A DNA stretch of 64,000 nucleotides, taken from a virus. Below are positions 1 to 64,000 of the stretch, piece by piece (the stretch's first letter is position 1; every line of letters starts with the position of its first letter). The translations under genes were made by a program, and so were the position numbers. The notes beneath the pieces were generated by a model. That model was not told the origin of the DNA. It saw nothing but the letters and a program-made list of their open reading frames with translations, and made no database searches. The DNA lies in the IMG/VR virus record IMGVR_UViG_3300037258_000147, positions 40,681-104,680 of that record, one strand, 5' to 3'.

Positions 1-432
1 AACCCACTGGTAGGTGTCTACGTGGTCCGAGAAACTTTTAGCTCCTCCACGCGGCCAAAGCAAGACTCTGGTTTTTACGGGACTAAGTTTCTCAATAGAG
101 ACAGCGGGGTCTTTCTTGACATATAGGTCCCAAATGGAGTCGTATTGCGGGTCTAAAAATATGTTTTTCTCTATCGGTAGAATTCCACCGTCAGAAGCCG
201 GAATAGCGTCCCAGAGGAAATAATGAGCTAACCACCGAATGTCGAATACGCAGCGCCTACGAACTTCTTTCCCCAAAGACGAGGTAGGTACAGTATCTGA
301 TCCTAATTTAGAAAGATTCACTAAATCTTGTTTTATTTCCAGAAGAAAGGAGTATAGAATATCGTTTGGGATATTCTCTTTACTTCCATATTGATCCTGG
401 AGTGAGTCGAATCTATCTCGATTACCTGACAT
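1..432 (-). CDS. terL: Terminase large subunit, N-terminal part (runs off window)
   Basis: Own translation from ATG at 432: MSGNRDRF...RRRCVFDIRWLAHYFLW...KTRVLLWPRGGAKS, a terminase-type Walker A (PRGxxKS); not in the ORF track because the stop is outside the window. Confidence 0.7.
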   Translation of the reverse strand, partial: MSGNRDRFDSLQDQYGSKENIPNDILYSFLLEIKQDLVNLSKLGSDTVPTSSLGKEVRRRCVFDIRWLAHYFLWDAIPASDGGILPIEKNIFLDPQYDSIWDLYVKKDPAVSIEKLSPVKTRVLLWPRGGAKSFSDHVDTYQWV

Positions 433-442
433 AAACCGTCCA

Positions 443-709
443 TTAATTGGACAAATCGTCCTTGTCTTCCGGAGACCAGTATCGGCAACAGCCTTTTATC
501 GGGTCTATAATCTTGAACCCGGTTTTCTTGTCCGAAGGAACTTGCTTGTCTTTTGCGACTATCTTCTGTCGGCAAAGATTTTTTCCTGTTAAATACTCGC
601 AAGTTCCGCAGTGAATTCTGAGAGGGGTCTCGATATATTCAGATACACGAGTTCCTTCTCCGTGGGGTTCGGATTTACCCATCGCGGTTTTGGCTCTTGA
701 GTCCGTCAT
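443..709 (-). CDS. Hypothetical Cys-containing protein
   Basis: 88 aa, CGTC/CC motifs, TAATG coupling with upstream ORF. Confidence 0.6.
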   Translation of the reverse strand: MTDSRAKTAMGKSEPHGEGTRVSEYIETPLRIHCGTCEYLTGKNLCRQKIVAKDKQVPSDKKTGFKIIDPIKGCCRYWSPEDKDDLSN

Positions 710-879
710 TACTTTATTTTCTTTTCCAAAGCCAATCCGTGCATGTCAATTAGTGGAGATTCTTTTCCGTCTCCGTGAAAGCAGTGACCATACCCAGCCT
801 CGGTAAGTTTATCGTAAATCTCGTAGTAGGTTTCTTCGGAGACTGGCAGAGTTACGTAGGTGTAAGTGGAGGTAAGCAT
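709..879 (-). CDS. Small hypothetical protein (56 aa)
   Basis: Own translation MLTSTYTYVTLPVSEETYYEIYDKL...; TAATG overlaps at both ends. Confidence 0.6.
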   Translation of the reverse strand: MLTSTYTYVTLPVSEETYYEIYDKLTEAGYGHCFHGDGKESPLIDMHGLALEKKIK

Positions 880-1061
880 TACTTTTTTCGTTTCCGGGAC
901 TGGCCCGATTCGGACAGGGCGACTGCGATCGCCTGCTTGGGGTTTGTTACTTTCGGTCCTTTTTTAGAACCTGAATGTAGAGACCCGCTCTTAAACTCAT
1001 CCATTACCGTTTTTACGGCAGCGCGTTTTCCAGATTTTGTAGTAGGCTTTTTGTCAGGCAT
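879..1061 (-). CDS. DUF6496-like small basic protein
   Basis: VMDEFKSGSLHSGSKKGPKVTNPKQAIAVALSE pattern. Confidence 0.75.
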   Translation of the reverse strand: MPDKKPTTKSGKRAAVKTVMDEFKSGSLHSGSKKGPKVTNPKQAIAVALSESGQSRKRKK

Positions 1062-1231
1062 CTACCAACTCCTTAAGCAGTTGCTCACCATAAACAGCTT
1101 CGTTTTCTTTCTCGGATGCTATTGCAAGATAGCCGTTTAGACGAGAGTTGTTCGCCGACATTCTATCTTGGCGAATCTTTCCAGTCAGGTAAAATCGAAA
1201 CCGCTCGATAACGTCTGGTGTCATATTTCCT

Positions 1232-1951
1232 TTAAAATATCGCGGCGGAAATTTTAGCTCCCGCTGCTAGAAACGGATTAGCTATATTCCACGTTCTTAC
1301 AAAAGGATTCTTACTAGGGTGCAAATAAGTATAGGTTGCTTTGGTTTCTACTTGATCTCCAGTTTGGAGCATATGCTCCCCAGTTCCGGATATGGCTACA
1401 AAGTTTTTGCTTAACGGGCCGAGGTTATCCACAAAATCCGAAACCGCTTGTTTCTTTAACAAAGTATTTACGTTTGTTCCAATTTCCGTGTACTGGCTGA
1501 CCATCGGATTTACTCTACCTAGCATCCCGTGAAAATCATCAAAAATTGTTTCTTCTTGGGAGTCTAATACGGACAGGTTTTTGTCTTCGTGATTAGCAGC
1601 AATTTCTAACTGTCCGGCAGTTAATCTAAAAGTCCCTAGAGTTTTATTTACATCAGCCAAAGTTCCGCAAGGGCCGGGTACGCAATTCCGATTAATGGAT
1701 TGTAATGTGGTGTTAATTCCAACTGAGGTGCCCCCAAGTTTTTCGGAAGCACTGGACAAGGACCGCGAGGTTTTGCTGACCGCTGTATCTAGGTTGTTTA
1801 AACTCTTGGTAGTCTGGACCAAAACCGTGGATGCTTGGTTCCCTAAATTCTTAATAGCCCGAGTCGTAGTCCATAAGAAATACGACCCGAATCCTAGAAA
1901 TATAACTAGAGACAAGCAACAAACGATTTTGGACCAGTACAGGAGTTTCAT
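1232..1951 (-). CDS. Membrane-anchored helical protein (possible lysis accessory)
   Basis: N-terminal TM segment followed by a helical body. Confidence 0.6.
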   Translation of the reverse strand: MKLLYWSKIVCCLSLVIFLGFGSYFLWTTTRAIKNLGNQASTVLVQTTKSLNNLDTAVSKTSRSLSSASEKLGGTSVGINTTLQSINRNCVPGPCGTLADVNKTLGTFRLTAGQLEIAANHEDKNLSVLDSQEETIFDDFHGMLGRVNPMVSQYTEIGTNVNTLLKKQAVSDFVDNLGPLSKNFVAISGTGEHMLQTGDQVETKATYTYLHPSKNPFVRTWNIANPFLAAGAKISAAIF

Positions 1952-1960
1952 AGTTCCAAA

Positions 1961-2341
1961 CTACGAGATTTGTCCGGACAAGGCGTTCAGGAAGGATACG
2001 ATTCCGTTGGCTCCTGCTTGAATCTGAGCAGCAGTTGGAGTAGGGAGTTTATTCTGCTGTGCATACGCAAGTGCGGTTGGGGTGACTGCGGCGATTACTG
2101 CGGCCAGTTTCTGAGTTCCCGTGCCGTTCTGTTGTGCGGCTCCAGCAGCCAAAGCTTCCGTCTTTAGGGACTCGGTGATATAGGTGTTAGCAAGATTTAC
2201 AAGACCAGTGATTTCTGGGAACGCAGTTTCTGCCACACTTTCTCCTGCGGTAATAAGGGCCTGCCCTTGCGGGCTGCCGACATACGCGAATACTTTCTTC
2301 ACATCCGCGCCAATAGTTTCTAGTACGCTCTTAAAACTCAT
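1961..2341 (-). CDS. Holin-like/membrane-associated protein
   Basis: 126 aa, EALA...GTQKLAAV pattern reminiscent of LL-H-type holins; context. Confidence 0.45.
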   Translation of the reverse strand: MSFKSVLETIGADVKKVFAYVGSPQGQALITAGESVAETAFPEITGLVNLANTYITESLKTEALAAGAAQQNGTGTQKLAAVIAAVTPTALAYAQQNKLPTPTAAQIQAGANGIVSFLNALSGQIS

Positions 2342-2601
2342 TTTGTTGCTCCTTGGGGTTGGGCCGGGGGTACCGGCAAAATAGGATTTGAATTATTCCT
2401 CGATATTGGAAGTGCTGTTTGAACCGAATCCCGAATCCAAGTCCATAATTCCTGCGGGGACTTAGGAATGCTAGGAGGCATATTTTTGGCTATAGACAAG
2501 CCTCCCGCGATGGCTCCAGTTCCGTATGCCTCGGAATGTCGAGTGACATGGCCTCCAATAGTGGACCAGAAGTCGCAAAAGAATTTCCAAAAACAGTCCA
2601 T
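2338..2601 (-). CDS. Hypothetical small membrane protein
   Basis: 87 aa, ATGA overlap with downstream gene. Confidence 0.55.
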   Translation of the reverse strand: MDCFWKFFCDFWSTIGGHVTRHSEAYGTGAIAGGLSIAKNMPPSIPKSPQELWTWIRDSVQTALPISRNNSNPILPVPPAQPQGATK

Positions 2602-2602
2602 T

Positions 2603-2884
2603 TTACATTCCTGCGGGAAGTGCTTGGGCTTGGGCAGGTTCTGGCGGAGCCGCTGCGGGTGCCGCGCCCTGATCTCCCATTGTTTGGTCTAGGTGATCGT
2701 GCAAACTGTTCATATCGGGGACTACATGCTGCTCTGTTTCGGGCATACTGCCGTCTTCTTCGGGGGAGAAGTGGTGGTGAGCAATGAATCCTCCCGATTT
2801 TCCGCGATGAATTTCTAGGTGATGCGGCTTTTTGCCGGATTTACTTTTCGACTTTTTTCCGCCCATGGCAGACTTGGCTCTCAT
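2603..2884 (-). CDS. Hypothetical protein (basic N-terminus, His-rich)
   Basis: 93 aa; shares RAKxAMG N-terminal motif with 443..709. Confidence 0.65.
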   Translation of the reverse strand: MRAKSAMGGKKSKSKSGKKPHHLEIHRGKSGGFIAHHHFSPEEDGSMPETEQHVVPDMNSLHDHLDQTMGDQGAAPAAAPPEPAQAQALPAGM

Positions 2885-2986
2885 ATTTTTTCCTTGTCCA
2901 TTAAATGGACGATTAGATTGATTTTGTTAATTAACTGTCGCGCTCGCGAAGGTCGCGCCTTGTGCGTTGCTCACGGTTCCCCAAAC

Positions 2987-5230
2987 TCACTGTCCGGCGA
3001 GGAGCAACTGCGGCGGCGTGCTGCCCGTGCCACTCGTGGAGTCATTCTCAAACACCTTTTCGTCAAACTGCCGCACATCCGGCCAGAGCATCGTTCCAGT
3101 ACAAGAGCCCGGGTTTGAAGCAAGCGCATATTTGATCGTCGTCGTGGTCGAACCGGTCATAAACACTTCCGCTCCGGTAGCTGTCCCGGCTCCGCTGGTT
3201 GCGCAACTGCCTCCACTGATCTGGAGCGGGCCGATAATGTCGTTCGCATTGCCGGGGAGCCCGGAAACAGTCAGAGTCTCCGTTCCGCTGGTCCAGCTTG
3301 AGCCCGTGATGGTGTAGGAGTTCTGGTAGCTCGTGTCTACCGGTAGATGGTAGTAGGCCAGGGCCGCAGGGTTGTCATAGGCGAATCCATTGACGTGAGG
3401 GCCGCTAGTCACGTCAGGTCCAGCGGCGGGGAAAGGATTCGTCGTCGAACCGGAGCAAGAAGTCGGGAAAGTCGCCCAGCTTGTGCAAACCTTCCACCAC
3501 GAGAGGCCGGTCCCGCCGGAAGGATGGGCCGTAGCCGAGTTCATGAAGAACGATGCTGGAATGGTACCCGAACCTCCGCAGACCGCTGGTGTGGAGGGGA
3601 CCGAGTTTTCAAACGGCACCGCGTTCCCGCTCAAAGTTACGGGGACCTCGCTCGACTGGCACCGCACCGCATTGTTGACCGTATCGTAGTTGGCCCAGCG
3701 CATCAGGCTTGTGGGCGTCAACGTGTCGCCAGGACCATGATTCACGCGGAAGATTGCGCCGTCGGACGTGCCCTGATACACGGTGCATTGTTGCCCATTT
3801 GTATTGCCGAGCGCATTCGCAACGGCATTGTCGAAGCGGTGAAACGAGTCGAACGAAAGGCCGTCTCCGGTGATTCCTGCGCTATGGATAAACGGTGGAT
3901 CGGTGCAGGAATCGTAGTTCCTAAAGAAAGTGTTCAGGTCGCCGGTGCCCCAGGTATCGTCGTCGTCGATCCAATTCATCTCGTTGCCTTCGTTGAGGAG
4001 GAAGGAAACGCCGGAATTGAAATTGTCATGCTGGTAGTCGGTGGACTGTACGTAGTTCGCCGTGACGTTCTGCGCGAAGTTGTACGCGATCACGTCTCCG
4101 GTCGATGCTCCGTGGCCCTCAAGAAACAGACCGTTTTCAGCCAGATTGTTGATGATGAGGCTGTCGGAATCGTTCCACAGCACCACTTGGAATCCATTGC
4201 CGGACATCGTGGCCGGGGCCGCACCGAAGAAATAGCTATTGGCCAGGAGATTGTTTTTTCCTGCGGTATTGTTCCCAACGATGAGTGCGGTGCCGTTACC
4301 GCCAACGAACCGCACGCCTTTAATCCAGGAAGCGTAGCCAACAAGCGCGGTAGTGGGGCTGACGATGGTCAGGTCTTCAAGTCCGCTGCCAAATCCGCTG
4401 GTGCCGCTCGACCAGTAGAGGACGGCGGTGTTGGACGTTGACCAGTTGGGAAGATAGATTCCTGGCGCGAAGCCGAGAGTGTACGAGCCCCCGCCGTTAT
4501 TGGTGACGGAGGTTATGACCACGACTTGCTTTTGTGAGGTCTGTTGGCCGCTCCCCGAACCGCTGCCGGAGATATTGCAGACACTCGACCCTCCGCAGAC
4601 AAAGACCGCGCCGTTGTCCGTGATTGATCCTGTCGGGCAGGAATTGAAGCCGGAAGTGTTCTGCGCGCTTCCGCTGAATCCAGAGTCGCATTGGTTGAAC
4701 CACGCCAGCGCGTGAACCACCGGAGTTGCGCCGGAAGCACTGGTTACCGTGACTGAAGTGGCACCGGCGGATGGGCTGGCGTTCAACGTACCGCCTCCAA
4801 TTGATCCATTGCCTCCAACGCTTAGAGTTCCACCGGATTGCGTCAGAATGGTGCTCATCGGACCTGACCCGCGCAGCGTTGTGTAAGCAGCGTTGACGCT
4901 GAAATTGGAGCTCATGGAGAATGCCCCGGCGGCCAGCAGCAGGTACGATCCTGTCGGATTTGCGGAGGCGCAGGCCGATAGCGCAGTGGCAATCGTTGAT
5001 GTCGAAGTCCCTGCCGCAACCGGTACGGTGATTCCCGCCTGAGCGGAAGTACAGGCTGGACGTGTTGGCGGAGTCCAGGGGTTAGGCGGCATCTCACCGT
5101 CAGGCAGCGAAGCGGGGAGGCCCGCCGATCCCCAATCGATTGCGCGCGCGGGAGCGATGATGCCCGACCATGATTGTGCGGGAACAAGCGAACTAGAAAA
5201 CAACAGGGCCAGAAGCACAATCTTCTTCAT
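2987..5230 (-). CDS. Secreted-type pectin-lyase-like beta-helix protein (putative depolymerase/adhesin)
   Basis: Signal peptide MKKIVLLALLFSSSLVPAQ; LxAG..F...TLRGSG..TIL beta-helix start; Asn-rich repeats. Confidence 0.7.
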   Translation of the reverse strand: MKKIVLLALLFSSSLVPAQSWSGIIAPARAIDWGSAGLPASLPDGEMPPNPWTPPTRPACTSAQAGITVPVAAGTSTSTIATALSACASANPTGSYLLLAAGAFSMSSNFSVNAAYTTLRGSGPMSTILTQSGGTLSVGGNGSIGGGTLNASPSAGATSVTVTSASGATPVVHALAWFNQCDSGFSGSAQNTSGFNSCPTGSITDNGAVFVCGGSSVCNISGSGSGSGQQTSQKQVVVITSVTNNGGGSYTLGFAPGIYLPNWSTSNTAVLYWSSGTSGFGSGLEDLTIVSPTTALVGYASWIKGVRFVGGNGTALIVGNNTAGKNNLLANSYFFGAAPATMSGNGFQVVLWNDSDSLIINNLAENGLFLEGHGASTGDVIAYNFAQNVTANYVQSTDYQHDNFNSGVSFLLNEGNEMNWIDDDDTWGTGDLNTFFRNYDSCTDPPFIHSAGITGDGLSFDSFHRFDNAVANALGNTNGQQCTVYQGTSDGAIFRVNHGPGDTLTPTSLMRWANYDTVNNAVRCQSSEVPVTLSGNAVPFENSVPSTPAVCGGSGTIPASFFMNSATAHPSGGTGLSWWKVCTSWATFPTSCSGSTTNPFPAAGPDVTSGPHVNGFAYDNPAALAYYHLPVDTSYQNSYTITGSSWTSGTETLTVSGLPGNANDIIGPLQISGGSCATSGAGTATGAEVFMTGSTTTTIKYALASNPGSCTGTMLWPDVRQFDEKVFENDSTSGTGSTPPQLLLAGQ

Positions 5231-5970
5231 TTGAACCCCGCCGCTGTTCCGGCAAATGATTGGAAGCCTGCGCCGATTTGACCGGTAATCGAAGTCTGCG
5301 TGCTGCTGAATATGAAATCCTCACAACCAGAATCGGTAGCTGTAGTCAGGGTTGCTCCAGAGACTCCTCGCAATGTCGCTGATGATGCGCCTATCGTGCC
5401 TGCCGTCCATGCGGCCCCTGATCCCGAAGCGCCTGCGCACACAATAACCAACTCCGCAGATGCGCCCGTGGAGAATGCTGGCGAGGTCCATTGCGAGGCT
5501 GCCGTGGCTTGGTAGCTTCCCGTTTGAACGTCGAAAGAGGGCGAGCCAGCGACGGTGTAGTGCAGCACGACCAGGCTTGAAAATGTTCCCGCGCCGGTCG
5601 CGCAACTAAAGGTTGTGCTGCCTGTTGAAGTCATCCTACTCCAGGCACCTTGCAACGTTCCCGGACCACCACCCGTAGCTTGCGGCGTTAACGTATTCCA
5701 TGTAGAGGACGGCGAACTGGTGAAGGTGAAGGAAGCGACAGCCCCAAAGGTTCGACAATACTGATATACGAAGTCTCCGGCGGTAACAGAAAGGGCCGGG
5801 CTGGTTATGGTGCCTCCGCCCGCCACTTCATCCACAAAAGTGTAGTTGACAAAAGTGTAGGTCGCACCGCCGCCGCCAGTCGCTTGGGGGACGAACGGGA
5901 ACGGCATCACCGGAGACTGTGCCGCGCACGATGCACAGAGGACGAGCAGAGCCAGCATCACTTTGCTCAT
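5227..5970 (-). CDS. Signal-peptide-bearing beta-rich fibre-associated protein
   Basis: Likely start MSKVMLALLVLCASCAAQ at 5970 (ATGA overlap); Thr/Ser/Gly-rich. Confidence 0.7.
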   Translation of the reverse strand: MSKVMLALLVLCASCAAQSPVMPFPFVPQATGGGGATYTFVNYTFVDEVAGGGTITSPALSVTAGDFVYQYCRTFGAVASFTFTSSPSSTWNTLTPQATGGGPGTLQGAWSRMTSTGSTTFSCATGAGTFSSLVVLHYTVAGSPSFDVQTGSYQATAASQWTSPAFSTGASAELVIVCAGASGSGAAWTAGTIGASSATLRGVSGATLTTATDSGCEDFIFSSTQTSITGQIGAGFQSFAGTAAGFK

Positions 5971-8300
5971 CGCACCACTCTCCAGTTGAGTGTCAAGGCT
6001 CCGGGCGTGATCGATGCGGAAGTAGAATTGCAGACTTTGAAATTGACGTTGCCAGAAGTCGGATACGGATAGATACTCAAGACCGCACCCGTAGATGACG
6101 CGCCGTAGCCCGTCACTGCCGTGGGGTCGCCGTTGAAGCCCACTGTGATGGTATCCGTGGTCGCCACGCCGGTTGCCGAGACCGTGACTACTGTTTCGCA
6201 AGCTCCAGAGGCTACCGCGCCGGTGTTCATGGCGGCTGTCCCGCTGGCTATCAGCACGCCGAACGCGCCCGCCGTTCCTGTGTTAACGGCAAGCGCCGTA
6301 GCAACGCCAGTGCCGAGACCCGTAACCGCGCTCAGCGGAGCCGCCGCAACTGTCGTGGCGCACGAACCTGCGGAAGTGGTCACGTTGCCGGTAAGTGCGG
6401 GCTGTTGCGCGCACGGCACTGTGCCGCTGTTGATCTGTGCACCGGAAATGCTCTTGTTGGTCAGCGTCTGCGTGTCGCTCGTGCCGACAATCGCTCCCGA
6501 TGGTGCAGACTTCCCGGCGAGCGTGCTTGCATTGCCCCACGCCGCGTTAAAGTTGGTCCCGTCGGTCAGGATAGTGAAGCTGGCAGGACCGAGAACTGTT
6601 GAAGGTCCGTTGTACGTCACCGTCCCGCTAGTGACGGTCAGTGTGCTGCCGCTGGTAACCTGAAAACTCATGATCCCGCCTGTGCACACAGCAGAAGGCA
6701 GCGTCACCGTCACGCTTGCGGTCACGTAGTAGGAGTTCCCCGCGCAGGATGCGGAGAACGAAGTCCCTTCCGTAGTCTGGTTTGTGTTCGCAGCAGCCGC
6801 GCCCATGTCGCCGAGAGCCTGCGTGGGCGTGCGGTACTGAATCAGGTGGAGCGTCGAAGTCGATTCGGCAAACTCCGGGGTTGTAGTTGTGCCAGAGCCG
6901 TCGCTGACATTGCCGCTGCCGCTGGCGTTTGCCAGTACGAACGCATCGGTCGCCAACTTGGTCGTGTTGTCGCCCACGGTTTGCGTAGTCGCCGCCGTGC
7001 CGTTCGGCAGCGCGGGTGTGCCGCTCAAGTTCGAGGCAGTCCCGCCCACGTTGCACGATGTGCAAGTTCCCGTAAGATTAGTAATAACTCCAGATGTTGG
7101 GGTTCCGAGCAACGGGCTAACTAAAGTAGGCGAGGTTGCAAATACTGCCGCACCCGAACCGGTTTCATCAGTCAAGGCACTTGCTAAATTCGCGCTGGAA
7201 GGTGTTGCTAGGAAGGTAGCGACTCCAGTTCCTAATCCAGTAATTCCAGATACCGGAACACTAGTAGCTGCAATAGTTCCGCTTCCGGATACCCCAAGAG
7301 AAGCCCCAGTTCCAACCACCATCGCAGCGGTAGTATTAGTGCTGCTGGTAAGAGCAGAGAAAGCCGAAGAACCAGAACCGCAAGACCCCCAAGTTGGAGT
7401 AGCAGCAGGACCTGCTGAAAGAAAACAATTCCCTAATGTTCCAGCAGAACCGGCTACCTCTAAAGGAGAAGTAGTTCCAGAAAGATTTATCCCAGCAGAA
7501 TAAGTATTTAGTGCGCTGAATGTCTGGGCAATTCCCAAGCCTGCTACTGTAGCACTAGTAGCCGGGAACGTCATTGTAGTAGCGTCTGTTCCGGCAAAAG
7601 TAAGGCTGTTACTTATAGTAAGGGTCTTGGAAGTAGTTCCGCCAGCAACCGAAAACCCTGTTGCGCGCGCAGTGAAAGTCAAACCATTTACGGTAGACGG
7701 AGTAATCGCCCCGAGGGTGATAGTTAGATTAGGAGTCGTTCCTCCAGAAGAAGTACCAGACACTCCGTTTGCTGTGGCTACCCCAATTGCTGTTACTGTC
7801 CCGGTTCCCGGGGCTCCGCCGTCTGTCAACGTGCAAGTAGAACCAGATACTGTACAGGTAACGACGTGGCCGTTTGTCGGAACCGTAACGAAACCTAAAA
7901 TTGTGTTTGAAGTAGTAGCAGCACTTCCCCAAATCGTATGGGCTGCGGAACCCCCGTTAGCTGTCTGAAGAGTTCCCGCACTTGTTCCGTCGATTCCTAA
8001 AACTGGGGTAAATGTTAATGCTGGGGTTGCTCCGGCCATAATCTGACCAACAGAACCTGCAAGGTCTAGCGTAGTCGCGCCCGCACTTCCCCCAACCGCA
8101 ATAGTAGAATGGGGAGAAGTAATCGCATCTCCGCCGCCGCTGCTACTAAACGTAAAGGTCTGCCCCGATTGACTAACTCCCGTGCCGTTAAAGATATACG
8201 GGGGCGGAACTCCGTTGATCGTAGGAGATGGAGTCTGCGCACTCGTCCATTTTATGGACAAAAAAGCGAGCGCGATAAATAATAGATTTCTTGCTTTCAC
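5967..8300 (-). CDS. Gly/Ser/Thr-rich tail-fibre-like protein with signal peptide
   Basis: Fibre-type repeats TGLGTGVATFLATPSSANLASALTDETGSGAAVFATSPTL, DNTTKLAT, QTLTNKSI. Confidence 0.75.
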   Translation of the reverse strand: MKARNLLFIALAFLSIKWTSAQTPSPTINGVPPPYIFNGTGVSQSGQTFTFSSSGGGDAITSPHSTIAVGGSAGATTLDLAGSVGQIMAGATPALTFTPVLGIDGTSAGTLQTANGGSAAHTIWGSAATTSNTILGFVTVPTNGHVVTCTVSGSTCTLTDGGAPGTGTVTAIGVATANGVSGTSSGGTTPNLTITLGAITPSTVNGLTFTARATGFSVAGGTTSKTLTISNSLTFAGTDATTMTFPATSATVAGLGIAQTFSALNTYSAGINLSGTTSPLEVAGSAGTLGNCFLSAGPAATPTWGSCGSGSSAFSALTSSTNTTAAMVVGTGASLGVSGSGTIAATSVPVSGITGLGTGVATFLATPSSANLASALTDETGSGAAVFATSPTLVSPLLGTPTSGVITNLTGTCTSCNVGGTASNLSGTPALPNGTAATTQTVGDNTTKLATDAFVLANASGSGNVSDGSGTTTTPEFAESTSTLHLIQYRTPTQALGDMGAAAANTNQTTEGTSFSASCAGNSYYVTASVTVTLPSAVCTGGIMSFQVTSGSTLTVTSGTVTYNGPSTVLGPASFTILTDGTNFNAAWGNASTLAGKSAPSGAIVGTSDTQTLTNKSISGAQINSGTVPCAQQPALTGNVTTSAGSCATTVAAAPLSAVTGLGTGVATALAVNTGTAGAFGVLIASGTAAMNTGAVASGACETVVTVSATGVATTDTITVGFNGDPTAVTGYGASSTGAVLSIYPYPTSGNVNFKVCNSTSASITPGALTLNWRVVR

Positions 8301-8304
8301 TCAA

Positions 8305-8655
8305 TCACACTGTCCAGTAAAGATACAAAACGGTTCCAGTCGCAGTTAAACCTGTGACAGCGAAATCTCTCCAAGTAAAAGTTCCGAGCGGTTCTGTCGG
8401 TTCGTCCGAATATAAAATAGAGCGCGCGCCTACGGAGGCGGCCACGGGCAGCGGTGGGTACAAATTAATCGAATCGGATGGGGCCGTAATGGTTACAGTT
8501 CCAGCAGACGAGGCTCCGCCCGTCCCGACTACGAGAACTAATTTGTAGACACGAATTCCTGTGGTATACCCGGCATTTTTGACAGCCGTTATATTGCGCC
8601 ATGACGTGGTATCAGTATCCAGAGTCATGGGCTGGTTCAAAGGTTGGTTAGCCAA
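8305..8655 (-). CDS. Hypothetical virion-type protein
   Basis: 116 aa beta-rich, GAGG RBS. Confidence 0.65.
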   Translation of the reverse strand: MANQPLNQPMTLDTDTTSWRNITAVKNAGYTTGIRVYKLVLVVGTGGASSAGTVTITAPSDSINLYPPLPVAASVGARSILYSDEPTEPLGTFTWRDFAVTGLTATGTVLYLYWTV

Positions 8656-8664
8656 GGTTACCTC

Positions 8665-8874
8665 TTATAAATCAAAATGATGGCGGATAGCTTGCTTCAG
8701 TTTGGATATAACCGCCTGAAAGTGTACCTGAAGACGCGGCTCAGCCAAATCTCTGGCAACCAACAGATCGCCGAGCCAGTCTTTTAATTCTTGTTCTACG
8801 TCGGAGAGAATAAGGGTTCGGTCCCAAGCCCATAGACAGGCTAAAAGTGCTATGACTAAAAATACGAGCCACAT
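8665..8874 (-). CDS. Small membrane protein
   Basis: N-terminal hydrophobic helix, GGAGG RBS. Confidence 0.6.
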   Translation of the reverse strand: MWLVFLVIALLACLWAWDRTLILSDVEQELKDWLGDLLVARDLAEPRLQVHFQAVISKLKQAIRHHFDL

Positions 8875-8898
8875 ATTCCCTCCGACGGTTGGGTTTAA

Positions 8899-9552
8899 TT
8901 ACAGACGGTTGATAACAAATTCGGTCAATGTTAGGGAAGCCCCAATAGTAGTAGCCCAAGTAAACGTCGGGAAGAAGTTTAGGTCGGACGATCCTACGGA
9001 AGTAATGCTGGCAGTCGTAATTGCTCCGGTTCTTGTTGCCCCGATGGAATAGAACACGGGAAGATTGGCCGAATTCAATTGCTGCGAAGCCGAATCCCAG
9101 ATAAGCTGAGTCGTGAAACTGAAATTGGTGGAAACGGAGGTACTAACCGTAGTTGCCCCAGCCGAAGATACACCATTAATTCCAGTACCGCTTGGACCGT
9201 GAGTCAACAACTGAGCATATGTTGAAGACGTAACTCCGCTGGTAAGAACCGCATTGGACGCCTGATACAGCTTAACGGTTAGTGTGCTGGTTCCCGCTGG
9301 TCCGGTTACTTTACCGGCAATCTTAACTTCAAACGGGTGACCATCAAATTCTCCGCCCGCAATATCAGGAGAAACTCCCTGCCACAAGACTACGGGGTAG
9401 GTTGAAGTTCCTAGGGGGAGAGTAGGAGAAGGAAGTCCCGGGTAGTATCCGGAAGTGTTAGGAGCAAGCAGTGCTGTTTCTGTCAGTCCGGAGTATTGAG
9501 ACAGCGGAACTGGGTAACTGTAAATGCCGACTACGGTGTCTTGGCGTGCCAT
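8899..9552 (-). CDS. Hypothetical virion-type protein
   Basis: Probable start MARQDTVVG at 9552; Ser/Thr-rich beta protein. Confidence 0.65.
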   Translation of the reverse strand: MARQDTVVGIYSYPVPLSQYSGLTETALLAPNTSGYYPGLPSPTLPLGTSTYPVVLWQGVSPDIAGGEFDGHPFEVKIAGKVTGPAGTSTLTVKLYQASNAVLTSGVTSSTYAQLLTHGPSGTGINGVSSAGATTVSTSVSTNFSFTTQLIWDSASQQLNSANLPVFYSIGATRTGAITTASITSVGSSDLNFFPTFTWATTIGASLTLTEFVINRL

Positions 9553-9715
9553 TTTTATTATCCTTTGTGGGGTTTTTGACCGACTTGAAGAAGGGGCTCG
9601 GCCTGCCCCACGGTGGTGCAAAACGCCCGCATACTGGGGGCTAATATTTTGTCCACAAAAATGGACAATGTTGTATTGCAAAACTCTAGTTTTAAGGGGG
9701 TTTTGTTATGGAAGA

Positions 9716-9790
9716 TGGAGCGAAGCAGGGGAATCCGACCCCTTTCTCTGGTTTGGAAGACCAGGGCAACAAGCAATATACCAGCTTCGC
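9716..9790 (-). tRNA. tRNA-Gly(TCC)
   Basis: GCGAAGC/GCTTCGC acceptor, CTGGT-CTTCCAA-ACCAG arm, CCA. Confidence 0.85.
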
Positions 9791-9794
9791 AAAT

Positions 9795-9872
9795 TGGTCC
9801 CCGAAGGGTGAATTGAACACCCGATCTTTCGATTATCGGTCGAATGCTTTAAGCCAACTAAGCTATTCGGGG
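9795..9872 (-). tRNA. tRNA-Ile(GAT)
   Basis: TTCGA-CCGATAA-TCGAA arm, cloverleaf, CCA. Confidence 0.85.
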
Positions 9873-9873
9873 A

Positions 9874-9951
9874 TGGTACCAGAGACTGGATTCGAACCAG
9901 TGAAATTTTCTTTGTAGGAGAAACGGTTTAGACCACTCACACCACTCTGGC
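9874..9951 (-). tRNA. tRNA-Val(TAC)
   Basis: TTTCT-CCTACAA-AGAAA arm, TTCGAAT loop, CCA. Confidence 0.85.
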
Positions 9952-9956
9952 AAATA

Positions 9957-10032
9957 TGGTGCTCTCGGCTAGGCTCGAACTAGCATATCCATTTACGGTA
10001 CTTACCTTCGGAGGGTAAGCCGATACGGGAGC
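9957..10032 (-). tRNA. D-armless tRNA-like gene, anticodon CCG (Arg)
   Basis: GCTCCCG-TATCGG-CTTACC-CTCCGAA-GGTAAG-16 nt-GCTAG-TTCGAGC-CTAGC-CGAGAGC-ACCA. Confidence 0.7.
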
Positions 10033-10040
10033 AAAATTTT

Positions 10041-10130
10041 TACAGCGGGCCAATGCAATCCAGAACTCGTCAGTTCTTCGTGCCCCTAAGTCGTTAGACA
10101 TGGACCATTGAATTATGCGCCCCCGCTGTA
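10041..10130 (-). ncRNA. Orphan structured RNA
   Basis: 9-bp closing stem TACAGCGGG/CCCGCTGTA with internal hairpins, between tRNAs. Confidence 0.45.
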
Positions 10131-10133
10131 ACT

Positions 10134-10209
10134 TGGAACCGCTGGCCAGACTCGAACTGGCATCTCCTCTTACTCTGTCTCGTTTAGGAAACGAGTGAGA
10201 TACAGCGGC
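10134..10209 (-). tRNA. D-armless tRNA-like gene, anticodon CCT (Arg)
   Basis: GCCGCTG-TATCTCA-CTCGT-TTCCTAA-ACGAG-17 nt-GCCAG-TTCGAGT-CTGGC-CAGCGGT-TCCA. Confidence 0.7.
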
Positions 10210-10213
10210 AAAA

Positions 10214-10289
10214 TGGAGGCCCCGGAGAGATTCAAACTCCCGACCAATCGGGTAGAAACCGATGACTCTGTTCACTGAGTTACGAGGCC
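10214..10289 (-). tRNA. tRNA-Arg(TCT)
   Basis: ATCGG-TTTCTAC-CCGAT arm, cloverleaf, CCA. Confidence 0.85.
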
Positions 10290-10293
10290 GAAA

Positions 10294-10806
10294 TTAATAA
10301 GTTCTAAGAAGTCTAATGATTTGGGCAGAGTCGGCGAACTTTATCCATTCCCCTTCAGCTAGGTGAACATCAAATCTTTCTAGTAGCCCCTTTTCTGCGG
10401 AGCGTCTATCCAAACAAAACTCGTAGTTCTTGATGTAAAAAGCCTTATGCGGATCGTAGGTTTGATACGAAGCAAGCCTATCCTCAGTGTCAACCGTCAT
10501 TCCAATCTTCAAATAATCTGGCCATGTCGGGTTGGCAATGATGTAGACTTGGCCTTCTTTGCAATCTTTCGGCTTGCATCCTCTGGAGAATTTCAATTTT
10601 AGTAAATTTAAGCCGTGTATCTTCCTAGCCAAATTATAATCAAATTTTTTATTTCCTCCGATGCTCAAAGTTCCGTAAACTTTAACAGACTCAGATATCA
10701 TCTCTTCTGTTATATCAAAAGCAGAATATGGAGGTATTATACCGCGTTCGGACAGAATTTCTATCGTCTTTAGGCTTTTTTCACTAGGATTGCTCAAAGG
10801 ACTCAT
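10294..10806 (-). CDS. T5orf172/GIY-YIG-like endonuclease
   Basis: GQVYIIANP..YLKIGMT...RL..YQT...GEW motifs. Confidence 0.8.
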   Translation of the reverse strand: MSPLSNPSEKSLKTIEILSERGIIPPYSAFDITEEMISESVKVYGTLSIGGNKKFDYNLARKIHGLNLLKLKFSRGCKPKDCKEGQVYIIANPTWPDYLKIGMTVDTEDRLASYQTYDPHKAFYIKNYEFCLDRRSAEKGLLERFDVHLAEGEWIKFADSAQIIRLLRTY

Positions 10807-10835
10807 CCCTTTTCTAAAGTTAAACCAACTAGAAT

Positions 10836-10909
10836 TGGTACCTCGCTAGAGAATCGAACTCTATCCAACCGGGGTAAAAACCCGATATGCACCATCACAC
10901 TCACGAGGC
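10836..10909 (-). tRNA. tRNA-Lys(TTT)
   Basis: TCGGG-TTTTTAC-CCCGG arm, CCA. Confidence 0.75.
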
Positions 10910-10949
10910 GTCTTTTATCACTCTCGGATTTTGGTGTCATAACTGCTTC

Positions 10950-11174
10950 TCAGCCAACTAGGTAGTCCGTGGTTTTTAATCCCTGTTCGATACGGAACGC
11001 TTCATTCCGTTTCCACGTCTTGCTTATCGACCAACCTAATAGCCTAATCAAACAATATTGAAATTTTGAACCGGAGAAAGCTGTACCATCGTTTGTCCCA
11101 AACAAAATTACATGGGCCGGATCAGCCACAGACCCTCTCCAAAATATTCTTGCCTGCGTTGGTCCTGTGTACAT
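10950..11174 (-). CDS. Hypothetical protein within tRNA array
   Basis: 74 aa, TAGGAG RBS. Confidence 0.55.
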   Translation of the reverse strand: MYTGPTQARIFWRGSVADPAHVILFGTNDGTAFSGSKFQYCLIRLLGWSISKTWKRNEAFRIEQGLKTTDYLVG

Positions 11175-11192
11175 TTTTAACTACTCCTAAAA

Positions 11193-11267
11193 TGGTGGGT
11201 TGCCAGATAATCGAAATCTGTTCTTCCGGGTAAGAACCGGATGCTTCGCCAGCAAAGCTTGCAACCC
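11193..11267 (-). tRNA. tRNA-Lys(CTT)
   Basis: TCCGG-TTCTTAC-CCGGA arm, CCA. Confidence 0.85.
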
Positions 11268-11273
11268 GTTAAC

Positions 11274-11714
11274 TTACGGTATTGTGGTTACGGTAACAGT
11301 AACTGTTGTAGTAGTTCCACTTGGGGTAGAAGGAACGCCTGGAGTTCCGGGGACTACTACGAAAGCTGGAGCAGAAGAACCGCTTACTGCCGATGCTTGT
11401 TGAGTTTGAACTACGTAACAATAACTCGTTCCTGATGTTACGGATGAATCGACATATGCGGTTGCCTGCGGAGCAGAAACCCCAACTGAAGAATAAGACG
11501 ACGCAGTTAGTGGGCAAGTTGTTCCGGTAACTGGGGTTTTAGAAACCAGAAAAGTACAAGGTGCCGAAGTGCTGCATCCGGACCAACCAGGGGAAGCAGC
11601 AGGAACTGTCCAACTCAAATTAACCTGAAAAGAAGTCTGAGTTATCTGAGACTCGGCAGAACTTCCAAACACCAGCAGTCCAGCAAAAACCACAAACAGG
11701 AATATCTTCTTCAC
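11274..11714 (-). CDS. Secreted fibronectin-III-like protein
   Basis: GTG start KKIFLFVVFAGLLVFGSSAESQ signal peptide; VNLSWT...YVDSSV.SG.SYCYVVQ FN3 pattern. Confidence 0.75.
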   Translation of the reverse strand: MKKIFLFVVFAGLLVFGSSAESQITQTSFQVNLSWTVPAASPGWSGCSTSAPCTFLVSKTPVTGTTCPLTASSYSSVGVSAPQATAYVDSSVTSGTSYCYVVQTQQASAVSGSSAPAFVVVPGTPGVPSTPSGTTTTVTVTVTTIP

Positions 11715-11757
11715 GTGTTTTAGCCTTTCATGTCGTTCAAAATTCTTGAATATCGAA

Positions 11758-11849
11758 TGGTGGGCGACGAGGGAATCGAACCCGTCTGGCATCTCTCATC
11801 TAGAGACTACAGGGTTTATAAGGCCCCGCCCCGTCCTACGGCATCGCCC
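11758..11849 (-). tRNA. Atypical long-variable-arm tRNA, anticodon TAT (Ile/AUA)
   Basis: GGGCGAT acceptor, tiny CCGT-AGG-ACGG D hairpin, CTTATAA loop, ~23-nt variable arm, bulged T-stem, ACCA. Confidence 0.65.
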
Positions 11850-11870
11850 AAACTTGTCCATTTAATGGAC

Positions 11871-11941
11871 TGGTCCCGAAGCGTGGAATCAAACCACTCA
11901 CCTGGTCTTATGAGAACCAGTGCTGAATCATCAGCCTCGGG
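11871..11941 (-). tRNA. Short atypical tRNA, anticodon CAT (Met/Ile2)
   Basis: 71 nt, reduced D-arm, CTGGTT-CTCATAA-GACCAG, CCA. Confidence 0.65.
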
Positions 11942-11948
11942 TAAAACA

Positions 11949-12022
11949 TGGCAGGAGATGAAGGATTTGAACCCTCGAATCCCGGGTTGGAGCCGGGCGG
12001 TTTCCGTTAAGCCTAATCTCCC
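11949..12022 (-). tRNA. tRNA-Trp(CCA)
   Basis: CCCGG-CTCCAAC-CCGGG arm, GCCA end. Confidence 0.85.
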
Positions 12023-12441
12023 AAAAGATACTCGGATGCATTTTTTAGTAGAGAAGGATCGTCCTTAAAATGACCAATCCCTAGATTGCAACTCCTGCAC
12101 AACAATCCTCTTACTTTTCCCGTAAGATGATCGTGATCAACATGCAAAGGTTTGTCGTCTTTCTTACCACAAATCTTACAAATCCCATTCTGCTGCGAAA
12201 ATAAGAATAGGTATTCCGCTCCCGTCATCCCATATCTATTTGCTATTTTATAGCTAGGATGTGCTTTGTTCCATTTGTTTGCTTTAGAAATATATTTTTC
12301 TATGTTTCTGAGATAATGTTCTCTACGATAGTCGGCCTGGCAATCTCGGCATTGTTTATGCCTTATCCCTCTCGCTTCATCTCTAAAAGCAAAATCTTGT
12401 TCTTCGTCTTTAGAAGTATGACATTTAGAACAAATACTCAT
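12013..12441 (-). CDS. Endonuclease VII-family (His-Me) homing-type endonuclease
   Basis: YGMT..EY...QNGICKIC...LHVDHDH.TGKVRGLLCRSCNLGIG. Confidence 0.9.
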   Translation of the reverse strand: MSICSKCHTSKDEEQDFAFRDEARGIRHKQCRDCQADYRREHYLRNIEKYISKANKWNKAHPSYKIANRYGMTGAEYLFLFSQQNGICKICGKKDDKPLHVDHDHLTGKVRGLLCRSCNLGIGHFKDDPSLLKNASEYLLGD

Positions 12442-12456
12442 TTTATTATCAAGAAG

Positions 12457-12533
12457 TGGTAGCCCTAGTAGGATTCGAACCTACACTATGACTCGTTCGT
12501 AGCGAGTATGACTTTCCAGTTGCCGATAGGGCC
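12457..12533 (-). tRNA. tRNA-Arg(ACG)
   Basis: ACTCG-CTACGAA-CGAGT arm, CCA. Confidence 0.85.
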
Positions 12534-12541
12534 GTAAAACT

Positions 12542-12615
12542 TGGTCTCCGAGCGGGGATTCAAACCCCGGACGCCGCGCCCCAAACGCGGAATGTTTTCA
12601 CTACACTACTCAGAG
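12542..12615 (-). tRNA. tRNA-Pro(TGG)
   Basis: CCGCG-TTTGGGG-CGCGG arm, CCA. Confidence 0.85.
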
Positions 12616-12620
12616 ATAAA

Positions 12621-12699
12621 TGGTGCGGGTGGCAGGATTTCAACCTGCGATCTCCTGTTCCCGAAACAGGCGCGTTAAGGCAAACTTCGCTACACCCAC
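12621..12699 (-). tRNA. tRNA-Pro(CGG)
   Basis: CCTGT-TTCGGGA-ACAGG arm, CCA. Confidence 0.8.
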
Positions 12700-12710
12700 T
12701 TAAACTTTTC

Positions 12711-12805
12711 GGCCACGATAAAACTCTGTTCCCCCGCTTCCGACTAGGTTCGAACCTTCTGGGCGTTGGGTGTCTTGTTTTATCTTCGCTCTTTCGAACT
12801 AGGCC
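12711..12805 (-). ncRNA. Orphan rod-like structured RNA
   Basis: GGCC ends, GATAAAAC/GTTTTATC stem, apical AGG-TTCGAA-CCT. Confidence 0.45.
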
Positions 12806-12814
12806 AAAACTTTA

Positions 12815-12889
12815 TGGTGGACTCGGGCGGACTTGAACCGCCATCGCGCAAGGCTTCAACATGCCGCTCTACATTGGAGCTACGAGTCC
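12815..12889 (-). tRNA. tRNA-Phe(GAA)
   Basis: GCATG-TTGAAGC-CTTGC arm, canonical D/T arms, CCA. Confidence 0.85.
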
Positions 12890-12898
12890 GAATTTTGA

Positions 12899-13007
12899 TA
12901 TACGACTTGAGGTCGCTGCGACTCCCGTAGGGGCCACTCTTTCTTGTGGTGTCAGCCAAAGCAACCCGATAGACATCTGACAATGCCCGTCAAATTACTC
13001 CCGTATA
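12899..13007 (-). ncRNA. Orphan structured RNA
   Basis: TATACG/CGTATA closing stem; TGTCAG/CTGACA and CCAC/GTGG internal stems. Confidence 0.4.
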
Positions 13008-13070
13008 AACTTGGTGGACCTGTTGTCATCCCTCCGCGCTTTCGCTACGCGGCCCTATGAGGGTTTACGA

Positions 13071-13146
13071 TGGTGGACCCGGAGGGATTGCAACCCTCAA
13101 AACTACATTGCAGGTGTAGTATGATCGCATGTTTCATCACGGGCCC
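13071..13146 (-). tRNA. tRNA-Ala(TGC)
   Basis: G3:U70 pair, CTACA-CCTGCAA-TGTAG arm, CCA. Confidence 0.85.
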
Positions 13147-13396
13147 GTTTAAATCCAGTATACATTCCATCTTTTGCTAGAAAATGTTCAAGATCGTGGC
13201 AATTAGGACACAAAATTTCCAAATTGGACGGATCATTATTTGCGTGACTACGATCCTTATGGTGAACCTTCAAAATTCCAACTTGTTCATCATATCCGCA
13301 TCGATTGCATTTCGAGGGATAGTTTCTTCTTGCAATTTCCCGATAAGTCCCCTCTGGGGGGGGGGGGGGCGACCACCGAAGCAAGATATCCACCAT
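13103..13396 (-). pseudogene. Truncated HNH endonuclease with a C14 run at its 5' end
   Basis: CNRCG...VHHKD....NN...NLEILCPNCH; G14 at 13356-13369 on +; 3' end runs into tRNA-Ala. Confidence 0.6.
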
Positions 13397-13471
13397 CTGT
13401 AGAACTTCTACGCTACAGAACGTTCGTCACTCCAGAGTTTAGCATCCTCTGACACTTTCAAAAAGTCCCGC

Positions 13472-13626
13472 TGGTCCTCACCAATACCCGAGTCGAACGG
13501 GAAAGCGGGTTTGTCGCAGCCTACCATTAGAAGACGGTCCAAAGACCGGAGAGATTCGAACTCTCATTTACGACCCACATCAAGCCAGACATCCTATCCA
13601 CTAGACGACGCTCCGACTCGGGGACT
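13472..13626 (-). ncRNA. Degenerate/compound tRNA-like element (two D/T-like modules, ends ACCA)
   Basis: T-arms GAGAG-TTCGAAT-CTCTC and CCCG-TTCGACT-CGGG; D-like GTCTAGTGGATAGGAT and TTCTAATGGTAGG; no paired anticodon arm. Confidence 0.4.
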
Positions 13627-13699
13627 GTTTACTCGTGTTTGCATCCACGTCAGTCCTTGCTCAGAACGGGATGATTCGAACATCCGTCCTCTGGCACCT

Positions 13700-13775
13700 T
13701 GGAGGGAAGGGAGCGAGTCGAACGCTCTAAAGACATGATCCACAATCATGCGCCGCACCGTTTGGCTTCCAACCC
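13700..13775 (-). tRNA. tRNA-His(GTG)
   Basis: CATGA-TTGTGGA-TCATG arm; two U-U mismatches in acceptor. Confidence 0.75.
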
Positions 13776-13994
13776 AATTTTTGTTGTCCATTTTATGGAC
13801 TAAATTTGAGGACCAGACCGTTGGACACCTCGTTGCTTATTGCGGTCGGCTTGATCTCTTTTATGCGGAAGCCGAGTGGTAATCTTCCGCAGAGCCAAAC
13901 TCACGGTGTAAATTTGTCGGTGCTCTCCCTGGTGTCACACCACTGGTTAGGCAAAAGGTATTAGCTCTGCTACCGGGCAAGGTGTCGCCCATTA

Positions 13995-14065
13995 TGGAGC
14001 CGATGTACGGAGTTCAACCGTCAGGAACTCTTTACAGGAGAGTGCCGCTTGCGAAGCACATCGGC
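13995..14065 (-). tRNA. Short tRNA-Thr(TGT) with reduced D-arm
   Basis: GCCGATG/CATCGGC acceptor, GCTT-CGC-AAGC D hairpin, ACTCT-CCTGTAA-AGAGT. Confidence 0.65.
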
Positions 14066-14149
14066 TAACTTTTCGGTGGTATCTTCCCTCAAACCCTGAT
14101 ACTAGGTCCCTCATCTGAGTCCTTGCAGACCCCAGCACCGATGAAATTC

Positions 14150-14308
14150 GAGTGATGACGAATCGGACTTGATACCGATTCCTACTTTCGCGGTTGCGCC
14201 GCTACCATGCCACTAGGGAATCTCTTAATGTACACTCAGTTCTACCCCGGTAGGAGAAGCCCTAACACCTTCAAAGCTGCACGTCCATCCGTGCGGATCG
14301 TCATCACC
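14150..14308 (-). ncRNA. ~160-nt tRNA-like RNA with expanded interior
   Basis: 9-bp GTGATGACG/CGTCATCAC stem, GCACG-GATGGA-CGTGC D-like arm, AATCGG-TATCAAGT-CCGATT T-like arm; begins just after a promoter. Confidence 0.6.
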
Positions 14309-14314
14309 AAATAC

Positions 14315-14343
14315 ATTGTCTCACAACTCTAAAAACTTGTCAA
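14315..14343 (-). promoter_or_regulatory. Sigma70-type promoter inside tRNA array
   Basis: TTGACA-N17-GACAAT. Confidence 0.65.
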
Positions 14344-14355
14344 CCTAAATTTTGT

Positions 14356-14664
14356 CTAAATCGTATCGTTTTGTTCTAAAGACTCTAACAGCCACAAATC
14401 TACAGACAGTTGGGTCCGATCTTCTTGGTACCCGATCTCCTGTCCATTTTCTGGAAGCAGTTTTTCCGCCAAGATTAGAGTTGGTTCTATTAAAGAATCT
14501 AACCAAGGGTAGTCTGTTCTGGCCCGATCAAGTTCGGCCATATCCGCTAAAATCAGATTGCCGCTGTCCATTTGTGAAAATATATCAGGAAGAGGCGGCG
14601 CTGGTTTTTGCGCTTTGTGGTGATGGAAGCCGAGGATCACATATAACAAACCTACTGAAATCAT
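14356..14664 (-). CDS. Hypothetical protein with N-terminal hydrophobic segment
   Basis: Probable start MISVGLLYVILGF at 14664, since the upstream in-frame part overlaps tRNA-Thr. Confidence 0.55.
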   Translation of the reverse strand: MISVGLLYVILGFHHHKAQKPAPPLPDIFSQMDSGNLILADMAELDRARTDYPWLDSLIEPTLILAEKLLPENGQEIGYQEDRTQLSVDLWLLESLEQNDTI

Positions 14665-14682
14665 AGCTTCCTTTTCAAAGAG

Positions 14683-14754
14683 AGGTCGAAGTCGGAACTG
14701 CCCCGACACCGTATCCATACCAGGGATACATTCTTCTAGTTAAACTATTCGACC
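14683..14754 (-). tRNA. tRNA-Thr(GGT), no encoded CCA
   Basis: GGTCGAA/TTCGACC acceptor, TATCC-CTGGTAT-GGATA arm. Confidence 0.75.
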
Positions 14755-14758
14755 AAAT

Positions 14759-14834
14759 TGGAGCACCTGACCGGAGTCGAACCGGTGACTTCCTCTTTAC
14801 GGGAGAGGCGCTGTGCCGTCTGAGCCACAGGTGC
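14759..14834 (-). tRNA. tRNA-Thr(CGT)
   Basis: CCTCT-CCCGTAA-AGAGG arm, CCA. Confidence 0.85.
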
Positions 14835-14836
14835 AG

Positions 14837-14891
14837 TAAGGTATCATAAAAGTGACCTTAAGTAGGTTAAGGTGTCATATATGACACCTTA
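14837..14891. repeat. Tandem pair of 24-bp palindromes
   Basis: TAAGGTATCATAAAAGTGACCTTA (14837) and perfect TAAGGTGTCATATATGACACCTTA (14868). Confidence 0.7.
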
Positions 14892-15047
14892 GTCCATTAT
14901 ATGGACTGAAATTTATGCCAACTCGGTGGACGAAAGTTCGAGGGGGGTGTCTAATCGTCTACCTCTGGTCGCGACTAGTTCTAGGCCGCTGGCTGGAGCT
15001 TCTTCGCCTTATCACAGACCCTTATCCGCAAAAAGGTTGAATAGAAA

Positions 15048-15122
15048 TGGAGCGGGCGACGGGTCTTGCCCCCGCAACCTTTGCATTGGCAACGCAATGT
15101 TCTGCAATTGAACTACGCCCGC
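15048..15122 (-). tRNA. tRNA-Gly(GCC)
   Basis: TTGCG-TTGCCAA-TGCAA arm, CCA. Confidence 0.85.
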
Positions 15123-15126
15123 GAAA

Positions 15127-15202
15127 TGGCAGGGAGTACAGGAATCGAACCTGTCTGGGTGGGTCCAAAGGCCACCGCCTGAAACCAATCGGCCAACTCC
15201 CT
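15127..15202 (-). tRNA. tRNA-Gln(TTG)
   Basis: CTTTGGA loop, GCCA end. Confidence 0.8.
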
Positions 15203-15210
15203 GTAAAACT

Positions 15211-15284
15211 TGGCACCCCGTCGTGGATTCGAACCACGATACTCTGCTTCAGAAACAGAAGTCCTGCCGTTGAACGAACGGGGT
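15211..15284 (-). tRNA. tRNA-Gln(CTG)
   Basis: TCTGT-TTCTGAA-GCAGA arm, GCCA. Confidence 0.85.
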
Positions 15285-15289
15285 AAATT

Positions 15290-15364
15290 TGGCTCCTCCC
15301 CTCCGACTCGAACGGAGACCTTTTTGGTTAACTGCCAAAAGCAATGCCATTATGCTAGAGAGGA
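15290..15364 (-). tRNA. tRNA-Asn(GTT)
   Basis: TCCTCTC acceptor, TTTGG-CAGTTAA-CCAAA arm (A33). Confidence 0.8.
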
Positions 15365-15370
15365 ATAAAA

Positions 15371-15889
15371 TCAAAAAGTGCGAAGAGTTCTGATGATTTC
15401 CAGGGAATTAGAATGCTTAATCCATTCTCCCTCTTCGAGGTGAAAACCAAAATCATCCAACAACTTCTTTTCTGCTTCTCTTCTATCAAGAACGAATTCG
15501 TAATTCTTGATGTAAAAAGCCTTGAAAGGATCATACGTCTGATACGAATCCAGTCTCGCTTCCGAATCTACAGACATGCCTATCTTGATGTGATCCGGCC
15601 AGGCTGGGTTACCGATCAAGTAGATTTGTCCTTCTTTACAATCCTTCGGTTTGGCTCCTCGATGAAACTTCAATCTTAAGAGTTCTAGGCCCGCTAATTT
15701 TCTGGCGTACCTATATTGGAATTTTCCATTACTTTTCGGGGCAAGACTACCATAGATTCGGATGTACTCGGAAAGCATTTCTTCTGTAATATCGAAGGTT
15801 GTGTACGGAGGGACAATATCTGCATCCGAGAGAAGTCTTACAGTTTCTGCAATTCTTTCTGTTCTTCCTATTTCTTTAGGGTTGCTCAA
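15371..15889 (-). CDS. T5orf172/GIY-YIG-like endonuclease, paralog of 10294..10806
   Basis: Shared PPY..FDITEEM.SE, KPKDCKEGQ.Y, YQTYDP.KAFYIKNYEF, EGEWIK. Confidence 0.8.
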   Translation of the reverse strand: MSNPKEIGRTERIAETVRLLSDADIVPPYTTFDITEEMLSEYIRIYGSLAPKSNGKFQYRYARKLAGLELLRLKFHRGAKPKDCKEGQIYLIGNPAWPDHIKIGMSVDSEARLDSYQTYDPFKAFYIKNYEFVLDRREAEKKLLDDFGFHLEEGEWIKHSNSLEIIRTLRTF

Positions 15890-15912
15890 CGGCTCTCCCC
15901 TTTTGAATTTTA

Positions 15913-15989
15913 TGGTAGGGATGGTGAGGCTCTAACTCACTAGGACGTGGGTGAAGGCCACGGCACTCGAACACTTTGTATTCATCCCC
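15913..15989 (-). tRNA. tRNA-Glu(TTC)
   Basis: CGTGG-CCTTCAC-CCACG arm; atypical D and T loops. Confidence 0.7.
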
Positions 15990-15997
15990 ATAAATTT

Positions 15998-16126
15998 GTG
16001 CGACTTACTCGGTGATCGAGTCGAACGATCCCCCGCTACTTTTGCATTCACGGGTGACAACCAGGGTTCCGTCCTCAGCATCAGATTTGCTGTCTTCCGC
16101 CTTGTAGTCCTAATGGACAGCCGCAC
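15998..16126 (-). ncRNA. ~130-nt RNA with tRNA-type T-arm (tRNA mimic/Y-RNA-like candidate)
   Basis: GTGCGGC/GTCGCAC closing stem, GATCG-TTCGACT-CGATC T-arm, several hairpins, no CCA. Confidence 0.5.
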
Positions 16127-16142
16127 AAACTATTTTAAAACT

Positions 16143-16823
16143 TTAAAACGCTACATCACTCCAGGTCAGTTGAATATTTTTGTACAAAGTATTCAATCCT
16201 CCAGGTACTAAAGTTTCTGTTTGCAACTGAATAGCCGCGACTGAAGACCAGTTTGAGGTTTGACTAGGTAGTTCTTGCAAATTACTCGGGACTGAAAATT
16301 CTGTGGCTCCCCAAGTAGTAGACAGCATACTGAACTTGTTGTTCGGTACGTCTATGAAATATCTGAAACTTATTGGCGTCCAAGTGTCAGGAGCCAGAGT
16401 TGGTTTAAACCCAGTGTCTATCCAGCCCGGAGGGGATGTGTCGATCTGCCAGCTTCCGGTAGACAAATTCAACTGTGAACTAAAGTTGAAGACATTAGGA
16501 ATCTGTGTACTTGCGTTGGGGGCTGATTGCGAAACTACTTTTACGTCAATCTCCAGCCGTCCCAAAACAGGAAGATCAAAAGACGAAACGTAAACTTGTA
16601 AATCCAATCCCAGATATGGTAAAAAAATTCCGGGGATACTAGGGACCGGGCGCTTATTGGTTACTAACGCCCCACCAAAAGCTGAGGTACTTACGTTGGT
16701 TACCTTCAGAGCCCCAGACGGAAGTAACGTCGGGATAAAAGCTGAAGAAGGAATAGGATTTACGCTTGCTCCGGTTTGTACTACCCACGTGCCTTTTTCC
16801 AGTCCATCATCAATTACCCGCAT
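16143..16823 (-). CDS. Hypothetical beta-sandwich (lectin-like) protein
   Basis: 226 aa, TAGGAG RBS, beta-rich composition. Confidence 0.65.
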   Translation of the reverse strand: MRVIDDGLEKGTWVVQTGASVNPIPSSAFIPTLLPSGALKVTNVSTSAFGGALVTNKRPVPSIPGIFLPYLGLDLQVYVSSFDLPVLGRLEIDVKVVSQSAPNASTQIPNVFNFSSQLNLSTGSWQIDTSPPGWIDTGFKPTLAPDTWTPISFRYFIDVPNNKFSMLSTTWGATEFSVPSNLQELPSQTSNWSSVAAIQLQTETLVPGGLNTLYKNIQLTWSDVAF

Positions 16824-16834
16824 TAGTCTCCTAT

Positions 16835-16909
16835 TGGTAGCCTACCAGAGAATCAAACTCTGTTCTCGATCTTGAGAAAATCGCATCCTAATCAGTAGAA
16901 GAGTAGGCC
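16835..16909 (-). tRNA. tRNA-Glu(CTC)
   Basis: CGATT-TTCTCAA-GATCG arm, CCA. Confidence 0.8.
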
Positions 16910-16955
16910 GTTTTATATTCCACGCCAACGAATTACTGTCATGGTTACTCCTAAA

Positions 16956-17030
16956 TGGCGGGACCGACGAGAATCAAACTCGCATCTTTCTCCTCGACAG
17001 GGAGACATCTTATCATTAGACTACGGTCCC
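16956..17030 (-). tRNA. tRNA-Asp(GTC)
   Basis: TCTCC-CTGTCGA-GGAGA arm, GCCA. Confidence 0.85.
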
Positions 17031-17033
17031 AAT

Positions 17034-17111
17034 TGGTTGCGGCTCTCGGGAGTTGAACCCGGTATCCCAAGGGTATGAGTCTTGGATGGTCATCCGTTCC
17101 ACTCAGCCGCA
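17034..17111 (-). tRNA. tRNA-Met(CAT), initiator-like acceptor
   Basis: TGCGGCT/AGCCGCA-ACCA, CTCATAC loop. Confidence 0.75.
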
Positions 17112-17726
17112 TCAAAATTTAAAAATTCCTGCATCATATTCCCAATGATGATTTGGACACAAGGGTAGGAGGTTATCAATATCATTGATCTCTCTTATCA
17201 AAGTGTCAGTAGAAAAAGAGGAAACTGATCTAATATGAGCAACGTCAACGTGATTCGAATACCCGCAAACACAGCATTTCTTCTCTTTACCCCCGTCTAG
17301 GTATGTCTGTCTGGCATGTCGTTGAATCGAACTTCTAGCAGATTGATACCCGCCTCTTCGACCAAACAACTCGCCTTTCGTCCACCCCGAAAGTTTCCCA
17401 GTTCTAGTTTTCTTTAAGCCTCGAACTTTCTTGCACTCTTCAGAACAAGTAAACTTTCTTTTAGGAACAGGAGCCCCACAGACCCGACATCTACGAGAAA
17501 TATTCTTGTTTCGTTTCCTTTTCTTAGGAAATTTTGCATTGTTAAAACTCGCAGAACAAGTTCTGTTACAGAACTTCTTTTGTCGAATTTCAGATACTTT
17601 CCTTTTTGGATCAATAGTAATCATTGACAAACAATGCTTACAAAAATTAGGGTTTGCTAAGTACCTTTCCTCCGCTCTCTGCCTTTGCAGTAAAGCGGAG
17701 ACTATCGAACCACTTGATTTTGCCAT
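17112..17726 (-). CDS. HNH endonuclease with Zn-finger repeats
   Basis: FCNRTC, CRVCG...TCSEEC, CCVCGY...VAHI......N...NLLPLCPNHHWEYD. Confidence 0.85.
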   Translation of the reverse strand: MAKSSGSIVSALLQRQRAEERYLANPNFCKHCLSMITIDPKRKVSEIRQKKFCNRTCSASFNNAKFPKKRKRNKNISRRCRVCGAPVPKRKFTCSEECKKVRGLKKTRTGKLSGWTKGELFGRRGGYQSARSSIQRHARQTYLDGGKEKKCCVCGYSNHVDVAHIRSVSSFSTDTLIREINDIDNLLPLCPNHHWEYDAGIFKF

Positions 17727-17805
17727 ACCTAAACGTAAGTTTCCTTTCTCGTATGTTTTATCATACCACAGAAGTCCAGATAATGGAAATCTTTTCTGTG
17801 AAAAA

Positions 17806-17892
17806 TGGTGGGTTGTGTAGGGCTTTAACCTACCATGCTCGAAGGAGCGCCACTTTTACAGAGTGGGAGCCGTACGCCCGGCAATACAACCC
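17806..17892 (-). tRNA. tRNA-Tyr(GTA)
   Basis: CCACT-CTGTAAA-AGTGG arm, long variable arm, CCA. Confidence 0.8.
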
Positions 17893-17897
17893 AAAAA

Positions 17898-17982
17898 TGG
17901 AGGAGAGCAGCCGAATCGAACGGCCATCCCGAAGGAGCCCCGGTTTTCAAGACCGGATGTATCACCATCAACAGTGCTCTCC
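17898..17982 (-). tRNA. tRNA-Ser(TGA), probable 8/4 fold
   Basis: GGAGAGCA/TGCTCTCC 8-bp acceptor, GCCG/CGGC 4-bp T-stem. Confidence 0.8.
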
Positions 17983-18065
17983 GAATATAACATGACAAGT
18001 TATAAAAAGTCAAGGTCCTATATATGGGTCGTTAATCCACTATACGACCTATATATGAACCAAAA

Positions 18066-18153
18066 TGGCGGAAGATGAAGTAATCGAAACCTTGTCCATT
18101 TAATGGACAGCATCGGGTTCGAGCCGATTTGACCGCCTTGGTCGCCATCTTCC
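18066..18153 (-). tRNA. tRNA-Ser(CGA), probable 8/4 fold; variable arm is the GTCC-N7-GGAC palindrome
   Basis: GGAAGATG/CATCTTCC, ATCGG-CTCGAAC-CCGAT, variable arm TGTCCA-TTAAA-TGGACA. Confidence 0.8.
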
Positions 18154-18189
18154 GTTAACTTGGCCATGTTAATTATCATGGCCGTGATA

Positions 18190-18277
18190 TGGCGGATGGG
18201 ACAGGACTCGAACCTGCACATGCTTTCACATGAGCCGACTTTCCAAGCCGGTGCGATACCGTTCCGCTCACCCATCC
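18190..18277 (-). tRNA. tRNA-Ser(GGA)
   Basis: CCGGC-TTGGAAA-GTCGG arm, CATGT-GAAA-GCATG variable arm. Confidence 0.85.
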
Positions 18278-18299
18278 AATTTTTACTGTACAGCAAATA

Positions 18300-18392
18300 T
18301 GGCGGAGAGTGAGGGCTTCGATCCCCCGTGTCCAAATAATGGACAGCCTCTGTTTAGCAAACAGGCACAATACCGGGCTCTGTCAACTCTCC
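18300..18392 (-). tRNA. tRNA-Ser(GCT); variable arm is the GTCC-N7-GGAC palindrome
   Basis: GGAGAGT/ACTCTCC, TTGCTAA loop, variable arm TGTCCA-TTATT-TGGACA. Confidence 0.85.
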
Positions 18393-18398
18393 AAAAAT

Positions 18399-18578
18399 TT
18401 AAACTTTCATTCTCCGGTAGTCTGTCCAAGCTTCTTTTCTTGTACTTCCTATTCCCAGAACTTGTTCCCAACGATCACGGCCTCCTATGGAATAGGGTTT
18501 GGGAGGCAAAAAACCACCAAAGCATACTACGAATCCACTGTTGTCTTCTAAACTACGGCAATAAACTTTGTCAGACAT
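18399..18578 (-). CDS. Small hypothetical protein
   Basis: MSDKVYCRS... with GGAG RBS. Confidence 0.5.
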   Translation of the reverse strand: MSDKVYCRSLEDNSGFVVCFGGFLPPKPYSIGGRDRWEQVLGIGSTRKEAWTDYRRMKV

Positions 18579-18591
18579 TGTTTCTCCAGCT

Positions 18592-18692
18592 TGGTGCGGC
18601 TTCGAGCCGTCAGCGCCAACGGTTGACTCTCCGTAAAACTTTCTTAGTCTAGACTTTGAGTCTAGCAATCTGGACCTTTCGCCGCCGGTCGC
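18592..18692 (-). pseudogene. Degenerate tRNA-Leu(CAA)-like sequence
   Basis: CTAGA-CTCAAAG-TCTAG arm and ACCA end, but poor acceptor and T arm. Confidence 0.4.
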
Positions 18693-18810
18693 CCAGTGGG
18701 GGTTTAGCGCCCAGATAACGCCCCTATCTCGTAACCGTGATTGGCCGCTCCACAATCCTTCGGACTCGGTTATTTGATAATCTATGTGTCAAACACAGTG
18801 CTAAGAAACT

Positions 18811-18886
18811 TGGTCCCCGCGCCCAGATTCGAACTGGGAAAATTACTGGGTTTGAGCCAGTCGCTCTGCCGTTTCGCTACGCGGGG
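18811..18886 (-). tRNA. tRNA-Leu(CAA) with short variable loop
   Basis: ACTGG-CTCAAAC-CCAGT arm, 6-nt variable loop. Confidence 0.8.
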
Positions 18887-18892
18887 GTGATA

Positions 18893-18978
18893 TGGTGGGC
18901 ACGGCGAGACTCGAACTCGCAATCGGTTTTACCCTTCCGGTTTCTAAGACCGGCGCTTTGCCATTTTGCTACGCGCCC
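18893..18978 (-). tRNA. tRNA-Leu(TAG)
   Basis: CCGGT-CTTAGAA-ACCGG arm, long variable arm. Confidence 0.85.
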
Positions 18979-18986
18979 GTAAAATA

Positions 18987-19062
18987 TGGAGGTCCAGATC
19001 GGACTCGAACCGACGATTAAGAGTTTTGCAGACTCTCGCATTTGCCGCTTTGCTACTGGACC
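18987..19062 (-). tRNA. tRNA-Cys(GCA)
   Basis: AGAGT-CTGCAAA-ACTCT arm, U73. Confidence 0.85.
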
Positions 19063-19063
19063 A

Positions 19064-19138
19064 TGGTGCGATAGGAGGGACTCGAACCCTCAGACGCTGG
19101 GTTTTAAATCCAGATGATTTGCCATTCTCTACTATCGC
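19064..19138 (-). tRNA. tRNA-Leu(TAA) with short variable loop
   Basis: TTTAAAA loop, 5-nt variable loop, CCA. Confidence 0.75.
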
Positions 19139-19162
19139 GTGTCCATTATTTGGACTAAATTT

Positions 19163-19390
19163 AACGTCAAACGTCGGAAAAGAAAACCGACAGGACAATA
19201 TTCGAAGTCCGATAAGCGAAGTCCAAAGTGCAGAAATGCTCCATACTTCCCGCGTCAATATGCAGTCGATTCTAAGAATCTAATATTAGCGGGCGTCACA
19301 AAGCGTCAATGCTGGCGGAGTGTTAACTCCAAGCGATCCTATTTTTTAGGTAGGGTCAGCCGGTTGTCCTTCTCTTCGGTTTGACGGGGA
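19163..19390 (-). ncRNA. ~230-nt structured RNA with 7-nt periodic tract, downstream of 19411..19980
   Basis: Closing helices CGTCAAAC/GTTTGACG, GAAGAGAAG/TTTCTTTTC, AGGACAA/TTGTCCT; heptamers TGCACTT TGGACTT CGCTTAT CGGACTT CGAATAT. Confidence 0.6.
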
Positions 19391-19410
19391 TGGCCGAGGC
19401 CGTCCCAAGC

Positions 19411-19980
19411 TTAGATGAGATCGTATTTCTTGAGGACAGTTTCTTCCTCTTCAGATAGTTCGATCTCATGTCTGATGTTCAAATCAAGTAGCTTGTCGCT
19501 TAGACTTTGCTTGCGCTTGCGGAGATCAGACACTTCCTTAAGATACGTCGGAATCCATCCTTGCGGAATAGCCCCCGTTGTGAAAGAGTTGGACCGAGGG
19601 GAATAGGAATTAACCGGTTGTTCCTTCTTCAGATCGGCGTGTGCTTCGAATAGCACGTTCTCGTCCGGAGCGAAAGACGAGACGGAAGCAAGAGGCTTCA
19701 AAACTGCGGCCAGTTTGTCAATATGGGCGACTTCGGAAAGAATCGCCGATACCCCCGCTTCGTGGCTCTCGTTCGAAACCTTCTGCCGGATCGAGTACAA
19801 TACCGCTAGCAAATATCGGGTCTTATCCAAAGCCGCTTGGAAAATACTCGCCGCGTGGATAATTGCCAGCTTGGGATCATCGTACTTCCCAATCGATACT
19901 TGGGTCGAAATCGAAGTTGACCCGATGCTCTCGTTGATCAACAATTGAAGTGCATTTGCTTTTCTCAGCGTTAGTTTCAT
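19411..19980 (-). CDS. All-helical/coiled-coil hypothetical protein (MKLTLRKANALQ type)
   Basis: 189 aa, GGAG RBS, heptad-like helices, C-terminal LSDKLLDLN...IEL. Confidence 0.8.
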   Translation of the reverse strand: MKLTLRKANALQLLINESIGSTSISTQVSIGKYDDPKLAIIHAASIFQAALDKTRYLLAVLYSIRQKVSNESHEAGVSAILSEVAHIDKLAAVLKPLASVSSFAPDENVLFEAHADLKKEQPVNSYSPRSNSFTTGAIPQGWIPTYLKEVSDLRKRKQSLSDKLLDLNIRHEIELSEEEETVLKKYDLI

Positions 19981-20014
19981 GACATTCTCCAGCTTTCGCT
20001 CGGGGTTTTAAAAT

Positions 20015-20130
20015 TTAGTGGTTGGTCAGGCGACTCCGTCTGATGTCGTTTCGGGGAATCCACTCGACTGGCTCGAACAGGTAACTGACCTCGTCCCTTG
20101 AGTTTCATACATCCGCGCTGCAACCACTAA
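20015..20130 (-). ncRNA. Structured 5' leader or small RNA
   Basis: 10-bp closing stem TTAGTGGTTG/CAACCACTAA, starting ~5 nt after an extended -10 TGTGG-TATAAT (20135-20145). Confidence 0.55.
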
Positions 20131-20164
20131 AGACATTATACCACAGATTTTTGTTTTGTGCGGA

Positions 20165-20707
20165 TCAGCAGAAAAGATATTTTTTCCACCGTTGGTCCTC
20201 ATCAAGTCCCACAAGTCTTAATAACATACGCGACGTGTGGATCGTTAGCCTACCTGGGATATGCAGCAACGGCATGTCTGCTTCTTCGGGGGTTCGATCC
20301 CCTTTCTTCAAATTACAAAATTTGCAGGCAGACGCTAGGTTATCCCAAAAAAATCCGCCGCCGCGAGACTCCGGAAGAATGTGATCTAGCGTCAAAACCA
20401 CTTTGGTGGGTTTACCATTTATGATTTTGATGGACCCCTCCTTTGCCCCGCAATACAAACACAAGTAGTGATCTCGTGCATATATGTTTGGCCGAGTCAA
20501 GAGCGAAATCCGAATAGGAATTTTTTTATAATTCCGGAGCCTGATAACGCAGGGCAAGGGGATTCCGGGGTAGACTTCAACTCCGTAGTCTTCTTCTGCT
20601 ACTGCCGCTCCTTTAACCAATAGCTTTAAAGCGTTCTTGGCCCGAGTGATTGAAACGGGCTCAAAACTCGCGTTCAAAACTAAAACAGCTTTATTAACCA
20701 GTGACAA
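20165..20707 (-). CDS. HNH endonuclease (McrA-like)
   Basis: VLVLNASFEP...RDHYLCLYCG...LTLDHILPESRGG...WDNL..ACKFCN.KKGDRTP. Confidence 0.9.
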   Translation of the reverse strand: MSLVNKAVLVLNASFEPVSITRAKNALKLLVKGAAVAEEDYGVEVYPGIPLPCVIRLRNYKKIPIRISLLTRPNIYARDHYLCLYCGAKEGSIKIINGKPTKVVLTLDHILPESRGGGFFWDNLASACKFCNLKKGDRTPEEADMPLLHIPGRLTIHTSRMLLRLVGLDEDQRWKKYLFC

Positions 20708-20732
20708 TTGGTTTCCTTCTTAAACTGAAACC

Positions 20733-20760
20733 ATTATACCACAGAATTCCGAAATGTCAA
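20733..20760 (-). promoter_or_regulatory. Sigma70-type promoter
   Basis: TTGACA-N16-TATAAT with TGTGG extension. Confidence 0.75.
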
Positions 20761-20976
20761 AATCATTCCATCATGGAACTAAAGAACCCAGTCTTTGTCC
20801 ATTTTATGGACTAAACTTTGTGAATGAGAAGCCCGTTCTCTACTCGTTCTGCTACTAACTTATACGAGCGAAAGGTACAGTAGACTTTATCTAATCCAGT
20901 GTGTTCAAGGAGTCCAACCATACTCTGAAAGTTTCAAGTTTAATAGGACGTGGTTTTCTTTCAAGTTTTTTAGCCA

Positions 20977-21198
20977 TTACGCCTCCAAAAAATATCCGCG
21001 CCTCAGCAACTCCCCGTACGCAAGTTGTCTAATGGCTTTGTCTGCTAGGTTAACATCATCTTGGTCGTTGCTTATCAACAATTTAAGGAGAATAACGTCG
21101 GAAGGTTCTTTGCACCGGAGAGCGGCTCGAACTTCGTCAGTCTTTCGAATTACCTTTTTGTGTCCAGCGACAAAGATTTTTCTTCTGTCGAATTTCAT
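20977..21198 (-). CDS. Hypothetical protein
   Basis: TAATG coupling to upstream gene. Confidence 0.55.
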   Translation of the reverse strand: MKFDRRKIFVAGHKKVIRKTDEVRAALRCKEPSDVILLKLLISNDQDDVNLADKAIRQLAYGELLRRGYFLEA

Positions 21199-21548
21199 TA
21201 CCAAATAGTCCTAAAAGCTCCGACTATAGCCAGACGCTTCATTTCTTTTTGCCACAAAAATCCGTGACCCGCGAAAACTCGGGTTGATTTTCCTTGCACT
21301 CTTAAATGTAGATGACACATCTCATGAAGCAGGGACTGGAGGGCACGACATTCGGCTCCCAATTTCTTCATCATAGGGTTTAAACAAATCTCTGTATCTT
21401 CCAGAGTATGAGTCCAAACTAAGAGTTGCGCGGCTCTTTTATGAGTAGTTTTGGAACTCCAGATTACAGCGGCATCTACAGGTAATTTATTCCCAAAGTA
21501 CCTTTTGTTGAAAATATCGTACTGCAACTTCAACCAACGATTAGTCAT
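21198..21548 (-). CDS. SprT-like zinc metalloprotease
   Basis: YDIFNKRYF...LLHEMCH...GHG..W. Confidence 0.8.
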   Translation of the reverse strand: MTNRWLKLQYDIFNKRYFGNKLPVDAAVIWSSKTTHKRAAQLLVWTHTLEDTEICLNPMMKKLGAECRALQSLLHEMCHLHLRVQGKSTRVFAGHGFLWQKEMKRLAIVGAFRTIW

Positions 21549-21859
21549 TGGGTAAGATACTCAACTAAACTTGGATTCTCTTGCAAGACCTGAAGCAGGA
21601 CCGGGGCCGTTGCAGTCACAAAATTTTCTTCATCAAACACATTACCAGGGACTTCTGAAATATCTCCGCAGGCGTGTAACAATTCGTGAACTAATATTTC
21701 CTGCGCTTTAGACCGTTTGAGTCTTTGAATTATCCATATTTCCAGGGAATTAGAATCTACGTGCCCGTTGTCATTTGGCATCGTACCTGCGGGCTTCCTT
21801 AAAATCGAGTAGGTGTGTGGACCTACTTTAACTGAAGCGGGCATGGGTTTGGGCTTCAT
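21545..21859 (-). CDS. HEXXH metallopeptidase-like phage protein
   Basis: PASVKVGPHTYSI...EILVHELLHA...EE.FV...LLQVL.ENP. Confidence 0.75.
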   Translation of the reverse strand: MKPKPMPASVKVGPHTYSILRKPAGTMPNDNGHVDSNSLEIWIIQRLKRSKAQEILVHELLHACGDISEVPGNVFDEENFVTATAPVLLQVLQENPSLVEYLTQ

Positions 21860-21938
21860 TGTCCGTCCAGAAAATGGAATTCTTTTTAAAGGCCAGAGAA
21901 TTACTCGGCCCCGCACAGATTTGTTTATTTTGTCAAAC

Positions 21939-22490
21939 TCAAACCACGAACACGTCTTTATGCGCGTTATAAGTCTGGATTACGGACAAGCTTCTTTTGG
22001 GATCAGTAGACCATCTGCTAGTATTAAACTGCCAGGAACCTGAGGGGAACGTCACTACCGGGTGGGATATAGTATCATTTAGGGTCCCCTGCTTAACCCA
22101 AGACGCCGAAACCAAACGGACAAAATCTTCGCCGGTAGTAGCTTCAAGAGCTTCTGAATAATAATTAGGCAGAGATTTTAAAACTCTGATCCGGGCAGAA
22201 AAGCAGTCCGCGTAAGATTCGAAGACCGGCCACTTCGCCGAGACCATTACTGAGACGCCGTGTAAAACCTCTCTGGTCTGGATTTCGTCTACTTGCCCAG
22301 TCCACCAGCCTGGTTGCTTTAAACCGAACACGTCTTTGTCCCTATAGGCCAACCCAGACTGTCCATTAACGGAGGAGTATGACGCAGATTCCAGAAAGGC
22401 TTCTGCCGCAGCGTATCCAGGAAACGGGTGGTCAGAAGTCTTGGCTTCTGAAACCATCAGGCGCGCGAATTCTAGTTCTGGTTCAGTCAT
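21939..22490 (-). CDS. GH73/FlgJ-like glucosaminidase (endolysin)
   Basis: AEAFLESA...GLA....VFGLK...TRE...F.SY.D......Y...STDP motifs. Confidence 0.75.
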   Translation of the reverse strand: MTEPELEFARLMVSEAKTSDHPFPGYAAAEAFLESASYSSVNGQSGLAYRDKDVFGLKQPGWWTGQVDEIQTREVLHGVSVMVSAKWPVFESYADCFSARIRVLKSLPNYYSEALEATTGEDFVRLVSASWVKQGTLNDTISHPVVTFPSGSWQFNTSRWSTDPKRSLSVIQTYNAHKDVFVV

Positions 22491-22581
22491 ACAAAATCCG
22501 AACAACTCATGTAGTAATTACAAACCGGACAGACTAGCTTGCATTTGAATTCGGTTAACGTACTGGAACAGTTGGGGCAAA

Positions 22582-22923
22582 TCAGGCAACATGCTCTAAT
22601 TCTATTTTTTCTATTTTTAGATTCTCGGGGGCCATCATCCGGTCTACCAGTTCGTCTATGTTCTTCCACCTCCCCAAACGCTTCAGGGACTCTAATCTGT
22701 GCCATGCTTTGAAAGTAGGAGACTCTACACATTTAAGAAAAGCCGCTTCCTTGTTCTTGCGTTGATCTCGACCGTCTCTGTGCTCGGCCCGGGCTCCGGA
22801 TTCGGGATGGATACATCGGACTCCGTTCTGCTTGGCGTTTCGGTGCTGACCGCCGTTACCTCCAGTGCAGAAGGTCTGAAACTCGAAGTTTTTTGCGGTC
22901 AAAGAAAATAATAGAGTTTTCAT
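22582..22923 (-). CDS. RF-1-domain (GGQ) peptidyl-tRNA hydrolase/ArfB-like protein
   Basis: GGNGGQHRNAKQNGVRCIHPESG...R.Q..NK..AF. Confidence 0.85.
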   Translation of the reverse strand: MKTLLFSLTAKNFEFQTFCTGGNGGQHRNAKQNGVRCIHPESGARAEHRDGRDQRKNKEAAFLKCVESPTFKAWHRLESLKRLGRWKNIDELVDRMMAPENLKIEKIELEHVA

Positions 22924-22924
22924 T

Positions 22925-23500
22925 TTCAGGTTCTTGTGTTAACTACTTAAATAACATTTGAATTCATTGTTATTTATTTAATTACTAATTTTTATTTTAA
23001 GTTGTTTGTTATCAGCGAGTCGATGATTAGGGGTTATTTAAATTTGGTGTTTACTATTTAAATAACATTGTTGTATTTCTGATTGGGGATTTCAAAAGTG
23101 TTTTCCCGAGTTTTTGGAGACTTTTTAAACTTTTTTGTTTATAACAAAGAAGTTAGGATGTGTTTATCAATTAGTTACTAGGGTCCACTGAGATGAAAGA
23201 GAGGTTGCTAGGTCACTGGTAGCCGCTCGGCACTCCTCAAGGGGGTTAGGCCGCCCGTACCTGGCTTCTCAATCTAGGGTCCCCTAAGTCTTTTGTACTG
23301 AGCAACTTAAAACCTTGTCGAGTGTACTACTAGACATACTCTCTGTCTATACCTCGACCTAGTTCCGTCACACTTTCGTCTCAATCGTGCGTATATCATT
23401 GATATAAAAGGCCGATTGATAACGAACGTTGTAGATGGCCGATTGGGCCGTCTGTCCGATACCCTAGTTGCTCTAGGCTATTCTGTAGAAAATATAGTCA
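22925..23500. other. AT-rich non-coding segment before the strand switch
   Basis: No ORF of 60 aa or more; very AT-rich at 22940-23160. Confidence 0.6.
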
Positions 23501-23507
23501 TGTAACC

Positions 23508-23753
23508 CTATCCCCGCGTCCCCAGGACATTAGGTCTATCCCCTGCTACCGTCTTAATGCGTGCTAATCGCGGTTTACGGTAGGCTTTAACCCGTTTGAT
23601 GGCGGACAGTTGACGTGTAGCGTCTAGTATCTGCTCTGTTGAGGACGTCATATCCTCTATTATCCTAATCAGAGCTAGTTCCATTCTTTGGGTTAGGGTT
23701 TTAGGCATTATGGGCGCTATAGGGTGCGTGCGGTAACGGGCTGGTAGAGCCAT
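23508..23753 (-). CDS. Hypothetical basic protein
   Basis: First leftward ORF from the divergence point; start uncertain. Confidence 0.4.
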   Translation of the reverse strand: MALPARYRTHPIAPIMPKTLTQRMELALIRIIEDMTSSTEQILDATRQLSAIKRVKAYRKPRLARIKTVAGDRPNVLGTRG

Positions 23754-23912
23754 TGCGGTTCGGCGCGGGAGTGGTCCCTGAATGTACGATAGTACGCGCG
23801 ATTGCCAGCCCGAGCTTAAGGTTGTCATATACTTATACGGTAATAGCGCGCGGATTTTTCACTATTCCGGTAGTTTTCCACAAACTATTTTCAAACTATT
23901 TTCAGAATTCGC

Positions 23913-23941
23913 TTGACACGTGGCTTGGACTAGCCTATATT
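23913..23941 (+). promoter_or_regulatory. Early sigma70-type promoter
   Basis: TTGACA-N17-TATATT at the start of rightward genes. Confidence 0.7.
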
Positions 23942-24209
23942 CGCTCTTGTCAGGCGCAGTTATGGCTTGCAGGGAATAGGAGTAAGAAGGGCACAAGCAA
24001 AGTCTTTCGACCCGTACGATTACGCGGTCGAGTTGGGAGCAACGGAATTCCGTGGGGGAATCAATTGGACTTGGGTAACCTTCACGGAAGAGGATACACG
24101 GCAGAAATTCGATGCCGAATGCAGGCGGAATGGTTATCGGGTCCGGGATTACGGCGAGTGTAAGACGCAATACCATCATTATCAAGACTAGGATGAAACC
24201 GGCCTAGTG

Positions 24210-24264
24210 CCGTAACGCGCCTATGTCCAGTCTCCAGTCTGGAATGAGAGAAAGCGGAGAGCGG
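24210..24264 (+). ncRNA. Putative twister (P1-type) ribozyme
   Basis: CCG-TAA-CGC...TCCAG-TCTCCAGT-CTGGA...GCG-GAGAG-CGG; P1/P2/P4 and L4-L1 pseudoknot TCTC/GAGA. Confidence 0.6.
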
Positions 24265-24272
24265 AGGAAAAC

Positions 24273-27042
24273 ATGAAATTAGTAATCGAGATCGACTTTG
24301 GCAATGACGCTATGCAGCGGTATTCACAAGCGCGCGCCGTTATCCAAGACGCGGTAGGCACGTCCGGGTACCGCGCGAAACCGCATATAGGCGATTCCGG
24401 ATCATTGCGGGACGTGAACGGGAATCGGGTAGGATTCTGGGAAGTAGAGGAAAACTAACATGCAGCGCTTTGAATATGTGATATGGGGTTTGCCGAAAGA
24501 TTCGACAGACCCGATTGACGAAAAGGTGCTATACACTCAAGCTAAGAATGAGGCGGATATTGAACGGGTTAAAGAGCGTGCGGCGCAGATACGGCTGGCA
24601 CTCCTTTCGTATCCAGATTCTGGATTTGAAAGATATTCCCGATTTTTCAGACCCAAAGCTCATTAGCTAACGGAGGAAAACATGCAAGCAACTTACCACG
24701 ATATGACTCCGGCCATCGGGCAGAAGGTAGTGGTCCGATTTGAAGAGATCGGTGTTAGCTGCCAAGTAGTCAATGTCAAGTCATCCTACGGTCGTATCCG
24801 GTTACTCGTTTCCCCGGAGCTTGGAAATGGGGAGCAATGGGTGGAATTATCCCGGGTCAGGCCACGATCTAACGAAACGGCTATTGTAGCCCGCTAACCC
24901 GTCCATTTTGTGGACAAAATCGAGGAAACAAAGGAGTTACGGAGATGAACGGAATGAATCCAAAGGAAATGGGGTATTCGGATGCGGCAAACTCTGTCGC
25001 ACCGAATTCCAATCAAGCCCTGTTTAACCGTCAAGAGTATATCGACGGGTACGCACAAGGCAGTATAGATAGAGATGCCGACAATTCCATTCTGTACGAG
25101 GTAATCATTGGAAACATCGGCACAGTGTACAGCGGAAAGGATGGGTTTGAGGCATTCAAGCGGTTTCAAATCTATTCAGGACAATCTAAGGGTAATTATG
25201 GGCGTGCAACGGGCGAAGACGTTACGCTCATGAAAAATGGGGAAATACGCAAGGAATTTATCGGATCAACGTCACGCGAACAGACGGAGGATTAACCGGG
25301 CCTTGCCCGTAACGCACCATTGCCCGATTCCAAGCTCGGGATGAGAAAGACGGAGGACGGAGGAAATATGGATTACTTGGACACTAATCGAGTAGTGAAG
25401 CGGGTCATCTCGGAGGTGGGAGGAACAATCGCCACTAACGGGATACAGGAATTGTCGCGCGAGGAGCGTGGCGGAATCAGCACGTTTGGGTACGTCCGCA
25501 CATGCCTCTATGCCACGGCATACAACGCGGTTAGGGCAATGCCTGGGTTTGATATGTCCTATAACGAGTTTTGCATGGCGGTCGATCAGGAAACGAAATT
25601 AAGTCTGAGTTTTTATCCGGCAAACGCTAGACGATAACATGAAATCTCCCCTATTAGCAATCTCAGCTTTTATCCTTGCGCGCATATTGTTTGTTTTGAT
25701 GACGCGTAAACGTAAACTCTAAACCTTGTCCAGAAAATGGACGGCGCGCGCCGGAGAAACCTTGACACTCTCAGTAGACTCTCTAGCATTTATTGGAATC
25801 CTTACCTGTTTGGGATTCTTGGCGGCCATCGGCTTGGGTAAGCTGTATGGCTGGATTTTTAACTAGTCCAGAAAAGCGAGTAACCATGCCTAAGCTCCTA
25901 CGCGGCGTCTTCTACGCTCTAACCTTCGAGCTATCGGCAGCCGGTTTCCTGTATGCTGTCTACCGGTTTTTCCTAAGTCTGAATTAGTCCGAAAAATGGA
26001 CTGATTCCTAACAAGAGAATGTCTCACGGCGCAATGAAAGGACCATCAAATGATAGCACGTAATAGGTTTATGGCTGCATCGAAAGAACAAGCACTAGAG
26101 CGGATGGAATATCAGTCTGTAATGTGCTTGGACCAAGTAGCAGCGGTAAACGAATGGCCGTGGATATACACAAACGCGCAGGTACTCGCCGAAGCTTGTG
26201 CGCATTGGGCTTTTGCGGCATATCCCGAATTGCGAGTGAATGACGATTTTTGGCAAAATTAATTCACCTTACGGCGAAAGAGAGAGAGACTGTATGCGTC
26301 TGACAATTCAAGTTTTTCAAAATGGGGAAGCGGTCGGGGAATATGTAGCCAATTTTCCGAAGGAAACAGAGACGGAAGCCGTTGACTTGTTTCTGCAACA
26401 TGCACGCATCGATCTACGGTATCGCTTTCTAGGGGAATACGGATTCGTCCAACCGTCGGAAAAGTATTATCTGGTGCTGGCATGAAACCACCGAAGAAAT
26501 GCAATTGCTACGTCCACGCAACGGCAGATTACACTAAGCATTCGCGGGATGCGGTTTTAATCCGTAGGGTTCGACGCGCTGGGCTAGAGCAAGCAAGAAA
26601 GTGCCGAATCAGAGCACAAAGCGAGAGTGACCAGAAAGAGAAAAACTATTTGGAAACCGTTGCTATCTGTGCCGAATGGGAGGCTTGGGTCTGCTTAGTT
26701 CATCTCCGAGACATCAAGGCAAACCGGGCATACGAGAAAAGTTAGTCCATTTAATGGAAAACCTGGAGTTTTATGGGTCATTCCGCGCGCAGCATATTGC
26801 CTGACCGCCACCGGGCGTTAACCCGGTACACTACCGCAGAGGCAATCAGCCTCATGGAGACGGACATGACATACACGCTGATCATGATCAACGAGCAGGG
26901 CGCATCGGAAGAAACCCGCTACCTTATCAGCAAGGCTGATGTGCGCCGCCAAATTCGCACATGGGACGCCAAAGGCATGACAGCCCGCGTTTACACGAGC
27001 GATGGTGAGTGCGTATATGACGGCTCAGCGCTCTCGTTTTAA
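24273..27042 (+). other. Cluster of small early hypothetical genes (24273-24458, 24460-~24690, 24682-24897, 24945-25295, 25368-25637, 26050-26262, 26294-26485, 26482-26745, 26866-27042)
   Basis: Co-oriented short ORFs, most with GGAGG-type RBS. Confidence 0.7.
25307..25360 (+). ncRNA. Putative twister (P1-type) ribozyme, second copy
   Basis: CCG-TAA-CG...CCCGA-TTCCAAGC-TCGGG-ATGAGAAA..CG-GAGGA-CGG; covariant with the first copy. Confidence 0.55.
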
Positions 27043-27366
27043 CCTTCGCCGCGCGGTATCCACCGTAAGCGGAGCGTCCGCCGTGGTAGGCGGGGCCGGT
27101 AAATTTAGTCCATTTTTCGGACAAAACTCGTTGACAAGTCTATTTACCCATGATAGGGTGTAACCAAACGAAAAGGGGAAACCATGTTCCTGCTTCTAGT
27201 TGTACTGTTAACCTTCGGCGGTATGCACGGGCCGGTAACTCACCCGAAAACCCCGCCGCTTACCTTTCGCTGGAAATAGACCGTTGCCGGATCGTAACCG
27301 GCTCTCAATGCAGCCGCCTTACGGCGAGAGTCACAAGCCTCTATAAATGCAGAGTGGGGAGGAAAT

Positions 27367-27780
27367 ATGGAAACGGAGAAGGATTTTCAAACGGAAGCTA
27401 ACGAGGCAGGCGAAAGGTTTGTTGAGGCGGCCCGTGTGCTGCTCGAAACGCTACGCAAGGCTGAAGAAAAAGAGGACGAAGAGGTCCAAGACGATATTAC
27501 CCAAGAAATTGAGGAGTATCCGCTTTCTGTCTTGGTACGGTCTGGATGGTACGTTCCCGGCCAAAACACCGAAGACAACAAGCCAGAAGAATACGAGATT
27601 TTGCTTGGGACGGGCGGCCCAGCTTCTCGGATCGTGGGCCGGTTGGATGAATATCTACAGCCCGGGACAGCAACCTTCGAATACCAAGACTGGTTCAAGC
27701 CTTGGACGGCGGCGAAATTGAGCGGGGAGCAGAAAGGCATATTGCTTGAGTTCGCCTCTCATTTCTGGTTCGGCGAGTAA
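27367..27780 (+). CDS. Acidic conserved phage hypothetical protein
   Basis: YEILLGTGGPA.RI.G.L......EYQDWF..W pattern; GAGG RBS. Confidence 0.75.
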   Translation: METEKDFQTEANEAGERFVEAARVLLETLRKAEEKEDEEVQDDITQEIEEYPLSVLVRSGWYVPGQNTEDNKPEEYEILLGTGGPASRIVGRLDEYLQPGTATFEYQDWFKPWTAAKLSGEQKGILLEFASHFWFGE

Positions 27781-27815
27781 CCCAACTTTGTCCACAAAAT
27801 GGACGGAAAAGAGGA

Positions 27816-28499
27816 ATGAAAATGGATATCAAGAATCTAGAGGATGTGGTTATTTACACATCCGCACTGCTCACAATCAAAGACGCTCTAGTAGAGGCTG
27901 TGTTAAAACGCGCGAACCTGTGCGGCGCGAACCTGTACGGCGCGAACCTGTGCGACGCGAACCTGTGCGACGCGAACCTGTGCGGCGCGAACCTGTACGG
28001 CGCGAACCTGTACGGCGCGAACCTGTGCGGCGCGAACCTGTACGGCGCGAACCTGTACGGCGCGAACCTGTGCGGCGCGGACCTGCGCGGCGCGAACCTG
28101 CGCGGCGCGAACCTGTACGGCGCGGACCTGTACGGCGCGTACCTGAGCGGGACTAAAAATTCAGACATTGCTTTATCTCGGATTCAATTCATCCCGGAAA
28201 CGGGAAGTTTTGAAGCGTGGAAGAAATGCGCGGACGGGGTTATTGTGAAGCTGCTCATCCCCGAAGATGCGGAACGTTCCCACGGAGCAGAACGGAAGTG
28301 CAGAGCCTCCAAAATTGTCGTATTGGATGTATTCGGAGCGGACTACGGCGTATCTGGCGGTGAATATGGAAAGATTGAATACCGCAAAGGGCAAACGGTG
28401 GAGCCAAAAAACGGATGGAACGAGGACCGTTGGACAGTCTGCGGGGCTGGTATCCATTTCTTTCTCACTCGGGCGGAGGCCGAAAACTACGAGTTTTGA
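27816..28499 (+). CDS. Pentapeptide-repeat protein with DUF5758-like C-terminus
   Basis: (ANL[CY]G)n from 15-bp repeats at ~27912-28150; GSF.AWKK...IPEDA.R...RKCRAS...C..GIHFF. Confidence 0.9.
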   Translation: MKMDIKNLEDVVIYTSALLTIKDALVEAVLKRANLCGANLYGANLCDANLCDANLCGANLYGANLYGANLCGANLYGANLYGANLCGADLRGANLRGANLYGADLYGAYLSGTKNSDIALSRIQFIPETGSFEAWKKCADGVIVKLLIPEDAERSHGAERKCRASKIVVLDVFGADYGVSGGEYGKIEYRKGQTVEPKNGWNEDRWTVCGAGIHFFLTRAEAENYEF

Positions 28500-28520
28500 T
28501 CTACCCCGCTGCGGCGGGTA

Positions 28521-28594
28521 TGCTCCCAATAACCAGCGTCCGGCCTAGAACGTCACGCGGGGGCGGGCAACACTAACGTTAGTGGCTAATGGTT
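28521..28594 (+). ncRNA. Putative HDV-like ribozyme with enlarged L3
   Basis: P1 TGCTCCC/GGGGGCG, P2 AACCA/TGGTT, P3 GCG/CGC, P1.1 CC/GG, P4 CACTAA/TTAGTG, J4/2 GCTAA. Confidence 0.5.
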
Positions 28595-28605
28595 CGAGGT
28601 GAGGA

Positions 28606-30789
28606 ATGAAACTCGTTTCAAACGCAACTACAATCGCAGAGTTCCGCGCAGATGTTCTCCAATACATCGAACTTCGCGCCGAGCAAAACCGAGCGGCTGA
28701 AAGGTCGGTCACCGGAAAGAACATCAAGAAGATGTATATTCATGCCGCGTCTGAGATTCAGTCTATCGCCGATGATCTGCGCTATATGGACTCTGGGAAT
28801 AAGGTAGCGTAATGCGTATTTTCCGGTCTCCAATATCCCGGATCAGTTGGAGGAGCGGGAATTTTCTTACATCCCAGGCGCGATCCTTGTCTGAGGTAAT
28901 CAAGGGTCCGGCTAGACACCTTACGGCAAAGCCGGATTTTGTCTGCGCTGCCTGTACAAAGAATATGCACTACGCATGTGTTAGTAAAAGGTGCGAGTGC
29001 GGAAAGAAGCATTTATGACCCAAAATTTTTCCTTGACAGACCAACTAGGGTTGGCTATAATCATTGTAGCAATTTTGGAGTTGTGGTTTTTGTGGTAACT
29101 GGAATCTGTCCGAAAAATGGACAAAAGAGGGGTTATGGAAATCAAAACCAGCACACTAGGGCCGTCTTGGGACGACTTTGAAACCGCAAGAATGAAAAGG
29201 GAAGACGAAAACGTAGCGCGGCGGGTAGCAGACTACCAGCGGCGCGGCGGATGGTTCGACCAAACCGAAGAGGAATTGTGATAGTCCCTCTGCAATACTG
29301 CTGTGACGCGCCCGGATGTACGCAGGTTCGGACGGATACGAACCGATGGTGGGTCGTCTACACGGGATACCCCAGCCATATCGGAGTGTATACGTGGGAT
29401 CACGCCGAGGCGGATCACAAACTGGACAGCACGGACTCCCGCCACTTCTGCGGCCAAACTCACGCTCTGCAATTCGTATCATCTGAGATGGGGGTAAAAT
29501 GAAACTCTCCTTCGAGGATTTTGTCTACTACTCGGAATGGCTTGAGATAGTTCGGATGGGGAATTTTGTCGGCGAGTATGAATTACGAAAAATTATTCTC
29601 AAGAAAATCCGAGAATTCAGACGAGGCCGCCCACTTTTTGCCGGACCCTACGGGGATAAATCCGCGTGGGCTGGAATGGTCCGCAATTGGTACAAGGCAT
29701 ATGTGGAGGAAGCATGAAACACACGGAGATATTTTATTCTCTCTGCGAGGCCCACACTATTCTGTGTCTAGCCTGCGATAGGGCCGGAAACGCGGCGGAT
29801 GTTTGGTGGATTCCCTTTTTCGGGCGGAACCGCTGGCGAGCCTACCGCACTGCACTCCATGCTATGGAGTACCTGCAAAAACAGGTAGGCGAAGAATACT
29901 CGCTGGCTGTTGAGGAGCTTTGCCAATGACCAATCTTTCAACCAGAAAGTCAAAGTGTATTGTCCAGTTTTCGGACACGATTCGGGAGCGGGGCCGGTTA
30001 CGTGAAGTCATTATGGAGTTCTCACCCTACGGTATTAAAGTCCGACTCAAGGGCATGAGAAGTTCATACGATATTTCCCCGGCCTCTATCTACAACTCTG
30101 CTGTGCTTAAGTTTGTGGCAGCACAAAAATCTGAGAAGAAGGCCAAGAAAGCGGGGAGGAAATGAGGCAAGTGCGAAATAAATTATGGCTGCATAGTGGC
30201 TACCGGATCGGAGAAAACGGATTCATATTTAACCGTCCAGCCTGTCGGTTGTGTAAATTGTTCGACGCCCGAGTTTGCGAAAATAAGTATTGCGTTTTTT
30301 GCTTTGTCGGACTCTTGGAGATTCGGGGGATATGGGGATCGAGACGACGGCGGACTACGGGGGCTATCGTGCGCAGGACTCGAAAGATTTACAGGAACTC
30401 AGTTAGTCCGAAAAATGGACAACCTGAATGACCAATCAGCTAGGCGATCTAACAGCCCGACAAGAAGCCTTACGGCATCTACGTTCCAGATGGATGAAAT
30501 TATTCTTGACTAAGCCCTGGACTTCGGATAACGTAAGGGAGAGAGCTTTGATTTGTGAGAAGATTGTTAAGTGGGGTGCAAAGTGAAAACCTACGAAGTA
30601 AAAGTACCGATTGCCGGACACGCTTATGTTTATGTCGAGGCTGACTCGGAAGAAGAGGCTATCACAACGGCTGTGAGTGCGGCTGAGTTGCAGGATTTAG
30701 GCGGCTGGGAAGCCCTGCGGAAATTCAACATGGGCAACGTCTGTTACTGCCCGCAACCTTGGGAAGCAGAAGCTGCGGAAATGGAATAA
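28606..30789 (+). other. Cluster of small hypothetical genes (28606-28812, 28812-29018, 29135-29281, ~29278-29502, 29499-29717, 29714-29929, 29926-30165, 30162-30431, ~30571-30789)
   Basis: Tightly packed ATGA/TAATG-coupled ORFs. Confidence 0.65.
29033..29061 (+). promoter_or_regulatory. Sigma70-type promoter
   Basis: TTGACA-N17-TATAAT. Confidence 0.8.
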
Positions 30790-30791
30790 CC

Positions 30792-31865
30792 GTGACTACC
30801 AAGCGCCGAGCAACATACCAATATGACGGAACCGTAGGCGGGAAACGTCTACGGTTTTCGCTCGGAACTACTGACTCAAAATCTGCCGCGAAGTTAGAGC
30901 AGCGGATTGGGTTTGCTATCGCAGAAGGCCCGAAACCCGAAGTCTGGGAGAGCCTGAAACCTTCATTACCTCTAAGGAGCTATCAAGTCTTGACCTCAGT
31001 TATCGGCCTTACGGCGTTACCAAATCTACGTGAATTTGAAGACACTTGGGAAAAACATTTAGACACGAGAAGGCGGCTTGGAGAAATTACCGAGTCTACT
31101 TACGACCTTTACGCTAAAGCGTCCAGGGATTTCTTCGCCCGAATGATCGAACTGAATGTCGGGAAAATGGACGAACTTACTCCAAGCGCCGTAGACGAGT
31201 ATCTGGTTTGGAGACTTGAAAGCATAAAGGCAAAGGGAGGGTCTGGCCGAGGAGTAGTTACCATATCCAAGATACTTGTCCAGATTTTTGAATTGGGTAT
31301 TAGGGACGGGCTGCTCAAAACGTCGCCACTTAAGCACAAGTATAGACCAGACACAGACCCGAAAGCTCCTGATCCGTTTACCGATTCCGAAGTCCAGAAA
31401 ATGGAAAATTCAGCGGATGGAATTGACCGGCTTGCTTTTCTTTTGTTGAAATGGACAGGACTAAGAAAGTCGGACGCGAGTTCGGTTACTTGGTCGGCCA
31501 TAAACTGGGAGAAAGAAACTCTGACGTGGGAAACTAAAAAGCGCCATAAACAAGTCATAGTACCTTTACATGCCTCGTTAATGGCCGAGTTGAAAAAATA
31601 TCGGGACGATTCAGATGTCCAAATTTTACCAATGGCCCAGAACCGGCTGTATCAACTCGTAGTAAATCTCGGAAAGAAATCTGGGGTCGAAAACTGTCAC
31701 CCTCACAGATTTCGGGCATGGTTTGTATGTCGTTTGCTGGCTAAAGGTGCGAGTTTATTTGACGTGTCCAAAATGATCGGAGACTCCCACCAGGTTGTGG
31801 AAAAATATTATTCTGCTATTACCGATGGACAACAAGAACGGGTCCGTGGTATACTAGCGGCGTAG
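30792..31865 (+). CDS. int: Tyrosine recombinase/integrase
   Basis: TGLR, K, HRFR, IGDS......YY motifs; N-terminal RFSLGTTD arm-binding-like region. Confidence 0.85.
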   Translation: MTTKRRATYQYDGTVGGKRLRFSLGTTDSKSAAKLEQRIGFAIAEGPKPEVWESLKPSLPLRSYQVLTSVIGLTALPNLREFEDTWEKHLDTRRRLGEITESTYDLYAKASRDFFARMIELNVGKMDELTPSAVDEYLVWRLESIKAKGGSGRGVVTISKILVQIFELGIRDGLLKTSPLKHKYRPDTDPKAPDPFTDSEVQKMENSADGIDRLAFLLLKWTGLRKSDASSVTWSAINWEKETLTWETKKRHKQVIVPLHASLMAELKKYRDDSDVQILPMAQNRLYQLVVNLGKKSGVENCHPHRFRAWFVCRLLAKGASLFDVSKMIGDSHQVVEKYYSAITDGQQERVRGILAA

Positions 31866-32056
31866 GGCGGATTTAGTCCACAAAATGGCCCGGAGGAAAG
31901 CATTGGTACGCTTCGGTCGGCGGAACCTCAGTTACTCGGCACGGAGAGTCCAAGTGGAGCAGCAAAGCCATGGCGGAACTCAATGCCGAAAAATGGGCAC
32001 AAGAAAACTGTGTGATAATCGAGCCCTCCATTTAATGGACTCAAGAAAGGACTGAA

Positions 32057-32594
32057 ATGGTAACTTGGATCAAAGACGCAAACGGCAATAAATGTTCTGT
32101 CGAGCATTGGGGGTCGGAAGAGGCGGCGCAGAAGGCGCTGGACTCCCTCCAGGACTGCAAAAACTGTATTAACTGCTCCTACTGCTCCGGCTGCTCCGGC
32201 TGCTCCGGCTGCTCCGGCTGCTCCGGCTGCTCCGATATCGCCTTTGAGCGATTCTTTATCGCTCAAAGGCGATCCGGAATCGAAGTGGGCCGGACCGCCT
32301 GCGGTGCCAAAAATAGAGAACATCCACAAGAAAATCTACGAGGCCGCTTCGATTCCGCCAAAAGCTTTAGATATGGGCAACTGGCATGCCTGCGGAACCA
32401 CTCATTGTCGCGGCGGATGGGCGGTGCATCTGGCCGGTGATGCTGGATACGCCTTGGAGCAGTTTCATGGGACGTTGCTGGCCGCGCAACTCATCTACCG
32501 CGAGAGTGGCTGCCCCATCAGCCCATGCCGGTTCTTCGACAGCAACGCCGACGCCTTAGCCGACATGAAGCGGCTGGCCGAACAGGATTCATAG
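32057..32594 (+). pseudogene. Cys-Ser-Gly repeat protein split by a 1-nt frameshift near 32243
   Basis: TGCTCCGGC x5 (32183-32227); removing one T in GCCTTTGAGC joins 32057.. to the PKIENIH...WH.CGTTHCRGGW frame. Confidence 0.6.
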
Positions 32595-32912
32595 TGCAAG
32601 AAAGGACTGCAATGACAAAGTACCAGGAGATCGCAGCGCAAGCGTGCACATGTTTGAAGGAAGGCAGCGCGCGTTGCAAGTTTCCGCATCCATGCCGCCG
32701 CTGCGGTGAGTATCATCCGGGCGTCTCCTGCTATTGGCACGCTCATGGAAAGACGGCGGAAGATAAACCGGCTGCTGGGCGCGTGTTCCAGCGCTCAGGT
32801 GGATCGCTGGGATGCGATGAGTGCTGCAACGGAGACCGCTGTGATGATCGAACACACAAAGATCGGGATAATTGCCCATTTTGCTTGGGAAGCGGTGAGC
32901 CGAGGGGAGAAC

Positions 32913-33563
32913 ATGCTGAGTGCAAAGTACCGGAAGATCGCAGATGAAGCGTATGAGGACGACGCAAGGTTCGATCTTTACGCCGCCTGCGAAGCCGTAG
33001 GCGCGGCCATGCTGGCGGACGCGACGGAGCCGGGAGCGCCGATGAGCGAGGCGGACACGGAGTCGGTGAGCTACGCTCTTGCGCAGATGGAGCGGTGCTA
33101 CACCTTCCTGCCTTCTCACGGCAGCATTGGCGAGGAAGGTAAGGACAATTACGCATGGGGAATGCGCCGCTTAAAGGAAATCCTCGCCAAGCGCAGGCAG
33201 CCACCCGCGCAGGGGGATGCGCCACCGGAGCGCGGGCTGGTATCGCTGGATGCAGTGGAGAAGGCCATACGGGATCAGGGCAACACTTCTGGCGGCTGGA
33301 ATGCATTTATCGCTGGCGTCCGCGCGCGCCTCGCCCCGCCTGCGAAGAAGACGGCGGAGGAACGGGTGACCATACGCGGACGGTCACCGCGCTCGCGTGT
33401 GTCGGAATACTGGGAAGTCCTCCTTGACGGCGCGCCTGTGTACAGGTTCGACCAGCGCGAGTGCGCAGAAATCTACCGCGCTGGCCTGATCGCCAAGTTG
33501 GAGAAGGAGGCGGGCAAAGATGAAGGTCAGTGGGATCGAAGTCAATTTCGCAAGGCCGGTTGA
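32913..33563 (+). CDS. Hypothetical protein (GC-rich block)
   Basis: GGGGAG RBS before MLSAKYRK. Confidence 0.55.
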   Translation: MLSAKYRKIADEAYEDDARFDLYAACEAVGAAMLADATEPGAPMSEADTESVSYALAQMERCYTFLPSHGSIGEEGKDNYAWGMRRLKEILAKRRQPPAQGDAPPERGLVSLDAVEKAIRDQGNTSGGWNAFIAGVRARLAPPAKKTAEERVTIRGRSPRSRVSEYWEVLLDGAPVYRFDQRECAEIYRAGLIAKLEKEAGKDEGQWDRSQFRKAG

Positions 33564-33990
33564 ATTGACAGACAACCAGCGGCGCTCCATCCACGCTGTA
33601 GTAGGAGAAGCCGCGCGCAAGACTGAAACATTTGAGTTCGTTCATTGGGCTGCGGGAACTGGCTGCAAGCCCAATTGGTCAAAAACCGATTGCGCCATTT
33701 TGGGTATGACGCTGACAGCAGATTCTCCCGAGAGGGGAGAGCCCGCATGGGATGATTCTGTGTTCTACATCGAAACCGCAACGCGAGAGCGCTACGCTTC
33801 AGAACCGTTTAAGCCGTACGCGAGAGCAAAGACCAATGCGGATAGATTCTGCGAACTGTTAGAGACCATCGATCAGCGTTGCACATCTGTCGATGGTCCT
33901 GTGACGCCGACGCTTACAGAAGCCACAGCAGATGAATTACGCAAACTGTATTTGTTTGCCGACAGGATCAGGAAGGAGGGGCAGCAGTGA
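33520..33990 (+). CDS. Hypothetical protein
   Basis: 156 aa, AGGAGG upstream. Confidence 0.65.
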   Translation: MKVSGIEVNFARPVELTDNQRRSIHAVVGEAARKTETFEFVHWAAGTGCKPNWSKTDCAILGMTLTADSPERGEPAWDDSVFYIETATRERYASEPFKPYARAKTNADRFCELLETIDQRCTSVDGPVTPTLTEATADELRKLYLFADRIRKEGQQ

Positions 33991-34352
33991 GTATCACGTC
34001 TGAAATAAGAGGCCGTACGGTTACGGCGGCGGAGGCGCGTGAATCTGTGCGACGCCTTGTCAACTCCCACTTCCATAACCCAGACAGCGCGCGCGTTAGC
34101 ATCCCAGCAGATGTGCGCGACGATGATCTGATTGCGTCTGACTACGTGGAAGAATCTGCGGCCCTGTCCGAGTCCCACAGAGAACTCAGGGAGGCCGCGA
34201 AAAAAGCTGAAAGGTGCCTCACCGAGTTGTACCCATCGGACCCGACAGCGGTTGAACACGAAGCTGAATACTACGCCGTGAACAAAGTATTGAACGAATT
34301 ACGCGCTGCTCTCTCGCGTGCATCTCTGGCTCTGGCACTGGAGGTTGACTAG
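33987..34352 (+). CDS. Hypothetical protein
   Basis: GTGA overlap, GGAGG RBS. Confidence 0.65.
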   Translation: MSITSEIRGRTVTAAEARESVRRLVNSHFHNPDSARVSIPADVRDDDLIASDYVEESAALSESHRELREAAKKAERCLTELYPSDPTAVEHEAEYYAVNKVLNELRAALSRASLALALEVD

Positions 34353-34501
34353 GTTTGTCCATAAAATGGACGGTTTGCTGTGTCAACAACCTAGTTCACA
34401 CGACTAAACAGCAAGTCCATTTTCCGACTTTTTTGGGCAACCTTGGGCGGCCTTGGTTCATCTTACTAACTAACCTCCCCCGAGGAGGAGAAGGAGATGA
34501 C

Positions 34502-35161
34502 ATGAGGACTAAACAGATTTCAGATGCTCCCCCCGAAATGTTCCAAGGGTGGGAAAAGTTGGAACCCAACGAGCAAACCAAGATTACGGTCGAAACCCAT
34601 GCTCTCGAAAAGGCGGCTAACACTCTCGAAATGTCCAATTTGGAAATCGGAGAGCATCTGGACAACATCAGTCTGGTCTTAGCCCCCAAACGCCAGTTCA
34701 ACAAGTGGCTGCTGTGGTGGCTGGACAGCCGGAAGAGGGCCAAGAGCCGGTCATGGGCCTATCAAGCTCTGGCCGAGTATCAGGCTATTAAAAACCATAT
34801 CCCCAAACCAGTTCTTGAGGTAGCCAAGGAGCGGGGAGTCAAATTAAGCCCCTTGGTGTTGGCCCAAAACCCTCCGCCCAAGACCCAGGACAAGGGGAAG
34901 ATTCTGGAGTATGTCAACAACCTGAAGCCCTCACGAGTCGAAATTGCCAAGTCCCCAGAGACCTTGTTAAAGGAGTGCGTGAACTTTGTTGGCACCAGAT
35001 GGGCGCAACTGCCCAACAACCACAAAACCAGAACAGCCTTTATGAGATCGCTGCTGGGAATGCTTCTGGGCAAATTTGGGGTGGCGTCTGAGCAGAGTTT
35101 TGCTCCAATGGCGATCCCGGACAACTTCAAGGTACAGAGGGGGCGTCCCAAAGCAGCATGA
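34502..35161 (+). CDS. Putative DNA-binding protein (DUF3102-like helical region, C-terminal AT-hook)
   Basis: LEIGEHL...FNKWL...SRSWAYQAL; ends RGRPKAA; AGGAG RBS. Confidence 0.6.
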   Translation: MRTKQISDAPPEMFQGWEKLEPNEQTKITVETHALEKAANTLEMSNLEIGEHLDNISLVLAPKRQFNKWLLWWLDSRKRAKSRSWAYQALAEYQAIKNHIPKPVLEVAKERGVKLSPLVLAQNPPPKTQDKGKILEYVNNLKPSRVEIAKSPETLLKECVNFVGTRWAQLPNNHKTRTAFMRSLLGMLLGKFGVASEQSFAPMAIPDNFKVQRGRPKAA

Positions 35162-35360
35162 GCACTTTGCTTATCAGCTTCCGAGACGGTAATCGGTTTT
35201 TGTCTTGTGAATCCTGCGGAGGGGCTGGAACAAAAACAAATGCAAGGTGTCCTGACTGCGGGCTGAGGTTCCTCAGGATTCGAGTCAAAAACGAAGACGG
35301 AAAAATTATCCACCATGAGGGGTCTGAGAAATCGGACCCCCTTATTTTTTAATTATTGTG

Positions 35361-35387
35361 TTGACAAAACCAAAATCATGCTATAAT
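35361..35387 (+). promoter_or_regulatory. Promoter driving a structured RNA
   Basis: TTGACA-N15-TATAAT with TG extension. Confidence 0.65.
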
Positions 35388-35393
35388 AAACGT

Positions 35394-35536
35394 GGTTGCG
35401 ATGGCGTGTTCAACACGCACCTATTCTCGGTGGTAGCCGAATCGTATGTCGGGTAGGAACGAGGGTAGCGACGGGGTTCGATTCCCCTAGTAGAGCGCGG
35501 GCGGCTCACGCTGCTGCGGGTCTGGTGCTCGCAACC
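35394..35536 (+). ncRNA. ~143-nt RNA with tRNA-type T-arm
   Basis: GGTTGCGA/TCGCAACC closing stem, GGGG-TTCGATT-CCCC, TCGGT-GGTA-GCCGA; starts 6-7 nt after the -10. Confidence 0.6.
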
Positions 35537-35582
35537 AAAATTTTTAGTCCGTTTTCTGGACAAAACATGGTATAATGCGCTC

Positions 35583-35762
35583 ATGGAACCTGACCAAACA
35601 CAACTTGCCTGTATCGAGGAATATGCCCAGAAAACCGGACGCGGCGCTGCCGACTGTTTATTCGAAGCTATTGACGACTGGATTAAAGTAGTCGCCCTTA
35701 CTGTTTCTCAACCAGAGAAGTTCAATGTAATACAATTTCCGTTGCAGGTAAGCGTGAATTAG
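35583..35762 (+). CDS. Small leaderless protein, ribbon-helix-helix-like helices
   Basis: Own translation MEPDQTQLACIEEYAQKTGRGAADCLFEAIDDWIKV...; TGG-TATAAT 6 nt upstream of the ATG. Confidence 0.5.
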   Translation: MEPDQTQLACIEEYAQKTGRGAADCLFEAIDDWIKVVALTVSQPEKFNVIQFPLQVSVN

Positions 35763-35787
35763 TCCATAAAATGGACGGAGAGGTGCG

Positions 35788-36030
35788 ATGAAAATCACGG
35801 TAACTCAGACGCACATTAAGAACGCCAAGAGGATGAATTTAGGCAAATGCCCTATCGCTCTGGCGTTGCATAATTACGGGTGGAAGAAGCCTTTGGTACG
35901 CTACAATACGGTCTCGGAAGGTCCCTGCGGACTACCCCACCGTCTGCCCCCCAGAGCATCCGCTTTCATCTGCCGTTTTGACCGAGGCAAGCCTGTTAAG
36001 CCTTTTACTTTCGAACTGGACACTGACTAA
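35788..36030 (+). CDS. Paralog family protein 1 (HI..G...CPIALAL...FD.G..V.PF.FE)
   Basis: Motif shared with 36741, 40370, 46826. Confidence 0.75.
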   Translation: MKITVTQTHIKNAKRMNLGKCPIALALHNYGWKKPLVRYNTVSEGPCGLPHRLPPRASAFICRFDRGKPVKPFTFELDTD

Positions 36031-36218
36031 TGACCCAAGACGAACTATTCGTATCCTTGTTTTGTGACCAACTATCTAATATAGCCAAGGGTATAAGACA
36101 AATGAGAAGTTGGTATGTTTTTTCGGACAAACGTCTGGGGGGTTTGGAAGATATTTTCAGGAAAGACGCGGCGGATTTTTCCGAGTACCAGAAAATGTTT
36201 CAAGTTTAGGAGGATTTT

Positions 36219-36744
36219 ATGACCAAACGATATTCCGCAGGGGCTATAGCGGACTATTATGATTACACAAACCTCGAATCTTCAGAAGACGGCAAGTTTG
36301 TCCTTTTTTCGGACTACGAAATCCTTCTGACGGCAATTCGTGAGGCCCTTATTGCCATTAGAGAAGGATACACCTATAATGCCCAAGCCCAATTGGAATG
36401 TGGGCTGAAAAATGTAGGGGAGAAAATATGACCCAAATGTCCAAACAAGAGTATCATGATACCTGTTTCCAGCAGACCAAACCAGAGCCTGAGGTAGACA
36501 CAAGTGTGCCCTTGTGGGTGTGGTTTATTGGTCTTGGCTTAGTAGCTCTGGTCTGGATGATTTTTTCTCAAGGAGTTCACTAATGCACAAAACTTTCTGG
36601 ACGTTACTCCACGATCCGGCTCATCGGGAATTTGAAATTTTCCTGATGGTAGTATTTGGCGGAGTAGTAGGCGCGGCTTTGTGGCCTTGGATTAAGAAAC
36701 ACTGGGGCCATCATGTTTCTAGGGATAAAAAGGAGGGGGTATGA
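36219..36744 (+). other. Three small hypothetical genes (36219-36431, 36428-36583, 36583-36744), two with TM helices
   Basis: Coupled ORFs with RBSs. Confidence 0.6.
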
Positions 36745-36980
36745 AGGTTGTAGTTACTCGGCAGCATATTTTGGATGGAAAGAAAGTCCGCACCCGGGCG
36801 TGTCCAGTCGCCTTGGCTCTCAGAGACTCTGGATGGAAAGAACCGGTTGTGGGGGTTTCTATTTGCTGGGAGGACGGAGTGGGGAAGCCTTTTGTTCTTC
36901 CTCTAAAAGTGCAGAGTTTTACAAACAGATTTGACAACGGACTTCCAGTCGAACCTTTTGAATTCGAGTTGTCCGATTAA
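36741..36980 (+). CDS. Paralog family protein 2
   Basis: HILDG...CPVALAL...FDNG.PVEPFEFE. Confidence 0.75.
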   Translation: MKVVVTRQHILDGKKVRTRACPVALALRDSGWKEPVVGVSICWEDGVGKPFVLPLKVQSFTNRFDNGLPVEPFEFELSD

Positions 36981-39169
36981 TGGACAAAGTGTGGTTGGAC
37001 TACGAAAGCCGAAGTACGGTTTCTCTAGAAGAAAAAGGATTGGATAATTACGTCAAGGGGCCTACTCAGGTCCTGCTTGCGGCCTACGCCTTTAATGACT
37101 TGGCTCCTAAGCTGTGGCAACCACACCTTAGCCCAGAGATGCCTAAGGACCTGAAAGACGCCCTACTCGACCCCTTCATGCAAGTCTGGAGTTGGAACAC
37201 GAGTTTCGAACGACAGGTAACCAAGCACGTTTTAGGCATTGACAAGCCGATTGAAGAATGGCGGGACCCGATGTGCAATGCTCGGTATCTGGGACTTCCT
37301 GGATATCTGGAAGACGCCGGAAAAATCCTCGGGCTCAAAGACTCCCAAGCCAAAATCAAAGATGGTAGCCGACTAATAAAGTTGTTTTGCGAGCCTGTTG
37401 ATTCGGGTGGCCGAGAAACTCTGTTTGGAATCTCAGAGCCGACATTCAATAGCTGGCACACCCACCCAAAGGATTGGGAATTGTTCTGTAAGTATTGCAA
37501 ACAAGATGTGGTTGCGGAAAGAGTGCTTGCCCAAAAAATGTCGAAGTTTCCTCTTCCTCAGGAGGAACTAGAGACTTGGTTCTTGGATCAGCATATTAAT
37601 GCACGGGGATGGCCGGTAGATTTACCCACGGTCGAAGGTGCTCGGAAAATTGTCGAATTAGAATTGAAACCCTTAGTAGCCCGTCTGAAAGAACTAAGTG
37701 GATTGGACAATGTAAATTCTAGAAACCAAATCCTGGAATGGGTTTCGGAGCGCGGATACGTCTTCTCAAGTCTTGGTAAAGATTTTGTTGCGCGCGCGCT
37801 TGCTGGGGAATGTAATCTAACCCCAGAGTGCCGAGAGGTTCTCGAAATCCGAGGACAAACCGCAAAATCTAGTGTGTCTAAGTACACAGCTTTAGCCGAT
37901 ATGACCTCCTCAGACGCTAGGATACGTCACCAGTACACCTATTACGGGGCACATACAGGCCGATGGGCCGCGCACGGCGTAAACATGGGTAATTTGTTTA
38001 AGCCGACAAAAGAAGTTGAAAATAAACTGGGCTTGGCCGTTAATCTTGTCCGAAAAATGGACTTTGAGGCAATACGAAAAGAATTTAGCAAGCCTATGGA
38101 AGTCGCTGCTTCGGTCCAGCGGTCGGCCTTTCGAGCCCCTGAGGGTTTTAAATTCGTGTGGGCGGACCTCGCGGGCATCGAAAACCGGGGGCTAATGTAT
38201 CTCTCTCATTGCGAGGCCCTAAAGAAGGTCTACGAAGGAAAATTTACCTACTACGGACCCGACTGTCCAGAAAAAGAAATATTAAACGGACAAGAGTTCG
38301 CGCTAGACCCGTACCTAATGTTTGCTGTTCGCATGTTTAATATGAGCTACCGCGATTTATGGATAGAGTGGAAAATCAAGGGGGACAAGACCAAGAGAGA
38401 TTTGTGCAAAGCTCCTGTACTGGGCGGAGGATACGCTCTCGGAGCCGGAGAAGAAGAGATAGATAAAAAAACTGGACTACCATACTGGACCGGTTTGATG
38501 GGCTACGGAAGAAAAATGGGAATCGAAATCCCCCACGACTTAGCCGAGCAATCTATCAAGGTTCTCCGCGAAGAATGGAACGAAGTTGTCTGGCTCTGGA
38601 AAGACATGGAAAAAGCCTTCGCATTTGCTGTCCGGCATCCTGGTCATTTAACCGGGGTTGGGTTGCCTCATACCAAGCGAGAGGAGGAATATTTCGAGGA
38701 AAAGGGCCGGAAAATTTATGAGCCGATAATCTCGTTTCTGTGTCATGGTGCCAAAATCCTTGAAATGATTCTGCCGTCTGGACGGTCTTTATTTTACTTT
38801 GACCCCCGAGTAGCGTTTGAAGAAAAAGAATGGAAGGGAAGAAAATACCAGCAAGACACGCTGTACTACAAATCCAAGGACCCGAAGACCAAACAATGGG
38901 TGGAAATGGATACGTTTGGGGGCCACTTGGTTGAAAATGGGGATCAGGCTATATGCCGAGATGTGCTGGTCCATGGGATGAAAAAAGCGGATAAAATGGG
39001 ATTTGAAATATGCGGGTCTACATATGACGAGGTGATTACCTTAGTTCCTTTAAACAGTCCTCTTGGGGTAAAAGAACTTTGCGAGTGCCTTACCGACCCG
39101 CCTCTGTTTTGTGGACTAGATTTGCCGTTAGCCGCCGAAGGAATTGAGGATTTCATCTACCATAAATAA
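36980..39169 (+). CDS. Family A DNA polymerase with 3'-5' exonuclease
   Basis: LDYES exo I, YC.QDV exo III, HTGRW, ADLAGIENR (A), K..VLGGGY (B), TYDE (C). Confidence 0.9.
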   Translation: MDKVWLDYESRSTVSLEEKGLDNYVKGPTQVLLAAYAFNDLAPKLWQPHLSPEMPKDLKDALLDPFMQVWSWNTSFERQVTKHVLGIDKPIEEWRDPMCNARYLGLPGYLEDAGKILGLKDSQAKIKDGSRLIKLFCEPVDSGGRETLFGISEPTFNSWHTHPKDWELFCKYCKQDVVAERVLAQKMSKFPLPQEELETWFLDQHINARGWPVDLPTVEGARKIVELELKPLVARLKELSGLDNVNSRNQILEWVSERGYVFSSLGKDFVARALAGECNLTPECREVLEIRGQTAKSSVSKYTALADMTSSDARIRHQYTYYGAHTGRWAAHGVNMGNLFKPTKEVENKLGLAVNLVRKMDFEAIRKEFSKPMEVAASVQRSAFRAPEGFKFVWADLAGIENRGLMYLSHCEALKKVYEGKFTYYGPDCPEKEILNGQEFALDPYLMFAVRMFNMSYRDLWIEWKIKGDKTKRDLCKAPVLGGGYALGAGEEEIDKKTGLPYWTGLMGYGRKMGIEIPHDLAEQSIKVLREEWNEVVWLWKDMEKAFAFAVRHPGHLTGVGLPHTKREEEYFEEKGRKIYEPIISFLCHGAKILEMILPSGRSLFYFDPRVAFEEKEWKGRKYQQDTLYYKSKDPKTKQWVEMDTFGGHLVENGDQAICRDVLVHGMKKADKMGFEICGSTYDEVITLVPLNSPLGVKELCECLTDPPLFCGLDLPLAAEGIEDFIYHK

Positions 39170-39182
39170 TCCAGATCGCGGA

Positions 39183-39209
39183 TTGACAACTCGAAACATG
39201 TGGTATAAT
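39183..39209 (+). promoter_or_regulatory. Sigma70-type promoter
   Basis: TTGACA-N15-TATAAT with TGTGG extension. Confidence 0.65.
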
Positions 39210-39227
39210 GCGAACAAAGGAGAAAAA

Positions 39228-40190
39228 GTGGAACATATCCCTTTCCCCGAAATTCATCAATTTCGGAACACGATTAGAACTGTGCGAGAACGAGCAGAAT
39301 GCGACGGAGTTCCTCTTCCAATCATTACTTTTGTGGGATCGGTGAAATTGCACGGAACTAACGCTTCGATTGTGTTTCCCGAATCGGGAGGGTACTATTG
39401 TCAGTCTCGCTCTCACGTAATCACACCAGGACAAGACAACGCTGGATTTGCTCGTTGGGTCGAAAACAACAAAGAATTGTTCGAGCGTCTAGAGAAGTCC
39501 GGAGTGATTCTATATGGAGAGTGGTGCGGGCAAGGAATTCAAAAGGGCGTGGCCATATCACATATGCCGAAGAAATTCATCGTGTTTTCTGTCCGAAAAC
39601 TGGACAATTTGTCTTGGTTTTCCAAACTGGGGGTCTGCGTCCTGCTGGAAGGGTTACTTTGTATCTATGATTATCCAAATTGGACCTTGGATATTGACTT
39701 TTCTCGTTCCGAGGACTCTCAGAATCGCTTGGTAGAATTGACCACTGCTGTCGAAACCGAGTGCCCTGTAGGAAAGGCTTTCGGGGTTTCTGGAGTAGGA
39801 GAAGGCGTAGTTTGGTGGCCTGAATCTCATCCGACATTCAACACCGAGGGGTTGGCCTTCAAGGTAAAGGGAGAAAAACATTCCGAATCCAAAGTAAAGA
39901 GTCTAGCTTCCGTGGATGTGGAAAAATTGGAAACCGTCAAGGAATTGGTAAACACAATCATAACCGATCACCGTTTGGAAAAGAAACTAGATTCTCTCCA
40001 AGAGCGAGGCATTTCTTTTGACATCAAAAATACTGGGCAGTTTCTAAAGCTGATAGGGGCCGACGTTTGGAAGGAAGAATCTGACACCATTCTGGCCTCT
40101 GGATTCAAAGAAAGCGAGATCATGGGAGCCGTCCAGAAACGGGCGAAACAGTGGTGGATGGAGCAACTAGCGAATGTGGCCGTGGTCTAA
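39228..40190 (+). CDS. RNA ligase (Rnl2-like)
   Basis: KLHGTN (motif I), YGEWCG.GIQK, GEGVVW, FKVKGEKH; GTG start after AGGAG. Confidence 0.8.
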   Translation: MEHIPFPEIHQFRNTIRTVRERAECDGVPLPIITFVGSVKLHGTNASIVFPESGGYYCQSRSHVITPGQDNAGFARWVENNKELFERLEKSGVILYGEWCGQGIQKGVAISHMPKKFIVFSVRKLDNLSWFSKLGVCVLLEGLLCIYDYPNWTLDIDFSRSEDSQNRLVELTTAVETECPVGKAFGVSGVGEGVVWWPESHPTFNTEGLAFKVKGEKHSESKVKSLASVDVEKLETVKELVNTIITDHRLEKKLDSLQERGISFDIKNTGQFLKLIGADVWKEESDTILASGFKESEIMGAVQKRAKQWWMEQLANVAVV

Positions 40191-40407
40191 AATCCAGAAA
40201 CTCGAAAAAGATATCGAGGTACTATGCCAGACTCAGAATAATCTGGTGGATTATATCGACCGGTTAACCGGAATTCGGCATGTTGTTATGGGCCGAACTT
40301 TGTACAAGATATCTCATGGCGGCTTGTTTGAAGTCAAATTTAAACACAAGTTCAGAATTAGGAGCGAACATGGCGGCGAAGAAACTGAAAATTCGAGTAT
40401 TGGCTAG
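40174..40407 (+). CDS. Hypothetical protein
   Basis: 77 aa overlapping ORF. Confidence 0.5.
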   Translation: MWPWSKIQKLEKDIEVLCQTQNNLVDYIDRLTGIRHVVMGRTLYKISHGGLFEVKFKHKFRIRSEHGGEETENSSIG

Positions 40408-40624
40408 ACACATCGAACACGGGAAAAGAGGCAGCGAAAGTTGCCCCATTGCGTTAGCCTTACGGGAAAACGGGTTTAAAAGAGCTTGGGTATCTTCCGA
40501 CTCTTGGTCCAAAACGAGCAACGGTCAGGAACGATCTTTACCCAAAGAAGCGCACAAGTTTATCAACGGATATGACTCTGGCAAGAAGGTCTTGCCCTTC
40601 ACCTTCGAAATTGACCCCAATTAG
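40370..40624 (+). CDS. Paralog family protein 3
   Basis: HIEHGKRG...CPIALAL...YDSG..V.PFTFE; AGGAG RBS. Confidence 0.75.
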   Translation: MAAKKLKIRVLARHIEHGKRGSESCPIALALRENGFKRAWVSSDSWSKTSNGQERSLPKEAHKFINGYDSGKKVLPFTFEIDPN

Positions 40625-40632
40625 GAGAAAAA

Positions 40633-41016
40633 ATGGACTATACAATGAACCGGCTGGCGAATTGCACAAACCGGTACCAAGGAAAGTATAAGCGGGTTTT
40701 GTGCGTGTGCTCCGCCGGGCTTTTGCGGTCGCCTACTATGGCTTGGGTCTTGTCTCAAGAACCATACAACTTTAATACTAGGGCCGCTGGATTATCCAAA
40801 GAATTCGCCCTGATTCCAGTAGATCAAGTCCTGTTGACGTGGGCAGATGAAATCGTGTGTGCGTCTCCGGACCAAGCAGAAAAAATCCGGGAAATGATGG
40901 AGGAGGACCGGCCTATTGTGGTTTTGAATATCGAAGACAACTACCGGTATCGGGACCCGAATTTGGTAGAGGCTATCAAAGCGGCGTACCCAGACCCTAA
41001 CGAATTGTCCAGTTAA
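40633..41016 (+). CDS. Low-molecular-weight phosphotyrosine phosphatase-like protein
   Basis: VLCVCSAGLLRSPT (CX5RS), WADEI. Confidence 0.85.
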   Translation: MDYTMNRLANCTNRYQGKYKRVLCVCSAGLLRSPTMAWVLSQEPYNFNTRAAGLSKEFALIPVDQVLLTWADEIVCASPDQAEKIREMMEEDRPIVVLNIEDNYRYRDPNLVEAIKAAYPDPNELSS

Positions 41017-41031
41017 TGGACCAGGAGGAGC

Positions 41032-41737
41032 ATGTCAGACCCCAGAGAAGTAGCCGCCGAAATTATCGACTTGATTTTCCACCAACCGCACGTTGACGCA
41101 GACACCCCGCTTGAAGAAGTCCATTTATTGGAATCAGTAGCCGATATTTTGGAAGAAGCGTTTGGGGAAGTAGAATCCGATCTTAACGAGGCTTTAGCAG
41201 ACGAACGGGTGACAGAACTCGAACGTGAGACAGACCTTCTGCGGGACGATGCAGATAAATTAAGGGAAGAACTTGAGGAAGCAAACAGAAAGCTGGAAAT
41301 CTTGGTATGACTAAAAACGAATATAGAATTTACGGAGCCGTCTGTACCATATTCTGCCTGATATTTGCTTGTTTTTCAGACACTAGTGACGTGGCTGCCG
41401 GGGTGTCTATAGCAATTGGAATTCTTGGAATCTTGTCATGGGGGCGGTACATGTGGCTGGATTATACGGACAACGAACCGCCGGGACCTTTGGGGATGGC
41501 ATGACAGACTCAGAACTTATTTTAAAACAGCAGAAAACCATAGACAAGCTCGAACGTAAACTAGCTCGGTTGGAAAAACGTTTGATGGCTAAACAGAAAT
41601 ACGAAACCGCGCTACTGATTAATACCGGGGCTACTCCGAGATATGTAGCAGAAATTCATGAGAAGGATCGGGTTGCTTTGTCCGATGAGGAGAGAGAAAA
41701 ATGTCTGGATTTAAAGCGAAAACTATCAAAACGATAA
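41032..41737 (+). other. Three small hypothetical genes (41032-41310 acidic coiled coil, 41307-41504 membrane, 41501-41737)
   Basis: ATGA-coupled ORFs. Confidence 0.65.
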
Positions 41738-42642
41738 TTTCTAAAAAGATTAACAAGTGGATCGAAACTATTGAGGACGAATCTCTGCGCGAAAAGGTGC
41801 GAGAGAACGTCATCGTAACAGGAGGTAGCATTGTTTCCATGCTTCTCGGAGAGCCGGTCAATGATTTCGATGTGTATTTCCGAGATCACGATACTACCTC
41901 GGCTATAGCAAATTACTACGTGGACCGCTTCCCCGATAAGAAAGGTAATACCGATTTTAAATTGGTGGTGACCGACGACGGAGAAAGAGTCAAGGTTCAC
42001 GCGAAGTCCGCAGGAGTTGTCAGCGAAACTACTCCCGCAGGGGAGTACAGATATTTTGAGGGATTCCCCGACTCGCAGGGGTCCGATTATGTTGCCAAAG
42101 TCTTGGATAACCCCGAGGAAATCGAAGACACGCATGAAGACACGCAAATCGAGGTCTCCAAAAACCCCCTGGAGGGGAAATTTCGACCTGTCTTTTTGAG
42201 CAGCAACGCCATTACTCTAAGCGATAAAATTCAAATCGTTTTGAGATTCTACGGAGAACCGGACAAGATTCACGAGAATTACGATTTTGTCCACTGTACG
42301 TCTTATTGGCAAAGTTGGGATGGGAAATTGGTCTTGCGCCCAGAGGCTCTGGAAAGTTGCTTGTCCAAAGAACTAAAGTACGTGGGAAGCAAGTATCCTA
42401 TCTGCTCGGTAGTCCGACTGCGAAAATTTATTTCTCGCGGATGGAGAATAAACGCGGGACAGATTCTGAAAATGTGCTTGCAAATCAGCGAACTAGACCT
42501 TACTGATGTGTCTGTTTTGGAAGATCAATTGACTGGGGTGGATACAGCGTATTTCTTACAGGTAATAGACCGACTTAAGGAAAAGGACCCGGAGAAAGTC
42601 AATACTGCGTATTTGGTTGAAATTTTAGATCGGATGTTTTAA
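41701..42642 (+). CDS. Pol-beta-superfamily nucleotidyltransferase-like protein
   Basis: IVTGGSI......VNDFDVYF (GG/DxD) and YDFVHC. Confidence 0.7.
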   Translation: MSGFKAKTIKTIISKKINKWIETIEDESLREKVRENVIVTGGSIVSMLLGEPVNDFDVYFRDHDTTSAIANYYVDRFPDKKGNTDFKLVVTDDGERVKVHAKSAGVVSETTPAGEYRYFEGFPDSQGSDYVAKVLDNPEEIEDTHEDTQIEVSKNPLEGKFRPVFLSSNAITLSDKIQIVLRFYGEPDKIHENYDFVHCTSYWQSWDGKLVLRPEALESCLSKELKYVGSKYPICSVVRLRKFISRGWRINAGQILKMCLQISELDLTDVSVLEDQLTGVDTAYFLQVIDRLKEKDPEKVNTAYLVEILDRMF

Positions 42643-42650
42643 GGAGGTAT

Positions 42651-42827
42651 ATGAACATAATCGAAGCCGCAAAATTGTTGAAGAAAGGCGAACTCCTGAT
42701 GCGTGAATTGGGGTTCGTTGCTACGATTGGCTGGGATGGAATGCTCGTAAACGTAGAATCCGGCGAAGAGCCTTTCGGGTTCTTCATAGAGGAACTTTTG
42801 TCCGAAAAATGGACGGTGGTTCAATGA
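42651..42827 (+). CDS. Small DUF2829/Tad2-like protein (58 aa)
   Basis: Own translation MNIIEAAKLLKKGELLMR...EELLSEKWTVVQ; AGGAGG RBS. Confidence 0.45.
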   Translation: MNIIEAAKLLKKGELLMRELGFVATIGWDGMLVNVESGEEPFGFFIEELLSEKWTVVQ

Positions 42828-43756
42828 GTAACCTCGCCCTAGAACTCCGGCCTCAAAAACTCGAAGACGTGTTGGGAAATGAAAACACCAAAAAAGCCAT
42901 CAAGTCTTTCATAGAGAAAGATAATCTCCCGAACGTGTTTCTGTTTTCGGGACCTCCTGGTACTGGAAAAACTACGTTAGCCGAGATTGTTGCTAAATCC
43001 ACGGGAGGAGATGAGTCCTCGATTCATAAGATTAACGGGTCCGTCCGAAACAAGGTAGAAGACGCCAGAGAAATTTCGGAGATGGCTAATAGTAGTCCAT
43101 TAAATGGACGACGACGTGTGTTCATTATCGACGAATTTCATCGATGGACTGACAGCGCACAGGACGCCATTAAAGACACCATGGAAAAAACTCCGTGTTT
43201 GTGGCTTCTGACTACGGACCAGCCCGAAAAAATTTCTTCTGCCGTCTTGTCTAGAGCTTCTGCGGCTACTTTTAAGCTGAAATCTCTGAATCGTGGAGAA
43301 ATCTCCAAATTGATTCTATCAGCCGCCCCCAGTCTCGCCTCTGGTACTGGAGTTGGAATAGGAGACTTTCTGGACAGCAAGGGCGTGACCTCTCCCCGAG
43401 AAATCCTAGGCGTCCTAGACCAGGTGCTTGCTGGGGTGCCTATTGAAGAGGCTATCCATGGGGCCGAACACGAGCCTTTATACAAAGACATTGGCGGGGC
43501 TGTATTAAGAGGCGATTGGGCTAAGACCTCCTCTCTCTTATCTCAAGTAAAAACTGCTGATTCCCGTGGCATGATTTCGGTAGTGTCCGCGTTTTTACGA
43601 TCTGAGATTTTAAAAAATCCTATTGGGGGAAGAGCAGATGCTCTAGCTACGTGCTTAGTTGGGGTTGATTCTTTAGGATTTGCGGATGGTACGGCTTATG
43701 GGGCTGTTACTGGACTTTTGTATAAAACATGCAAGGCTCTTGGAGGGGCGAAATGA
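42824..43756 (+). CDS. Clamp-loader AAA+ ATPase (DnaX/RFC-like)
   Basis: LRPQKLEDVLG, GPPGTGKTT, IIDEFH, SRA. Confidence 0.85.
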   Translation: MSNLALELRPQKLEDVLGNENTKKAIKSFIEKDNLPNVFLFSGPPGTGKTTLAEIVAKSTGGDESSIHKINGSVRNKVEDAREISEMANSSPLNGRRRVFIIDEFHRWTDSAQDAIKDTMEKTPCLWLLTTDQPEKISSAVLSRASAATFKLKSLNRGEISKLILSAAPSLASGTGVGIGDFLDSKGVTSPREILGVLDQVLAGVPIEEAIHGAEHEPLYKDIGGAVLRGDWAKTSSLLSQVKTADSRGMISVVSAFLRSEILKNPIGGRADALATCLVGVDSLGFADGTAYGAVTGLLYKTCKALGGAK

Positions 43757-43999
43757 GTAATTTCGTAGAAGTAGAACAAGCCGACTATAAGGCTTTTGTA
43801 AACGCAGACCACGTAGCCCTGATTACTCCGACCAAATTAATCGGAGAAACTGGACTGATTTTGATTAACGGAGTTAGCCTGCAAATTAAAGGCACGATGC
43901 ACGAATTCCTGGAAAAATCCAAAGGAAATACGGGCCGATTCTTGGAATTGTGATATAATGAGTTTGATGCTGGACATTAGTTACTGGTCGCAGCAGGGA

Positions 44000-44053
44000 C
44001 GGCGTACCGTGCTTAGAGGCACAACCCGGGAATCCGGATCAGGAGGTACGCCG
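44000..44053 (+). ncRNA. Small three-way-junction structure
   Basis: CGGCGTACC/GGTACGCCG enclosing two hairpins, downstream of TG-A-TATAAT at ~43951. Confidence 0.4.
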
Positions 44054-44085
44054 CTATTTTGTCCATAAAATGGACTAGGAGAAAA

Positions 44086-44310
44086 ATGCTGATTTTAATC
44101 GTACTCTCCAGTATTTTCTGGGTTGTCTCCGGAATCTGGGGATTTATCTATTGGTGGACGCCCGAATATGATCTTAGGCTGAAAGACCTCGAATTGTTTT
44201 TGGTATCCGGCCTCCTCGGACCATTTTCTTGGTGGGCTGGATATGATATTCACGGAAAACATAAACACGAACCCGCAGTATTAATTAAAAAAGAGAGTGA
44301 AGTAAAATGA
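44086..44310 (+). CDS. Small membrane protein
   Basis: Two hydrophobic segments, AGGAG RBS. Confidence 0.6.
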   Translation: MLILIVLSSIFWVVSGIWGFIYWWTPEYDLRLKDLELFLVSGLLGPFSWWAGYDIHGKHKHEPAVLIKKESEVK

Positions 44311-45605
44311 AATTTACTGAAGAAGAACTGAAAGCGTTTCGCGCAGAATATGCTAAGGGCGCTACAGACAGCCAGTTTTCGTTGTTCATTGCTGAGTGCG
44401 AGGCTAGGAATCTACGACCTGGACCTCATCTCGTATTTCAATTGAGAAACGCCAAGGAATGGGATGCTACTGTCGGAGCCAAGGTTTTTGTAAAGAAACC
44501 TTATTGGATTACTACCGTGTCGGCCCTGCGGCTAATTGCCCAAAGAACTGGCGAATACCTCGGGCAGGGTCCGGGGGAGTTTATTTATCTGGACAAGGAC
44601 GGGAATCCGTCGGTCACCTCAGAAATTCCTCTGCCCGACCCAGAAGACAAACGGTATCCCAGAGTTCCGTGGGTAGTCCGGACCAAGGTTTACCGTAAAG
44701 GTTTTGCCGAACCAATGATTGGATTGGCTAGATTCGACGCCTATGCCGGTACCATGACCGTAAACAACGAAACCGTGTTGACTGACATGTGGTCTAAGCG
44801 TGGACCAGAGCAACTGCAAAAATGTTCGGAGGCGCTTGCCCTGCGCAAAGCCTTTAGCGAGGAATTAGGATCGCTTTATCTGGCCGAGGAAATTAAAGAC
44901 GAGGAGACTAATCTGACTCCCTCCGAAGTAACCCCGGCTAGTTCAATTCCTCTCCCTCCCCCAGCGCCAGCAGTCAACCAAGTTCCCGCAGTTGGTACCG
45001 AAACCCCAAGACCGAACGAACCCGTAAAAGTCGAATATCACACTGATAAAGTTCCGGCGACTTTGCCCGAACATAGTGGAACTAGTTTGGTTGTTGCGGC
45101 GGACTCGGCAGCGACTCAAATTCCGGCGGTTTCCGAGTCAAAACCAAGTTCGACAAAAGAGAAAAAGAAACCAGGGCGCAAGCCGAAAGATAAAGAAAGT
45201 CCGGAAAATGGACAAGACCCCGCGCTTATGGTAACTGACGCGGATTTTGAGCCGAGTACTTCCCCGGCACCGGTTTTTGATTCGTCTGCTAACCAGAAAG
45301 AGGCTAAGGAATTCGTAGAAGCAGTATCGTCATTTACTGCGGACGATGCTGTCTCCCGAGGCTTACCAGTTCCAGAAGACCCGTTACCCGATGAAATTCA
45401 GAAAAAGGATTTCGCTAATCGAGCAAGACAGTATGCTAAGGAGGCTGGAGTTGACAGTTCAATTCTAGGGGCGTATGCTCTTAAGTTGTCCGACAAAACT
45501 TCTTCGAAATACATGACTGTTGGGAATTGGAATCTAGTGTTTTCCAACCTCGAAAAGTCCAAGACCGAAGGAAATCTCAAGGAACTTCTGAAAGGCGGCG
45601 CATGA
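44307..45605 (+). CDS. Bet/RecT-family single-strand annealing protein with long disordered tail
   Basis: ATDSQF.LFI..C...L.P; LR.IAQRTGEY.G; MW.KR...QL.KCSEALALRKAF...L..LY..EE. Confidence 0.85.
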   Translation: MKFTEEELKAFRAEYAKGATDSQFSLFIAECEARNLRPGPHLVFQLRNAKEWDATVGAKVFVKKPYWITTVSALRLIAQRTGEYLGQGPGEFIYLDKDGNPSVTSEIPLPDPEDKRYPRVPWVVRTKVYRKGFAEPMIGLARFDAYAGTMTVNNETVLTDMWSKRGPEQLQKCSEALALRKAFSEELGSLYLAEEIKDEETNLTPSEVTPASSIPLPPPAPAVNQVPAVGTETPRPNEPVKVEYHTDKVPATLPEHSGTSLVVAADSAATQIPAVSESKPSSTKEKKKPGRKPKDKESPENGQDPALMVTDADFEPSTSPAPVFDSSANQKEAKEFVEAVSSFTADDAVSRGLPVPEDPLPDEIQKKDFANRARQYAKEAGVDSSILGAYALKLSDKTSSKYMTVGNWNLVFSNLEKSKTEGNLKELLKGGA

Positions 45606-45822
45606 ACCACTTTGAAGTCTATCTGAAATCTACCAGCACTCCGGTTCCGGTAGAAGCCGAAAACTACTTTTGTGAAAAAGACAGCCAGACAGTGTTCTAT
45701 ACCGGCGGTGACGAAGTAGCCCGATTTGGATCGGAAAATGTACGAAATATCGAGAGGCTAGTTCCTCTTGTCTACCCGAAAACTTAAATTTAATTTGTCC
45801 ATAAAATGGACGGGAGAATTGA

Positions 45823-46383
45823 ATGCCAATTTACTATGTAAAATCAGCCACTTATTCCGGCGACCAAGGTCCTCAGTCCCGGGTCATTGCAATCGAAGCG
45901 GATTATTACGTTACCTCAGAACACGGTGACTACGAATTTATCAAGCGTGGCGTAGGTTCTCAAGACAACCGAACCGTGGCCACAGTCCAAGGTCGAGATG
46001 TATTTGCGGTATTTGAAGAAGGCGCGCGTCGAAGCGAGTTTTTGGAAGACCTTGCTGTAGAAGACGTTGAAGACTCCGACGACGTTTGTCTAGATTGTAG
46101 ATTTTCAGAACTTCTAGAGTCCGAGGAGTTCTTTGATGCGGTTTGCAAAGCATATGACGTTATCCAACAAGCCGACGCAGAGTCCGAGGAGCTTCCTACT
46201 ATCCACAAGCGTAAGTATCGGGGCGACGAATATTGGGGCTTTCTAAACGACGACGGGAATTTTGTCCCTTTTTTCAGCAGGTTGGACGCCGAAGACGGGT
46301 GGAAAGTCCGTCCGGAGTTAAAGACCCGTTGGTCTACCCTTCCCATCCACGAAACCGAACTTGTTAAGGAGACCGTCCAGTGA
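45823..46383 (+). CDS. Acidic hypothetical protein
   Basis: 186 aa, GGAG RBS; N-terminus resembles the 45602..45787 ORF. Confidence 0.65.
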   Translation: MPIYYVKSATYSGDQGPQSRVIAIEADYYVTSEHGDYEFIKRGVGSQDNRTVATVQGRDVFAVFEEGARRSEFLEDLAVEDVEDSDDVCLDCRFSELLESEEFFDAVCKAYDVIQQADAESEELPTIHKRKYRGDEYWGFLNDDGNFVPFFSRLDAEDGWKVRPELKTRWSTLPIHETELVKETVQ

Positions 46384-46823
46384 GCGGATATTGCAATGTG
46401 ACAGTAGTAGGGGGTCTGGGCAAGGACCCTGAGGTCCGGGCCACGCCCAACGGTAAAAAAGTAGCTAATTTTTCAGTAGCTGTGGACCAAGGATTTGGAG
46501 ACAATAAGAAAACCGAATGGGTTAACGTAGTAGTTTTTGACAAACTCGCTGAACTTGCTGAGAAGTATCTCAAAAAGGGTAAGCAAGTAGCCTTGTCCGG
46601 GACCCTCCGAACCACTTCCTGGGACGACAAGCAATCTGGACAGAAGCGGTACAAAACCGAGGTTGTGGCCAGGGACTTGACTTTTATGGACACTCGTTCC
46701 GGCTCGACTGAAAACCGGGCGTCAGCCGCGCCTCCAGCCCGCCAACAAACCGCTCCCCCGGTCAGGGGTGCCCAAGACCCGTTCGCGGATACAGAAATCT
46801 CGGATGACGATATACCCTTTTAG
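46380..46823 (+). CDS. ssb: Single-stranded DNA-binding protein
   Basis: G.LGKDPEVR...VANFSVA...TEW...; DDDIPF tail. Confidence 0.95.
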   Translation: MSGYCNVTVVGGLGKDPEVRATPNGKKVANFSVAVDQGFGDNKKTEWVNVVVFDKLAELAEKYLKKGKQVALSGTLRTTSWDDKQSGQKRYKTEVVARDLTFMDTRSGSTENRASAAPPARQQTAPPVRGAQDPFADTEISDDDIPF

Positions 46824-46825
46824 CC

Positions 46826-47071
46826 ATGAAAATCCAAGTTATTGAAAAACATATTACCGACGGCAAGCGGGGGTCGTGTACGCACGATCCTGTTGCCTTG
46901 TCCCTATTAGATGCCGGATTCCAAAAACCCTGGGTCAGCCCCGGATACCTTGCCTGGAGGTTTGAAAACAAAGATTACTTTCAGGCTATACCAGAAAACG
47001 TGCTAGAATTTATGAAACAATTTGATAACGGGCAGTTGGTATACCCGTTCGATTTTGAGGTGGATGGATGA
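46826..47071 (+). CDS. Paralog family protein 4
   Basis: HITDGKRG...DPVALSL...FDNG..V.PFDFE. Confidence 0.75.
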   Translation: MKIQVIEKHITDGKRGSCTHDPVALSLLDAGFQKPWVSPGYLAWRFENKDYFQAIPENVLEFMKQFDNGQLVYPFDFEVDG

Positions 47072-47397
47072 AACTTCTATGTAAAATATTCGGGTGCTGC
47101 CTGGAAGAAAACGGTCCTGCGTGCCGCCGATGCGGTGTTTGGCTATACGATTGGAGATTCGTTGACCGAGAAATGTCGTGGCTAGGTCCTTGGTATTCTA
47201 CTACTTGGTGGGTTTCTTGCAATCGAAATTGGATTTCTCACGCTTGCGGAAACACAGACTGCGGGAAGAGATTATTTTTCACTTCAAAAGCGTGTTGCTC
47301 AGATAAATGTTATGATAGTTGGATACCATTCTGATTAGCCGATCCCAATAACCACAGCTGTGGCTGAAATTCAAGAAGAATTGGTTAAAAAATCCAC

Positions 47398-48426
47398 ATG
47401 GTAAAAGCTAACAAAAAGATACCCTCAAAACCAATATCCCTGAATGACGAGCAACAGGCCGTGGTGTCGGCCCGATCCGGGGTTTTCCAAGTCCAGGCAG
47501 GCCCGGGAAGTGGAAAGACTTTTGCTTGTACCCAGCGTATGGCCGGAATCCTGAAAGAAGGGGTTTCGCCAGACGATTTACTTTCTTTGTCCTTTACCTC
47601 AACCGGGGCGAAAAACCTAAAGACTAAAATCGAGGAAATTACCGGGGCCTTGTCCATTAATCGGACAGCCGGTACAATGACTTTTCACGGAATGGGGTTG
47701 AGATTTGCCCAAGAAGAAAGAGATGCGTTTAATTTTAAGGTTGCTGAATTCCCTCTTGCTACGGAGCCCGTGGCGTGCAAGCTGTCTGCCGAGGCCGCAA
47801 GACGATATGAAATTGATCCCCGCCTACTCCGGTCCCAGACAAGCCTATATAAGCGGAACCGGATTTCTCCTGCTGAGGCTGTCAAGAGAAGTGAGGCTTC
47901 ACTCAAACCCCAGGAACTGAAACTCGCTTTAGCCTATAAGAACTACGACGCCAAAATGAAGGAAAACGGGGTTTTGGATTTCGACTCTCTAATGTACGAA
48001 ATGGTGGAACTTCTAGAGAAACCAGATGTCCGGAAAAGATGGCAGTATAAATACGTAATTTGCGACGAGGCCCAAGACTGTTGTATTACGGACTGGCAGT
48101 TACTGAAGCTCATTACTGAGAAACACGGAAACTTAATGTGCGTAGGGGACCCCGGCCAGTCGGTTTTCGGATTTCGAGGAGCTTCCCCAGACTTGTTTTT
48201 GAATATGGAAAAAATGTTCCCCGCAGTTCGGAAATTGTTTTTGGCCGCGAACTACCGAAGCACCCCAGAGTTAGTGTCTTTCTTGAAAGAAATCGGACCA
48301 GTTCCTGAGTTGGCTGAAAAATTTCATACGTTAAACAGTTCAGGACCTGCGCCCGAAATAAAAGGTTTTGGAAACCAACAAGACGAAATAAACTGGATAG
48401 TTGGCAAGATCAAGGAGTCCATTTAA
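47398..48426 (+). CDS. UvrD/PcrA-like helicase, N-terminal half
   Basis: LNDEQ, AGPGSGKT, TFH, DEAQD, VGDPGQS.FGFRGA, NYRS. Confidence 0.9.
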   Translation: MVKANKKIPSKPISLNDEQQAVVSARSGVFQVQAGPGSGKTFACTQRMAGILKEGVSPDDLLSLSFTSTGAKNLKTKIEEITGALSINRTAGTMTFHGMGLRFAQEERDAFNFKVAEFPLATEPVACKLSAEAARRYEIDPRLLRSQTSLYKRNRISPAEAVKRSEASLKPQELKLALAYKNYDAKMKENGVLDFDSLMYEMVELLEKPDVRKRWQYKYVICDEAQDCCITDWQLLKLITEKHGNLMCVGDPGQSVFGFRGASPDLFLNMEKMFPAVRKLFLAANYRSTPELVSFLKEIGPVPELAEKFHTLNSSGPAPEIKGFGNQQDEINWIVGKIKESI

Positions 48427-49241
48427 TGGACAAGTCTGTCGCTATTTTAAACCGAACAAATCGGGGACTCCGGCCCTTTGAAGACGCTTTGTCCGAGGCT
48501 GGAGTGAAATACTACCTCGTAGGCCGAAGTGGTTTCTGGAGCCAGCCTGAGATTCGGGCAGTCGTTTCAATCCTGGGCTGTGTTTTGTACCCGGCAGACC
48601 ACTATCTCATGGGGGCTGTTTCCTCTCCGTTCTGGCCAACAAAATTTCTGCCAAAAACGAAAATTTTATCCAGACTAAAAGAAATTAGAGGAGAGCAACC
48701 TAAGGAATCTGCAATATCTCACTGGCAGATGCTTACCACAAGACCGGAATCGGTAGTAGAATCGAAAAACCTAGGGGCACTTCGAGAGTTTACTCAGTTC
48801 GTACACTCGCTCTCCCGATACCGGGATTTAAGAGCAGTAGACGGACTAAAGTCTGTTATGGCGACTCTAAAAGTCGGGGATTATTTTTCTGAAATAGAGG
48901 AAACCCCAGACTCAAGTCCTCTCGACAATCTCCAGGAACTCTTAAGGTTGTCCGAAAAATGGACAAATATCCGGGAGTTTATGGATTACACTAGGCGAGC
49001 TTCGGCGGCTAGTAAGGGTCGTAAAGGAGTGGCTTTAAGTACGATCCACGGATTCAAAGGCATGGAGTCTGATATTGTGTTCCTGGTAGGGTGTCAGGAA
49101 GGCCAAATGCCTCACTCTAAATCAACGGACTTACCTGAAGAAAGAAATCTGTTTTTCGTCGGGTGCTCTCGCCCGAAACAGGGACTTTACATTACTTACA
49201 CTGGGGTCCCTTCACAATTTTTGAAAAAGGAACCCTCATGA
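48426..49241 (+). CDS. UvrD/PcrA-like helicase, C-terminal half
   Basis: AILNRTN, STIHGFKGME, EERNLFFVGCSR. Confidence 0.9.
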   Translation: MDKSVAILNRTNRGLRPFEDALSEAGVKYYLVGRSGFWSQPEIRAVVSILGCVLYPADHYLMGAVSSPFWPTKFLPKTKILSRLKEIRGEQPKESAISHWQMLTTRPESVVESKNLGALREFTQFVHSLSRYRDLRAVDGLKSVMATLKVGDYFSEIEETPDSSPLDNLQELLRLSEKWTNIREFMDYTRRASAASKGRKGVALSTIHGFKGMESDIVFLVGCQEGQMPHSKSTDLPEERNLFFVGCSRPKQGLYITYTGVPSQFLKKEPS

Positions 49242-51363
49242 CCAAAAATCTCGCAGATACCACCCCCGAAATTCACAAACGTTGGTTTGCGGGCAAGAAA
49301 TTGATTGATGTCGTCGGCTTCGAGCCGTACATCCGCTATGTGTTCGAGGGCGGCGGATATTTCGAGCAATACCGGCGTCTCGGCGAATTAAACTGGGTCA
49401 AGGTTGAAAACGGACTGCCTCCTAATAGCCCCGTAGGTCCAGAAACCGATCTGGTTCTTGTCCACACGAATCGAGAGTATCTTCCCAATATCACTACTGC
49501 TTCGGGAGAATACACAGAAGATGGATTTCAGTGGACCTTAGATAATAAAAGGGTCCTTGAGCCAGTATGGGGAGGACGCGACCCCCTTAAAGTAACCGAG
49601 TGGGCCGCTATTAGCTTACCAATAAATCATGAAGGAAAGGTTTCCGAATGCACAAAAAACACATAACTTATGATCTGACTTGTGATCGATGCGAGCACCC
49701 TGTAGATCGTTTGAGTCAGTTGTATCTTAAGACTCCGCTGGTCGTTCGGGAGCACGGCTACGAAAATTCTCGGGATGAGACTATCTCTGAACTTTGTGAC
49801 GACTGCTGGGATACATTGATGGCGTTCTTGGGTAAAGAAACTAATTGGTGGAGAAAACTTTTCCATTTTCAAAAGAAGGAGATACCATGTCCCTGATGTC
49901 TCGTTTATCTGAAATAATGCCCAAGAAATCAGAATCTCTGTTTGCTGGTAAACTACGTATTAAACAATATCCTATTCGACACTCTGCGGATGCCTTTCTA
50001 GGTTGGCTTGGGGACGACTTACCAAAAACCAGAGAAGAAGTACACGCGAGTCTTTGGGTATTTGGAGAAATGCTTTGCGGAGATATGGAAAAACAGGTCA
50101 ACCATTCCATGAAACTGGTTGAGGACGTTATATCCAAGCATGTAAACCCAATATATGTAATAAAGAAGGAGAAAAATGAAACCAGTATCACCAGTTATTA
50201 AGGGTTTTGAGGAACATGAATTTCTCTTAGCCAAAGACCAAAAACAATACCTCCCAATCCCAACTTTGGTTGCCGAGGGAGATGAAAAGAGTTTCATAAG
50301 TCGCTGGGAATTTACTCCAGAGGAAAAGGAGTTGATAGCAGCGGGAGGAACTCTGCTCTACCACCAACTTACTTTTGGAAACGATTTTCAGCCGATTTGT
50401 TTTGAAATCGTCGGTCCTAAGGAGAAGTTATGACTTGGTGGAATAAAGTGGCATTAAAAGAACCAGAAATACTTGGGTACAGCAGGCTTGGGGAGATGAT
50501 TCCTTGCTCCAATCCCGAAAATGTTGTACTGATTCCCGTAGCCCCACCTCCCGATCTATCCACCAAACCCGAAGATAAAATCGGGTATTGTTTTGGATAT
50601 GTCTGTCCAAAAAAGCATGTCAACGAGACTTTTGACAGCATTACTATAGATGGATACAAGGAACGCAGAGCTTGTCAGACGTGCGGGGGTGTTGCGAAAC
50701 CGGCTGTGGTGAAGAGGATTAGCGAAGCTCGGTGGGTAAATCACGACCGATCCTCTTCTTATGGTCTCAAACCAGACCCCGATTGGAGGTGGAGGCATGA
50801 AGTTTTCGCAGGTAGGTTCTCCGACGCGAATTGGATGATTCAGTGGACCCGACGTGAATTCTTACATTATCTGGACTCTCCAAGGTCCGCTAGGAAGAAG
50901 AAATGAAGCAAAAGCAAAAGACCGAAGTTCTTCAGGAAATCAAGCACCCAATTACCGGTAGGGAGCCTTTTCTAGCATTCAACCAGCCTAAATTGATTAT
51001 AAATATTCACGATTATTCCGGGCGGTCTCATAATTTCTTGGACGGATGGTGTGCCTCGTTTCACCCTTTCCGGAGAGGAGATACTCTAAAGTTCCAACTA
51101 TGCCGAGAATATCAGGTCGAACTAACTTGGTGGGAGCAATTGTTGGCTTGGTTTAGAGAGGTAAAATGAACGCTATCGGCGTCCCTTTGAGCTCTCCAAA
51201 CTGGTGGAAGAATTGTGTAGACCAAGACGGAAACCCTGTCCACATCCTTACCATGAAAGATTTGGAGGAGATGATTCCTAAAGAGATTATAGACAGGCTG
51301 GCTGCGGAACTCGGCAAAAGACTGAATGAGACGATAACTAAGATAGGGAGAAATATGCTATGA
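49238..51363 (+). other. Run of small hypothetical genes (49238-49666, 49648-49896, ~49887-50201, 50176-50433, 50430-50906, 50903-51169, 51166-51363)
   Basis: Overlapping coupled ORFs with RBSs. Confidence 0.65.
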
Positions 51364-52523
51364 GTTTGTACACTAGTGCTTCGGGGAGGGCCGTCAATCA
51401 CGCTTCAAGTTCCAGTTTGGATACCTACAGGCTGTGCCGACGGAAATTCAAGCTGTCCCGCATCGATGGCTGGCGGCAGAAATCCAGGAAAGCTAGTCTA
51501 GAAATTGGCAAGTGCCTTGAGACCGCTTTACAGTATTATTACGAAAATGGCTGTAAGCCTGATGATTTTTCGGACGAGTGGAAACGCTTGTGGCTGAAAT
51601 TCGAGTCGATTGAACTCGTCTATACAGACCAGGAACAAGACTGGAAAACCGTTTACCAGTTAGGTACCGAGTGGGCGAAATTATTCCACGTAATCCGCGA
51701 TACTCTGCCCATCCGAAATCCTAAGTGGCAACTCCAGTTTTTGAAGGAACTGTGGCCGGGTGACTTGAATCTTGGCGGCATCAACTTCATGGGATATGTG
51801 GATATCCTTTCGATTTTAGCAGACGGGACTCGGTTAATTATCGATGTAAAAACTGCGAAGTCTAGTTTACCCATAACCTCGGGAATGATGGCCCTTGACG
51901 GGCAGCTTCGTAAATACGCTTGGCTTTCCGGAATCCGAGAAGTCGGGTTTTTGAACTTCGTTAAGTGCGACCCAAATTCTTTCCGTAAAGGAGTTGGGGT
52001 AACACTACTAGAAGATACTAGAGACTGGAAAGCCGGTCAGGTTCTGGTAGTCGCTAAATATTCGGCGGCAAAAGAAGATTCTGCGGAGTTATTTTACTTA
52101 GGTACCGAAGAAACCGTCCATAAAATGGACGAAGAACTTGACGCGATTTCTGGAAAAGGGGCTAAAGAAAAAACAGAGGCTGTTTTCTCCGGATATCTGG
52201 CAGACGGGAGACTTTGCGTAATAACAAGATCGGCGCTCACCAAAGTTAAAATCCAGTTTGTTCGTGGTACAATACCCGAAGAAGACCTGCCCGAAATTGG
52301 CCAGCAACTAGGTACAGATACCTATGCTATATTTCAGGCGCAGAAAACCGGATATCCGGCAGATGGGGGAGTAAGATTTCCAAACGCGATCTGTGGATGG
52401 TGTGAGATGCGTGGAATTTGCCTAAAGGACAACAGGCTGCGGGACGAACTTCTCGTCCAAATAGGCCCCAAAGTTGAAGAGGATGACTGGCTAAAGGAAC
52501 TGGAAACAGAGGAGACGGAATGA
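51360..52523 (+). CDS. PD-(D/E)XK exonuclease (AddB/Cas4-like, Fe-S Cys pattern)
   Basis: S.SSL.TY..C.RK; G.VD...IIDVKT; QL..Y; CGWCEMRGIC. Confidence 0.85.
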   Translation: MSLYTSASGRAVNHASSSSLDTYRLCRRKFKLSRIDGWRQKSRKASLEIGKCLETALQYYYENGCKPDDFSDEWKRLWLKFESIELVYTDQEQDWKTVYQLGTEWAKLFHVIRDTLPIRNPKWQLQFLKELWPGDLNLGGINFMGYVDILSILADGTRLIIDVKTAKSSLPITSGMMALDGQLRKYAWLSGIREVGFLNFVKCDPNSFRKGVGVTLLEDTRDWKAGQVLVVAKYSAAKEDSAELFYLGTEETVHKMDEELDAISGKGAKEKTEAVFSGYLADGRLCVITRSALTKVKIQFVRGTIPEEDLPEIGQQLGTDTYAIFQAQKTGYPADGGVRFPNAICGWCEMRGICLKDNRLRDELLVQIGPKVEEDDWLKELETEETE

Positions 52524-53437
52524 TCGACAAACCCTATGACGAATACTCGGGCAAGGTCATAAAAAACCTGCTGACTTGGCAACAGGTCGGTTACATAAAC
52601 AGAAAAGTTGTGTTCTCAGAATCCTGTGTTGGCAATTTGTCCGTCCGAGAGCTTCGTGGTTTGCTCGCCGACGCTTGGTTAGCCGGACTCGCGTACAGCT
52701 TGAATCTGATTGAAGGGGAGATGTGATGTTCACTCGGCTTAAAAGAGTTTGGAAGGTCCTGCGCGGGAAGGAATATGGCTATCCCCCGTCAGAAGTCATC
52801 TACGTGAAATCCGGAAAAGCAGAAAATCAGTTTGTCCAGCTTCTCGCTTGGCGGGATACAGTTCTCGCTCTGGATGCGCAGGGTAAGATTTGGGAACTTC
52901 GAGAGCAGGCAGGATATCCCTATGGATTTGTAAACCAACTTGTTCAGGAAAGTCCGAGGAGCTACTGATGAAAGAAGAATACAAAGCATCTTGGAATGAA
53001 GAAATTACTGACTGCTGTGAGGTTAGTCCTCAGTACGGAGGAGGATATCCGGAATATTACAAGAAGTGTCCACAATGTGGGGACGGCTCTCTATTTTGGC
53101 CCACAAAAACCCATTACGTCTATCATCCTAGCAGCTACGAGAAGAATTTGGAAGATAGGATCAAAAGTTTGGAGCAAGAGGCATGAGTCTATCCAGACGT
53201 GGTTTCTTTGGTATGCTGGCTGGTCTGGCGGCTTGTCCATTATTCGGACTAAAAAGCCTATACGCTGGTCCTATTCCCGGGCATAATTACGTCTTCCACT
53301 ATAAGAATTTTATCTGCGACGACGTAGTCTCCCCCAAAAATAGTATTGACCCCAAAAATTACGATGACTACTGCCGAGTATTTACGTGGAAACATGAACC
53401 CGGAATTCTTTGGTGGTCTAAGGAGAGTCATGACTAA
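52520..53437 (+). other. Small hypothetical genes (52520-52726, ~52723-52968, ~52968-53186, 53183-53437 with Tat-like SRRGFF)
   Basis: Coupled ORFs. Confidence 0.6.
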
Positions 53438-54062
53438 ACTCGTACTAATTTCTGACACCCACGGTAAGCACAGACAGTTTGATGTTCCAGACGGAGATAT
53501 TTTGATCCACGCCGGGGATATTATGACCTCTGGCTGGGACGTATCGGAAGTCATAGATTTCGATGTCTGGTTAGGGTCTCTACCCCATCCGTTTAAAATC
53601 GTAATCGCTGGTAACCACGACTGGATTTTCGAGAAGTATTACGCTACTAGACAGCATATCACCAACGCTTTGTACCTAGAAGATTCTGGCATCGAAATGA
53701 TGGGTCTGAAATTTTGGGGATCGCCAGTCCAGCCGGAATTCAATAATTGGGCCTTCAACCGAAAACGCGGCGAAGATATTCAGAAACACTGGGACAAAAT
53801 CCCGGACGACACGGACGTTTTAATCACCCACGGACCTCCTAGTGGGATTTTAGACTGGACCAAACCTGGACGGGAAAGTTTAGGCTGCCGAAATCTACGT
53901 AAAACTATAGATCAAATCAAACCAAAACTTCACGTGTTCGGGCATATTCATGGGGGTTACGGGGTGAGTAGAGTAGAAGATACCACTTTTGTAAACGCCT
54001 CTTTGCTAGACGAAGCCTATAGACCTGCTAATGAACCGGTTGTCGTGGAGTTGTCCGATTAA
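53430..54062 (+). CDS. Calcineurin-like metallophosphoesterase
   Basis: ISDTH, HAGD, AGNHD, THGPP, FGHIH. Confidence 0.9.
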   Translation: MTKLVLISDTHGKHRQFDVPDGDILIHAGDIMTSGWDVSEVIDFDVWLGSLPHPFKIVIAGNHDWIFEKYYATRQHITNALYLEDSGIEMMGLKFWGSPVQPEFNNWAFNRKRGEDIQKHWDKIPDDTDVLITHGPPSGILDWTKPGRESLGCRNLRKTIDQIKPKLHVFGHIHGGYGVSRVEDTTFVNASLLDEAYRPANEPVVVELSD

Positions 54063-54562
54063 TGGAATTATATAGGGAAGCAGTAGTCAGTGACGACCAG
54101 AAATACCGCTATACTCTTTACCGGGAATGGCGGGAGGATATTTTCGACCCGCTGAAAATTCTGAACTTCGTCATGTTGAATCCTTCCAAGGCAGACGGGC
54201 TGGTAGACGACCCGACTATCCGAAAATGTATTGGTTACGCAAAAATCGGCGATTTCAACGCAATTCGCGTAGTTAATTTATTCGCTCTGCGCTCTACTGA
54301 CCCTAAACAGTTACAATACGAGTACGTTAACGGAGGTGATACAATAGGCCCGTTGAACGATTCCTATGTCCGAGAACTGCCTTCGGAAGAAACTGTTTGT
54401 GTGGCTTGGGGTTCTACCTTCCAAAACAAACCTTGGGTCCAAAACAGAATTGCTAAAACTTTCCAGTTTCTAAACAGGAAACTATACTGTCTCAAAAAGA
54501 CCAAAGACGGCCATCCGTGCCATCCAGTGATGCTCGGATACGGACCTTTAATCGAATTTTAG
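54062..54562 (+). CDS. DUF1643 family protein
   Basis: YRY.L.R.W...MLNPS.AD...DDPTIR.C...VNLFA.R.T.P...AWG...P.HP. Confidence 0.9.
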   Translation: MELYREAVVSDDQKYRYTLYREWREDIFDPLKILNFVMLNPSKADGLVDDPTIRKCIGYAKIGDFNAIRVVNLFALRSTDPKQLQYEYVNGGDTIGPLNDSYVRELPSEETVCVAWGSTFQNKPWVQNRIAKTFQFLNRKLYCLKKTKDGHPCHPVMLGYGPLIEF

Positions 54563-54584
54563 TCCGAAAAATGGACGGAAACAC

Positions 54585-55151
54585 ATGAGCTTATCAAAGA
54601 AAACCAGATTCGAAATATTCAAGAGAGATGGGTTCACTTGCCAGTATTGCGGGCAGCGGCCTCCTGAAGTCGTGCTTGAAGTAGACCATATTCACCCCTC
54701 TTCCAAGGGTGGTTCTGACGACGAAATCAACCTCATAACTTCTTGTTTCGACTGCAATCGTGGGAAATCTGATAAGAAGATTGGGGACATCCATCCACGC
54801 CCGGACGCAGACATAAGGTATCTTGAGACTCAGCAGGAAATCGGAGAAGCAAAGAGATATCTCACATCCCAAGAACAACTTGCCGTAGTCCAAAAACAGA
54901 TTAAAGAGCGCCTCAAGGATTTGTGGACTGAGTATTTGACCCCAACCTACGCACCTTCAGATAAACAGTTCGGGGCTTGGTTAGCGTGGCATAGTCCAGA
55001 AGACTTAGACTTTGCAATTCGTAGGGCTTCAGGAAAATACCAAAGCGGGTCCCTTCAAAGAGGAAACGAAAAGTACTCCTGCGAAAGCTGTATCCGATAT
55101 GTCAGCGGCATCATGAAGAGCGTAGCACAAGAACGAGAAGCCAATGGATGA
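54585..55151 (+). CDS. HNH endonuclease domain protein
   Basis: RFEIFKRDGFTCQYCG...LEVDHI.P.SKGG.....NLITSCFDCNRGK. Confidence 0.9.
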   Translation: MSLSKKTRFEIFKRDGFTCQYCGQRPPEVVLEVDHIHPSSKGGSDDEINLITSCFDCNRGKSDKKIGDIHPRPDADIRYLETQQEIGEAKRYLTSQEQLAVVQKQIKERLKDLWTEYLTPTYAPSDKQFGAWLAWHSPEDLDFAIRRASGKYQSGSLQRGNEKYSCESCIRYVSGIMKSVAQEREANG

Positions 55152-56361
55152 AGAAAAAACGCCGTATAAAAACCCACTGGCTGGTCTTGACTTGCGAGGA
55201 GTCCAAGCTCTCTTGAAAGAGCGGCTCTCTGTATTGGCGCATGGGTACAAATTACCCTACATGCAGTGGTATGAAGACGATTTCAAGAGTTCGGAGGGCG
55301 TCGAGGAGATGGCCCCGCTGTCCCGTCTGATGTATCGCCAGCTTCTGGCAAAGGCTTGGGTGTCGCGGGACGCTCCCTATCTCCCTGCGGACAAGGAAAG
55401 GCTCTTTCGGTTGGCTGATTGCCCGAACGAAGAGTTGTGGGAGAAACATAGTGGTCAGGTTCTGGCGATGTTTGAGAAGACAAAAGACAAGAAAAGGTTG
55501 TTCCATTCGCGGCAACTTTTGGATTATGTCACACAAATCGTGAAAATTTCTGCTAATACAATTAACGGAAGAAAAGGTGGTCGTCCTCCCAAATCAAAGA
55601 AAATAAAAGACATACCAGAAACCCAAATGAAACCCGATCCAAACCCAACGGAAACGCAATCAGAACTAGAACTAGAATCAAAACTAGAATCAAAATCACA
55701 AGCAGAAATATACGATTCCAGCGAACAAGGGGAAGCTATGAAAACCGAGAGACAGATCGACATCCTGACACAGCAGTTCTTCGGAAAGAAAGCTTATCTG
55801 CGAGGACGTAACGGGGGAGAACTAAAAACCCTTATCTTGCTGCACAAGGGATCGTCCGTAGAACGGGCTTACATCGAGTGGTGCCAGTCCAACCAAGGCA
55901 ACCCTGATATCCACGATCCCGTGGCCGTCTTTCTTGAAGCCGCGAACGAGTGTCTTGGCGCAGAAACCCCCCTCCAAGCCGTTTTGAAAGACCCAGAGGT
56001 AGTTTCCCTTGCCCGAGAGCTTTCCTACCTCGCCTCGGGTCAAATAGCGTTCTTAGACAAGCAACGTGTGAGGCTAGCGGAAGTCCTGAAAGAGTTTTCG
56101 GCTCCTGAAATCATTTCGGTGTTCGGAGTCTGGCTCGGAGAACAAGACTTGTCTGACCCCAAAAACGTGCCTTACCTCCCGGGAAAGTTTGTCCAGATTG
56201 TGGACGGATTAGCGTACGCGGCCCGAAAAAAGTCGATAGAATCCGAGAAAACCCGTTTAACTCGGGAAGAAACCGCCAAGAAACTCCAAAAGCAAGCGGA
56301 AGACGAGCGGGCAAAAAAACCAGTGGAATCTGACTTCGATCCGCTGGCAGATGTGGTATAA
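55144..56361 (+). CDS. DUF1376/YdaU-like replication initiator
   Basis: PYMQWY.DDF...Y..LL..AW...LP; NG.KGGRP linker. Confidence 0.7.
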   Translation: MDEEKTPYKNPLAGLDLRGVQALLKERLSVLAHGYKLPYMQWYEDDFKSSEGVEEMAPLSRLMYRQLLAKAWVSRDAPYLPADKERLFRLADCPNEELWEKHSGQVLAMFEKTKDKKRLFHSRQLLDYVTQIVKISANTINGRKGGRPPKSKKIKDIPETQMKPDPNPTETQSELELESKLESKSQAEIYDSSEQGEAMKTERQIDILTQQFFGKKAYLRGRNGGELKTLILLHKGSSVERAYIEWCQSNQGNPDIHDPVAVFLEAANECLGAETPLQAVLKDPEVVSLARELSYLASGQIAFLDKQRVRLAEVLKEFSAPEIISVFGVWLGEQDLSDPKNVPYLPGKFVQIVDGLAYAARKKSIESEKTRLTREETAKKLQKQAEDERAKKPVESDFDPLADVV

Positions 56362-56369
56362 TACAAGAA

Positions 56370-56900
56370 ATGGCAAATTTGTTTGTAATCTCGGACACCC
56401 ATTTTGGGCACGCTAATATCCTGAATTTTCAACGGGAAGACGGGTCACCGCTCCGAGATTTTTCTTGTGCGGAAGAAATGGACCAGCACATCGTGGATAA
56501 ATGGAATTCTACGGTTCGCCCCCAAGACCATGTTTATCACCTAGGGGATGTGGCTATGAGAAAAGAACATCTTTCCACGGTAAAACGGTGTAACGGACAC
56601 AAGAGGCTGGTTCGGGGGAACCATGATATTTTCCGGACCAAGGACTACTTGGAATATTTTGACGAAATCTACGCAAGCCGAGTTCTTGACGGACTGATTT
56701 TTACACATATTCCTATTCATATCAATAGTTTGGGGAGATTTACAGCCAACGTACACGGGCACACTCACACTATGCCACAAGGAACTTTCGGCCCGAATTA
56801 TTATAATGTTTCCGTGGAAATGATGAATTATACTCCAGTTTCTCTCGAAGATTTGAAGATTCTGGTTCACGACTTTCAACACCCGATTGAGGAATTATGA
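56370..56900 (+). CDS. Phage metallophosphoesterase
   Basis: SDTHFGH.NI, YHLGD, GNHD, THIP, HGHTH; leaderless after TGTGG-TATAAT. Confidence 0.9.
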   Translation: MANLFVISDTHFGHANILNFQREDGSPLRDFSCAEEMDQHIVDKWNSTVRPQDHVYHLGDVAMRKEHLSTVKRCNGHKRLVRGNHDIFRTKDYLEYFDEIYASRVLDGLIFTHIPIHINSLGRFTANVHGHTHTMPQGTFGPNYYNVSVEMMNYTPVSLEDLKILVHDFQHPIEEL

Positions 56901-57125
56901 AACCGGAAAGAATTTACACGGACGCGGAGTTGCTGGACCTCCAAAATTCTACTGTCAGAGCATTAGCCTCGGACCTGTGGAATACTAGGAATTATCCGCA
57001 AGTAGAAATTAAGATAACCCAACCTGTCCATTTTGGTTTTACAACGGAACAACCGCTTCCGGAGTAGATTGGATTTGTGAAAGATGCGGAAAAGACCAGT
57101 ATTTTGAGCACGAGGTGTACGAATA

Positions 57126-57995
57126 ATGAACTTTTCTTACATTAGTGTTTGCAGTGGTATAGAAGCCACCACCGTCGCTTGGGAAGATTTGGGTTGGAAA
57201 GCCAAAGCCTTCGCGGAGATTGAGAAATTTCCGAACCAAGTTCTTTCTCATCATTACCCCAACATCCCAAACGTAGGGGATTTTACCAAGATTCAAGGAG
57301 ATGAATATGGCAGCGTTGACCTGCTTGTTGGAGGAACCCCATGCCAAGATTTTAGCGTTGCCGGACTCAGAGCGGGTCTGGATGGACAGCGTGGTCAACT
57401 CGCAATTGAATTCGCACGACTTGCTGCGAGACTACGGTCCAGATGGCTTGTTTGGGAAAATGTTCCCGGAGTTTTGTCTATTGAAGGAGGACGAGCGTTT
57501 GGAACCTTCCTCGCCACGTTGGGGAAATTCGGGTATGGGTTTGCTTACAGAATTCTCGACGCTCAATACTTCGGAGTACCCCAAAGACGCCGTCGTGTTT
57601 TCGTTGTCGGATATCTTGGAGACTGGAGACCCGCCGCAGCGGTACTTCTTGAAAGAGAAGCATTTGCAAACCACACTAAAGGAAGCAATAATAAAAGGAG
57701 GAGCTTTCCTGTTCTCAGTTGCAGAAACGCGGGAAATGCAAACGCAAGAGGTCTTGTCCTTTATCAAAACGGAAACTTTCGAGCGTGTACCCCAGAAGAA
57801 GAAGAGGCGCGTCAAGGATTTCCAAAAGGATATACCAGAGTAAATAAATCTTCTGATACTCAGAGGTACAAAGCGCTCGGGAACTCAATGGCGGTTCCTG
57901 TAATGCTATGGATAGGACAGAGGATCGAGTTGGTCGAAACAATGATCCGAGAAGAACACGATTGGCTCACAGAACTCGAAGAGTCTGTGGTATAA
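57126..57995 (+). CDS. C5 cytosine DNA methyltransferase
   Basis: GGTPCQ, WENV, PQRRRRVF, YKALGNS. Confidence 0.92.
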   Translation: MNFSYISVCSGIEATTVAWEDLGWKAKAFAEIEKFPNQVLSHHYPNIPNVGDFTKIQGDEYGSVDLLVGGTPCQDFSVAGLRAGLDGQRGQLAIEFARLAARLRSRWLVWENVPGVLSIEGGRAFGTFLATLGKFGYGFAYRILDAQYFGVPQRRRRVFVVGYLGDWRPAAAVLLEREAFANHTKGSNNKRRSFPVLSCRNAGNANARGLVLYQNGNFRACTPEEEEARQGFPKGYTRVNKSSDTQRYKALGNSMAVPVMLWIGQRIELVETMIREEHDWLTELEESVV

Positions 57996-58217
57996 TAGGG
58001 TTTTAATTCCGAATAATGGACACGAGGTGGTAATTGAATATCAATCAGAGACTGCGGAACAACTTTGAGGAAGAGGTGCTGGTTCCGGCGTTTAACATCC
58101 TTGACGACGTTATTGAGTGGCTCGCGGACAATGTCGCCCCAGAAGACGTAGTTGCAGACGTCCAACTAGAAACTTGGGCCTACGATAATGGATTTAAGAA
58201 ATTTGAATAGGGGGAAC

Positions 58218-59075
58218 ATGGGAGGAAAAGTGAAGCCTTTAGTCATATACCACGGTAACTGTCAGGACGGGTTTACCGCCGCTTGGGCCTGCTGGTCTAA
58301 GCATCCTGATTGGGATTTTTACCCAGCCAAGCACGGAGAACCGCCGCCCGAGGTGCTTTATCGAGACGTGTACATGCTGGACTTCTCTTACAAGCGGCCT
58401 GTAATTGAAAAGATGTTGGGAGAGGTTCGGAGTTTGACAATTCTGGACCACCACAAGACAGCAGAAGCGGATTTAAAGTTTCCGTTTGACTCGGACCCGC
58501 ATAATATGGTGGATGTTAAAATCATCTTCGACATGGACAAGTCCGGGGCGCGGTTAGCCTGGGAGTGTTTTCATCCTAACGAACCAATTCCAGTCCTCGT
58601 TACGCGGGTTGAAGATCGGGATTTATGGAGATTCCGCTATCCAGATACCGAGGGAATCTCATCATACCTCTTCAGTTGTAACTATGATTTTAAGGAGTGG
58701 GGTTGGTTGGCTCACTTAGCCGAAGACCCCCACGATTTGGAAGAAATGGAAGGATATGGAAATGTCATTCTAAGGAAACAGAAGAAAGACACAGACGAAC
58801 TCCTCCAAAACAAATTCAAGATGATAATCGGCGAACACGAGGTTTGGGCTTGTAACCTGCCCTATACTTTTTCATCAGACGCCGGAAATATTTTGGCTCA
58901 AGGACAACCGTTCGGAGCGACATTTTACGTAGACGAAAACTCTGCTTATTTCAGCCTTAGGTCCACTGAAGAAGGAATAGACGTGTCTGATATCGCAAAA
59001 TCTTACGGAGGCGGAGGACACAAGCACGCTGCGGGATTTAAAGTTCCTCTTGCGACTCCTGTATTTCAAATATGA
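58218..59075 (+). CDS. DHH/DHHA1 phosphoesterase
   Basis: YH.NC.DG, LDF, LDHH, EDRDLW, SLRS, GGGGH.HAAGF. Confidence 0.9.
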   Translation: MGGKVKPLVIYHGNCQDGFTAAWACWSKHPDWDFYPAKHGEPPPEVLYRDVYMLDFSYKRPVIEKMLGEVRSLTILDHHKTAEADLKFPFDSDPHNMVDVKIIFDMDKSGARLAWECFHPNEPIPVLVTRVEDRDLWRFRYPDTEGISSYLFSCNYDFKEWGWLAHLAEDPHDLEEMEGYGNVILRKQKKDTDELLQNKFKMIIGEHEVWACNLPYTFSSDAGNILAQGQPFGATFYVDENSAYFSLRSTEEGIDVSDIAKSYGGGGHKHAAGFKVPLATPVFQI

Positions 59076-59302
59076 AAATCCGAGAATGGGCTACTACTCA
59101 ATCCGAGCACTTTATTGTCTCTGAAGTCATAGACGCGGGTGAAATTCTCGAACATTACGGAGAGGTCTTAGGACAGAATTTCAATGTAGGAAATGCTATA
59201 GACAGGGCCGCTGAAATGCTTTGTGTATTCTTCGATGAAGAAGAAAACTGGGAAGACCGGATTAAGAAAATAAAGGAAATTGGGTATTCGGATTGGACAT
59301 GA
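59072..59302 (+). CDS. Hypothetical protein
   Basis: ATGA overlap. Confidence 0.55.
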   Translation: MKIREWATTQSEHFIVSEVIDAGEILEHYGEVLGQNFNVGNAIDRAAEMLCVFFDEEENWEDRIKKIKEIGYSDWT

Positions 59303-60059
59303 TGGAAGACAAGATTAAGTTATATCAAGGCGACTGTCTGGAAATTATGAAGCAAATTCCGGATAAGTCGGTGGACTTTATTCTTTGCGACTTCCCTTAT
59401 GGAACTACTCAGAATAAATGGGATTCGATTATCTCTCTCTCTCCGAATTGTGGAGGCATTATAACAGAATCTCTTCGGGACCGGTGGTGCTAACAGCCCA
59501 ATCTCCGTTTGACAAAATATTAGGGGCGTCGAACATATCTTTATACAAGTATGAATGGATATGGAACAAATCAAGAGCTACCGGACACCTGAACGCCAAT
59601 CGTCAGCCACTAAAAAATCACGAAAATGTTTTGGTATTTTACGACCGGCAATGCCCGTACAATCCGCAAGGGCTTTCTCGGAAGATAATACCCACCGTCA
59701 GACGCGGAAGGGATAACGGAAGCAATTATGGAAAGTCAGATAAAGACGCGGTGCAGGAATTCGAAAACTACCCCCGAAGCGTTCTTAATTTTCCCAGCGA
59801 GGCAAAGCCCGTACATCCAACCCAAAAACCAGTCCAATTAATGGAATATATGATTAACACTTATACAAATAGAGAAATGACCGTCCTAGACAATTGCATG
59901 GGTTCAGGAACAACTGGAGTAGCTTGCGTAAACACGGGACGAAAATTCATCGGGATTGAAAAAGATCCCGTGTATTTTGAACTAGCTAAGAAAAGAATTG
60001 AGGAAGCACAGAACTCTCGTTTAGAAACGGATTGGCTCGCCGAATTGGAGACTGATTAG
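59299..60059 (+). pseudogene. N6A/N4C DNA methyltransferase (beta class), frameshifted at (TC)6
   Basis: GDCL...CDFPYG in frame 1; HPTQKP...VLDNCMGSGTTG in frame 2; deleting one TC at 59432-59443 fuses them (IISLSELW). Confidence 0.85.
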
Positions 60060-61903
60060 TGGATGATCTCGACAAAATTAAATCGGACCCGGCGGTACTA
60101 AGAGTCTACAATCAATACGTCCAGCTAAAAAAGAACGGGGATAAGTATCAAGGGTGCTGCCCAATTCATCAGGAAAAAACTCCGTCGTTTACAGTATTTC
60201 CGGATATGCGCGCGTGTTGCTTCGGCTGCGGAACAAATCTCAATATTTTTCAACTTGTCCAGAAAATGGATAACTGCGATTTTCAGACAGCGGTACAAAA
60301 AGTGAAAAAAGAAATTGGGGGCTGGGAGTCTACAAAACAAAAAGTAGAATCTATATTTAAGCCGGTCGCCGAGCAAAAAGTTTACAAAACAATTCCACTT
60401 TCTTCTTGGCCTAGGGTAGAATCTGCCCTAAAGAGCAGCAAAGAAGCGATAACCTACCTTCAAGAGCAGAGAGGAATCGGAGTAGAGACTGCCCAGAAAT
60501 TAAGGCTTGGATTTGTCCAGAATATCGGGATACTAGCAGGCGAACAAGGCGCGGACATTGCCGACAAGGGCTGGTTAGCCTTTCCGTGTATTGAAGGCGA
60601 CAAAATTGTCTCGGTTAAGTACCGTTCAATTGTTAGGAAAAAGCCCGGAGGATTTGCCCGCCAGCCTGGAATGGCTACCGCTCTCTGGAATACCGAGACT
60701 ATAGACCCGTTTGAGCCGCTGTACGTTACCGAAGGAGAATTTGATGCGACATGCCTAGAGGCTGCTGGTTTTCGAGCCGTAAGTGTTCCCTCAGCCGGTA
60801 CAAAACTGACTCCGGAGATGAAGGACCAGTTGATGACCGCCTCCTGCGTTATATTATCAGGAGATTCGGATACTACGGGCGCGGGATATATGAACAAGCT
60901 TTGGAGAGAATTATCCGAACGGGTATATCTTTTGACATGGCCGTCTGGTTTGAAGGATGCAAATGATGTTTACTTGTCGAACCCTCAGCACTTCCGCAAA
61001 ACTGTAGAGGAATTGACACAAAAAGCTAAGTCCCAGCCGGTCCCAGACGTTTATAGTATCCAGGAAGTCCTGTCAAACGGAGAGGATAAGAGTTTGTCAG
61101 ATCGAGAAGACCGGCTTAGGTTTCCCTGGACGGAAGTAGACCAAGGAGCTATACTTTTACCCGGGTCTTTGCTTGGAGTGATGGCTACAAATACGGGACA
61201 AGGAAAGACAGCTTTTACTCTTCAATACAGCCTGTACGGGGCGCGGAAATATAACGAAACTGTAGTAAACTGGCAGTGCGAGCTATCCCCATCCGAGATT
61301 GCGGTTATGGTAGCTGCGCAAGTCTTGAGAAAAAATAGGAATTTTCTCACAAAAGACGATCTAAAACTGGCCGCAAACGAGCTAGAAGGTATACAATATT
61401 ATATAGGAAATAATCCTTCTGTAACGAATATCATGGACGTGTTTGACCTGATTGAAGCGGCTGTCCGTAGAATAGGGGCAACACACTGGGTTCTCGACAA
61501 CCTGCATTTTTATACCACGGGAATCGACGATGAAGTTCGAGTACAAGCCGCCGCCATGAAACGAGGCAAACAAATATGTGTTACTTACGGGTGTAAGGGA
61601 ACCATAGTTTTTCAACCACGTAAAGCCACGAGTCAGTCGAAGGGAAAAAAGACCCACATCTCCGATGTAAAAGGATCGGCATCCGCCGGAGACACTTCAG
61701 ACGCTGTGGTAGCTATTCACCGAGAACTGTCCAAAGAAGACGGAAAAAACGATATTTATGAGGAAAAAACTTTGGTGGAATGGTTAAAAACCCGTTCTAA
61801 AGGAATTGGAAAAGCGTCTTCGTTCTTGCATTTCTTCGGAGAATTTGCCTGCTTCGAGTCGTTGGAATCGAACTACGGAAGTCCAGAAAATGGACAAAAC
61901 TGA
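60059..61903 (+). CDS. Primase-helicase (CHC2 Zn finger, TOPRIM, SF4 helicase)
   Basis: CPIH.EKTPSF...CFGC; TEGEFDA; DSD..G; KDAND; TGQGKT; LDNLH. Confidence 0.88.
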   Translation: MDDLDKIKSDPAVLRVYNQYVQLKKNGDKYQGCCPIHQEKTPSFTVFPDMRACCFGCGTNLNIFQLVQKMDNCDFQTAVQKVKKEIGGWESTKQKVESIFKPVAEQKVYKTIPLSSWPRVESALKSSKEAITYLQEQRGIGVETAQKLRLGFVQNIGILAGEQGADIADKGWLAFPCIEGDKIVSVKYRSIVRKKPGGFARQPGMATALWNTETIDPFEPLYVTEGEFDATCLEAAGFRAVSVPSAGTKLTPEMKDQLMTASCVILSGDSDTTGAGYMNKLWRELSERVYLLTWPSGLKDANDVYLSNPQHFRKTVEELTQKAKSQPVPDVYSIQEVLSNGEDKSLSDREDRLRFPWTEVDQGAILLPGSLLGVMATNTGQGKTAFTLQYSLYGARKYNETVVNWQCELSPSEIAVMVAAQVLRKNRNFLTKDDLKLAANELEGIQYYIGNNPSVTNIMDVFDLIEAAVRRIGATHWVLDNLHFYTTGIDDEVRVQAAAMKRGKQICVTYGCKGTIVFQPRKATSQSKGKKTHISDVKGSASAGDTSDAVVAIHRELSKEDGKNDIYEEKTLVEWLKTRSKGIGKASSFLHFFGEFACFESLESNYGSPENGQN

Positions 61904-61909
61904 GGTACA

Positions 61910-62968
61910 ATGAACATCTCCGCACCAATCTTAAAAGCCGCTCTCAAGAAACTTGGGCCTGTAAAGACCGAGGTTTATACGGTCTCAGACAGATATATCC
62001 TGGGCCGGGATACGGACGTACTAGTTCTAGAATCCTGTTCCCTCGGCCTAGGTGAATTCAATATCAACGGAAAAAAGTTCTCGCAAGTAATCAACAGAAT
62101 GTCCGGAAATATTGAGATTACTCGGGACGACAAAAAACTGGTAATAAAGTCGGCCAAGGCAAAAATTGAACTTGAGATTTTCCAGATCAAGACCCCAGTT
62201 CTTCCTGAAATTCCCGCCAAGACTTTTAGGTTGGATGCGGAAAAATTCAAGTCCGCGCTGGCCTCCGCGTCAGCCTACGCCTCGCCAGCAAAATCCGCTG
62301 CGTTTGGAGACGTGGTTTTGATTCAAAGTCTGCCGTTGGGCATTGAAGAAACTTCTCCATCAGGATATAGAATTGTCGGGACGGACAGTATTATCGAGGG
62401 AATTGCTGAGGTAGAATACCCCCTGCCTAGTGAGTTCAAAATCTTACTTAATTTAACAGCGGCCTCGGCTGTCCGCTTAATGGACTCGGATAAAATTAGC
62501 TTTGGGGAAACAAATACCGCGCTGTATTTTGAAAGTCCTGATACCAAGGTTTTTGCGGCTAAGCCCCTGAAGACTTTTCCAGACCACGATAAACTCTTGG
62601 CGCTTCCAACTGTCGTGAAATACGGATTCGACCCAGAGGAACTCCTGTCTGCTCTAAAAACTATAGAACCTTTAATCGACGAATCCGTAGATGATGGGGC
62701 AATTTCTTTACATTTTCGGGATAATGTGGTAGAATGTTCTTCAGTCGGAGTTGGAAGCACTGCATTAGATCAAGCTGGCTGCGAGCAGATAGACCCCGAT
62801 CCTATATTCGATCCAAGGGAAATCAAGATTAAAATGCTGCATAAACGCTTGTCAGGATTTTTGAGCAAGACTAAAGGGCAGGCAAGCCTAGGATTAACTT
62901 CTCACCCAGTTAGGCTGGAATCAAACGGAGTTGTTGTTCTTACTATGCCGGTGAAGGACCGTAAATGA
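61910..62968 (+). CDS. Sliding-clamp (DNA pol III beta)-like protein
   Basis: 352 aa, VGTD, FPDHDKL and C-terminal LTMPV, as in the beta-clamp pattern; clamp loader in the same window. Confidence 0.65.
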   Translation: MNISAPILKAALKKLGPVKTEVYTVSDRYILGRDTDVLVLESCSLGLGEFNINGKKFSQVINRMSGNIEITRDDKKLVIKSAKAKIELEIFQIKTPVLPEIPAKTFRLDAEKFKSALASASAYASPAKSAAFGDVVLIQSLPLGIEETSPSGYRIVGTDSIIEGIAEVEYPLPSEFKILLNLTAASAVRLMDSDKISFGETNTALYFESPDTKVFAAKPLKTFPDHDKLLALPTVVKYGFDPEELLSALKTIEPLIDESVDDGAISLHFRDNVVECSSVGVGSTALDQAGCEQIDPDPIFDPREIKIKMLHKRLSGFLSKTKGQASLGLTSHPVRLESNGVVVLTMPVKDRK

Positions 62969-63657
62969 CCGAAGCCATTATTTTAGCGCCGATAAACCAA
63001 GAAGCCGCCCTGAAAATTGGGGAGGAAATTGACGTACTACTAAGTCATATATCCACCAACGAACTTAAGCTGTCGAAATCCTACGCCCGTTTAGGCAGTA
63101 AGTTGAAAGAAGTCAAGGTAAACCAGTATTGGATATCGCTTGGATACGAAAAATTCACAGGTTATTTAGAACACGTTCGAGCTAAATTAGGAAAAGAGAG
63201 GTCGCATTTGTACGCTATTTTGTCCGTAGCCGAGAGTCTACTTCCTCATATCTCCGAAGAAAAACTTGAGCAGATCGGAATAAGCAAAGCTCACGAACTA
63301 AGGCGGCTGATACAGCAAGGCGGAAGCGTAGAAACAGACGTAGACTCCGGCGACTCGGATCAACCTGTCCATTTATTGGACTATGCCTCGGACCCCAAGA
63401 CTACAGCAAAAGCTCTTAGGGTAAAGGTAAATGAAGCCCTTCATATTTTCGAGCAGCCTAAAGGAAACTGGTTTGACATCCAAGGATTTTACGCAACCCC
63501 AGACGAGAGAAAGGAAATTGAAGAGTTCTGGGAGATTGGTAGGAAGGTTTTGCAAATTGAGGCGGAGCAGGAGCACGAAGTCCGCAAGCAAGTTTTCTTA
63601 GCTTCAGTCCGAGAATCTACAAGTAGCTGGGTCGTGGAGGTGGAAAATGGACGGTGA
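62965..63657 (+). CDS. DUF3102-like putative DNA-binding protein
   Basis: LG..L.EVK....W...GY.KF..YL...LG.ERS.LY...IGISKA.EL. Confidence 0.6.
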   Translation: MTEAIILAPINQEAALKIGEEIDVLLSHISTNELKLSKSYARLGSKLKEVKVNQYWISLGYEKFTGYLEHVRAKLGKERSHLYAILSVAESLLPHISEEKLEQIGISKAHELRRLIQQGGSVETDVDSGDSDQPVHLLDYASDPKTTAKALRVKVNEALHIFEQPKGNWFDIQGFYATPDERKEIEEFWEIGRKVLQIEAEQEHEVRKQVFLASVRESTSSWVVEVENGR

Positions 63658-63844
63658 TTACGACTTGATTAATGTCTGTGACGAGTGTTTTCAGGCTTCT
63701 TGCTGGGCCGGTAAATTTTACTGTGACGGGTATAAAACCGCTGGGATTGCAACAATCCCAAAGTGGGTAGCTCGAAGGCTTGGATTAGAGCACGAGGACT
63801 ACATAAACCTCCCCGAGGTCCAGGTCAGTAATGTCAAAATCTAA
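63647..63844 (+). CDS. Small Cys-containing hypothetical protein
   Basis: VCDECFQASCW.G.FYCD...LEH. Confidence 0.6.
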   Translation: MDGDYDLINVCDECFQASCWAGKFYCDGYKTAGIATIPKWVARRLGLEHEDYINLPEVQVSNVKI

Positions 63845-64000
63845 AAAGCCCAAGATTGTCCACGTACTAATAGGTCCAGAAGGCAAGCCAACTAGGATTT
63901 TCCGAACAAAAGACTGGCTGGATTTTCCGACAAATCAGGTTGTTTTAATGGACAGGGGTTTGGCAGTTCGGCGAATTCGGGAACAGGTTTTTGACAGAAC

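Follow-up and report, generated by a model that had tools for sequence, protein, structure and literature searches.

A dispersed near-palindromic DNA word in an uncultured phage genome and a candidate ParB/Noc-type reader

An uncultured phage of ~105 kb carries the 15-bp near-palindromic word GTCC-N7-GGAC about once per 1.7 kb, and selection acts on this DNA word itself, inside genes too. On balance, the copies probably form an array of duplex-DNA sites that a phage-encoded symmetric dimer would bind.

Results

The word is enriched and strictly spaced

The window (the whole 64,000-nt stretch of DNA analyzed here) holds 41 exact copies, in keeping with an earlier count of at least 39. Shuffling the window 100 times with dinucleotides preserved, we obtained 0.87 ± 0.92 copies (maximum 3); the first-pass annotation had expected about one by chance. 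The enrichment survives a protein-preserving background as well: coding sequences hold 26 copies, compared to 3.8 ± 1.6 (maximum 9) when synonymous codons were shuffled 300 times. Across all 104,680 bp of the contig there are 60 exact copies; the reversed-pattern control gave 3. The distances between sites are more even than random in four genomes (CV 0.62-0.81; p = 0.03, 0.09, 0.015, and <0.001). The exact sites in the window are as follows (no strand assigned; G001, G002, G003, and G009 are relatives).

438..452, between ORF 443-682 and the large terminase gene, 5 nt before the terminase start
2896..2910, intergenic, 11 nt before the start of ORF 2603-2884 (-)
8245..8259, within the first 60 nt of ORF 5967-8300 (-)
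11856..11870, intergenic, tRNA array
13786..13800, 10 nt upstream of tRNA-His
14892..14906, intergenic, 57 nt upstream of tRNA-Thr
18094..18108, intergenic, tRNA array
18330..18344, in a tRNA gene, within the variable arm (at nt 49-63) of the tRNA-Ser(gct) at 18300-18392
19141..19155, 2 nt upstream of tRNA-Leu(taa), heading a tRNA cluster
20797..20811, intergenic, 89 nt upstream of HNH ORF 20165-20707 (-)
24901..24915, 3 nt past a stop codon, 29 nt before ORF 24945
25728..25742, upstream of a sigma-70-like promoter, with 19 nt between the site end and the -35 hexamer (starts 25762)
25987..26001, intergenic, 69 nt before ORF 26071
27108..27122, intergenic
27790..27804, 9 nt past a stop, 17 nt before ORF 27822, Shine-Dalgarno directly after
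29108..29122, 12 nt before ORF 29135
29962..29976, in the 79-aa basic-protein ORF 29926-30165
30406..30420, in ORF 30196-30513
34357..34371, 4 nt past the stop of ORF 33987-34352
35547..35561, across the -35 position of an extended -10 promoter, which stops 6 nt short of the ORF 35583 ATG
35762..35776, first base shared with the end of a TAG stop, 11 nt before ORF 35788
36300..36314, in an ORF, arms kept in the G001 orthologue
36971..36985, internal ATG starts the PolA-like ORF 36980-39169, likewise in G003
38048..38062, in the PolA-like ORF, G003 orthologue identical
39591..39605, in the RNA-ligase ORF
41007..41021, overlaps the stop of ORF 40633-41016, 10 nt before ORF 41032
42800..42814, in an ORF, 9 nt before the clamp-loader start, kept in G001
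43095..43109, in the clamp-loader ORF, arms kept in G001
44061..44075, intergenic, 10 nt before ORF 44086
45199..45213, in the RecT ORF, arms kept in G001
45797..45811, 9 nt past a stop codon, 11 nt before ORF 45823
47652..47666, in the UvrD N-terminal ORF, arms kept in G002
48417..48431, at the UvrD split, spacer supplies the TAA stop of one UvrD half and, overlapping it, the ATG of the other, likewise in G001 and G002
48950..48964, in the UvrD C-terminal ORF, not in orthologues (lineage-specific gain)
52116..52130, in the PD-(D/E)XK nuclease ORF, kept in G002, with a single mismatch in G001
53235..53249, flanked by small, uncertain ORFs
54562..54576, first base completes the DUF1643 ORF's stop codon, 8 nt before ORF 54585
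56191..56205, in the DUF1376 ORF, kept in G001 and G002
61881..61895, at the 3' end of the primase-helicase ORF, with the clamp ORF 14 nt further on
62471..62485, in the sliding-clamp ORF, kept in G001 and G002
63367..63381, in the candidate reader's own gene, position kept in 6 of 6 genomes compared, G009 with its own arm variant

Single-mismatch copies number 55 across the genome versus 35 expected. The majority miss just the outermost base, and relaxing this base raises the array from about 60 to about 72 sites. All 12 one-mismatch copies reported previously are present, together with a thirteenth at 59832. The spacing is strictly 7: no copies with N6-spaced arms were found, and the sole N8 copy, also reported before, occurs at chance level and is probably a site with a one-base insertion. 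The variant copies are listed below with the mismatched base.

9651..9666, N8 variant
14442..14456, last base
17774..17788, last base
21865..21879, last base
26745..26759, last base
31158..31172, base 4
31392..31406, last base
31876..31890, base 14
32026..32040, first base
41119..41133, last base
54053..54067, last base
58007..58021, first base
59832..59846, last base
60257..60271, last base

Relatives keep the word inside genes

Eight related ~100-kb phage contigs, with about 50% protein identity, carry 16 to 76 copies each at the same density; G009 uses TTCC-N7-GGAA instead. Comparing in-ORF sites with their orthologues (~50% identity), we find that all 8 arm bases are kept at 16 of 31 sites versus 1.9% of random positions drawn from the same genes (p = 4.5e-20), a retention about 28 times above random. 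The spacers at these sites are not kept (49% versus 55%), and the encoded peptides bend to fit each genome's own spacer. The recurring peptides noticed earlier (SPENGQ, LSEKWT, VRKMD, and similar) are real, and they result from translation of the word in its three frames.

Two equal halves and an asymmetric spacer

The spacer is constrained, as the first-pass annotation had stated: position 5 is A or G, and positions 9-11 read A-A-T in 55-58 of 60 copies. Flanking bases lean weakly toward T on the 5' side and toward A/G on the 3' side. Each relative has its own preferred spacer, and spacers evolve in concert. The consensus is strongly asymmetric and uniform per genome, which a plain homodimer leaves unaccounted for.

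Such spacers recall the crossover sites of a tyrosine recombinase, one of which (window 30792-31865) all relatives retain (39-51% identity). On this view, the recombinase would sit on the inverted arms, with the 7-bp asymmetric spacer as the overlap region. This region must be identical between partner sites, so spacers would be uniform within a genome and different between genomes. Inverted arms around a 7-bp asymmetric core resemble the layout of tyrosine-recombinase core sites, and the concerted spacer evolution also fits. However, the arms are just 5-7 bp long, and spacers are not identical at every site within one genome. Gene order is conserved, though sixty active sites would scramble the genome, and the boundaries that separate conserved from lineage-specific gene blocks show no excess of sites (20% versus 22%, p = 0.56). 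We consider this explanation barely credible.

The best reading is that the word is recognized as sequence by two equal halves and not as a hairpin. Along with the fixed N7 spacing, four observations point this way. First, near-misses affect one side only, mostly at the outer base. Second, 14 of 50 sites in G009 are mixed, and the outer bases are uncoupled (Fisher p = 0.12). Third, the spacer orientation is flipped at 10 of 115 orthologous positions. Fourth, one copy lies in the variable arm of tRNA-Ser.

Placement relative to genes

Sites prefer gene edges: 34 of 60 are intergenic or at ORF edges, though only 16% of the genome is non-coding. About a fifth of gene junctions carry a site, typically between the stop codon and the next ribosome-binding site. 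Of 212 sites in six genomes, 57 have their end no more than 20 nt (mostly 8-17 nt) ahead of a called start codon, and a Shine-Dalgarno lies directly 3' of the site. A second class has the start codon inside the word. Spacers are co-oriented with transcription by about 2:1 (136:65), which makes the fifth pair G-U instead of A-C. The transcribed word would form moderately stable 5-6-bp hairpins (-4.9 to -7.6 kcal/mol), and 4 sites are followed by a tRNA gene at a distance of 1-10 nt.

All of these start-codon, orientation, hairpin, and tRNA observations would suit an RNA-level element, in which an RNA-binding protein or nuclease would bind or cut a hairpin that lies just 5' of the ribosome-binding site or surrounds the start codon, and so control translation, processing, or mRNA stability. 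Yet about one third of the sites are antisense and still conserved, one of them upstream of the same gene in four genomes. Many conserved copies lie deep in long ORFs, kilobases from the next gene start. The orientation flips also speak against it, and so does the tRNA copy, because binding or cutting there would harm. No compensatory arm changes were seen, the two half-sites varying independently, and the word has no Rfam family match. Proximity to ribosome-binding sites is equally expected from compaction of short intergenic gaps. An RNA element therefore appears improbable.

A mark of self at the DNA level, and not a regulator, is another reading. Phage DNA would be protected, by protein bound at the word or by a modification there, against host defense or against a nuclease of the phage that attacks unmarked DNA; alternatively, the mark would organize DNA for replication or packaging. 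It would fit the even, orientation-independent coverage, which runs through both arms of the genome and through ORFs, and the fact that core promoters are rarely overlapped by sites. Two higher-GC segments, probably recent acquisitions, have few or zero copies, and the phage encodes many nucleases (endonuclease VII, PD-(D/E)XK nuclease, exonuclease, HNH). However, lineage-specific gene pairs carry sites at their junctions as often as conserved ones (22% each), and no nuclease is linked to the word. No methyltransferase or base-modification gene was recognized among the scanned proteins, and the preference for junctions suits gene expression better than shielding. We judge a self mark to be decidedly improbable.

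Performing a search for strong sigma-70-like promoters, we found 17, of which 6 have a site within 120 bp, at offsets of -84, -80, -78, +47, +50, and +98. Such rare overlap with core promoters counts against the main reading. A promoter matching the consensus at 12 of 12 positions (29033-29061) implies a start point that places the center of site 29108 at about +47.

A candidate reader encoded beside the sliding clamp

Two adjacent genes are relevant here.

61910..62968, + strand, sliding-clamp gene, its stop overlapping the start of the candidate reader gene
62965..63657, + strand, candidate reader of 230 aa, predicted ParB/Noc-type DNA-binding domain without a CTPase domain

The product of 62965-63657 is the leading candidate for the protein that binds the word, a tentative assignment that we hold at somewhat less than even. 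Its structural model (pLDDT 87) best matches the DNA-binding domains of ParB/Spo0J/Noc. The predicted helix-turn-helix fold spans about residues 33-160, and the model lacks the N-terminal CTPase domain. Weaker leads (language-model atlas, BFVD) point to ParB HTH and DUF3102. The homodimer prediction scored 0.72, and the best of 3 controls 0.00; of proteins with solved structures, 20 of 30 that are pairs of one chain attained that mark, as did 1 of 23 that are single chains. Prediction runs agreed in at least 94% of contacts with a partner pLDDT of at least 80. The predicted interface comprises residues 10-59 and 166-226, leaving the helix-turn-helix (64-92) free.

The candidate is present in every relative examined. 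Loci encoding a recognizable homologue hold several copies of the word in 13 of 13 IMG/VR and 3 of 3 metagenome cases, and two more loci with partial matches hold several as well. Its close family comprises 119 clusters at ≥49% identity, has many members on ~100-kb contigs, and has no Pfam domain. Among the candidates named earlier, 62965 is the one that gains support; 34502 and 35583 are unlikely readers, with no orthologue in any motif-keeping relative. Covariation between the recognition helix and the word is not clean. In G009, K replaces the otherwise invariant R79, coinciding with the altered outer base, in this one lineage only. No correspondence is seen between H81, found only in G000, and the AAAAT spacer, or between the SVATD variant and the outer base.

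The setting is a lytic-type replication operon, not an immunity region, which counts against the proposal. Synteny is kept across a cluster of sliding clamp, candidate reader, sigma-like factor, and Cys-rich protein. The sigma-like factor, the Cys-rich 140-aa protein, the 79-aa basic protein, and four ~80-aa paralogues share the candidate's phage distribution, which weakens its assignment as the reader.

The conserved 172-aa sigma-like factor (genome 251-769, beyond the window) shows Sigma70 r2 and r4 matches and a PHROG sigma-factor match (7.5e-12), and its gene adjoins that of the candidate reader. The word could accordingly be its promoter element: the A-A-T/ATAAT spacer would be -10-like, GGAC the discriminator, and transcripts would start at the ribosome-binding site. 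In a composite form, a dimer would sit on the arms and sigma on the core. The spacer A (-11-like) and T (-7-like) are kept in every lineage, the orientation bias and fixed start-codon distance agree, and no other dispersed enriched word able to serve as its promoter was found. However, this leaves the palindromic arms unexplained, and the 12 nt examined upstream show no -35-like conservation. About a third of the sites point the wrong way, and many conserved in-ORF copies are kilobases away from the next gene start. Transcripts of the start-codon-in-word class would begin past the ATG, and site 29108 lies downstream of a perfect sigma-70 promoter. We find a promoter role very improbable.

A proposed mode of action and comparable arrays

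A DNA-level site for a dimeric phage protein, as first suggested, is supported by the invariant symmetric arms, fixed spacing, independent half-sites, in-ORF conservation, and somewhat even spacing of copies. Each monomer would contact one (G/T)TCC(A/G) half-site, the two lying one helical turn apart (11 bp center to center) with an A/T-rich core between, and the reader would pair via its own N- and C-terminal helices. Dimers bound at about a fifth of gene junctions and inside long genes would give roughly even coverage. The leading proposal for the effect is genome-wide control of transcription by roadblock or occlusion, a function to which we nevertheless give well below even odds. Genome organization is our second choice. 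No ParA-type partner was seen, which counts against classical segregation.

The earlier suggestion of a possibly undescribed system is not supported, because comparable arrays have been published. Similar site arrays are known in other phages and are mostly unexplained. The closest cases are the 17-bp dyad repeats of Cluster O mycobacteriophages (PMC4351075), stoperators (PMC9283540), KorB sites (PMC11790492), and Noc sites (PMC8429893). The candidate shares its predicted DNA-binding fold with ParB/Spo0J/Noc and differs from them by the predicted absence of the CTPase domain. In its proposed roadblock or occlusion role, the phage array would resemble stoperators and KorB.

The palindrome saturates the phage genome

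The first-pass annotation had claimed a genome-wide enrichment of the 15-bp near-palindrome GTCC-N7-GGAC, hereafter the word, whose outer 4+4 bases we call the arms and whose middle 7 we call the spacer or core. Counting upholds this claim, with 41 copies in the window against 0.87 expected. The whole source contig (104,680 bp; an IMG/VR phage rated 97% complete), of which the window covers bases 40,681-104,680, holds 60 exact copies, compared with 3 for the reversed-pattern control. Performing synonymous-codon shuffling within genes, which preserves all protein sequences, we find 3.8 ± 1.6 copies inside coding sequences, against 26 observed. One-mismatch copies are modestly enriched (55 vs 35), most of them missing the outermost base alone, and relaxing that base gives about 72 sites. 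The spacing is N7, with N8 seen once and N6 never. Within the spacer, position 5 holds a purine and A-A-T fills positions 9-11, while past the 15-mer only 2-3 bases are weakly kept. The distances between sites are more even than random (CV 0.62-0.81). Searching the literature, we found no paper mentioning the word; the only matches were CueR-type TCC-N7-GGA boxes, which are unrelated.

A second dispersed motif was considered and rejected, as the remaining enriched k-mers are 15-bp tandem repeats within one repeat-protein ORF. This ORF (27822-28499) carries about 14 such repeats at about 27911-28120, the second-strongest k-mer enrichment in the genome, and probably encodes a pentapeptide-repeat protein.

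The genome is organized in two arms. Gene order in the relatives places the two contig ends side by side on the phage map.

Genome layout and main features (window coordinates unless marked genome)
genome 64.6 kb to contig end, then on through 1-6.2 kb: rightward arm; tyrosine recombinase, PolA-like polymerase, RNA ligase, clamp loader, RecT, SSB, split UvrD, PD-(D/E)XK nuclease, primase-helicase, sliding clamp, sigma-like factor, endonuclease VII
genome 6.3-64.3 kb: leftward arm; structural genes, large terminase, portal, 28 tRNA genes
9716-19138 (-): 28-tRNA array
47398-49241: UvrD, split into two ORFs
62965-63657 (+): candidate reader of the word, 230 aa
genome 251-769 (L005:251-769), outside the window: sigma-like factor, 172 aa

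Sites prefer gene junctions and reach into coding elements

The sites are concentrated outside ORFs: 27 of the 60 are intergenic and 7 more straddle ORF ends, in a genome of which only 16% is non-coding. About one-fifth of gene junctions are occupied, lineage-specific junctions as often as conserved ones. Of 212 sites in six genomes, 57 have their end within 20 nt upstream of a called start codon, typically at 8-17 nt. At these start-proximal sites, the Shine-Dalgarno sequence abuts the GGAC 3′ side. The first G of a site often completes a TAG stop. A second class places the start codon, ATG, within the word itself, as happens at the PolA-like gene and at the C-terminal UvrD half. The UvrD gene is split exactly inside one copy, the spacer providing the overlapping TAA stop and ATG start, and both split and site are identical in arrangement in two relatives (G001 and G002). 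The word also forms the variable arm of tRNA-Ser(gct), and in two genomes a total of four sites precede tRNA 5′ ends by 1-10 nt.

Sites occur within 120 bp of 6 of the 17 strong sigma-70-like promoters (at -84, -80, -78, +47, +50 and +98), and overlap with a core promoter is rare. At site 35547 the word lies over the -35 position of a promoter of the extended -10 type (TG-n-TATAAT; window 35547-35585). This promoter stops 6 nt short of the ATG that opens a 59-aa ORF, which implies a leaderless mRNA.

The arms are conserved across a divergent clade

Relatives were found via the terminase (66-70% identity), and the mean protein identity to them is about 52% by reciprocal best hits. We found no nucleotide relative of the contig among isolated phages, and protein identity to any of these is only about 24%. 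Eight relatives carry the word at equal density.

Copies of the word in eight relatives
53 in 93 kb
40 in 75 kb
27 in 47 kb
24 in 49 kb
16 in 31 kb
56 in 110 kb
30 in 78 kb
76 in 97 kb

This divergence (about 50% protein identity over at least nine large contigs) makes selection on the word testable. Orthologues align without gaps at 31 in-ORF sites; all eight arm bases are kept at 16 of these, compared with 1.9% of random same-gene positions (p = 4.5e-20). Spacer identity in the same alignments is 49%, not above the 55% background. The dominant asymmetric spacer differs from lineage to lineage, and the peptides encoded at the sites shift to suit the spacer of each genome. Two relatives carry the spacer in opposite orientations within one tail gene; over all genome pairs, orthologous sites have the same orientation in 105 cases, flipped in 10 and symmetric in 5. 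Judged from these alignments, strong purifying selection acts on the DNA word as such, at a cost to protein sequence, to a tRNA arm and to the split helicase gene.

One 92-kb relative (G009; loci L162-L166) carries TTCC-N7-GGAA instead, in 31 copies with the spacer unchanged, and GTCC...GGAC in only 6. This genome is a natural switch of arm specificity.

The word is probably a duplex DNA site

A transcribed word could act as a hairpin, and an RNA-level element would account for two observations: the transcribed word can fold (-4.9 to -7.6 kcal/mol), and the spacer runs in the direction of the genes about twice as often as against it (136 co-directional, 65 antisense). Part of this bias arises, however, because the TAA and ATG of the spacer serve as stop and start; the ORF-edge class alone stands at 28:2. 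Compensatory changes between the arms are absent, and near-miss copies deviate on one side only. In G009 the outer bases vary independently, with 14 of 50 sites mixed (Fisher p = 0.12). Antisense copies are kept in relatives, the orientation is able to flip, and copies lie deep within ORFs and in a tRNA. An Rfam scan of the window at gathering thresholds returned tRNAs only. These observations argue against the RNA element, and we conclude that duplex DNA is probably the form in which the word is recognized, by a pair of equivalent readers, one per half-site, a helical turn apart.

A plain sigma-70-family promoter was also considered for the word and is unlikely: about one-third of sites are antisense, conserved copies lie deep in ORFs, and the 12 nt upstream of the word show no -35-like conservation.

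The spacer is asymmetric and uniform within each genome, which a plain homodimer does not explain and which would suit core sites of a tyrosine recombinase. Such sites, or a recombination hotspot, are less likely, as the sites show no enrichment at gene-block boundaries and gene order is conserved among relatives. The same asymmetry and uniformity keep alive a composite model in which a phage sigma factor acts together with the half-site readers of the duplex.

A conserved small protein is a candidate reader

A reader of the word must be conserved wherever the arms are. Three proteins had been put forward by the first-pass annotation, and two of them, at 34502 and 35583, drop out, being without orthologues in relatives. 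The third, at 62965, is present in all large relatives and is a predicted homodimer, so that this much of the proposal stands; its binding of the word we infer only.

Every large relative encodes this candidate reader at 43-59% identity. Its close family comprises 119 clusters at 49% identity or more, many with members on ~100-kb contigs, and shows no Pfam domain; a profile search added about 300 more distant representatives (50%-identity clustering). Single-protein scans of IMG/VR for phages with distant homologues returned nothing, and isolated phages gave no homologue. Searched against GTDB genomes, the terminase revealed no prophage, and the candidate matched only one contig (3.5 kb, in the bin of an Acidimicrobiales MAG); this contig is probably a stray piece of phage DNA.

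An initial structure model from 6 sequences reached pLDDT 53 and was not used; with 56 homologues the pLDDT was 87. Foldseek of this model against the PDB gave nothing significant, and a profile search of PDB sequences had no matches. None of the 56 homologues has a Pfam match to the ParB_N CTPase/clamp domain. In the model, two long N-terminal helices form the predicted dimer interface, which leaves the helix-turn-helix free. The homodimer prediction scored 0.72, compared with 0.00 in the best of 3 controls; 20 of 30 proteins whose solved structure is a pair of one chain attain this score, as does 1 of 23 whose structure is a single chain. Contacts agreed between runs to at least 94%, at pLDDT of at least 80. 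As reader, the predicted dimer would face a 15-bp word; dimers of the ParB family read palindromes of 14-16 bp.

At its start, the candidate gene shares bases with the stop codon of the sliding-clamp gene. Next come the sigma-like factor (Sigma70 r2 + r4; PHROG sigma factor, 7.5e-12) and then a Cys-rich protein of 140 aa, both kept in all relatives in this order. A site inside the candidate gene is kept in all six genomes compared. In G009, whose outer base is altered, K replaces the R79 that is otherwise invariant ahead of the recognition helix; coming from one lineage, this covariation is only suggestive. Two further correlates, recognition-helix H81 and the SVATD variants, were discarded, since neither tracks the motif variants. 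A Walker-A pattern search, a crude test for a ParA-type ATPase, returned the clamp loader only, which would argue against classical partition.

Comparison with known dispersed sites

Genome-saturating phage palindromes have been known since 2015, from the Cluster O mycobacteriophages (Corndog and relatives). Their 17-bp dyad repeat has 7-bp arms and an N3 A/T-rich spacer, and its 34 copies in a ~70-kb genome occupy short intergenic gaps as well as 5′-proximal and mid-ORF positions (PMC4351075). The repeat shows a slight orientation preference, holds positions mostly common to relatives and is not promoter-tied; its authors proposed a dimeric regulator and left the function open (PMC4351075). 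It is the nearest published case. Like it, the word has inverted arms (invariant by definition of the pattern) and an A/T-rich spacer of odd length, and recurs in the relatives at mostly equal positions (16-76 copies per contig, beside more than 30 per Cluster O genome). Unlike it, the word has another sequence, a longer and asymmetric spacer, and another host and phage group; moreover, the clade here is far more divergent, and a specific candidate reader is named.

To our knowledge, the asymmetric stoperators are the only dispersed phage array whose mechanism has been worked out. A genome has dozens of stoperators, each 13-15 bp long, located both at gene junctions and within genes, with a lineage-specific consensus that evolves with the phage. 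They are asymmetric, oriented with transcription and read by a two-domain monomer, whose binding affects transcription genome-wide. Stoperators and operators of Cluster A mycobacteriophages, sites of the L5/Bxb1-type immunity repressor, are treated in PMC9283540 and PMC6550527. The word resembles them in its dispersal over junctions and gene interiors and in its lineage-specific consensus, but its arms are symmetric and its orientation, only about 2:1, flips at orthologous positions. No L5/Bxb1-type repressor appeared among the Pfam and PHROG matches of the subset of ORFs scanned.

Through a helix-turn-helix, KorB binds a dispersed short palindrome, in many cases distant from core promoters, and regulates numerous operons; it has 12 sites, a CTPase clamp domain and the partners KorA and IncC. 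In contrast, the candidate reader is without a CTPase domain, the Walker-A search found no ParA, and the sites number 60-76. KorB, a ParB-family global repressor with operator sites on plasmid RK2, is treated in PMC11790492. Noc of Bacillus subtilis, which reads NBS sites, is cellular, CTP-dependent and membrane-tethering and acts in the control of cell division (treated in PMC7383237 and PMC8429893). NBS density on the chromosome is far lower than that of the phage word, and the candidate reader, as modelled, would keep only the fold of the DNA-binding domain. By analogy, stoperators, KorB operators and Noc sites may serve as functional counterparts of the word.

What is new here is the structural reader candidate, the test of half-site independence and the G009 arm variant. 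The clade offers a concrete, testable reader in a small candidate protein of predicted ParB/Noc fold without a CTPase domain, and the arm variant is a useful natural test of it. If the candidate binds the word, its family would add a new class to the genome-wide DNA binders of phages, and the role of the array would be directly testable with one protein and one oligonucleotide.

Possible function of the array

Sites placed at junctions and covering the genome evenly suit transcriptional control through roadblocks or occlusion, in the manner of stoperators and KorB, or else genome organization or self-marking, and we infer that the array acts in one of these ways.

A more elaborate design, which we regard as a long shot, would be a two-layer switch at about one-fifth of junctions. 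The CTPase-less ParB-fold protein would dock as a dimer on the symmetric arms, and the asymmetric ATAAT-like core would serve the phage's own sigma factor as a -10 element; the gene of this factor adjoins those of the reader and the sliding clamp. Filling the 60-76 evenly spaced sites would then flip the genome between transcription programmes, or mark it as self. If true, this would be a genome-wide regulatory design undescribed for any phage, and the Cluster O repeats might be explained too.

Other features of the genome

Four paralogous proteins of ~80 aa are encoded at window 35788-36030, 36741-36980, 40370-40624 and 46826-47071, and all relatives have them. The three that were aligned are 43-46% identical to one another. 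None has a Pfam match, and the fourth matches phrog_19191, a PHROG family of unknown function. A 79-aa basic protein found no match in a language-model atlas. Beside the tRNA array, window 22582-22923 (-) encodes a 113-aa protein with an RF-1 domain, similar to ArfB-type peptidyl-tRNA hydrolases.

Two segments are higher in G+C (4-kb bins) and may both be recent acquisitions. The segment at window 2987-8300 (57.5%) holds ORFs of 747, 247 and 777 aa and, close to the upper edge, one copy of the word. The other, at about 30800-34350 (54.6%), holds the recombinase and ORFs not kept in relatives, and has no copy of the word. Finally, the HNH endonuclease at window 20165-20707 (-) is 84-88% identical to copies in three relatives, compared with about 52% for the average protein, which suggests a mobile or recently exchanged gene.

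What the first reader, a model, noticed from the sequence alone, without database searches (positions are those of the whole stretch)
9957..10209. Two D-armless tRNA-like genes for the rare Arg codons CGG and AGG
Seen: both have a 7-bp acceptor, a full anticodon arm, a canonical T-arm and CCA, but only a 6-7-nt linker starting TATC where the D-arm should be. Both have a 16-17-nt variable region ending GATAT/GAGAT that can pair with the linker (TATC/GATA; ATCTC/GAGAT). The same design in two divergent sequences argues against decay. Established: D-armless tRNAs are typical of mitochondria, and bacterial ArgRS uses D-loop A20, which is absent here. Inference: an alternative tRNA fold, a nuclease decoy, or a tRNA charged by another route.
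Basis: partly seen in the sequence, partly recalled or inferred. Interest (0 to 1): 0.75.

Follow-up and report, generated by a model that had tools for sequence, protein, structure and literature searches.

The report
Rewired phage arginine tRNAs
Two 76-base genes in a phage's tRNA cluster are very probably working arginine tRNAs (codons AGG and CGG) whose D-arm pieces lie on either side of the anticodon arm instead of forming the textbook hairpin, so the cloverleaf may not be the only layout a bacterial-type tRNA can have.

Summary
On the minus strand, 10209-10134 (anticodon CCT) and 10032-9957 (CCG) have normal acceptor, anticodon and T arms plus CCA, but no D hairpin. ARAGORN and Rfam miss both.

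They are not decayed or D-armless in the mitochondrial sense. I found 32 relatives in about 20 uncultured-phage contigs, all inside tRNA arrays. 31 carry Arg anticodons and one TAT. All four helices covary.

Linker nt 11-13 pair with nt 35-37, just after the anticodon arm, in 18/18 seed sequences with four pair types. A 9-nt stretch follows that matches the D-loops of ordinary tRNA-Arg, including GG and A20. So A20 is present and the D arm is rewired, not lost.

These genes never duplicate a canonical Arg anticodon in their array. In relatives with the same gene order, the CCT and CCG slots hold canonical or rewired genes interchangeably. The phage has no other CGG or AGG decoder and no ArgRS, and these codons make up 34% of its Arg codons.

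Most likely these are functional Arg tRNAs with a permuted core. Folding and charging are inferred, not shown. I found no paper describing this. This scan has already reported the same family on other DNA.

The parts
10134..10209 (-). Gene A: rewired tRNA-Arg(CCU), 76 nt, reads AGG
   Evidence: Sequence parsed. R1 score 87.6 bits. Not called by ARAGORN or Rfam.
9957..10032 (-). Gene B: rewired tRNA-Arg(CCG), 76 nt, reads CGG; C5-A68 mismatch in the acceptor stem
   Evidence: R1 score 85.7 bits. Relatives have T5-A68 (L493) or C5-G68 (L051) at this pair.
10197..10199 (-). A, nt 11-13 (CTC): 5' strand of the replacement D stem
   Evidence: Pairs with 10173-10175 (GAG). Family covariation.
10173..10175 (-). 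A, nt 35-37 (GAG): 3' strand of the replacement D stem, lying after the anticodon arm
10163..10171 (-). A, nt 39-47: D-loop-like 9-mer (A14, R15, G18 G19, A20, A21 equivalents), followed by T48 at 10162
   Evidence: Identical to the D-loop of the canonical tRNA-Arg(TCT) in L493. GG, the following A and the flanking A/T are invariant in the 18-sequence seed, but the search patterns behind most of the seed required them; a D-loop-free pattern also recovers them, with +/-1 nt spacing.
10020..10022 (-). B, nt 11-13 (CGG): 5' strand of the replacement D stem
   Evidence: Pairs with 9996-9998 (CCG)..
9996..9998 (-). B, nt 35-37 (CCG): 3' strand of the replacement D stem
9986..9994 (-). B, nt 39-47: D-loop-like 9-mer, followed by T48 at 9985
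10033..10133 (-). Spacer between A and B. It holds a 93-nt structured element (10040-10132) closed by a 10-bp stem and followed by an A5T4 run. Not part of the tRNA design.
   Evidence: Fold (z = -2.6 to -3.2). No Rfam hit. No homologue in the loci held at that point. In G002, L493 and L123 the two rewired genes are only 3-5 nt apart.
10214..10289 (-). Canonical tRNA-Arg(UCU), immediately upstream in the same transcription direction; start of the conserved Arg block
   Evidence: ARAGORN and Rfam, 54.7 bits.
12457..12533 (-). Canonical tRNA-Arg(ACG). With UCU, the only other Arg tRNA in the whole 104.7-kb genome.

Best explanation
A and B are functional phage tRNA-Arg genes (CCU reading AGG, CCG reading CGG) of a non-cloverleaf family with a permuted core. 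They are transcribed with the rest of the minus-strand tRNA array and end in an encoded CCA. The acceptor/T-arm half is canonical: 7/5 bp with a TTCGAG-type T loop. Nothing folds back between nt 9 and the anticodon stem. Instead, nt 11-13 (sometimes 14) pair with nt 35-37 (34), which lie just 3' of the anticodon arm. This gives a 3-4 bp helix that stacks on the anticodon stem where the D stem normally sits. The chain then runs through a 9-nt D-loop look-alike (A14, R15, G18 G19, A20 and A21 equivalents) and one pyrimidine (a 48 equivalent) straight into the T stem. Inferred: GG docks on the T loop to form the normal elbow. T8 and the first A of the 9-mer form the 8-14 pair. The layer count from anticodon stem to elbow stays at ten (5 + 1 + 3 + 1). 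The three new chain junctions (9 to 22, 45 to 10, 21 to 48 in standard numbering) join residues that are neighbours in the known L-shape. The host ArgRS would then read C35, U/G36 and the A after GG (A20) as usual. Shown here: conservation, covariation of all four helices, D-loop identity, anticodon complementarity and slot exchange with canonical genes. Inferred: the 3D fold, processing, charging and decoding.
For: (1) Family: 32 distinct members in about 20 phage or metagenome contigs, all inside tRNA arrays. 31 have Arg anticodons (CCT, CCG, TCT, ACG) and one has TAT.
(2) Covariation in the gapless 18-sequence alignment A1: acceptor, anticodon and T stems are 98-100% paired with many double changes. 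The new helix 11-13:35-37 is paired 18/18, with four pair types at both 12:36 and 13:35. RNAalifold predicts it unprompted. Of all column pairs at least 4 columns apart, 12:36 and 13:35 rank 5th and 6th by mutual information, and the top 13 pairs are all helix pairs. In 32 sequences the helix is 96.9% paired.
(3) The 9-mer has the same form as the D-loops of canonical tRNA-Arg in these arrays, and in one case is identical.
(4) Tertiary hints: the 15 and 48 equivalents are A/T in 27, G/C in 3 and G/G in 2 sequences. The only member with GA instead of GG (L552:1046-1122) has a TTT T-loop. This is the same 19-56 A-U rule seen in canonical Arg tRNAs of this phage lineage.
(5) No rewired Arg gene shares an anticodon with a canonical Arg tRNA in the same locus.
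(6) In the conserved block Lys-Lys-Arg(TCT)-[CCT]-[CCG]-Val-Ile-Gly, the two slots are canonical/canonical in G001, canonical/rewired in L168, and rewired/rewired in the window, G002, L493 and L123.
(7) The 97%-complete genome has no other CCG or CCT tRNA and no ArgRS. CGG plus AGG make up 34% of its Arg codons.
Against: There is no expression, processing, structure-probing or aminoacylation data. No 3D model could be built with the tools at hand. Thermodynamic folding alone does not favour the proposed fold: for A the MFE is -28.4 against -23.3 kcal/mol, and for B -21.6 against -20.1. Single tRNAs are often misfolded in silico, which weakens this objection. B carries a C-A mismatch in its acceptor stem. 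Part of the apparent invariance of the 9-mer was forced by my search patterns. The D-loop-free pattern recovered 14 true members, two of them new with slightly different spacing. The 15:48 and 19:56 covariations rest on few, partly related sequences. A2 was aligned to the model and leans towards it. The closest relative (G001) manages with canonical genes, so the rewiring gives no obvious necessity.
Confidence: 0.75

Rival explanations
1. tRNA-shaped decoys or sponges. The RNAs mimic tRNA-Arg to soak up a host anticodon nuclease or another tRNA-directed defence and are not used in translation.
For: Phage tRNA arrays are thought to counter tRNA-cleaving defences (general knowledge). This array shows other odd features, such as C33 in the Val tRNA at 9874-9951, and the phage carries an RNA ligase gene. 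Standard tRNA models do not recognise the RNAs.
Against: A decoy should copy the anticodon loops of the targeted tRNAs whether or not a canonical copy is present. Instead, the rewired genes always supply an Arg anticodon missing from the array and swap slot-for-slot with canonical genes in relatives. The 7/5 acceptor/T domain, CCA and discriminator also covary as in working tRNAs. The phage would otherwise lack a CGG decoder of its own for its most used Arg codon.
Confidence: 0.1
2. One reading: a mitochondria-like D-armless tRNA in which the TATC linker pairs with the GATAT/GAGAT end of the variable region, without a D-loop/T-loop elbow.
For: The complementarity exists in A (5 bp) and B (4 bp), and RNAfold's MFE structure for A uses it.
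Against: Across 18 homologues this helix is paired in 49% (register 9-13:44-48) or 71% (register 8-11:44-47) of cells with no compensatory change. Its 'paired' columns are simply invariant. The competing helix 11-13:35-37 covaries. The GG and TTC elbow nucleotides are conserved, and one member covaries at 19:56.
Confidence: 0.05
3. The RNAs are charged by another route or with another amino acid: they escape ArgRS and are aminoacylated by a different host or phage enzyme, giving recoding.
For: The non-standard core could alter synthetase recognition. Discriminators vary in the family (T in A, A in B, G elsewhere).
Against: C35, U/G36 and the A20 equivalent, the known bacterial ArgRS determinants (established knowledge), are all kept. 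No ArgRS catalytic or DALR domain is found in the genome. Canonical tRNA-Arg genes with the same anticodons occupy the same slots in relatives.
Confidence: 0.05
4. Decaying tRNA pseudogenes that lost the D arm by deletion.
For: No standard tool calls them. B has one acceptor mismatch.
Against: They are the same exact 76-nt length as 19 other family members (and similar designs of 77-83 nt) in phages with 49-68% GC in the gene. All stems show compensatory changes, CCA is retained and an extra helix covaries. A deletion cannot place a D-loop sequence after the anticodon arm.
Confidence: 0.02

Closest known systems
Canonical class I bacterial and phage tRNA-Arg (Rfam RF00005 cloverleaf), e.g. this window's tRNA-Arg(UCU) at 10214-10289 and the canonical CCU/CCG genes of relative G001 (L551:15999-16074 and 16165-16239)
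   Same: Same length (76 nt), 7/5 acceptor/T domain, CCA, anticodon arm, Arg anticodons and D-loop sequence form with GG and A20. Same slot in the array, and presumably the same job.
   Different: There is no D hairpin. The strand that pairs with nt 11-13 and the D-loop itself lie 3' of the anticodon arm, so the secondary structure is a three-way junction rather than a four-way cloverleaf. RF00005 and ARAGORN fail.
Mitochondrial D-armless tRNAs (mammalian mt-tRNA-Ser(AGY), nematode mt-tRNA-Ser; review PMC7609411)
   Same: No D hairpin. A short connector follows the acceptor stem. Extension of the anticodon helix by connector/variable pairing has been proposed for the mitochondrial case (my recollection of older models).
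   Different: Mitochondrial forms are shortened, lack the GG/T-loop elbow and are flexible. Here the length is normal and all elbow and core nucleotides are retained.
Allo-tRNAs and 8/4 or 9/3 tRNAs of bacteria and phage tRNA clusters (Mukai et al. 2017, PMC5389517)
   Same: Non-canonical tRNAs found in metagenomic and phage tRNA gene clusters and missed by standard annotation.
   Different: Those keep a D hairpin and change the acceptor/T split, with a long V-arm. A and B are 7/5 with a rewired D region. The paper does not describe this layout.
Permuted tRNA genes of the red alga Cyanidioschyzon merolae (Soma et al. 2007, from my own knowledge)
   Same: The order of tRNA segments in the gene differs from the textbook order.
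   Different: There the whole gene is circularly permuted and processing restores a normal cloverleaf. Here two internal segments are exchanged and the mature RNA itself would be non-cloverleaf.
tRNA mimics with non-standard connectivity (tmRNA tRNA-like domain, plant-virus TYMV tRNA-like structure; from my own knowledge)
   Same: An L-shaped elbow built from D-loop-like and T-loop elements despite a different strand topology.
   Different: Those are domains of larger RNAs and do not decode sense codons by ordinary anticodon pairing. A and B are free-standing 76-nt genes with normal anticodon arms.

Membership tests
Canonical cloverleaf tRNA (Rfam RF00005) | 7-bp acceptor stem, discriminator, 3' CCA (encoded or added) | tested here: met
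   A pairs 7/7 (G1-T72). B pairs 6/7 (C5-A68). Both end in CCA. The stem covaries in the family.
Canonical cloverleaf tRNA (Rfam RF00005) | 5-bp T stem with 7-nt T loop (T54 T55 C56 R57 A58) | tested here: met
   The stem is 100% paired in the family.
Canonical cloverleaf tRNA (Rfam RF00005) | 5-bp anticodon stem, 7-nt loop with U33 and purine 37 | tested here: met
Canonical cloverleaf tRNA (Rfam RF00005) | D hairpin (stem 10-13/22-25 closing its own loop) between nt 9 and nt 26 | tested here: not met
   Only 7 nt lie between the acceptor and anticodon stems.
Canonical cloverleaf tRNA (Rfam RF00005) | Score at or above the RF00005 gathering threshold (29 bits) | tested here: not met
   No RF00005 match over A or B even at E<=10. 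ARAGORN makes no call.
Rewired (permuted-core) phage tRNA-Arg/Ile family, as defined by model R1 here and by earlier reports of this scan | Covarying 3-4 bp helix between nt 11-14 and the nucleotides 3-6 positions after the anticodon stem | tested here: met
   A has CTC/GAG and B has CGG/CCG.
Rewired (permuted-core) phage tRNA-Arg/Ile family, as defined by model R1 here and by earlier reports of this scan | D-loop-like A-R-N-N-G-G-A-N-A directly after that helix, then one nucleotide, then the T stem | tested here: met
Rewired (permuted-core) phage tRNA-Arg/Ile family, as defined by model R1 here and by earlier reports of this scan | Sits in a phage tRNA array and supplies an anticodon not provided by a canonical gene there | tested here: met
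Rewired (permuted-core) phage tRNA-Arg/Ile family, as defined by model R1 here and by earlier reports of this scan | L-shaped fold with a D-loop/T-loop elbow | not testable with these tools
   Only indirect support: invariant GG and TTC, one 19:56 covariation, and 15:48 A-T versus G-C.
Bacterial tRNA-Arg identity set (ArgRS determinants A20, C35, U/G36; established knowledge) | C35 and U36 or G36 | tested here: met
   Anticodons are CCT (A) and CCG (B).
Bacterial tRNA-Arg identity set (ArgRS determinants A20, C35, U/G36; established knowledge) | A20 in the D-loop, directly after G18 G19 | tested here: met
   The GGA motif is present in both and invariant in the seed. Canonical Arg tRNAs of the same arrays have the same motif. 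Whether it sits in the same 3D place is inferred.
Bacterial tRNA-Arg identity set (ArgRS determinants A20, C35, U/G36; established knowledge) | Aminoacylation with arginine | not testable with these tools
   This needs an in vitro charging assay.
Mitochondrial-type D-armless tRNA | Shortened RNA whose D region is a bare connector, with loss of the conserved D-loop/T-loop elbow nucleotides | tested here: not met
   The length is 76 nt, and GG, A14, A21 equivalents and the TTC T loop are all kept.
Allo-tRNA / 8/4 or 9/3 tRNAs (Mukai 2017) | 8- or 9-bp acceptor with a 4- or 3-bp T stem and a long variable arm | tested here: not met
   The configuration is 7/5, and the 17-nt 'variable' region forms no hairpin of its own.

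The most novel reading that the evidence does not exclude
The permuted core is an adaptive design, not a neutral curiosity. It keeps every surface needed by RNase P, ArgRS, EF-Tu and the ribosome, but changes the backbone path through the D-stem and variable-pocket region. Phage Arg tRNAs would then escape host tRNA-Arg-directed nucleases or other tRNA-sensing defences that cleave or deplete the cell's own tRNA-Arg. Phages would thus have found a second, translation-competent topology for tRNA.
Probability: 0.2. Interest if true: 0.92.

Novelty: new variant of a known kind. Interest (0 to 1): 0.8.

Why it matters
The cloverleaf with a D hairpin is treated as universal for cytosolic-type tRNAs, and the only accepted exceptions are shrunken mitochondrial forms. 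A full-length tRNA that keeps the core nucleotides but threads them in a different order, and that replaces ordinary tRNA-Arg genes slot-for-slot in phage arrays, has three consequences. First, bacterial processing, charging and decoding machinery would tolerate a different chain topology. Second, phage tRNA complements are under-counted by ARAGORN and Rfam, and probably by other standard finders. In this genome the CGG and AGG decoders were invisible. Third, it gives a natural test case for which parts of tRNA architecture are read as shape rather than connectivity, which is useful for tRNA engineering and for understanding phage-host conflicts over tRNA.

Tried and rejected
- ARAGORN in standard, intron, pseudogene and mitochondrial modes, and Rfam at gathering and at E<=10, give no usable call for A or B.
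- blastn of the region and of relatives against 50,697 cultured-phage records finds no member. The one partial hit, Variovorax phage V45v66, scores 34.5 bits with R1, has a broken anticodon arm and sits in no tRNA array, so I rejected it.
- The genome-contig scan and the metagenome scan were truncated at 120 rows. None of the 120 cellular-genome hits is a true member. This is not proof of absence from cells.
- An R1 hit in relative G001 at 45.8 bits is an ordinary tRNA-Ser and was rejected.
- A search for homologues of the 93-nt spacer element among the loci held at that point found nothing. The promoter and terminator scan was uninformative.
- Literature searches for a D-armless or rewired phage tRNA, and readings of PMC5389517, PMC7609411 and PMC10690425, found no description of this layout. 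Subscription-only papers were not searchable.
- The search for a phage ArgRS was negative.

Full report
**Context**

The window is bases 40681-104680 of a 104,680-base uncultured-virus record estimated 97% complete. A tRNA array runs on the minus strand from 9716 to 19138. ARAGORN genes there and none elsewhere in the genome. Homing-endonuclease-type ORFs are interspersed: T5orf172, endonuclease VII and HNH. The phage is far from any cultured phage; its DNA polymerase is about 33% identical to the best matches.

**The observation**

Read on the minus strand, 10209-10134 (A) and 10032-9957 (B) are each exactly 76 nt. Both have:
- a 7-nt acceptor pairing (A 7/7 with G1-T72; B 6/7 with a C5-A68 mismatch);
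- a 7-nt linker beginning TATC;
- a 5-bp anticodon stem with a 7-nt loop (anticodons CCT and CCG);
- 17 nt before a 5-bp T stem with a standard T loop;
- a discriminator and CCA.

Neither ARAGORN (four modes) nor Rfam (down to E = 10) recognises them. So the description is accurate. The 101 nt between them is a separate matter, covered below.

**Relatives**

A short pattern spanning the junction of the "variable" region and the T arm, and then broader patterns, found the same design in IMG/VR and metagenome contigs.
- The first set was 18 distinct 76-nt sequences that align without gaps (A1).
- A covariance model built from them (R1) scores members at 82-98 bits and ordinary tRNAs at 38 bits or less.
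- R1 also found more divergent members of 77-83 nt, including an 82-83-nt subclass with ACG and TCT anticodons and one member with anticodon TAT.
- A pattern that puts no constraint on the D-loop-like segment recovered 12 known members plus 2 new ones.

In all there are 32 distinct members in about 20 contigs (A2). Gene G+C ranges from 49 to 68%, and the contigs include two complete phage genomes of 66 and 89 kb. Every member lies inside a phage tRNA array. None of 120 pattern hits in cellular genomes was a member, but that scan was truncated.

**Which fold**

On A1 the acceptor, anticodon and T stems are 98-100% paired with abundant double changes, so these are RNAs under selection for tRNA-like structure.

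It shows no compensatory change; its apparent pairs are just invariant columns.

A different helix is supported instead: nt 11-13 with nt 35-37, the 4th to 6th nucleotides after the anticodon stem.
- It is paired in 18 of 18 sequences.
- C11-G37 is constant, and 12:36 and 13:35 each show four pair types.
- RNAalifold predicts it without prompting.
- Of all column pairs in A1 at least 4 columns apart, 12:36 and 13:35 rank 5th and 6th by mutual information. The top 13 are all helix pairs.
- In the 32-sequence alignment the helix is 96.9% paired and all three pairs show double changes, with the caveat that A2 was fitted to the model.
- A fourth pair, 14:34, forms in 8 of 18 sequences.
- In the window the pairs are CTC/GAG in A and CGG/CCG in B.

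**The "variable region" is a displaced D-loop**

After that helix come T, then a 9-mer of the form A-R-N-N-G-G-A-N-A, then T, then the T stem. Canonical tRNA-Arg genes in the same arrays have D-loops of exactly this form. The D-loop of the canonical tRNA-Arg(TCT) in L493 is identical to A's 9-mer.

Two weaker observations point to the normal tertiary contacts:
- The 15 and 48 equivalents are A/T in 27 members, G/C in the three TCT members of the long subclass, and G/G in two.
- The single member with GA in place of GG (L552:1046-1122) has TTT in place of TTC in its T loop. Canonical Arg tRNAs of this phage lineage, including the window's own tRNA-Arg(TCT), show the same 19:56 A-U combination.

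**Inferred architecture**

From the known tRNA crystal structure (established knowledge), the new helix would stack on the anticodon stem in the place of the D stem. Counting layers gives ten, as in a normal tRNA:
- 5 anticodon-stem pairs;
- the 14/34 layer;
- 3 pairs of the new helix;
- a Y10/T38 layer.

The three altered chain connections (9 to 22, 45 to 10, 21 to 48 in standard numbering) join residues that already touch in the L-shape through the 9-[12-23], 45-[10-25] and 21-[8-14]/15-48 interactions. This is a rationale, not a result. I could not build a 3D model. Single-sequence thermodynamic folding slightly prefers other structures.

**Function**

Three lines of comparative evidence argue that these are working Arg decoders.

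First, no rewired Arg gene duplicates the anticodon of a canonical Arg tRNA in the same locus. They always fill a gap. In this genome the canonical genes are UCU and ACG only, and A and B supply CCU and CCG.

Second, gene order is conserved among relatives found through the DNA polymerase and through the tRNAs themselves. The block is Lys-Lys-Arg(TCT)-[CCT]-[CCG]-Val(TAC)-Ile(GAT)-Gly(TCC), and G001 has only one of the two Lys genes. The two bracketed slots are filled as follows:

| Genome or locus | CCT slot | CCG slot |
|---|---|---|
| G001 (62% polymerase identity, complete genome) | canonical | canonical |
| L168 | canonical | rewired |
| Window | rewired | rewired |
| G002 | rewired | rewired |
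| L493 | rewired | rewired |
| L123 | rewired | rewired |

In L123 the two rewired genes sit in the order CCG, CCT. The window's A shares its whole acceptor stem with L493's CCT gene, and its anticodon arm and new helix with G002's, so these are orthologues evolving by compensatory change.

Third, CGG is the most used Arg codon in the window's long ORFs (21.4%), and AGG accounts for 12.7%. The codons are therefore not rare for this phage.

No ArgRS domain is encoded, so charging would depend on the host enzyme.

**Rivals**

- A decoy role is not excluded, but it does not predict anticodon complementarity or slot exchange.
- A mitochondria-like floppy D-armless tRNA is contradicted by the normal length and the retained elbow nucleotides.
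- Pseudogenes are excluded by covariation.
- Charging by another route has nothing in its favour beyond the unusual core.

**Novelty**

Searches of the paper library and readings of the 2017 allo-tRNA paper, the 2020 review of non-canonical tRNAs and the 2023 viral structured-RNA survey found no description of this layout. The library lacks most subscription journals.

This scan has already reported the same family ("permuted core" or "rewired D-arm" Arg and Ile tRNAs) in at least eight other genomes. Those are unchecked AI notes. I reached the same reading independently before looking them up. This window adds:
- the canonical/rewired slot exchange among close relatives;
- the 19:56 covariation;
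- a genome in which two rewired genes complete the Arg set.

**The spacer**

10133-10033 folds into a multibranched structure closed by a 10-bp stem and followed by an A5T4 run. It has no Rfam match and no homologue in the loci I held at that point. In G002, L493 and L123 the two rewired genes are 3-5 nt apart, so the element is an insertion in this lineage and not part of the tRNA design. G001 has analogous long-hairpin spacers with T runs between its Arg genes. Its function is unexplained.

Noticed in passing
window 10033-10133 (-): A 93-nt structured element (10040-10132) sits between the two rewired genes. It has a 10-bp closing stem whose strands resemble gene A's acceptor strands in swapped order, and an A5T4 run follows it. 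It has no Rfam hit and no homologue in the loci held at that point. Relative G001 has similar long-hairpin-plus-T-run spacers between its Arg genes (L551:15781-15998, 16075-16164, 16240-16396).
   Followed up: partly
window 9874-9951 (-): ARAGORN's 'tRNA-Cys(aca)' is almost certainly tRNA-Val(TAC) with C33 in place of U33. It occupies the slot held by Val(TAC) in G001, G002, L493, L168 and L123.
   Followed up: partly
window 10214-10289 (-); also L551:15703-15780, L551:15999-16074, L552:334-408: Canonical Arg tRNAs of this phage lineage have GA instead of GG in the D-loop together with TTT instead of TTC in the T loop. This is a G19-C56 to A19-U56 swap at the elbow.
   Followed up: partly
window 9957-10032 (-), nt 5 and 68 (10028 and 9965): Gene B has a C-A mismatch in the acceptor stem. 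Its 5' strand matches L051's gene (C-G) and its 3' strand matches L493's (T-A), as if caught midway through a compensatory change.
   Followed up: partly
L142:3576-3657, L142:3902-3983, L159:2392-2473, L159:2807-2889, L170:7176-7257, L170:7487-7569: An 82-83-nt subclass of the rewired design carries ACG or TCT anticodons and about six extra nucleotides after the GGA motif. ARAGORN mis-calls two of the TCT ones as 90-91-nt tRNA-Arg.
   Followed up: partly
L163:1211-1290 (-): The same rewired layout occurs with anticodon TAT (Ile AUA), so the design is not strictly limited to arginine.
   Followed up: no
L168:1186-1261 and L168:1269-1344: A canonical tRNA-Arg(CCT) and the adjacent rewired tRNA-Arg(CCG) share about 20 nt across the end of the variable region and the T arm. 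This hints at recombination or common descent between canonical and rewired genes.
   Followed up: no
window 39144-40190 (+): An ORF with an RNA ligase domain (PF09414) lies next to the DNA polymerase gene. It might be a tRNA-repair function in a phage with a large tRNA array.
   Followed up: no
window 10294-10806, 12013-12441, 17112-17726 (-): T5orf172/MUG113, endonuclease VII and HNH ORFs are interspersed among the tRNA genes and are likely homing endonucleases.
   Followed up: no
L030:6503-6806 and L073:9015-9318: A tmRNA gene (tag ADYALPQAA) is embedded in a phage tRNA array that also carries a rewired tRNA-Arg(CCG).
   Followed up: no
window 30759-31865 (+): A tyrosine-integrase-family ORF in this 105-kb phage suggests a temperate lifestyle.
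   Followed up: no

Follow-up and report, generated by a model that had tools for sequence, protein, structure and literature searches.

Two serine tRNA genes of a phage carry, as their long variable arm, a palindrome that is dispersed over the whole phage genome, and the question arises how it came to be there and what reads it. The phage is uncultivated and is known from the virus record IMGVR_UViG_3300037258_000147 (104,680 bp, 47.7% G+C, estimated to be 97% complete; G000 in the following). The window analysed is the right-hand 64 kb of this record (positions 40,681 to 104,680), and the coordinates of G000 features are counted from the first position of the window. Recognisable genes of G000 encode a family A DNA polymerase, RecT, an exonuclease, a primase-helicase and an integrase; the gene calls are crude, as they come from a greedy longest-ORF script. 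Within the early region a protein with pentapeptide repeats and DUF5758 is encoded at 27816-28499 (+). A twister-P1 ribozyme-like match at 27302-27360 (+) lies directly 5' of an ATG at 27367 and reaches 52.2 bits (E = 4.8e-10 over the 3.6 kb searched), under the Rfam threshold of 67.2.

Two tRNA-Ser Genes With a Palindromic Variable Arm

The features on which the following sections are based are:

9716-19138, minus: tRNA array of about 30 tRNA genes
17898-17982 (about), minus: tRNA-Ser(UGA), variable arm UUCG-capped and unlike the motif
18066-18153, minus: tRNA-Ser(CGA), 8/4-type, 88 nt, encoded CCA, G73 (ARAGORN at the 95% threshold, fold)
18093-18109: whole variable arm of Ser(CGA), a perfect 17-bp palindrome, in tRNA sense TGTCCA-TTAAA-TGGACA
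18190-18277, minus: tRNA-Ser(GGA), arm CTCATGTGAAAGCATGT unlike the motif; the orthologue in the related phage G001 has the same arm
18300-18392, minus: tRNA-Ser(GCU), canonical 7/5 form, 93 nt, encoded CCA, G73 (ARAGORN, Rfam, cloverleaf fold)
18329-18345: whole variable arm of Ser(GCU), a perfect 17-bp palindrome, in tRNA sense TGTCCA-TTATT-TGGACA
30759-31865: integrase

Both arms had been described in an earlier, sequence-only reading of this locus and were found exactly as described when read on the minus strand. Its statement that the arms of the neighbouring Ser(TGA) and Ser(GGA) genes are unrelated to the motif was likewise borne out by the comparison of the arms. The pattern TGTCCANNNNNTGGACA has two exact matches in the 64-kb window, namely these two arms, against 0.00 expected.

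The gene for tRNA-Ser(GCU) is called by ARAGORN with default settings and matches the Rfam family RF00005 with 39.2 bits (threshold 29), which is the second-lowest Rfam score among the tRNAs reported by the window-wide scan; its T loop is non-canonical. The gene for tRNA-Ser(CGA) was found by ARAGORN at the 95% threshold only, with no call by default ARAGORN and no Rfam match even at E<=1, as the default callers miss it because of its 8/4 shape. Its sequence folds at minimum energy into a full cloverleaf (-32 kcal/mol, z = -3.2), in which the acceptor stem has 8 bp, the D loop is small and a T stem of 4 bp comes directly after the variable arm. In the fold of positions 18066-18155, GGAAGAUG is paired with CAUCUUCC, and the 4-bp T stem AGGU/ACUU follows immediately. 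This architecture is a described one: Mukai et al. (PMC5389517) report (8/4) tRNA-Ser species in phage tRNA clusters, in which 8 of the 12 bp of the acceptor branch belong to the acceptor stem and 4 to the T stem, and Ser(CGA) shares with them both stem lengths, the long arm, the Ser anticodon and the location in a phage cluster. That paper does not appear to tie the arm sequence to a dispersed genomic motif (PMC5389517). A further non-7/5 architecture in the cluster is suggested by tRNA-Ser(UGA), whose best Rfam match is the selenocysteine model tRNA-Sec (44.7 bits, under that family's threshold of 47).

As read from the folds and from the structures drawn by ARAGORN, both Ser(GCU) and Ser(CGA) possess the Ser anticodon, the long variable arm with a stem of 6-7 bp, G73 and the pairs G1-C72/G2-C71/A3-U70; their 3' ends read G-CCA and the 5' GGA is paired to UCC. 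No class II synthetase core and no seryl-tRNA synthetase were detected in the phage genome, so that charging would rely on the SerRS of the host. Including the arm, the two tRNAs are 69% identical, which lies inside the range of other non-orthologous Ser tRNA pairs in the clade (57-75%); they are therefore not recent paralogues, and this explanation of the common arm was rejected.

Copies of the Palindrome in the Genome and in the tRNA Array

The core GTCC-N7-GGAC occurs 41 times in the window, where 0.87 occurrences would be expected (an enrichment of more than 40-fold), and 60 times in the 104,680-bp genome, where other spacings from 0 to 14 give 0-5 copies each. The fuller consensus is (T)GTCC(A/G)-W5-(T/C)GGAC(A). 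Perfect 17-mers account for four of the 60 genomic copies; two of the four are the tRNA arms, which are also the sole ones in the window. The sites are spaced more evenly than at random (coefficient of variation 0.74-0.81), and close pairs are avoided. Between 25 and 30% of the sites, compared with about 8% of random positions, lie 8-17 nt 5' of a ribosome site with start codon, adjoining the ribosome site; many copies take up the interval from a stop codon to the ribosome site that follows, and several adjoin tRNA 5' ends. Fifty-eight sites are situated deep in long ORFs, where all three frames are used (21/24/13). The DNA polymerase gene carries two copies: its start codon (ATG at 36980) is inside the copy GTCCGATTAATGGAC at 36971-36985, and the second copy (38048-38062, residue 355) is an identical 15-mer which occupies the same place in G001, with VRKMD encoded in both phages.

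The motif is shared by at least five related phages in IMG/VR (G001, G002, G003, G005 and G006) and is found on many short contigs as well. There are 56 copies in G001 (64% polymerase identity), 53 in G002 (about 52%) and several each in the stretches fetched from G003, G005 and G006. The preferred spacer is genome-specific, being GAATAAT in G001 and AGATAAT in G002. Among deposited phages, the only blastn match was a release-factor-domain gene of Tunturiibacter phages. Where flanks could be aligned, 12 of 24 G000 sites have the motif at the same place in G001 and five of 16 at the same place in G002. Coding-region sites which are present in one genome only lie in ungapped alignments, and the sites therefore arise by substitution; a mobile insertion unit, which was considered as well, is not supported, since the coding-region sites align without indels. 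Judged by these sequence comparisons, it is the nucleotide sequence as such on which selection acts to keep the motif.

Further copies lie in or beside the tRNA array:

9650-9667: one-base-longer variant GTCC-N8-GGAC, 48 nt 3' of Gly-UCC, the last tRNA
13786-13800: intergenic motif copy, 10 nt 5' of tRNA-His, with a copy at the same relative place in G003
14892-14906: intergenic motif copy between Gly-GCC and Thr-CGU, the same place being occupied in G001
17774-17788: one-mismatch copy GTCCAGATAATGGAA, just 3' of tRNA-Tyr (read from the sequence)
19141-19155: motif copy 2 nt 5' of Leu-UAA, the first tRNA of the array

The array is thus bracketed and punctuated by motif copies. In the relatives, copies are found 1-7 nt 5' of tRNA 5' ends and 4-5 nt 3' of Gly-UCC. 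The two arm copies are 236 bp apart, with the perfect copy at 19141 at a distance of 811 bp and the one-mismatch copy at 17774 at 320 bp. The copy at 19141-19155 is the 15-mer of the Ser(GCU) arm in inverted orientation, and the spacer AAATAAT/ATTATTT is found in these two copies only. A different inverted repeat of 7 bp, GGCCATG-N8-CATGGCC, takes up the stretch that separates Ser(CGA) from Ser(GGA) at 18156-18189.

Variable Arms Within and Outside the Clade

The sequence-only reading had called for a comparison with the Ser arms of related phages, and this was carried out for the motif-bearing relatives G001, G003 and G006. In G001 the gene order is the same (Ser-GCU, Ser-GGA, Ser-CGA, Ser-UGA, Tyr), and its Ser-GGA is 93% identical to Ser(GGA) of the window. 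None of the Ser tRNA arms of G001 contains the motif, nor does any arm of the Ser tRNAs found in G003 and G006; all are hairpins with GNRA or UUCG tetraloops, which in G003 and G006 consist of G+C-rich stems capped by GAAA, GUAA, GCAA or UUCG. Inheritance of the arms within the clade was rejected for these three phages. Moreover, the 3.7-kb stretch of G001 with the Leu-Ser-Tyr block holds no motif copy at all. Over all loci of the clade, two of 163 distinct tRNAs have the motif in the variable arm, and both belong to G000. The D arm of tRNA-Ile(GAU) at L055 1211-1284 (G002) and L166 9121-9194 reads GTCC-AATGATA-GGAC or GTCC-AATGTTA-GGAC; this probably reflects chance similarity in a single orthologous gene, because position 11 (the inner A:T pair) and the A/T spacer misfit the motif.

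Patterns made from the flanks of the two motif-bearing tRNAs found no closer relatives among metagenome or viral contigs, and a search with the conserved Ser(GGA) arm yielded G001 and one unrelated phage without the motif only. Outside the clade, the fetched IMG/VR loci contain 130 TGTCCA-N5-TGGACA sites, and not one of them is inside a tRNA. The proposal of the sequence-only reading would lose its basis if the same arm were common in tRNA-Ser of genomes lacking the dispersed motif; a scan of 185,579 prokaryote genomes, one per species, for the arm with a canonical T loop behind it gave a single tRNA-Leu, a single tRNA-Sec and no tRNA-Ser, the scan requiring the T loop GTTCRANTC, which is absent from the phage's own two tRNAs. 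Within this scope the refuting condition was not observed, and the proposal survives. A separate observation concerns the contig L375 (Ga0307376_10001502), an unrelated phage-like sequence without the motif: at 5689-10773, ARAGORN at the 90% threshold calls four Ser tRNAs, three of them with a common CTACC...GGTAG arm, and additionally a tRNA with a CUA (amber) anticodon.

Random placement of the 60 sites would put about 0.01 of them into the roughly eight long variable arms, and two were seen. Because of this number, and because the tRNAs of the sampled relatives and of the IMG/VR loci and the prokaryote Ser tRNAs with a canonical T loop do not have the arm, the sequence comparisons indicate that the arms are copies of the phage's own element and not inherited tRNA sequence. 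The arm copies were seen in one genome only, and since no sampled relative has them, the simplest interpretation is that they were gained along the long branch on which this phage lies.

Reading of the Element as Duplex DNA or RNA

The sequence-only reading had left two options, a DNA site written in by selection for site density, or a motif that acts as an RNA hairpin as well. The stem is invariant, GTCC/GGAC; other 4-bp stems with the same type of spacer occur 20-25 times per genome, against a Markov expectation of 18-26. An RNA hairpin recognised by its structure only is not supported, as there are no alternative stems. One-mismatch copies mostly change the outermost base and thereby break the pairing, which is the behaviour expected of degenerate half-sites. 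A duplex site should be indifferent to the orientation of its asymmetric spacer, and in G002 the two orientations are equally frequent before ribosome sites. The core of the motif is symmetric, and the orientation of the asymmetric positions is biased (about 73%) without being strict: on sense strands G5:T11, which would form a G.U wobble pair in RNA, prevails over A5:C11 by 59 to 22 overall and by 22 to 6 deep inside ORFs. The strand bias of 59 to 22 fits an RNA hairpin, or a site whose orientation matters, better than a simple symmetric dimer site.

A protein partner was sought among 40 small ORFs, 17 of which are kept in both relatives. Pfam revealed no DNA- or RNA-binding domain in them and no repressor was recognised; the clear domains were a pentapeptide repeat, SSB, DUF1643, endonuclease VII and HNH only. 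A role as promoter was considered as well. PF00940 (phage RNA polymerase) has no match in the genome, a family for which the control genomes cannot give a match, and a T7-like phage RNA polymerase promoter was discarded, many sites being intragenic and in both orientations. Inspection by eye for a sigma-70-type promoter in the motif gave the -10-like TAAAAT without a consistent -35 partner.

Proposed Explanation and Alternatives

Our preferred reading, to which we tentatively assign a probability of about 0.4, is that a sequence-specific protein site, putatively read on duplex DNA, was written into the only part of the tRNA gene able to accommodate a 17-bp palindrome. A dyad-symmetric cis-element of 15-17 bp, common to the whole clade and present here in about 60 copies, would be kept by selection at the nucleotide level. 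The element would most likely be the binding site of a putative sequence-specific protein on duplex DNA, with two TGTCC half-sites about one helical turn apart, comparable to the operator-like repeats of some mycobacteriophages. In two unrelated Ser tRNA genes, the ancestral tetraloop-capped arms would have been overwritten by perfect copies of the element. Seryl-tRNA synthetase reads the presence and the shape of the long arm, not its sequence. Engineered tRNAs in which this arm was replaced by a foreign protein-binding hairpin still translate (PMC7590224). A perfect 17-bp palindrome would consequently carry no penalty in the long variable arm, and nowhere else in a tRNA gene, because a stem-loop of suitable size suffices there, SerRS reads the shape, and tRNAs with a foreign hairpin still work. 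By this, two extra sites would have been gained in the promoter-proximal part of the tRNA operon, and both tRNAs would presumably still be chargeable with serine. The copies and their statistics, the missing counterparts in the relatives and the selection on the element at the nucleotide level are shown by the sequences; the binding protein, its reading of the DNA duplex, the use of the tRNA copies and the charging of the tRNAs are what we infer here. That selection writes the site into tRNA genes, as the sequence-only reading had proposed, is plausible in view of the use of all three frames, the gain of sites by substitution and their retention at orthologous places. The interpretation given there is supported in part; the motive that it had named, site density, holds up poorly: neighbouring sites are found at 236, 320 and 811 bp, and the corresponding 3.7 kb of G001 is siteless. 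A need for the arm sites is not evident, because the local density is already high and the relatives manage without them.

It is alternatively conceivable, though in our view unlikely, that the element is an RNA hairpin, GUCCR-N5-UGGAC, bound by a putative phage protein, and that the two tRNAs are natural "aptamer-tagged" tRNAs. Such a protein could sequester or recruit the tRNAs, or the tRNAs could titrate it off mRNA hairpins and act as a timing switch. The bias towards the wobble-compatible G5:U11, which purine loading does not explain and which persists deep in ORFs, speaks for it, as do the many copies in gaps between stop codon and ribosome site or adjoining tRNA 5' ends. The phage also appears to use RNA-level processing before genes, if the sub-threshold twister-P1-like match at 27302-27360 is taken as an indication, and synthetic tRNAs tagged with a hairpin are captured and sequestered by the protein cognate to it (PMC7590224). 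Yet the stem is always GTCC/GGAC without covariation, the pairing is lost in the one-mismatch copies, a 5-bp stem with an A/U loop makes a weak hairpin, and in G002 both loop orientations stand before genes. Furthermore, the loop UUAUU of Ser(GCU) is of a minority, rarer U-rich type, and the relatives with the same element have no tagged tRNA. Quite improbable is the combination in which the putative element-binding protein additionally binds the arm hairpin of mature Ser(GCU) and Ser(CGA), so that the regulator is titrated or the isoacceptors are sequestered.

The arm copies could also be neutral by-products of local copying, gene conversion or biased mutation and repair, tolerated and functionless, which we regard as rather unlikely. 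Local copying is nevertheless a live alternative, because the Ser(GCU) arm is the inverted 15-mer of the 19141 site 811 bp away and its spacer is found in no other copy; the relatives without arm copies, the high local site density and the arm common to different Ser isoacceptors of another phage point in the same direction. Against it, two separate tRNAs with different loops both hold complete copies with A/T-only spacers, and these make up half of the perfect 17-mers of the genome, which number four in all. At other places the element has arisen by selected point substitution and not by copy-and-paste, and neutral arms would be expected to drift via compensatory changes. Highly improbable, finally, is a chance match, or a pair of decaying pseudo-tRNAs which are free to vary. 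The low Rfam score and non-canonical T loop of Ser(GCU), and the failure of default ARAGORN and Rfam to find Ser(CGA), would agree with decay, but both tRNAs form full cloverleaves with intact acceptor stems, G73 and CCA, and the 8/4 shape is a form already described for phage tRNA-Ser (PMC5389517). As for chance, the two arms seen contrast with the approximately 0.01 expected, and no cellular tRNA-Ser with a standard T loop has the arm.

Comparison With Known Systems

Dispersed palindromic repeats are known from phage genomes, and their function is mostly unknown. By analogy, the element appears to resemble most the repeats of Cluster O mycobacteriophages and, less closely, the stoperators of Cluster A. 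The Cluster O repeats are 17-bp dyad-symmetric sequences, TGTTCGG-NNN-CCGAACA, of which Corndog has 34 copies; about a third lies inside genes, their function is unknown, and they are the predicted target of a dimeric DNA-binding protein (PMC4351075). Both elements occur in tens of copies between genes, near gene starts and inside genes, and consist of invariant inverted repeats around an A/T-rich centre. They differ in sequence and spacing, the arms here comprising 4-6 bp and the centre 7 or 5 bp, and in the sense-strand bias and the frequent abutment of ribosome sites seen here; no Cluster O copy in a tRNA arm was reported (PMC4351075). Cluster A stoperators, the sites of the L5 repressor, are asymmetric 13-mers which are bound by a monomer and strictly oriented (PMC9283540). 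In common with them, the element is present at more than twenty sites genome-wide, partly in short intergenic gaps, in an orientation that appears to correlate in part with transcription, and in a probably temperate phage, as judged for G000 by the integrase at 30759-31865. Unlike the stoperators it is dyad-symmetric, with an orientation bias of about 73% only, many sites lie deep in genes, and no repressor was identified.

With regard to the tRNAs, the engineered aptamer-tagged tRNAs of PMC7590224 offer a parallel, as in them a short hairpin forms the tip or the whole of a Ser-type long variable arm. Those molecules are synthetic and have a bound protein, whereas the arm described here is natural and known from sequence alone. 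No report of a dispersed dyad element serving as tRNA arm was found in the literature.

Protein-binding DNA sites within tRNA-coding sequence are familiar from the A and B boxes of eukaryotic RNA polymerase III and from the att sites of integrases, which exploit dyad symmetry or the conserved loops of the D, T or anticodon arms. The present case is different, since here a genome-wide element sits in the unconstrained variable arm.

To our knowledge, tRNA sequences are usually held to be shaped by translation alone. A genome-wide cis-element which on two independent occasions came to occupy the only unconstrained hairpin of a tRNA would mark the strength of the pressure that acts on this phage at the nucleotide level. 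As the same 17 nt would exist in two forms, a DNA duplex and an abundant, stable RNA hairpin, the two genes may provide a handle on whether such repeats act at the level of DNA or of RNA. If the RNA is bound, the two tRNAs would be the natural counterpart of engineered aptamer-tagged tRNAs; and should the element-binding protein also hold the mature tRNAs, translation capacity would be coupled to the genome-wide control circuit of the phage.
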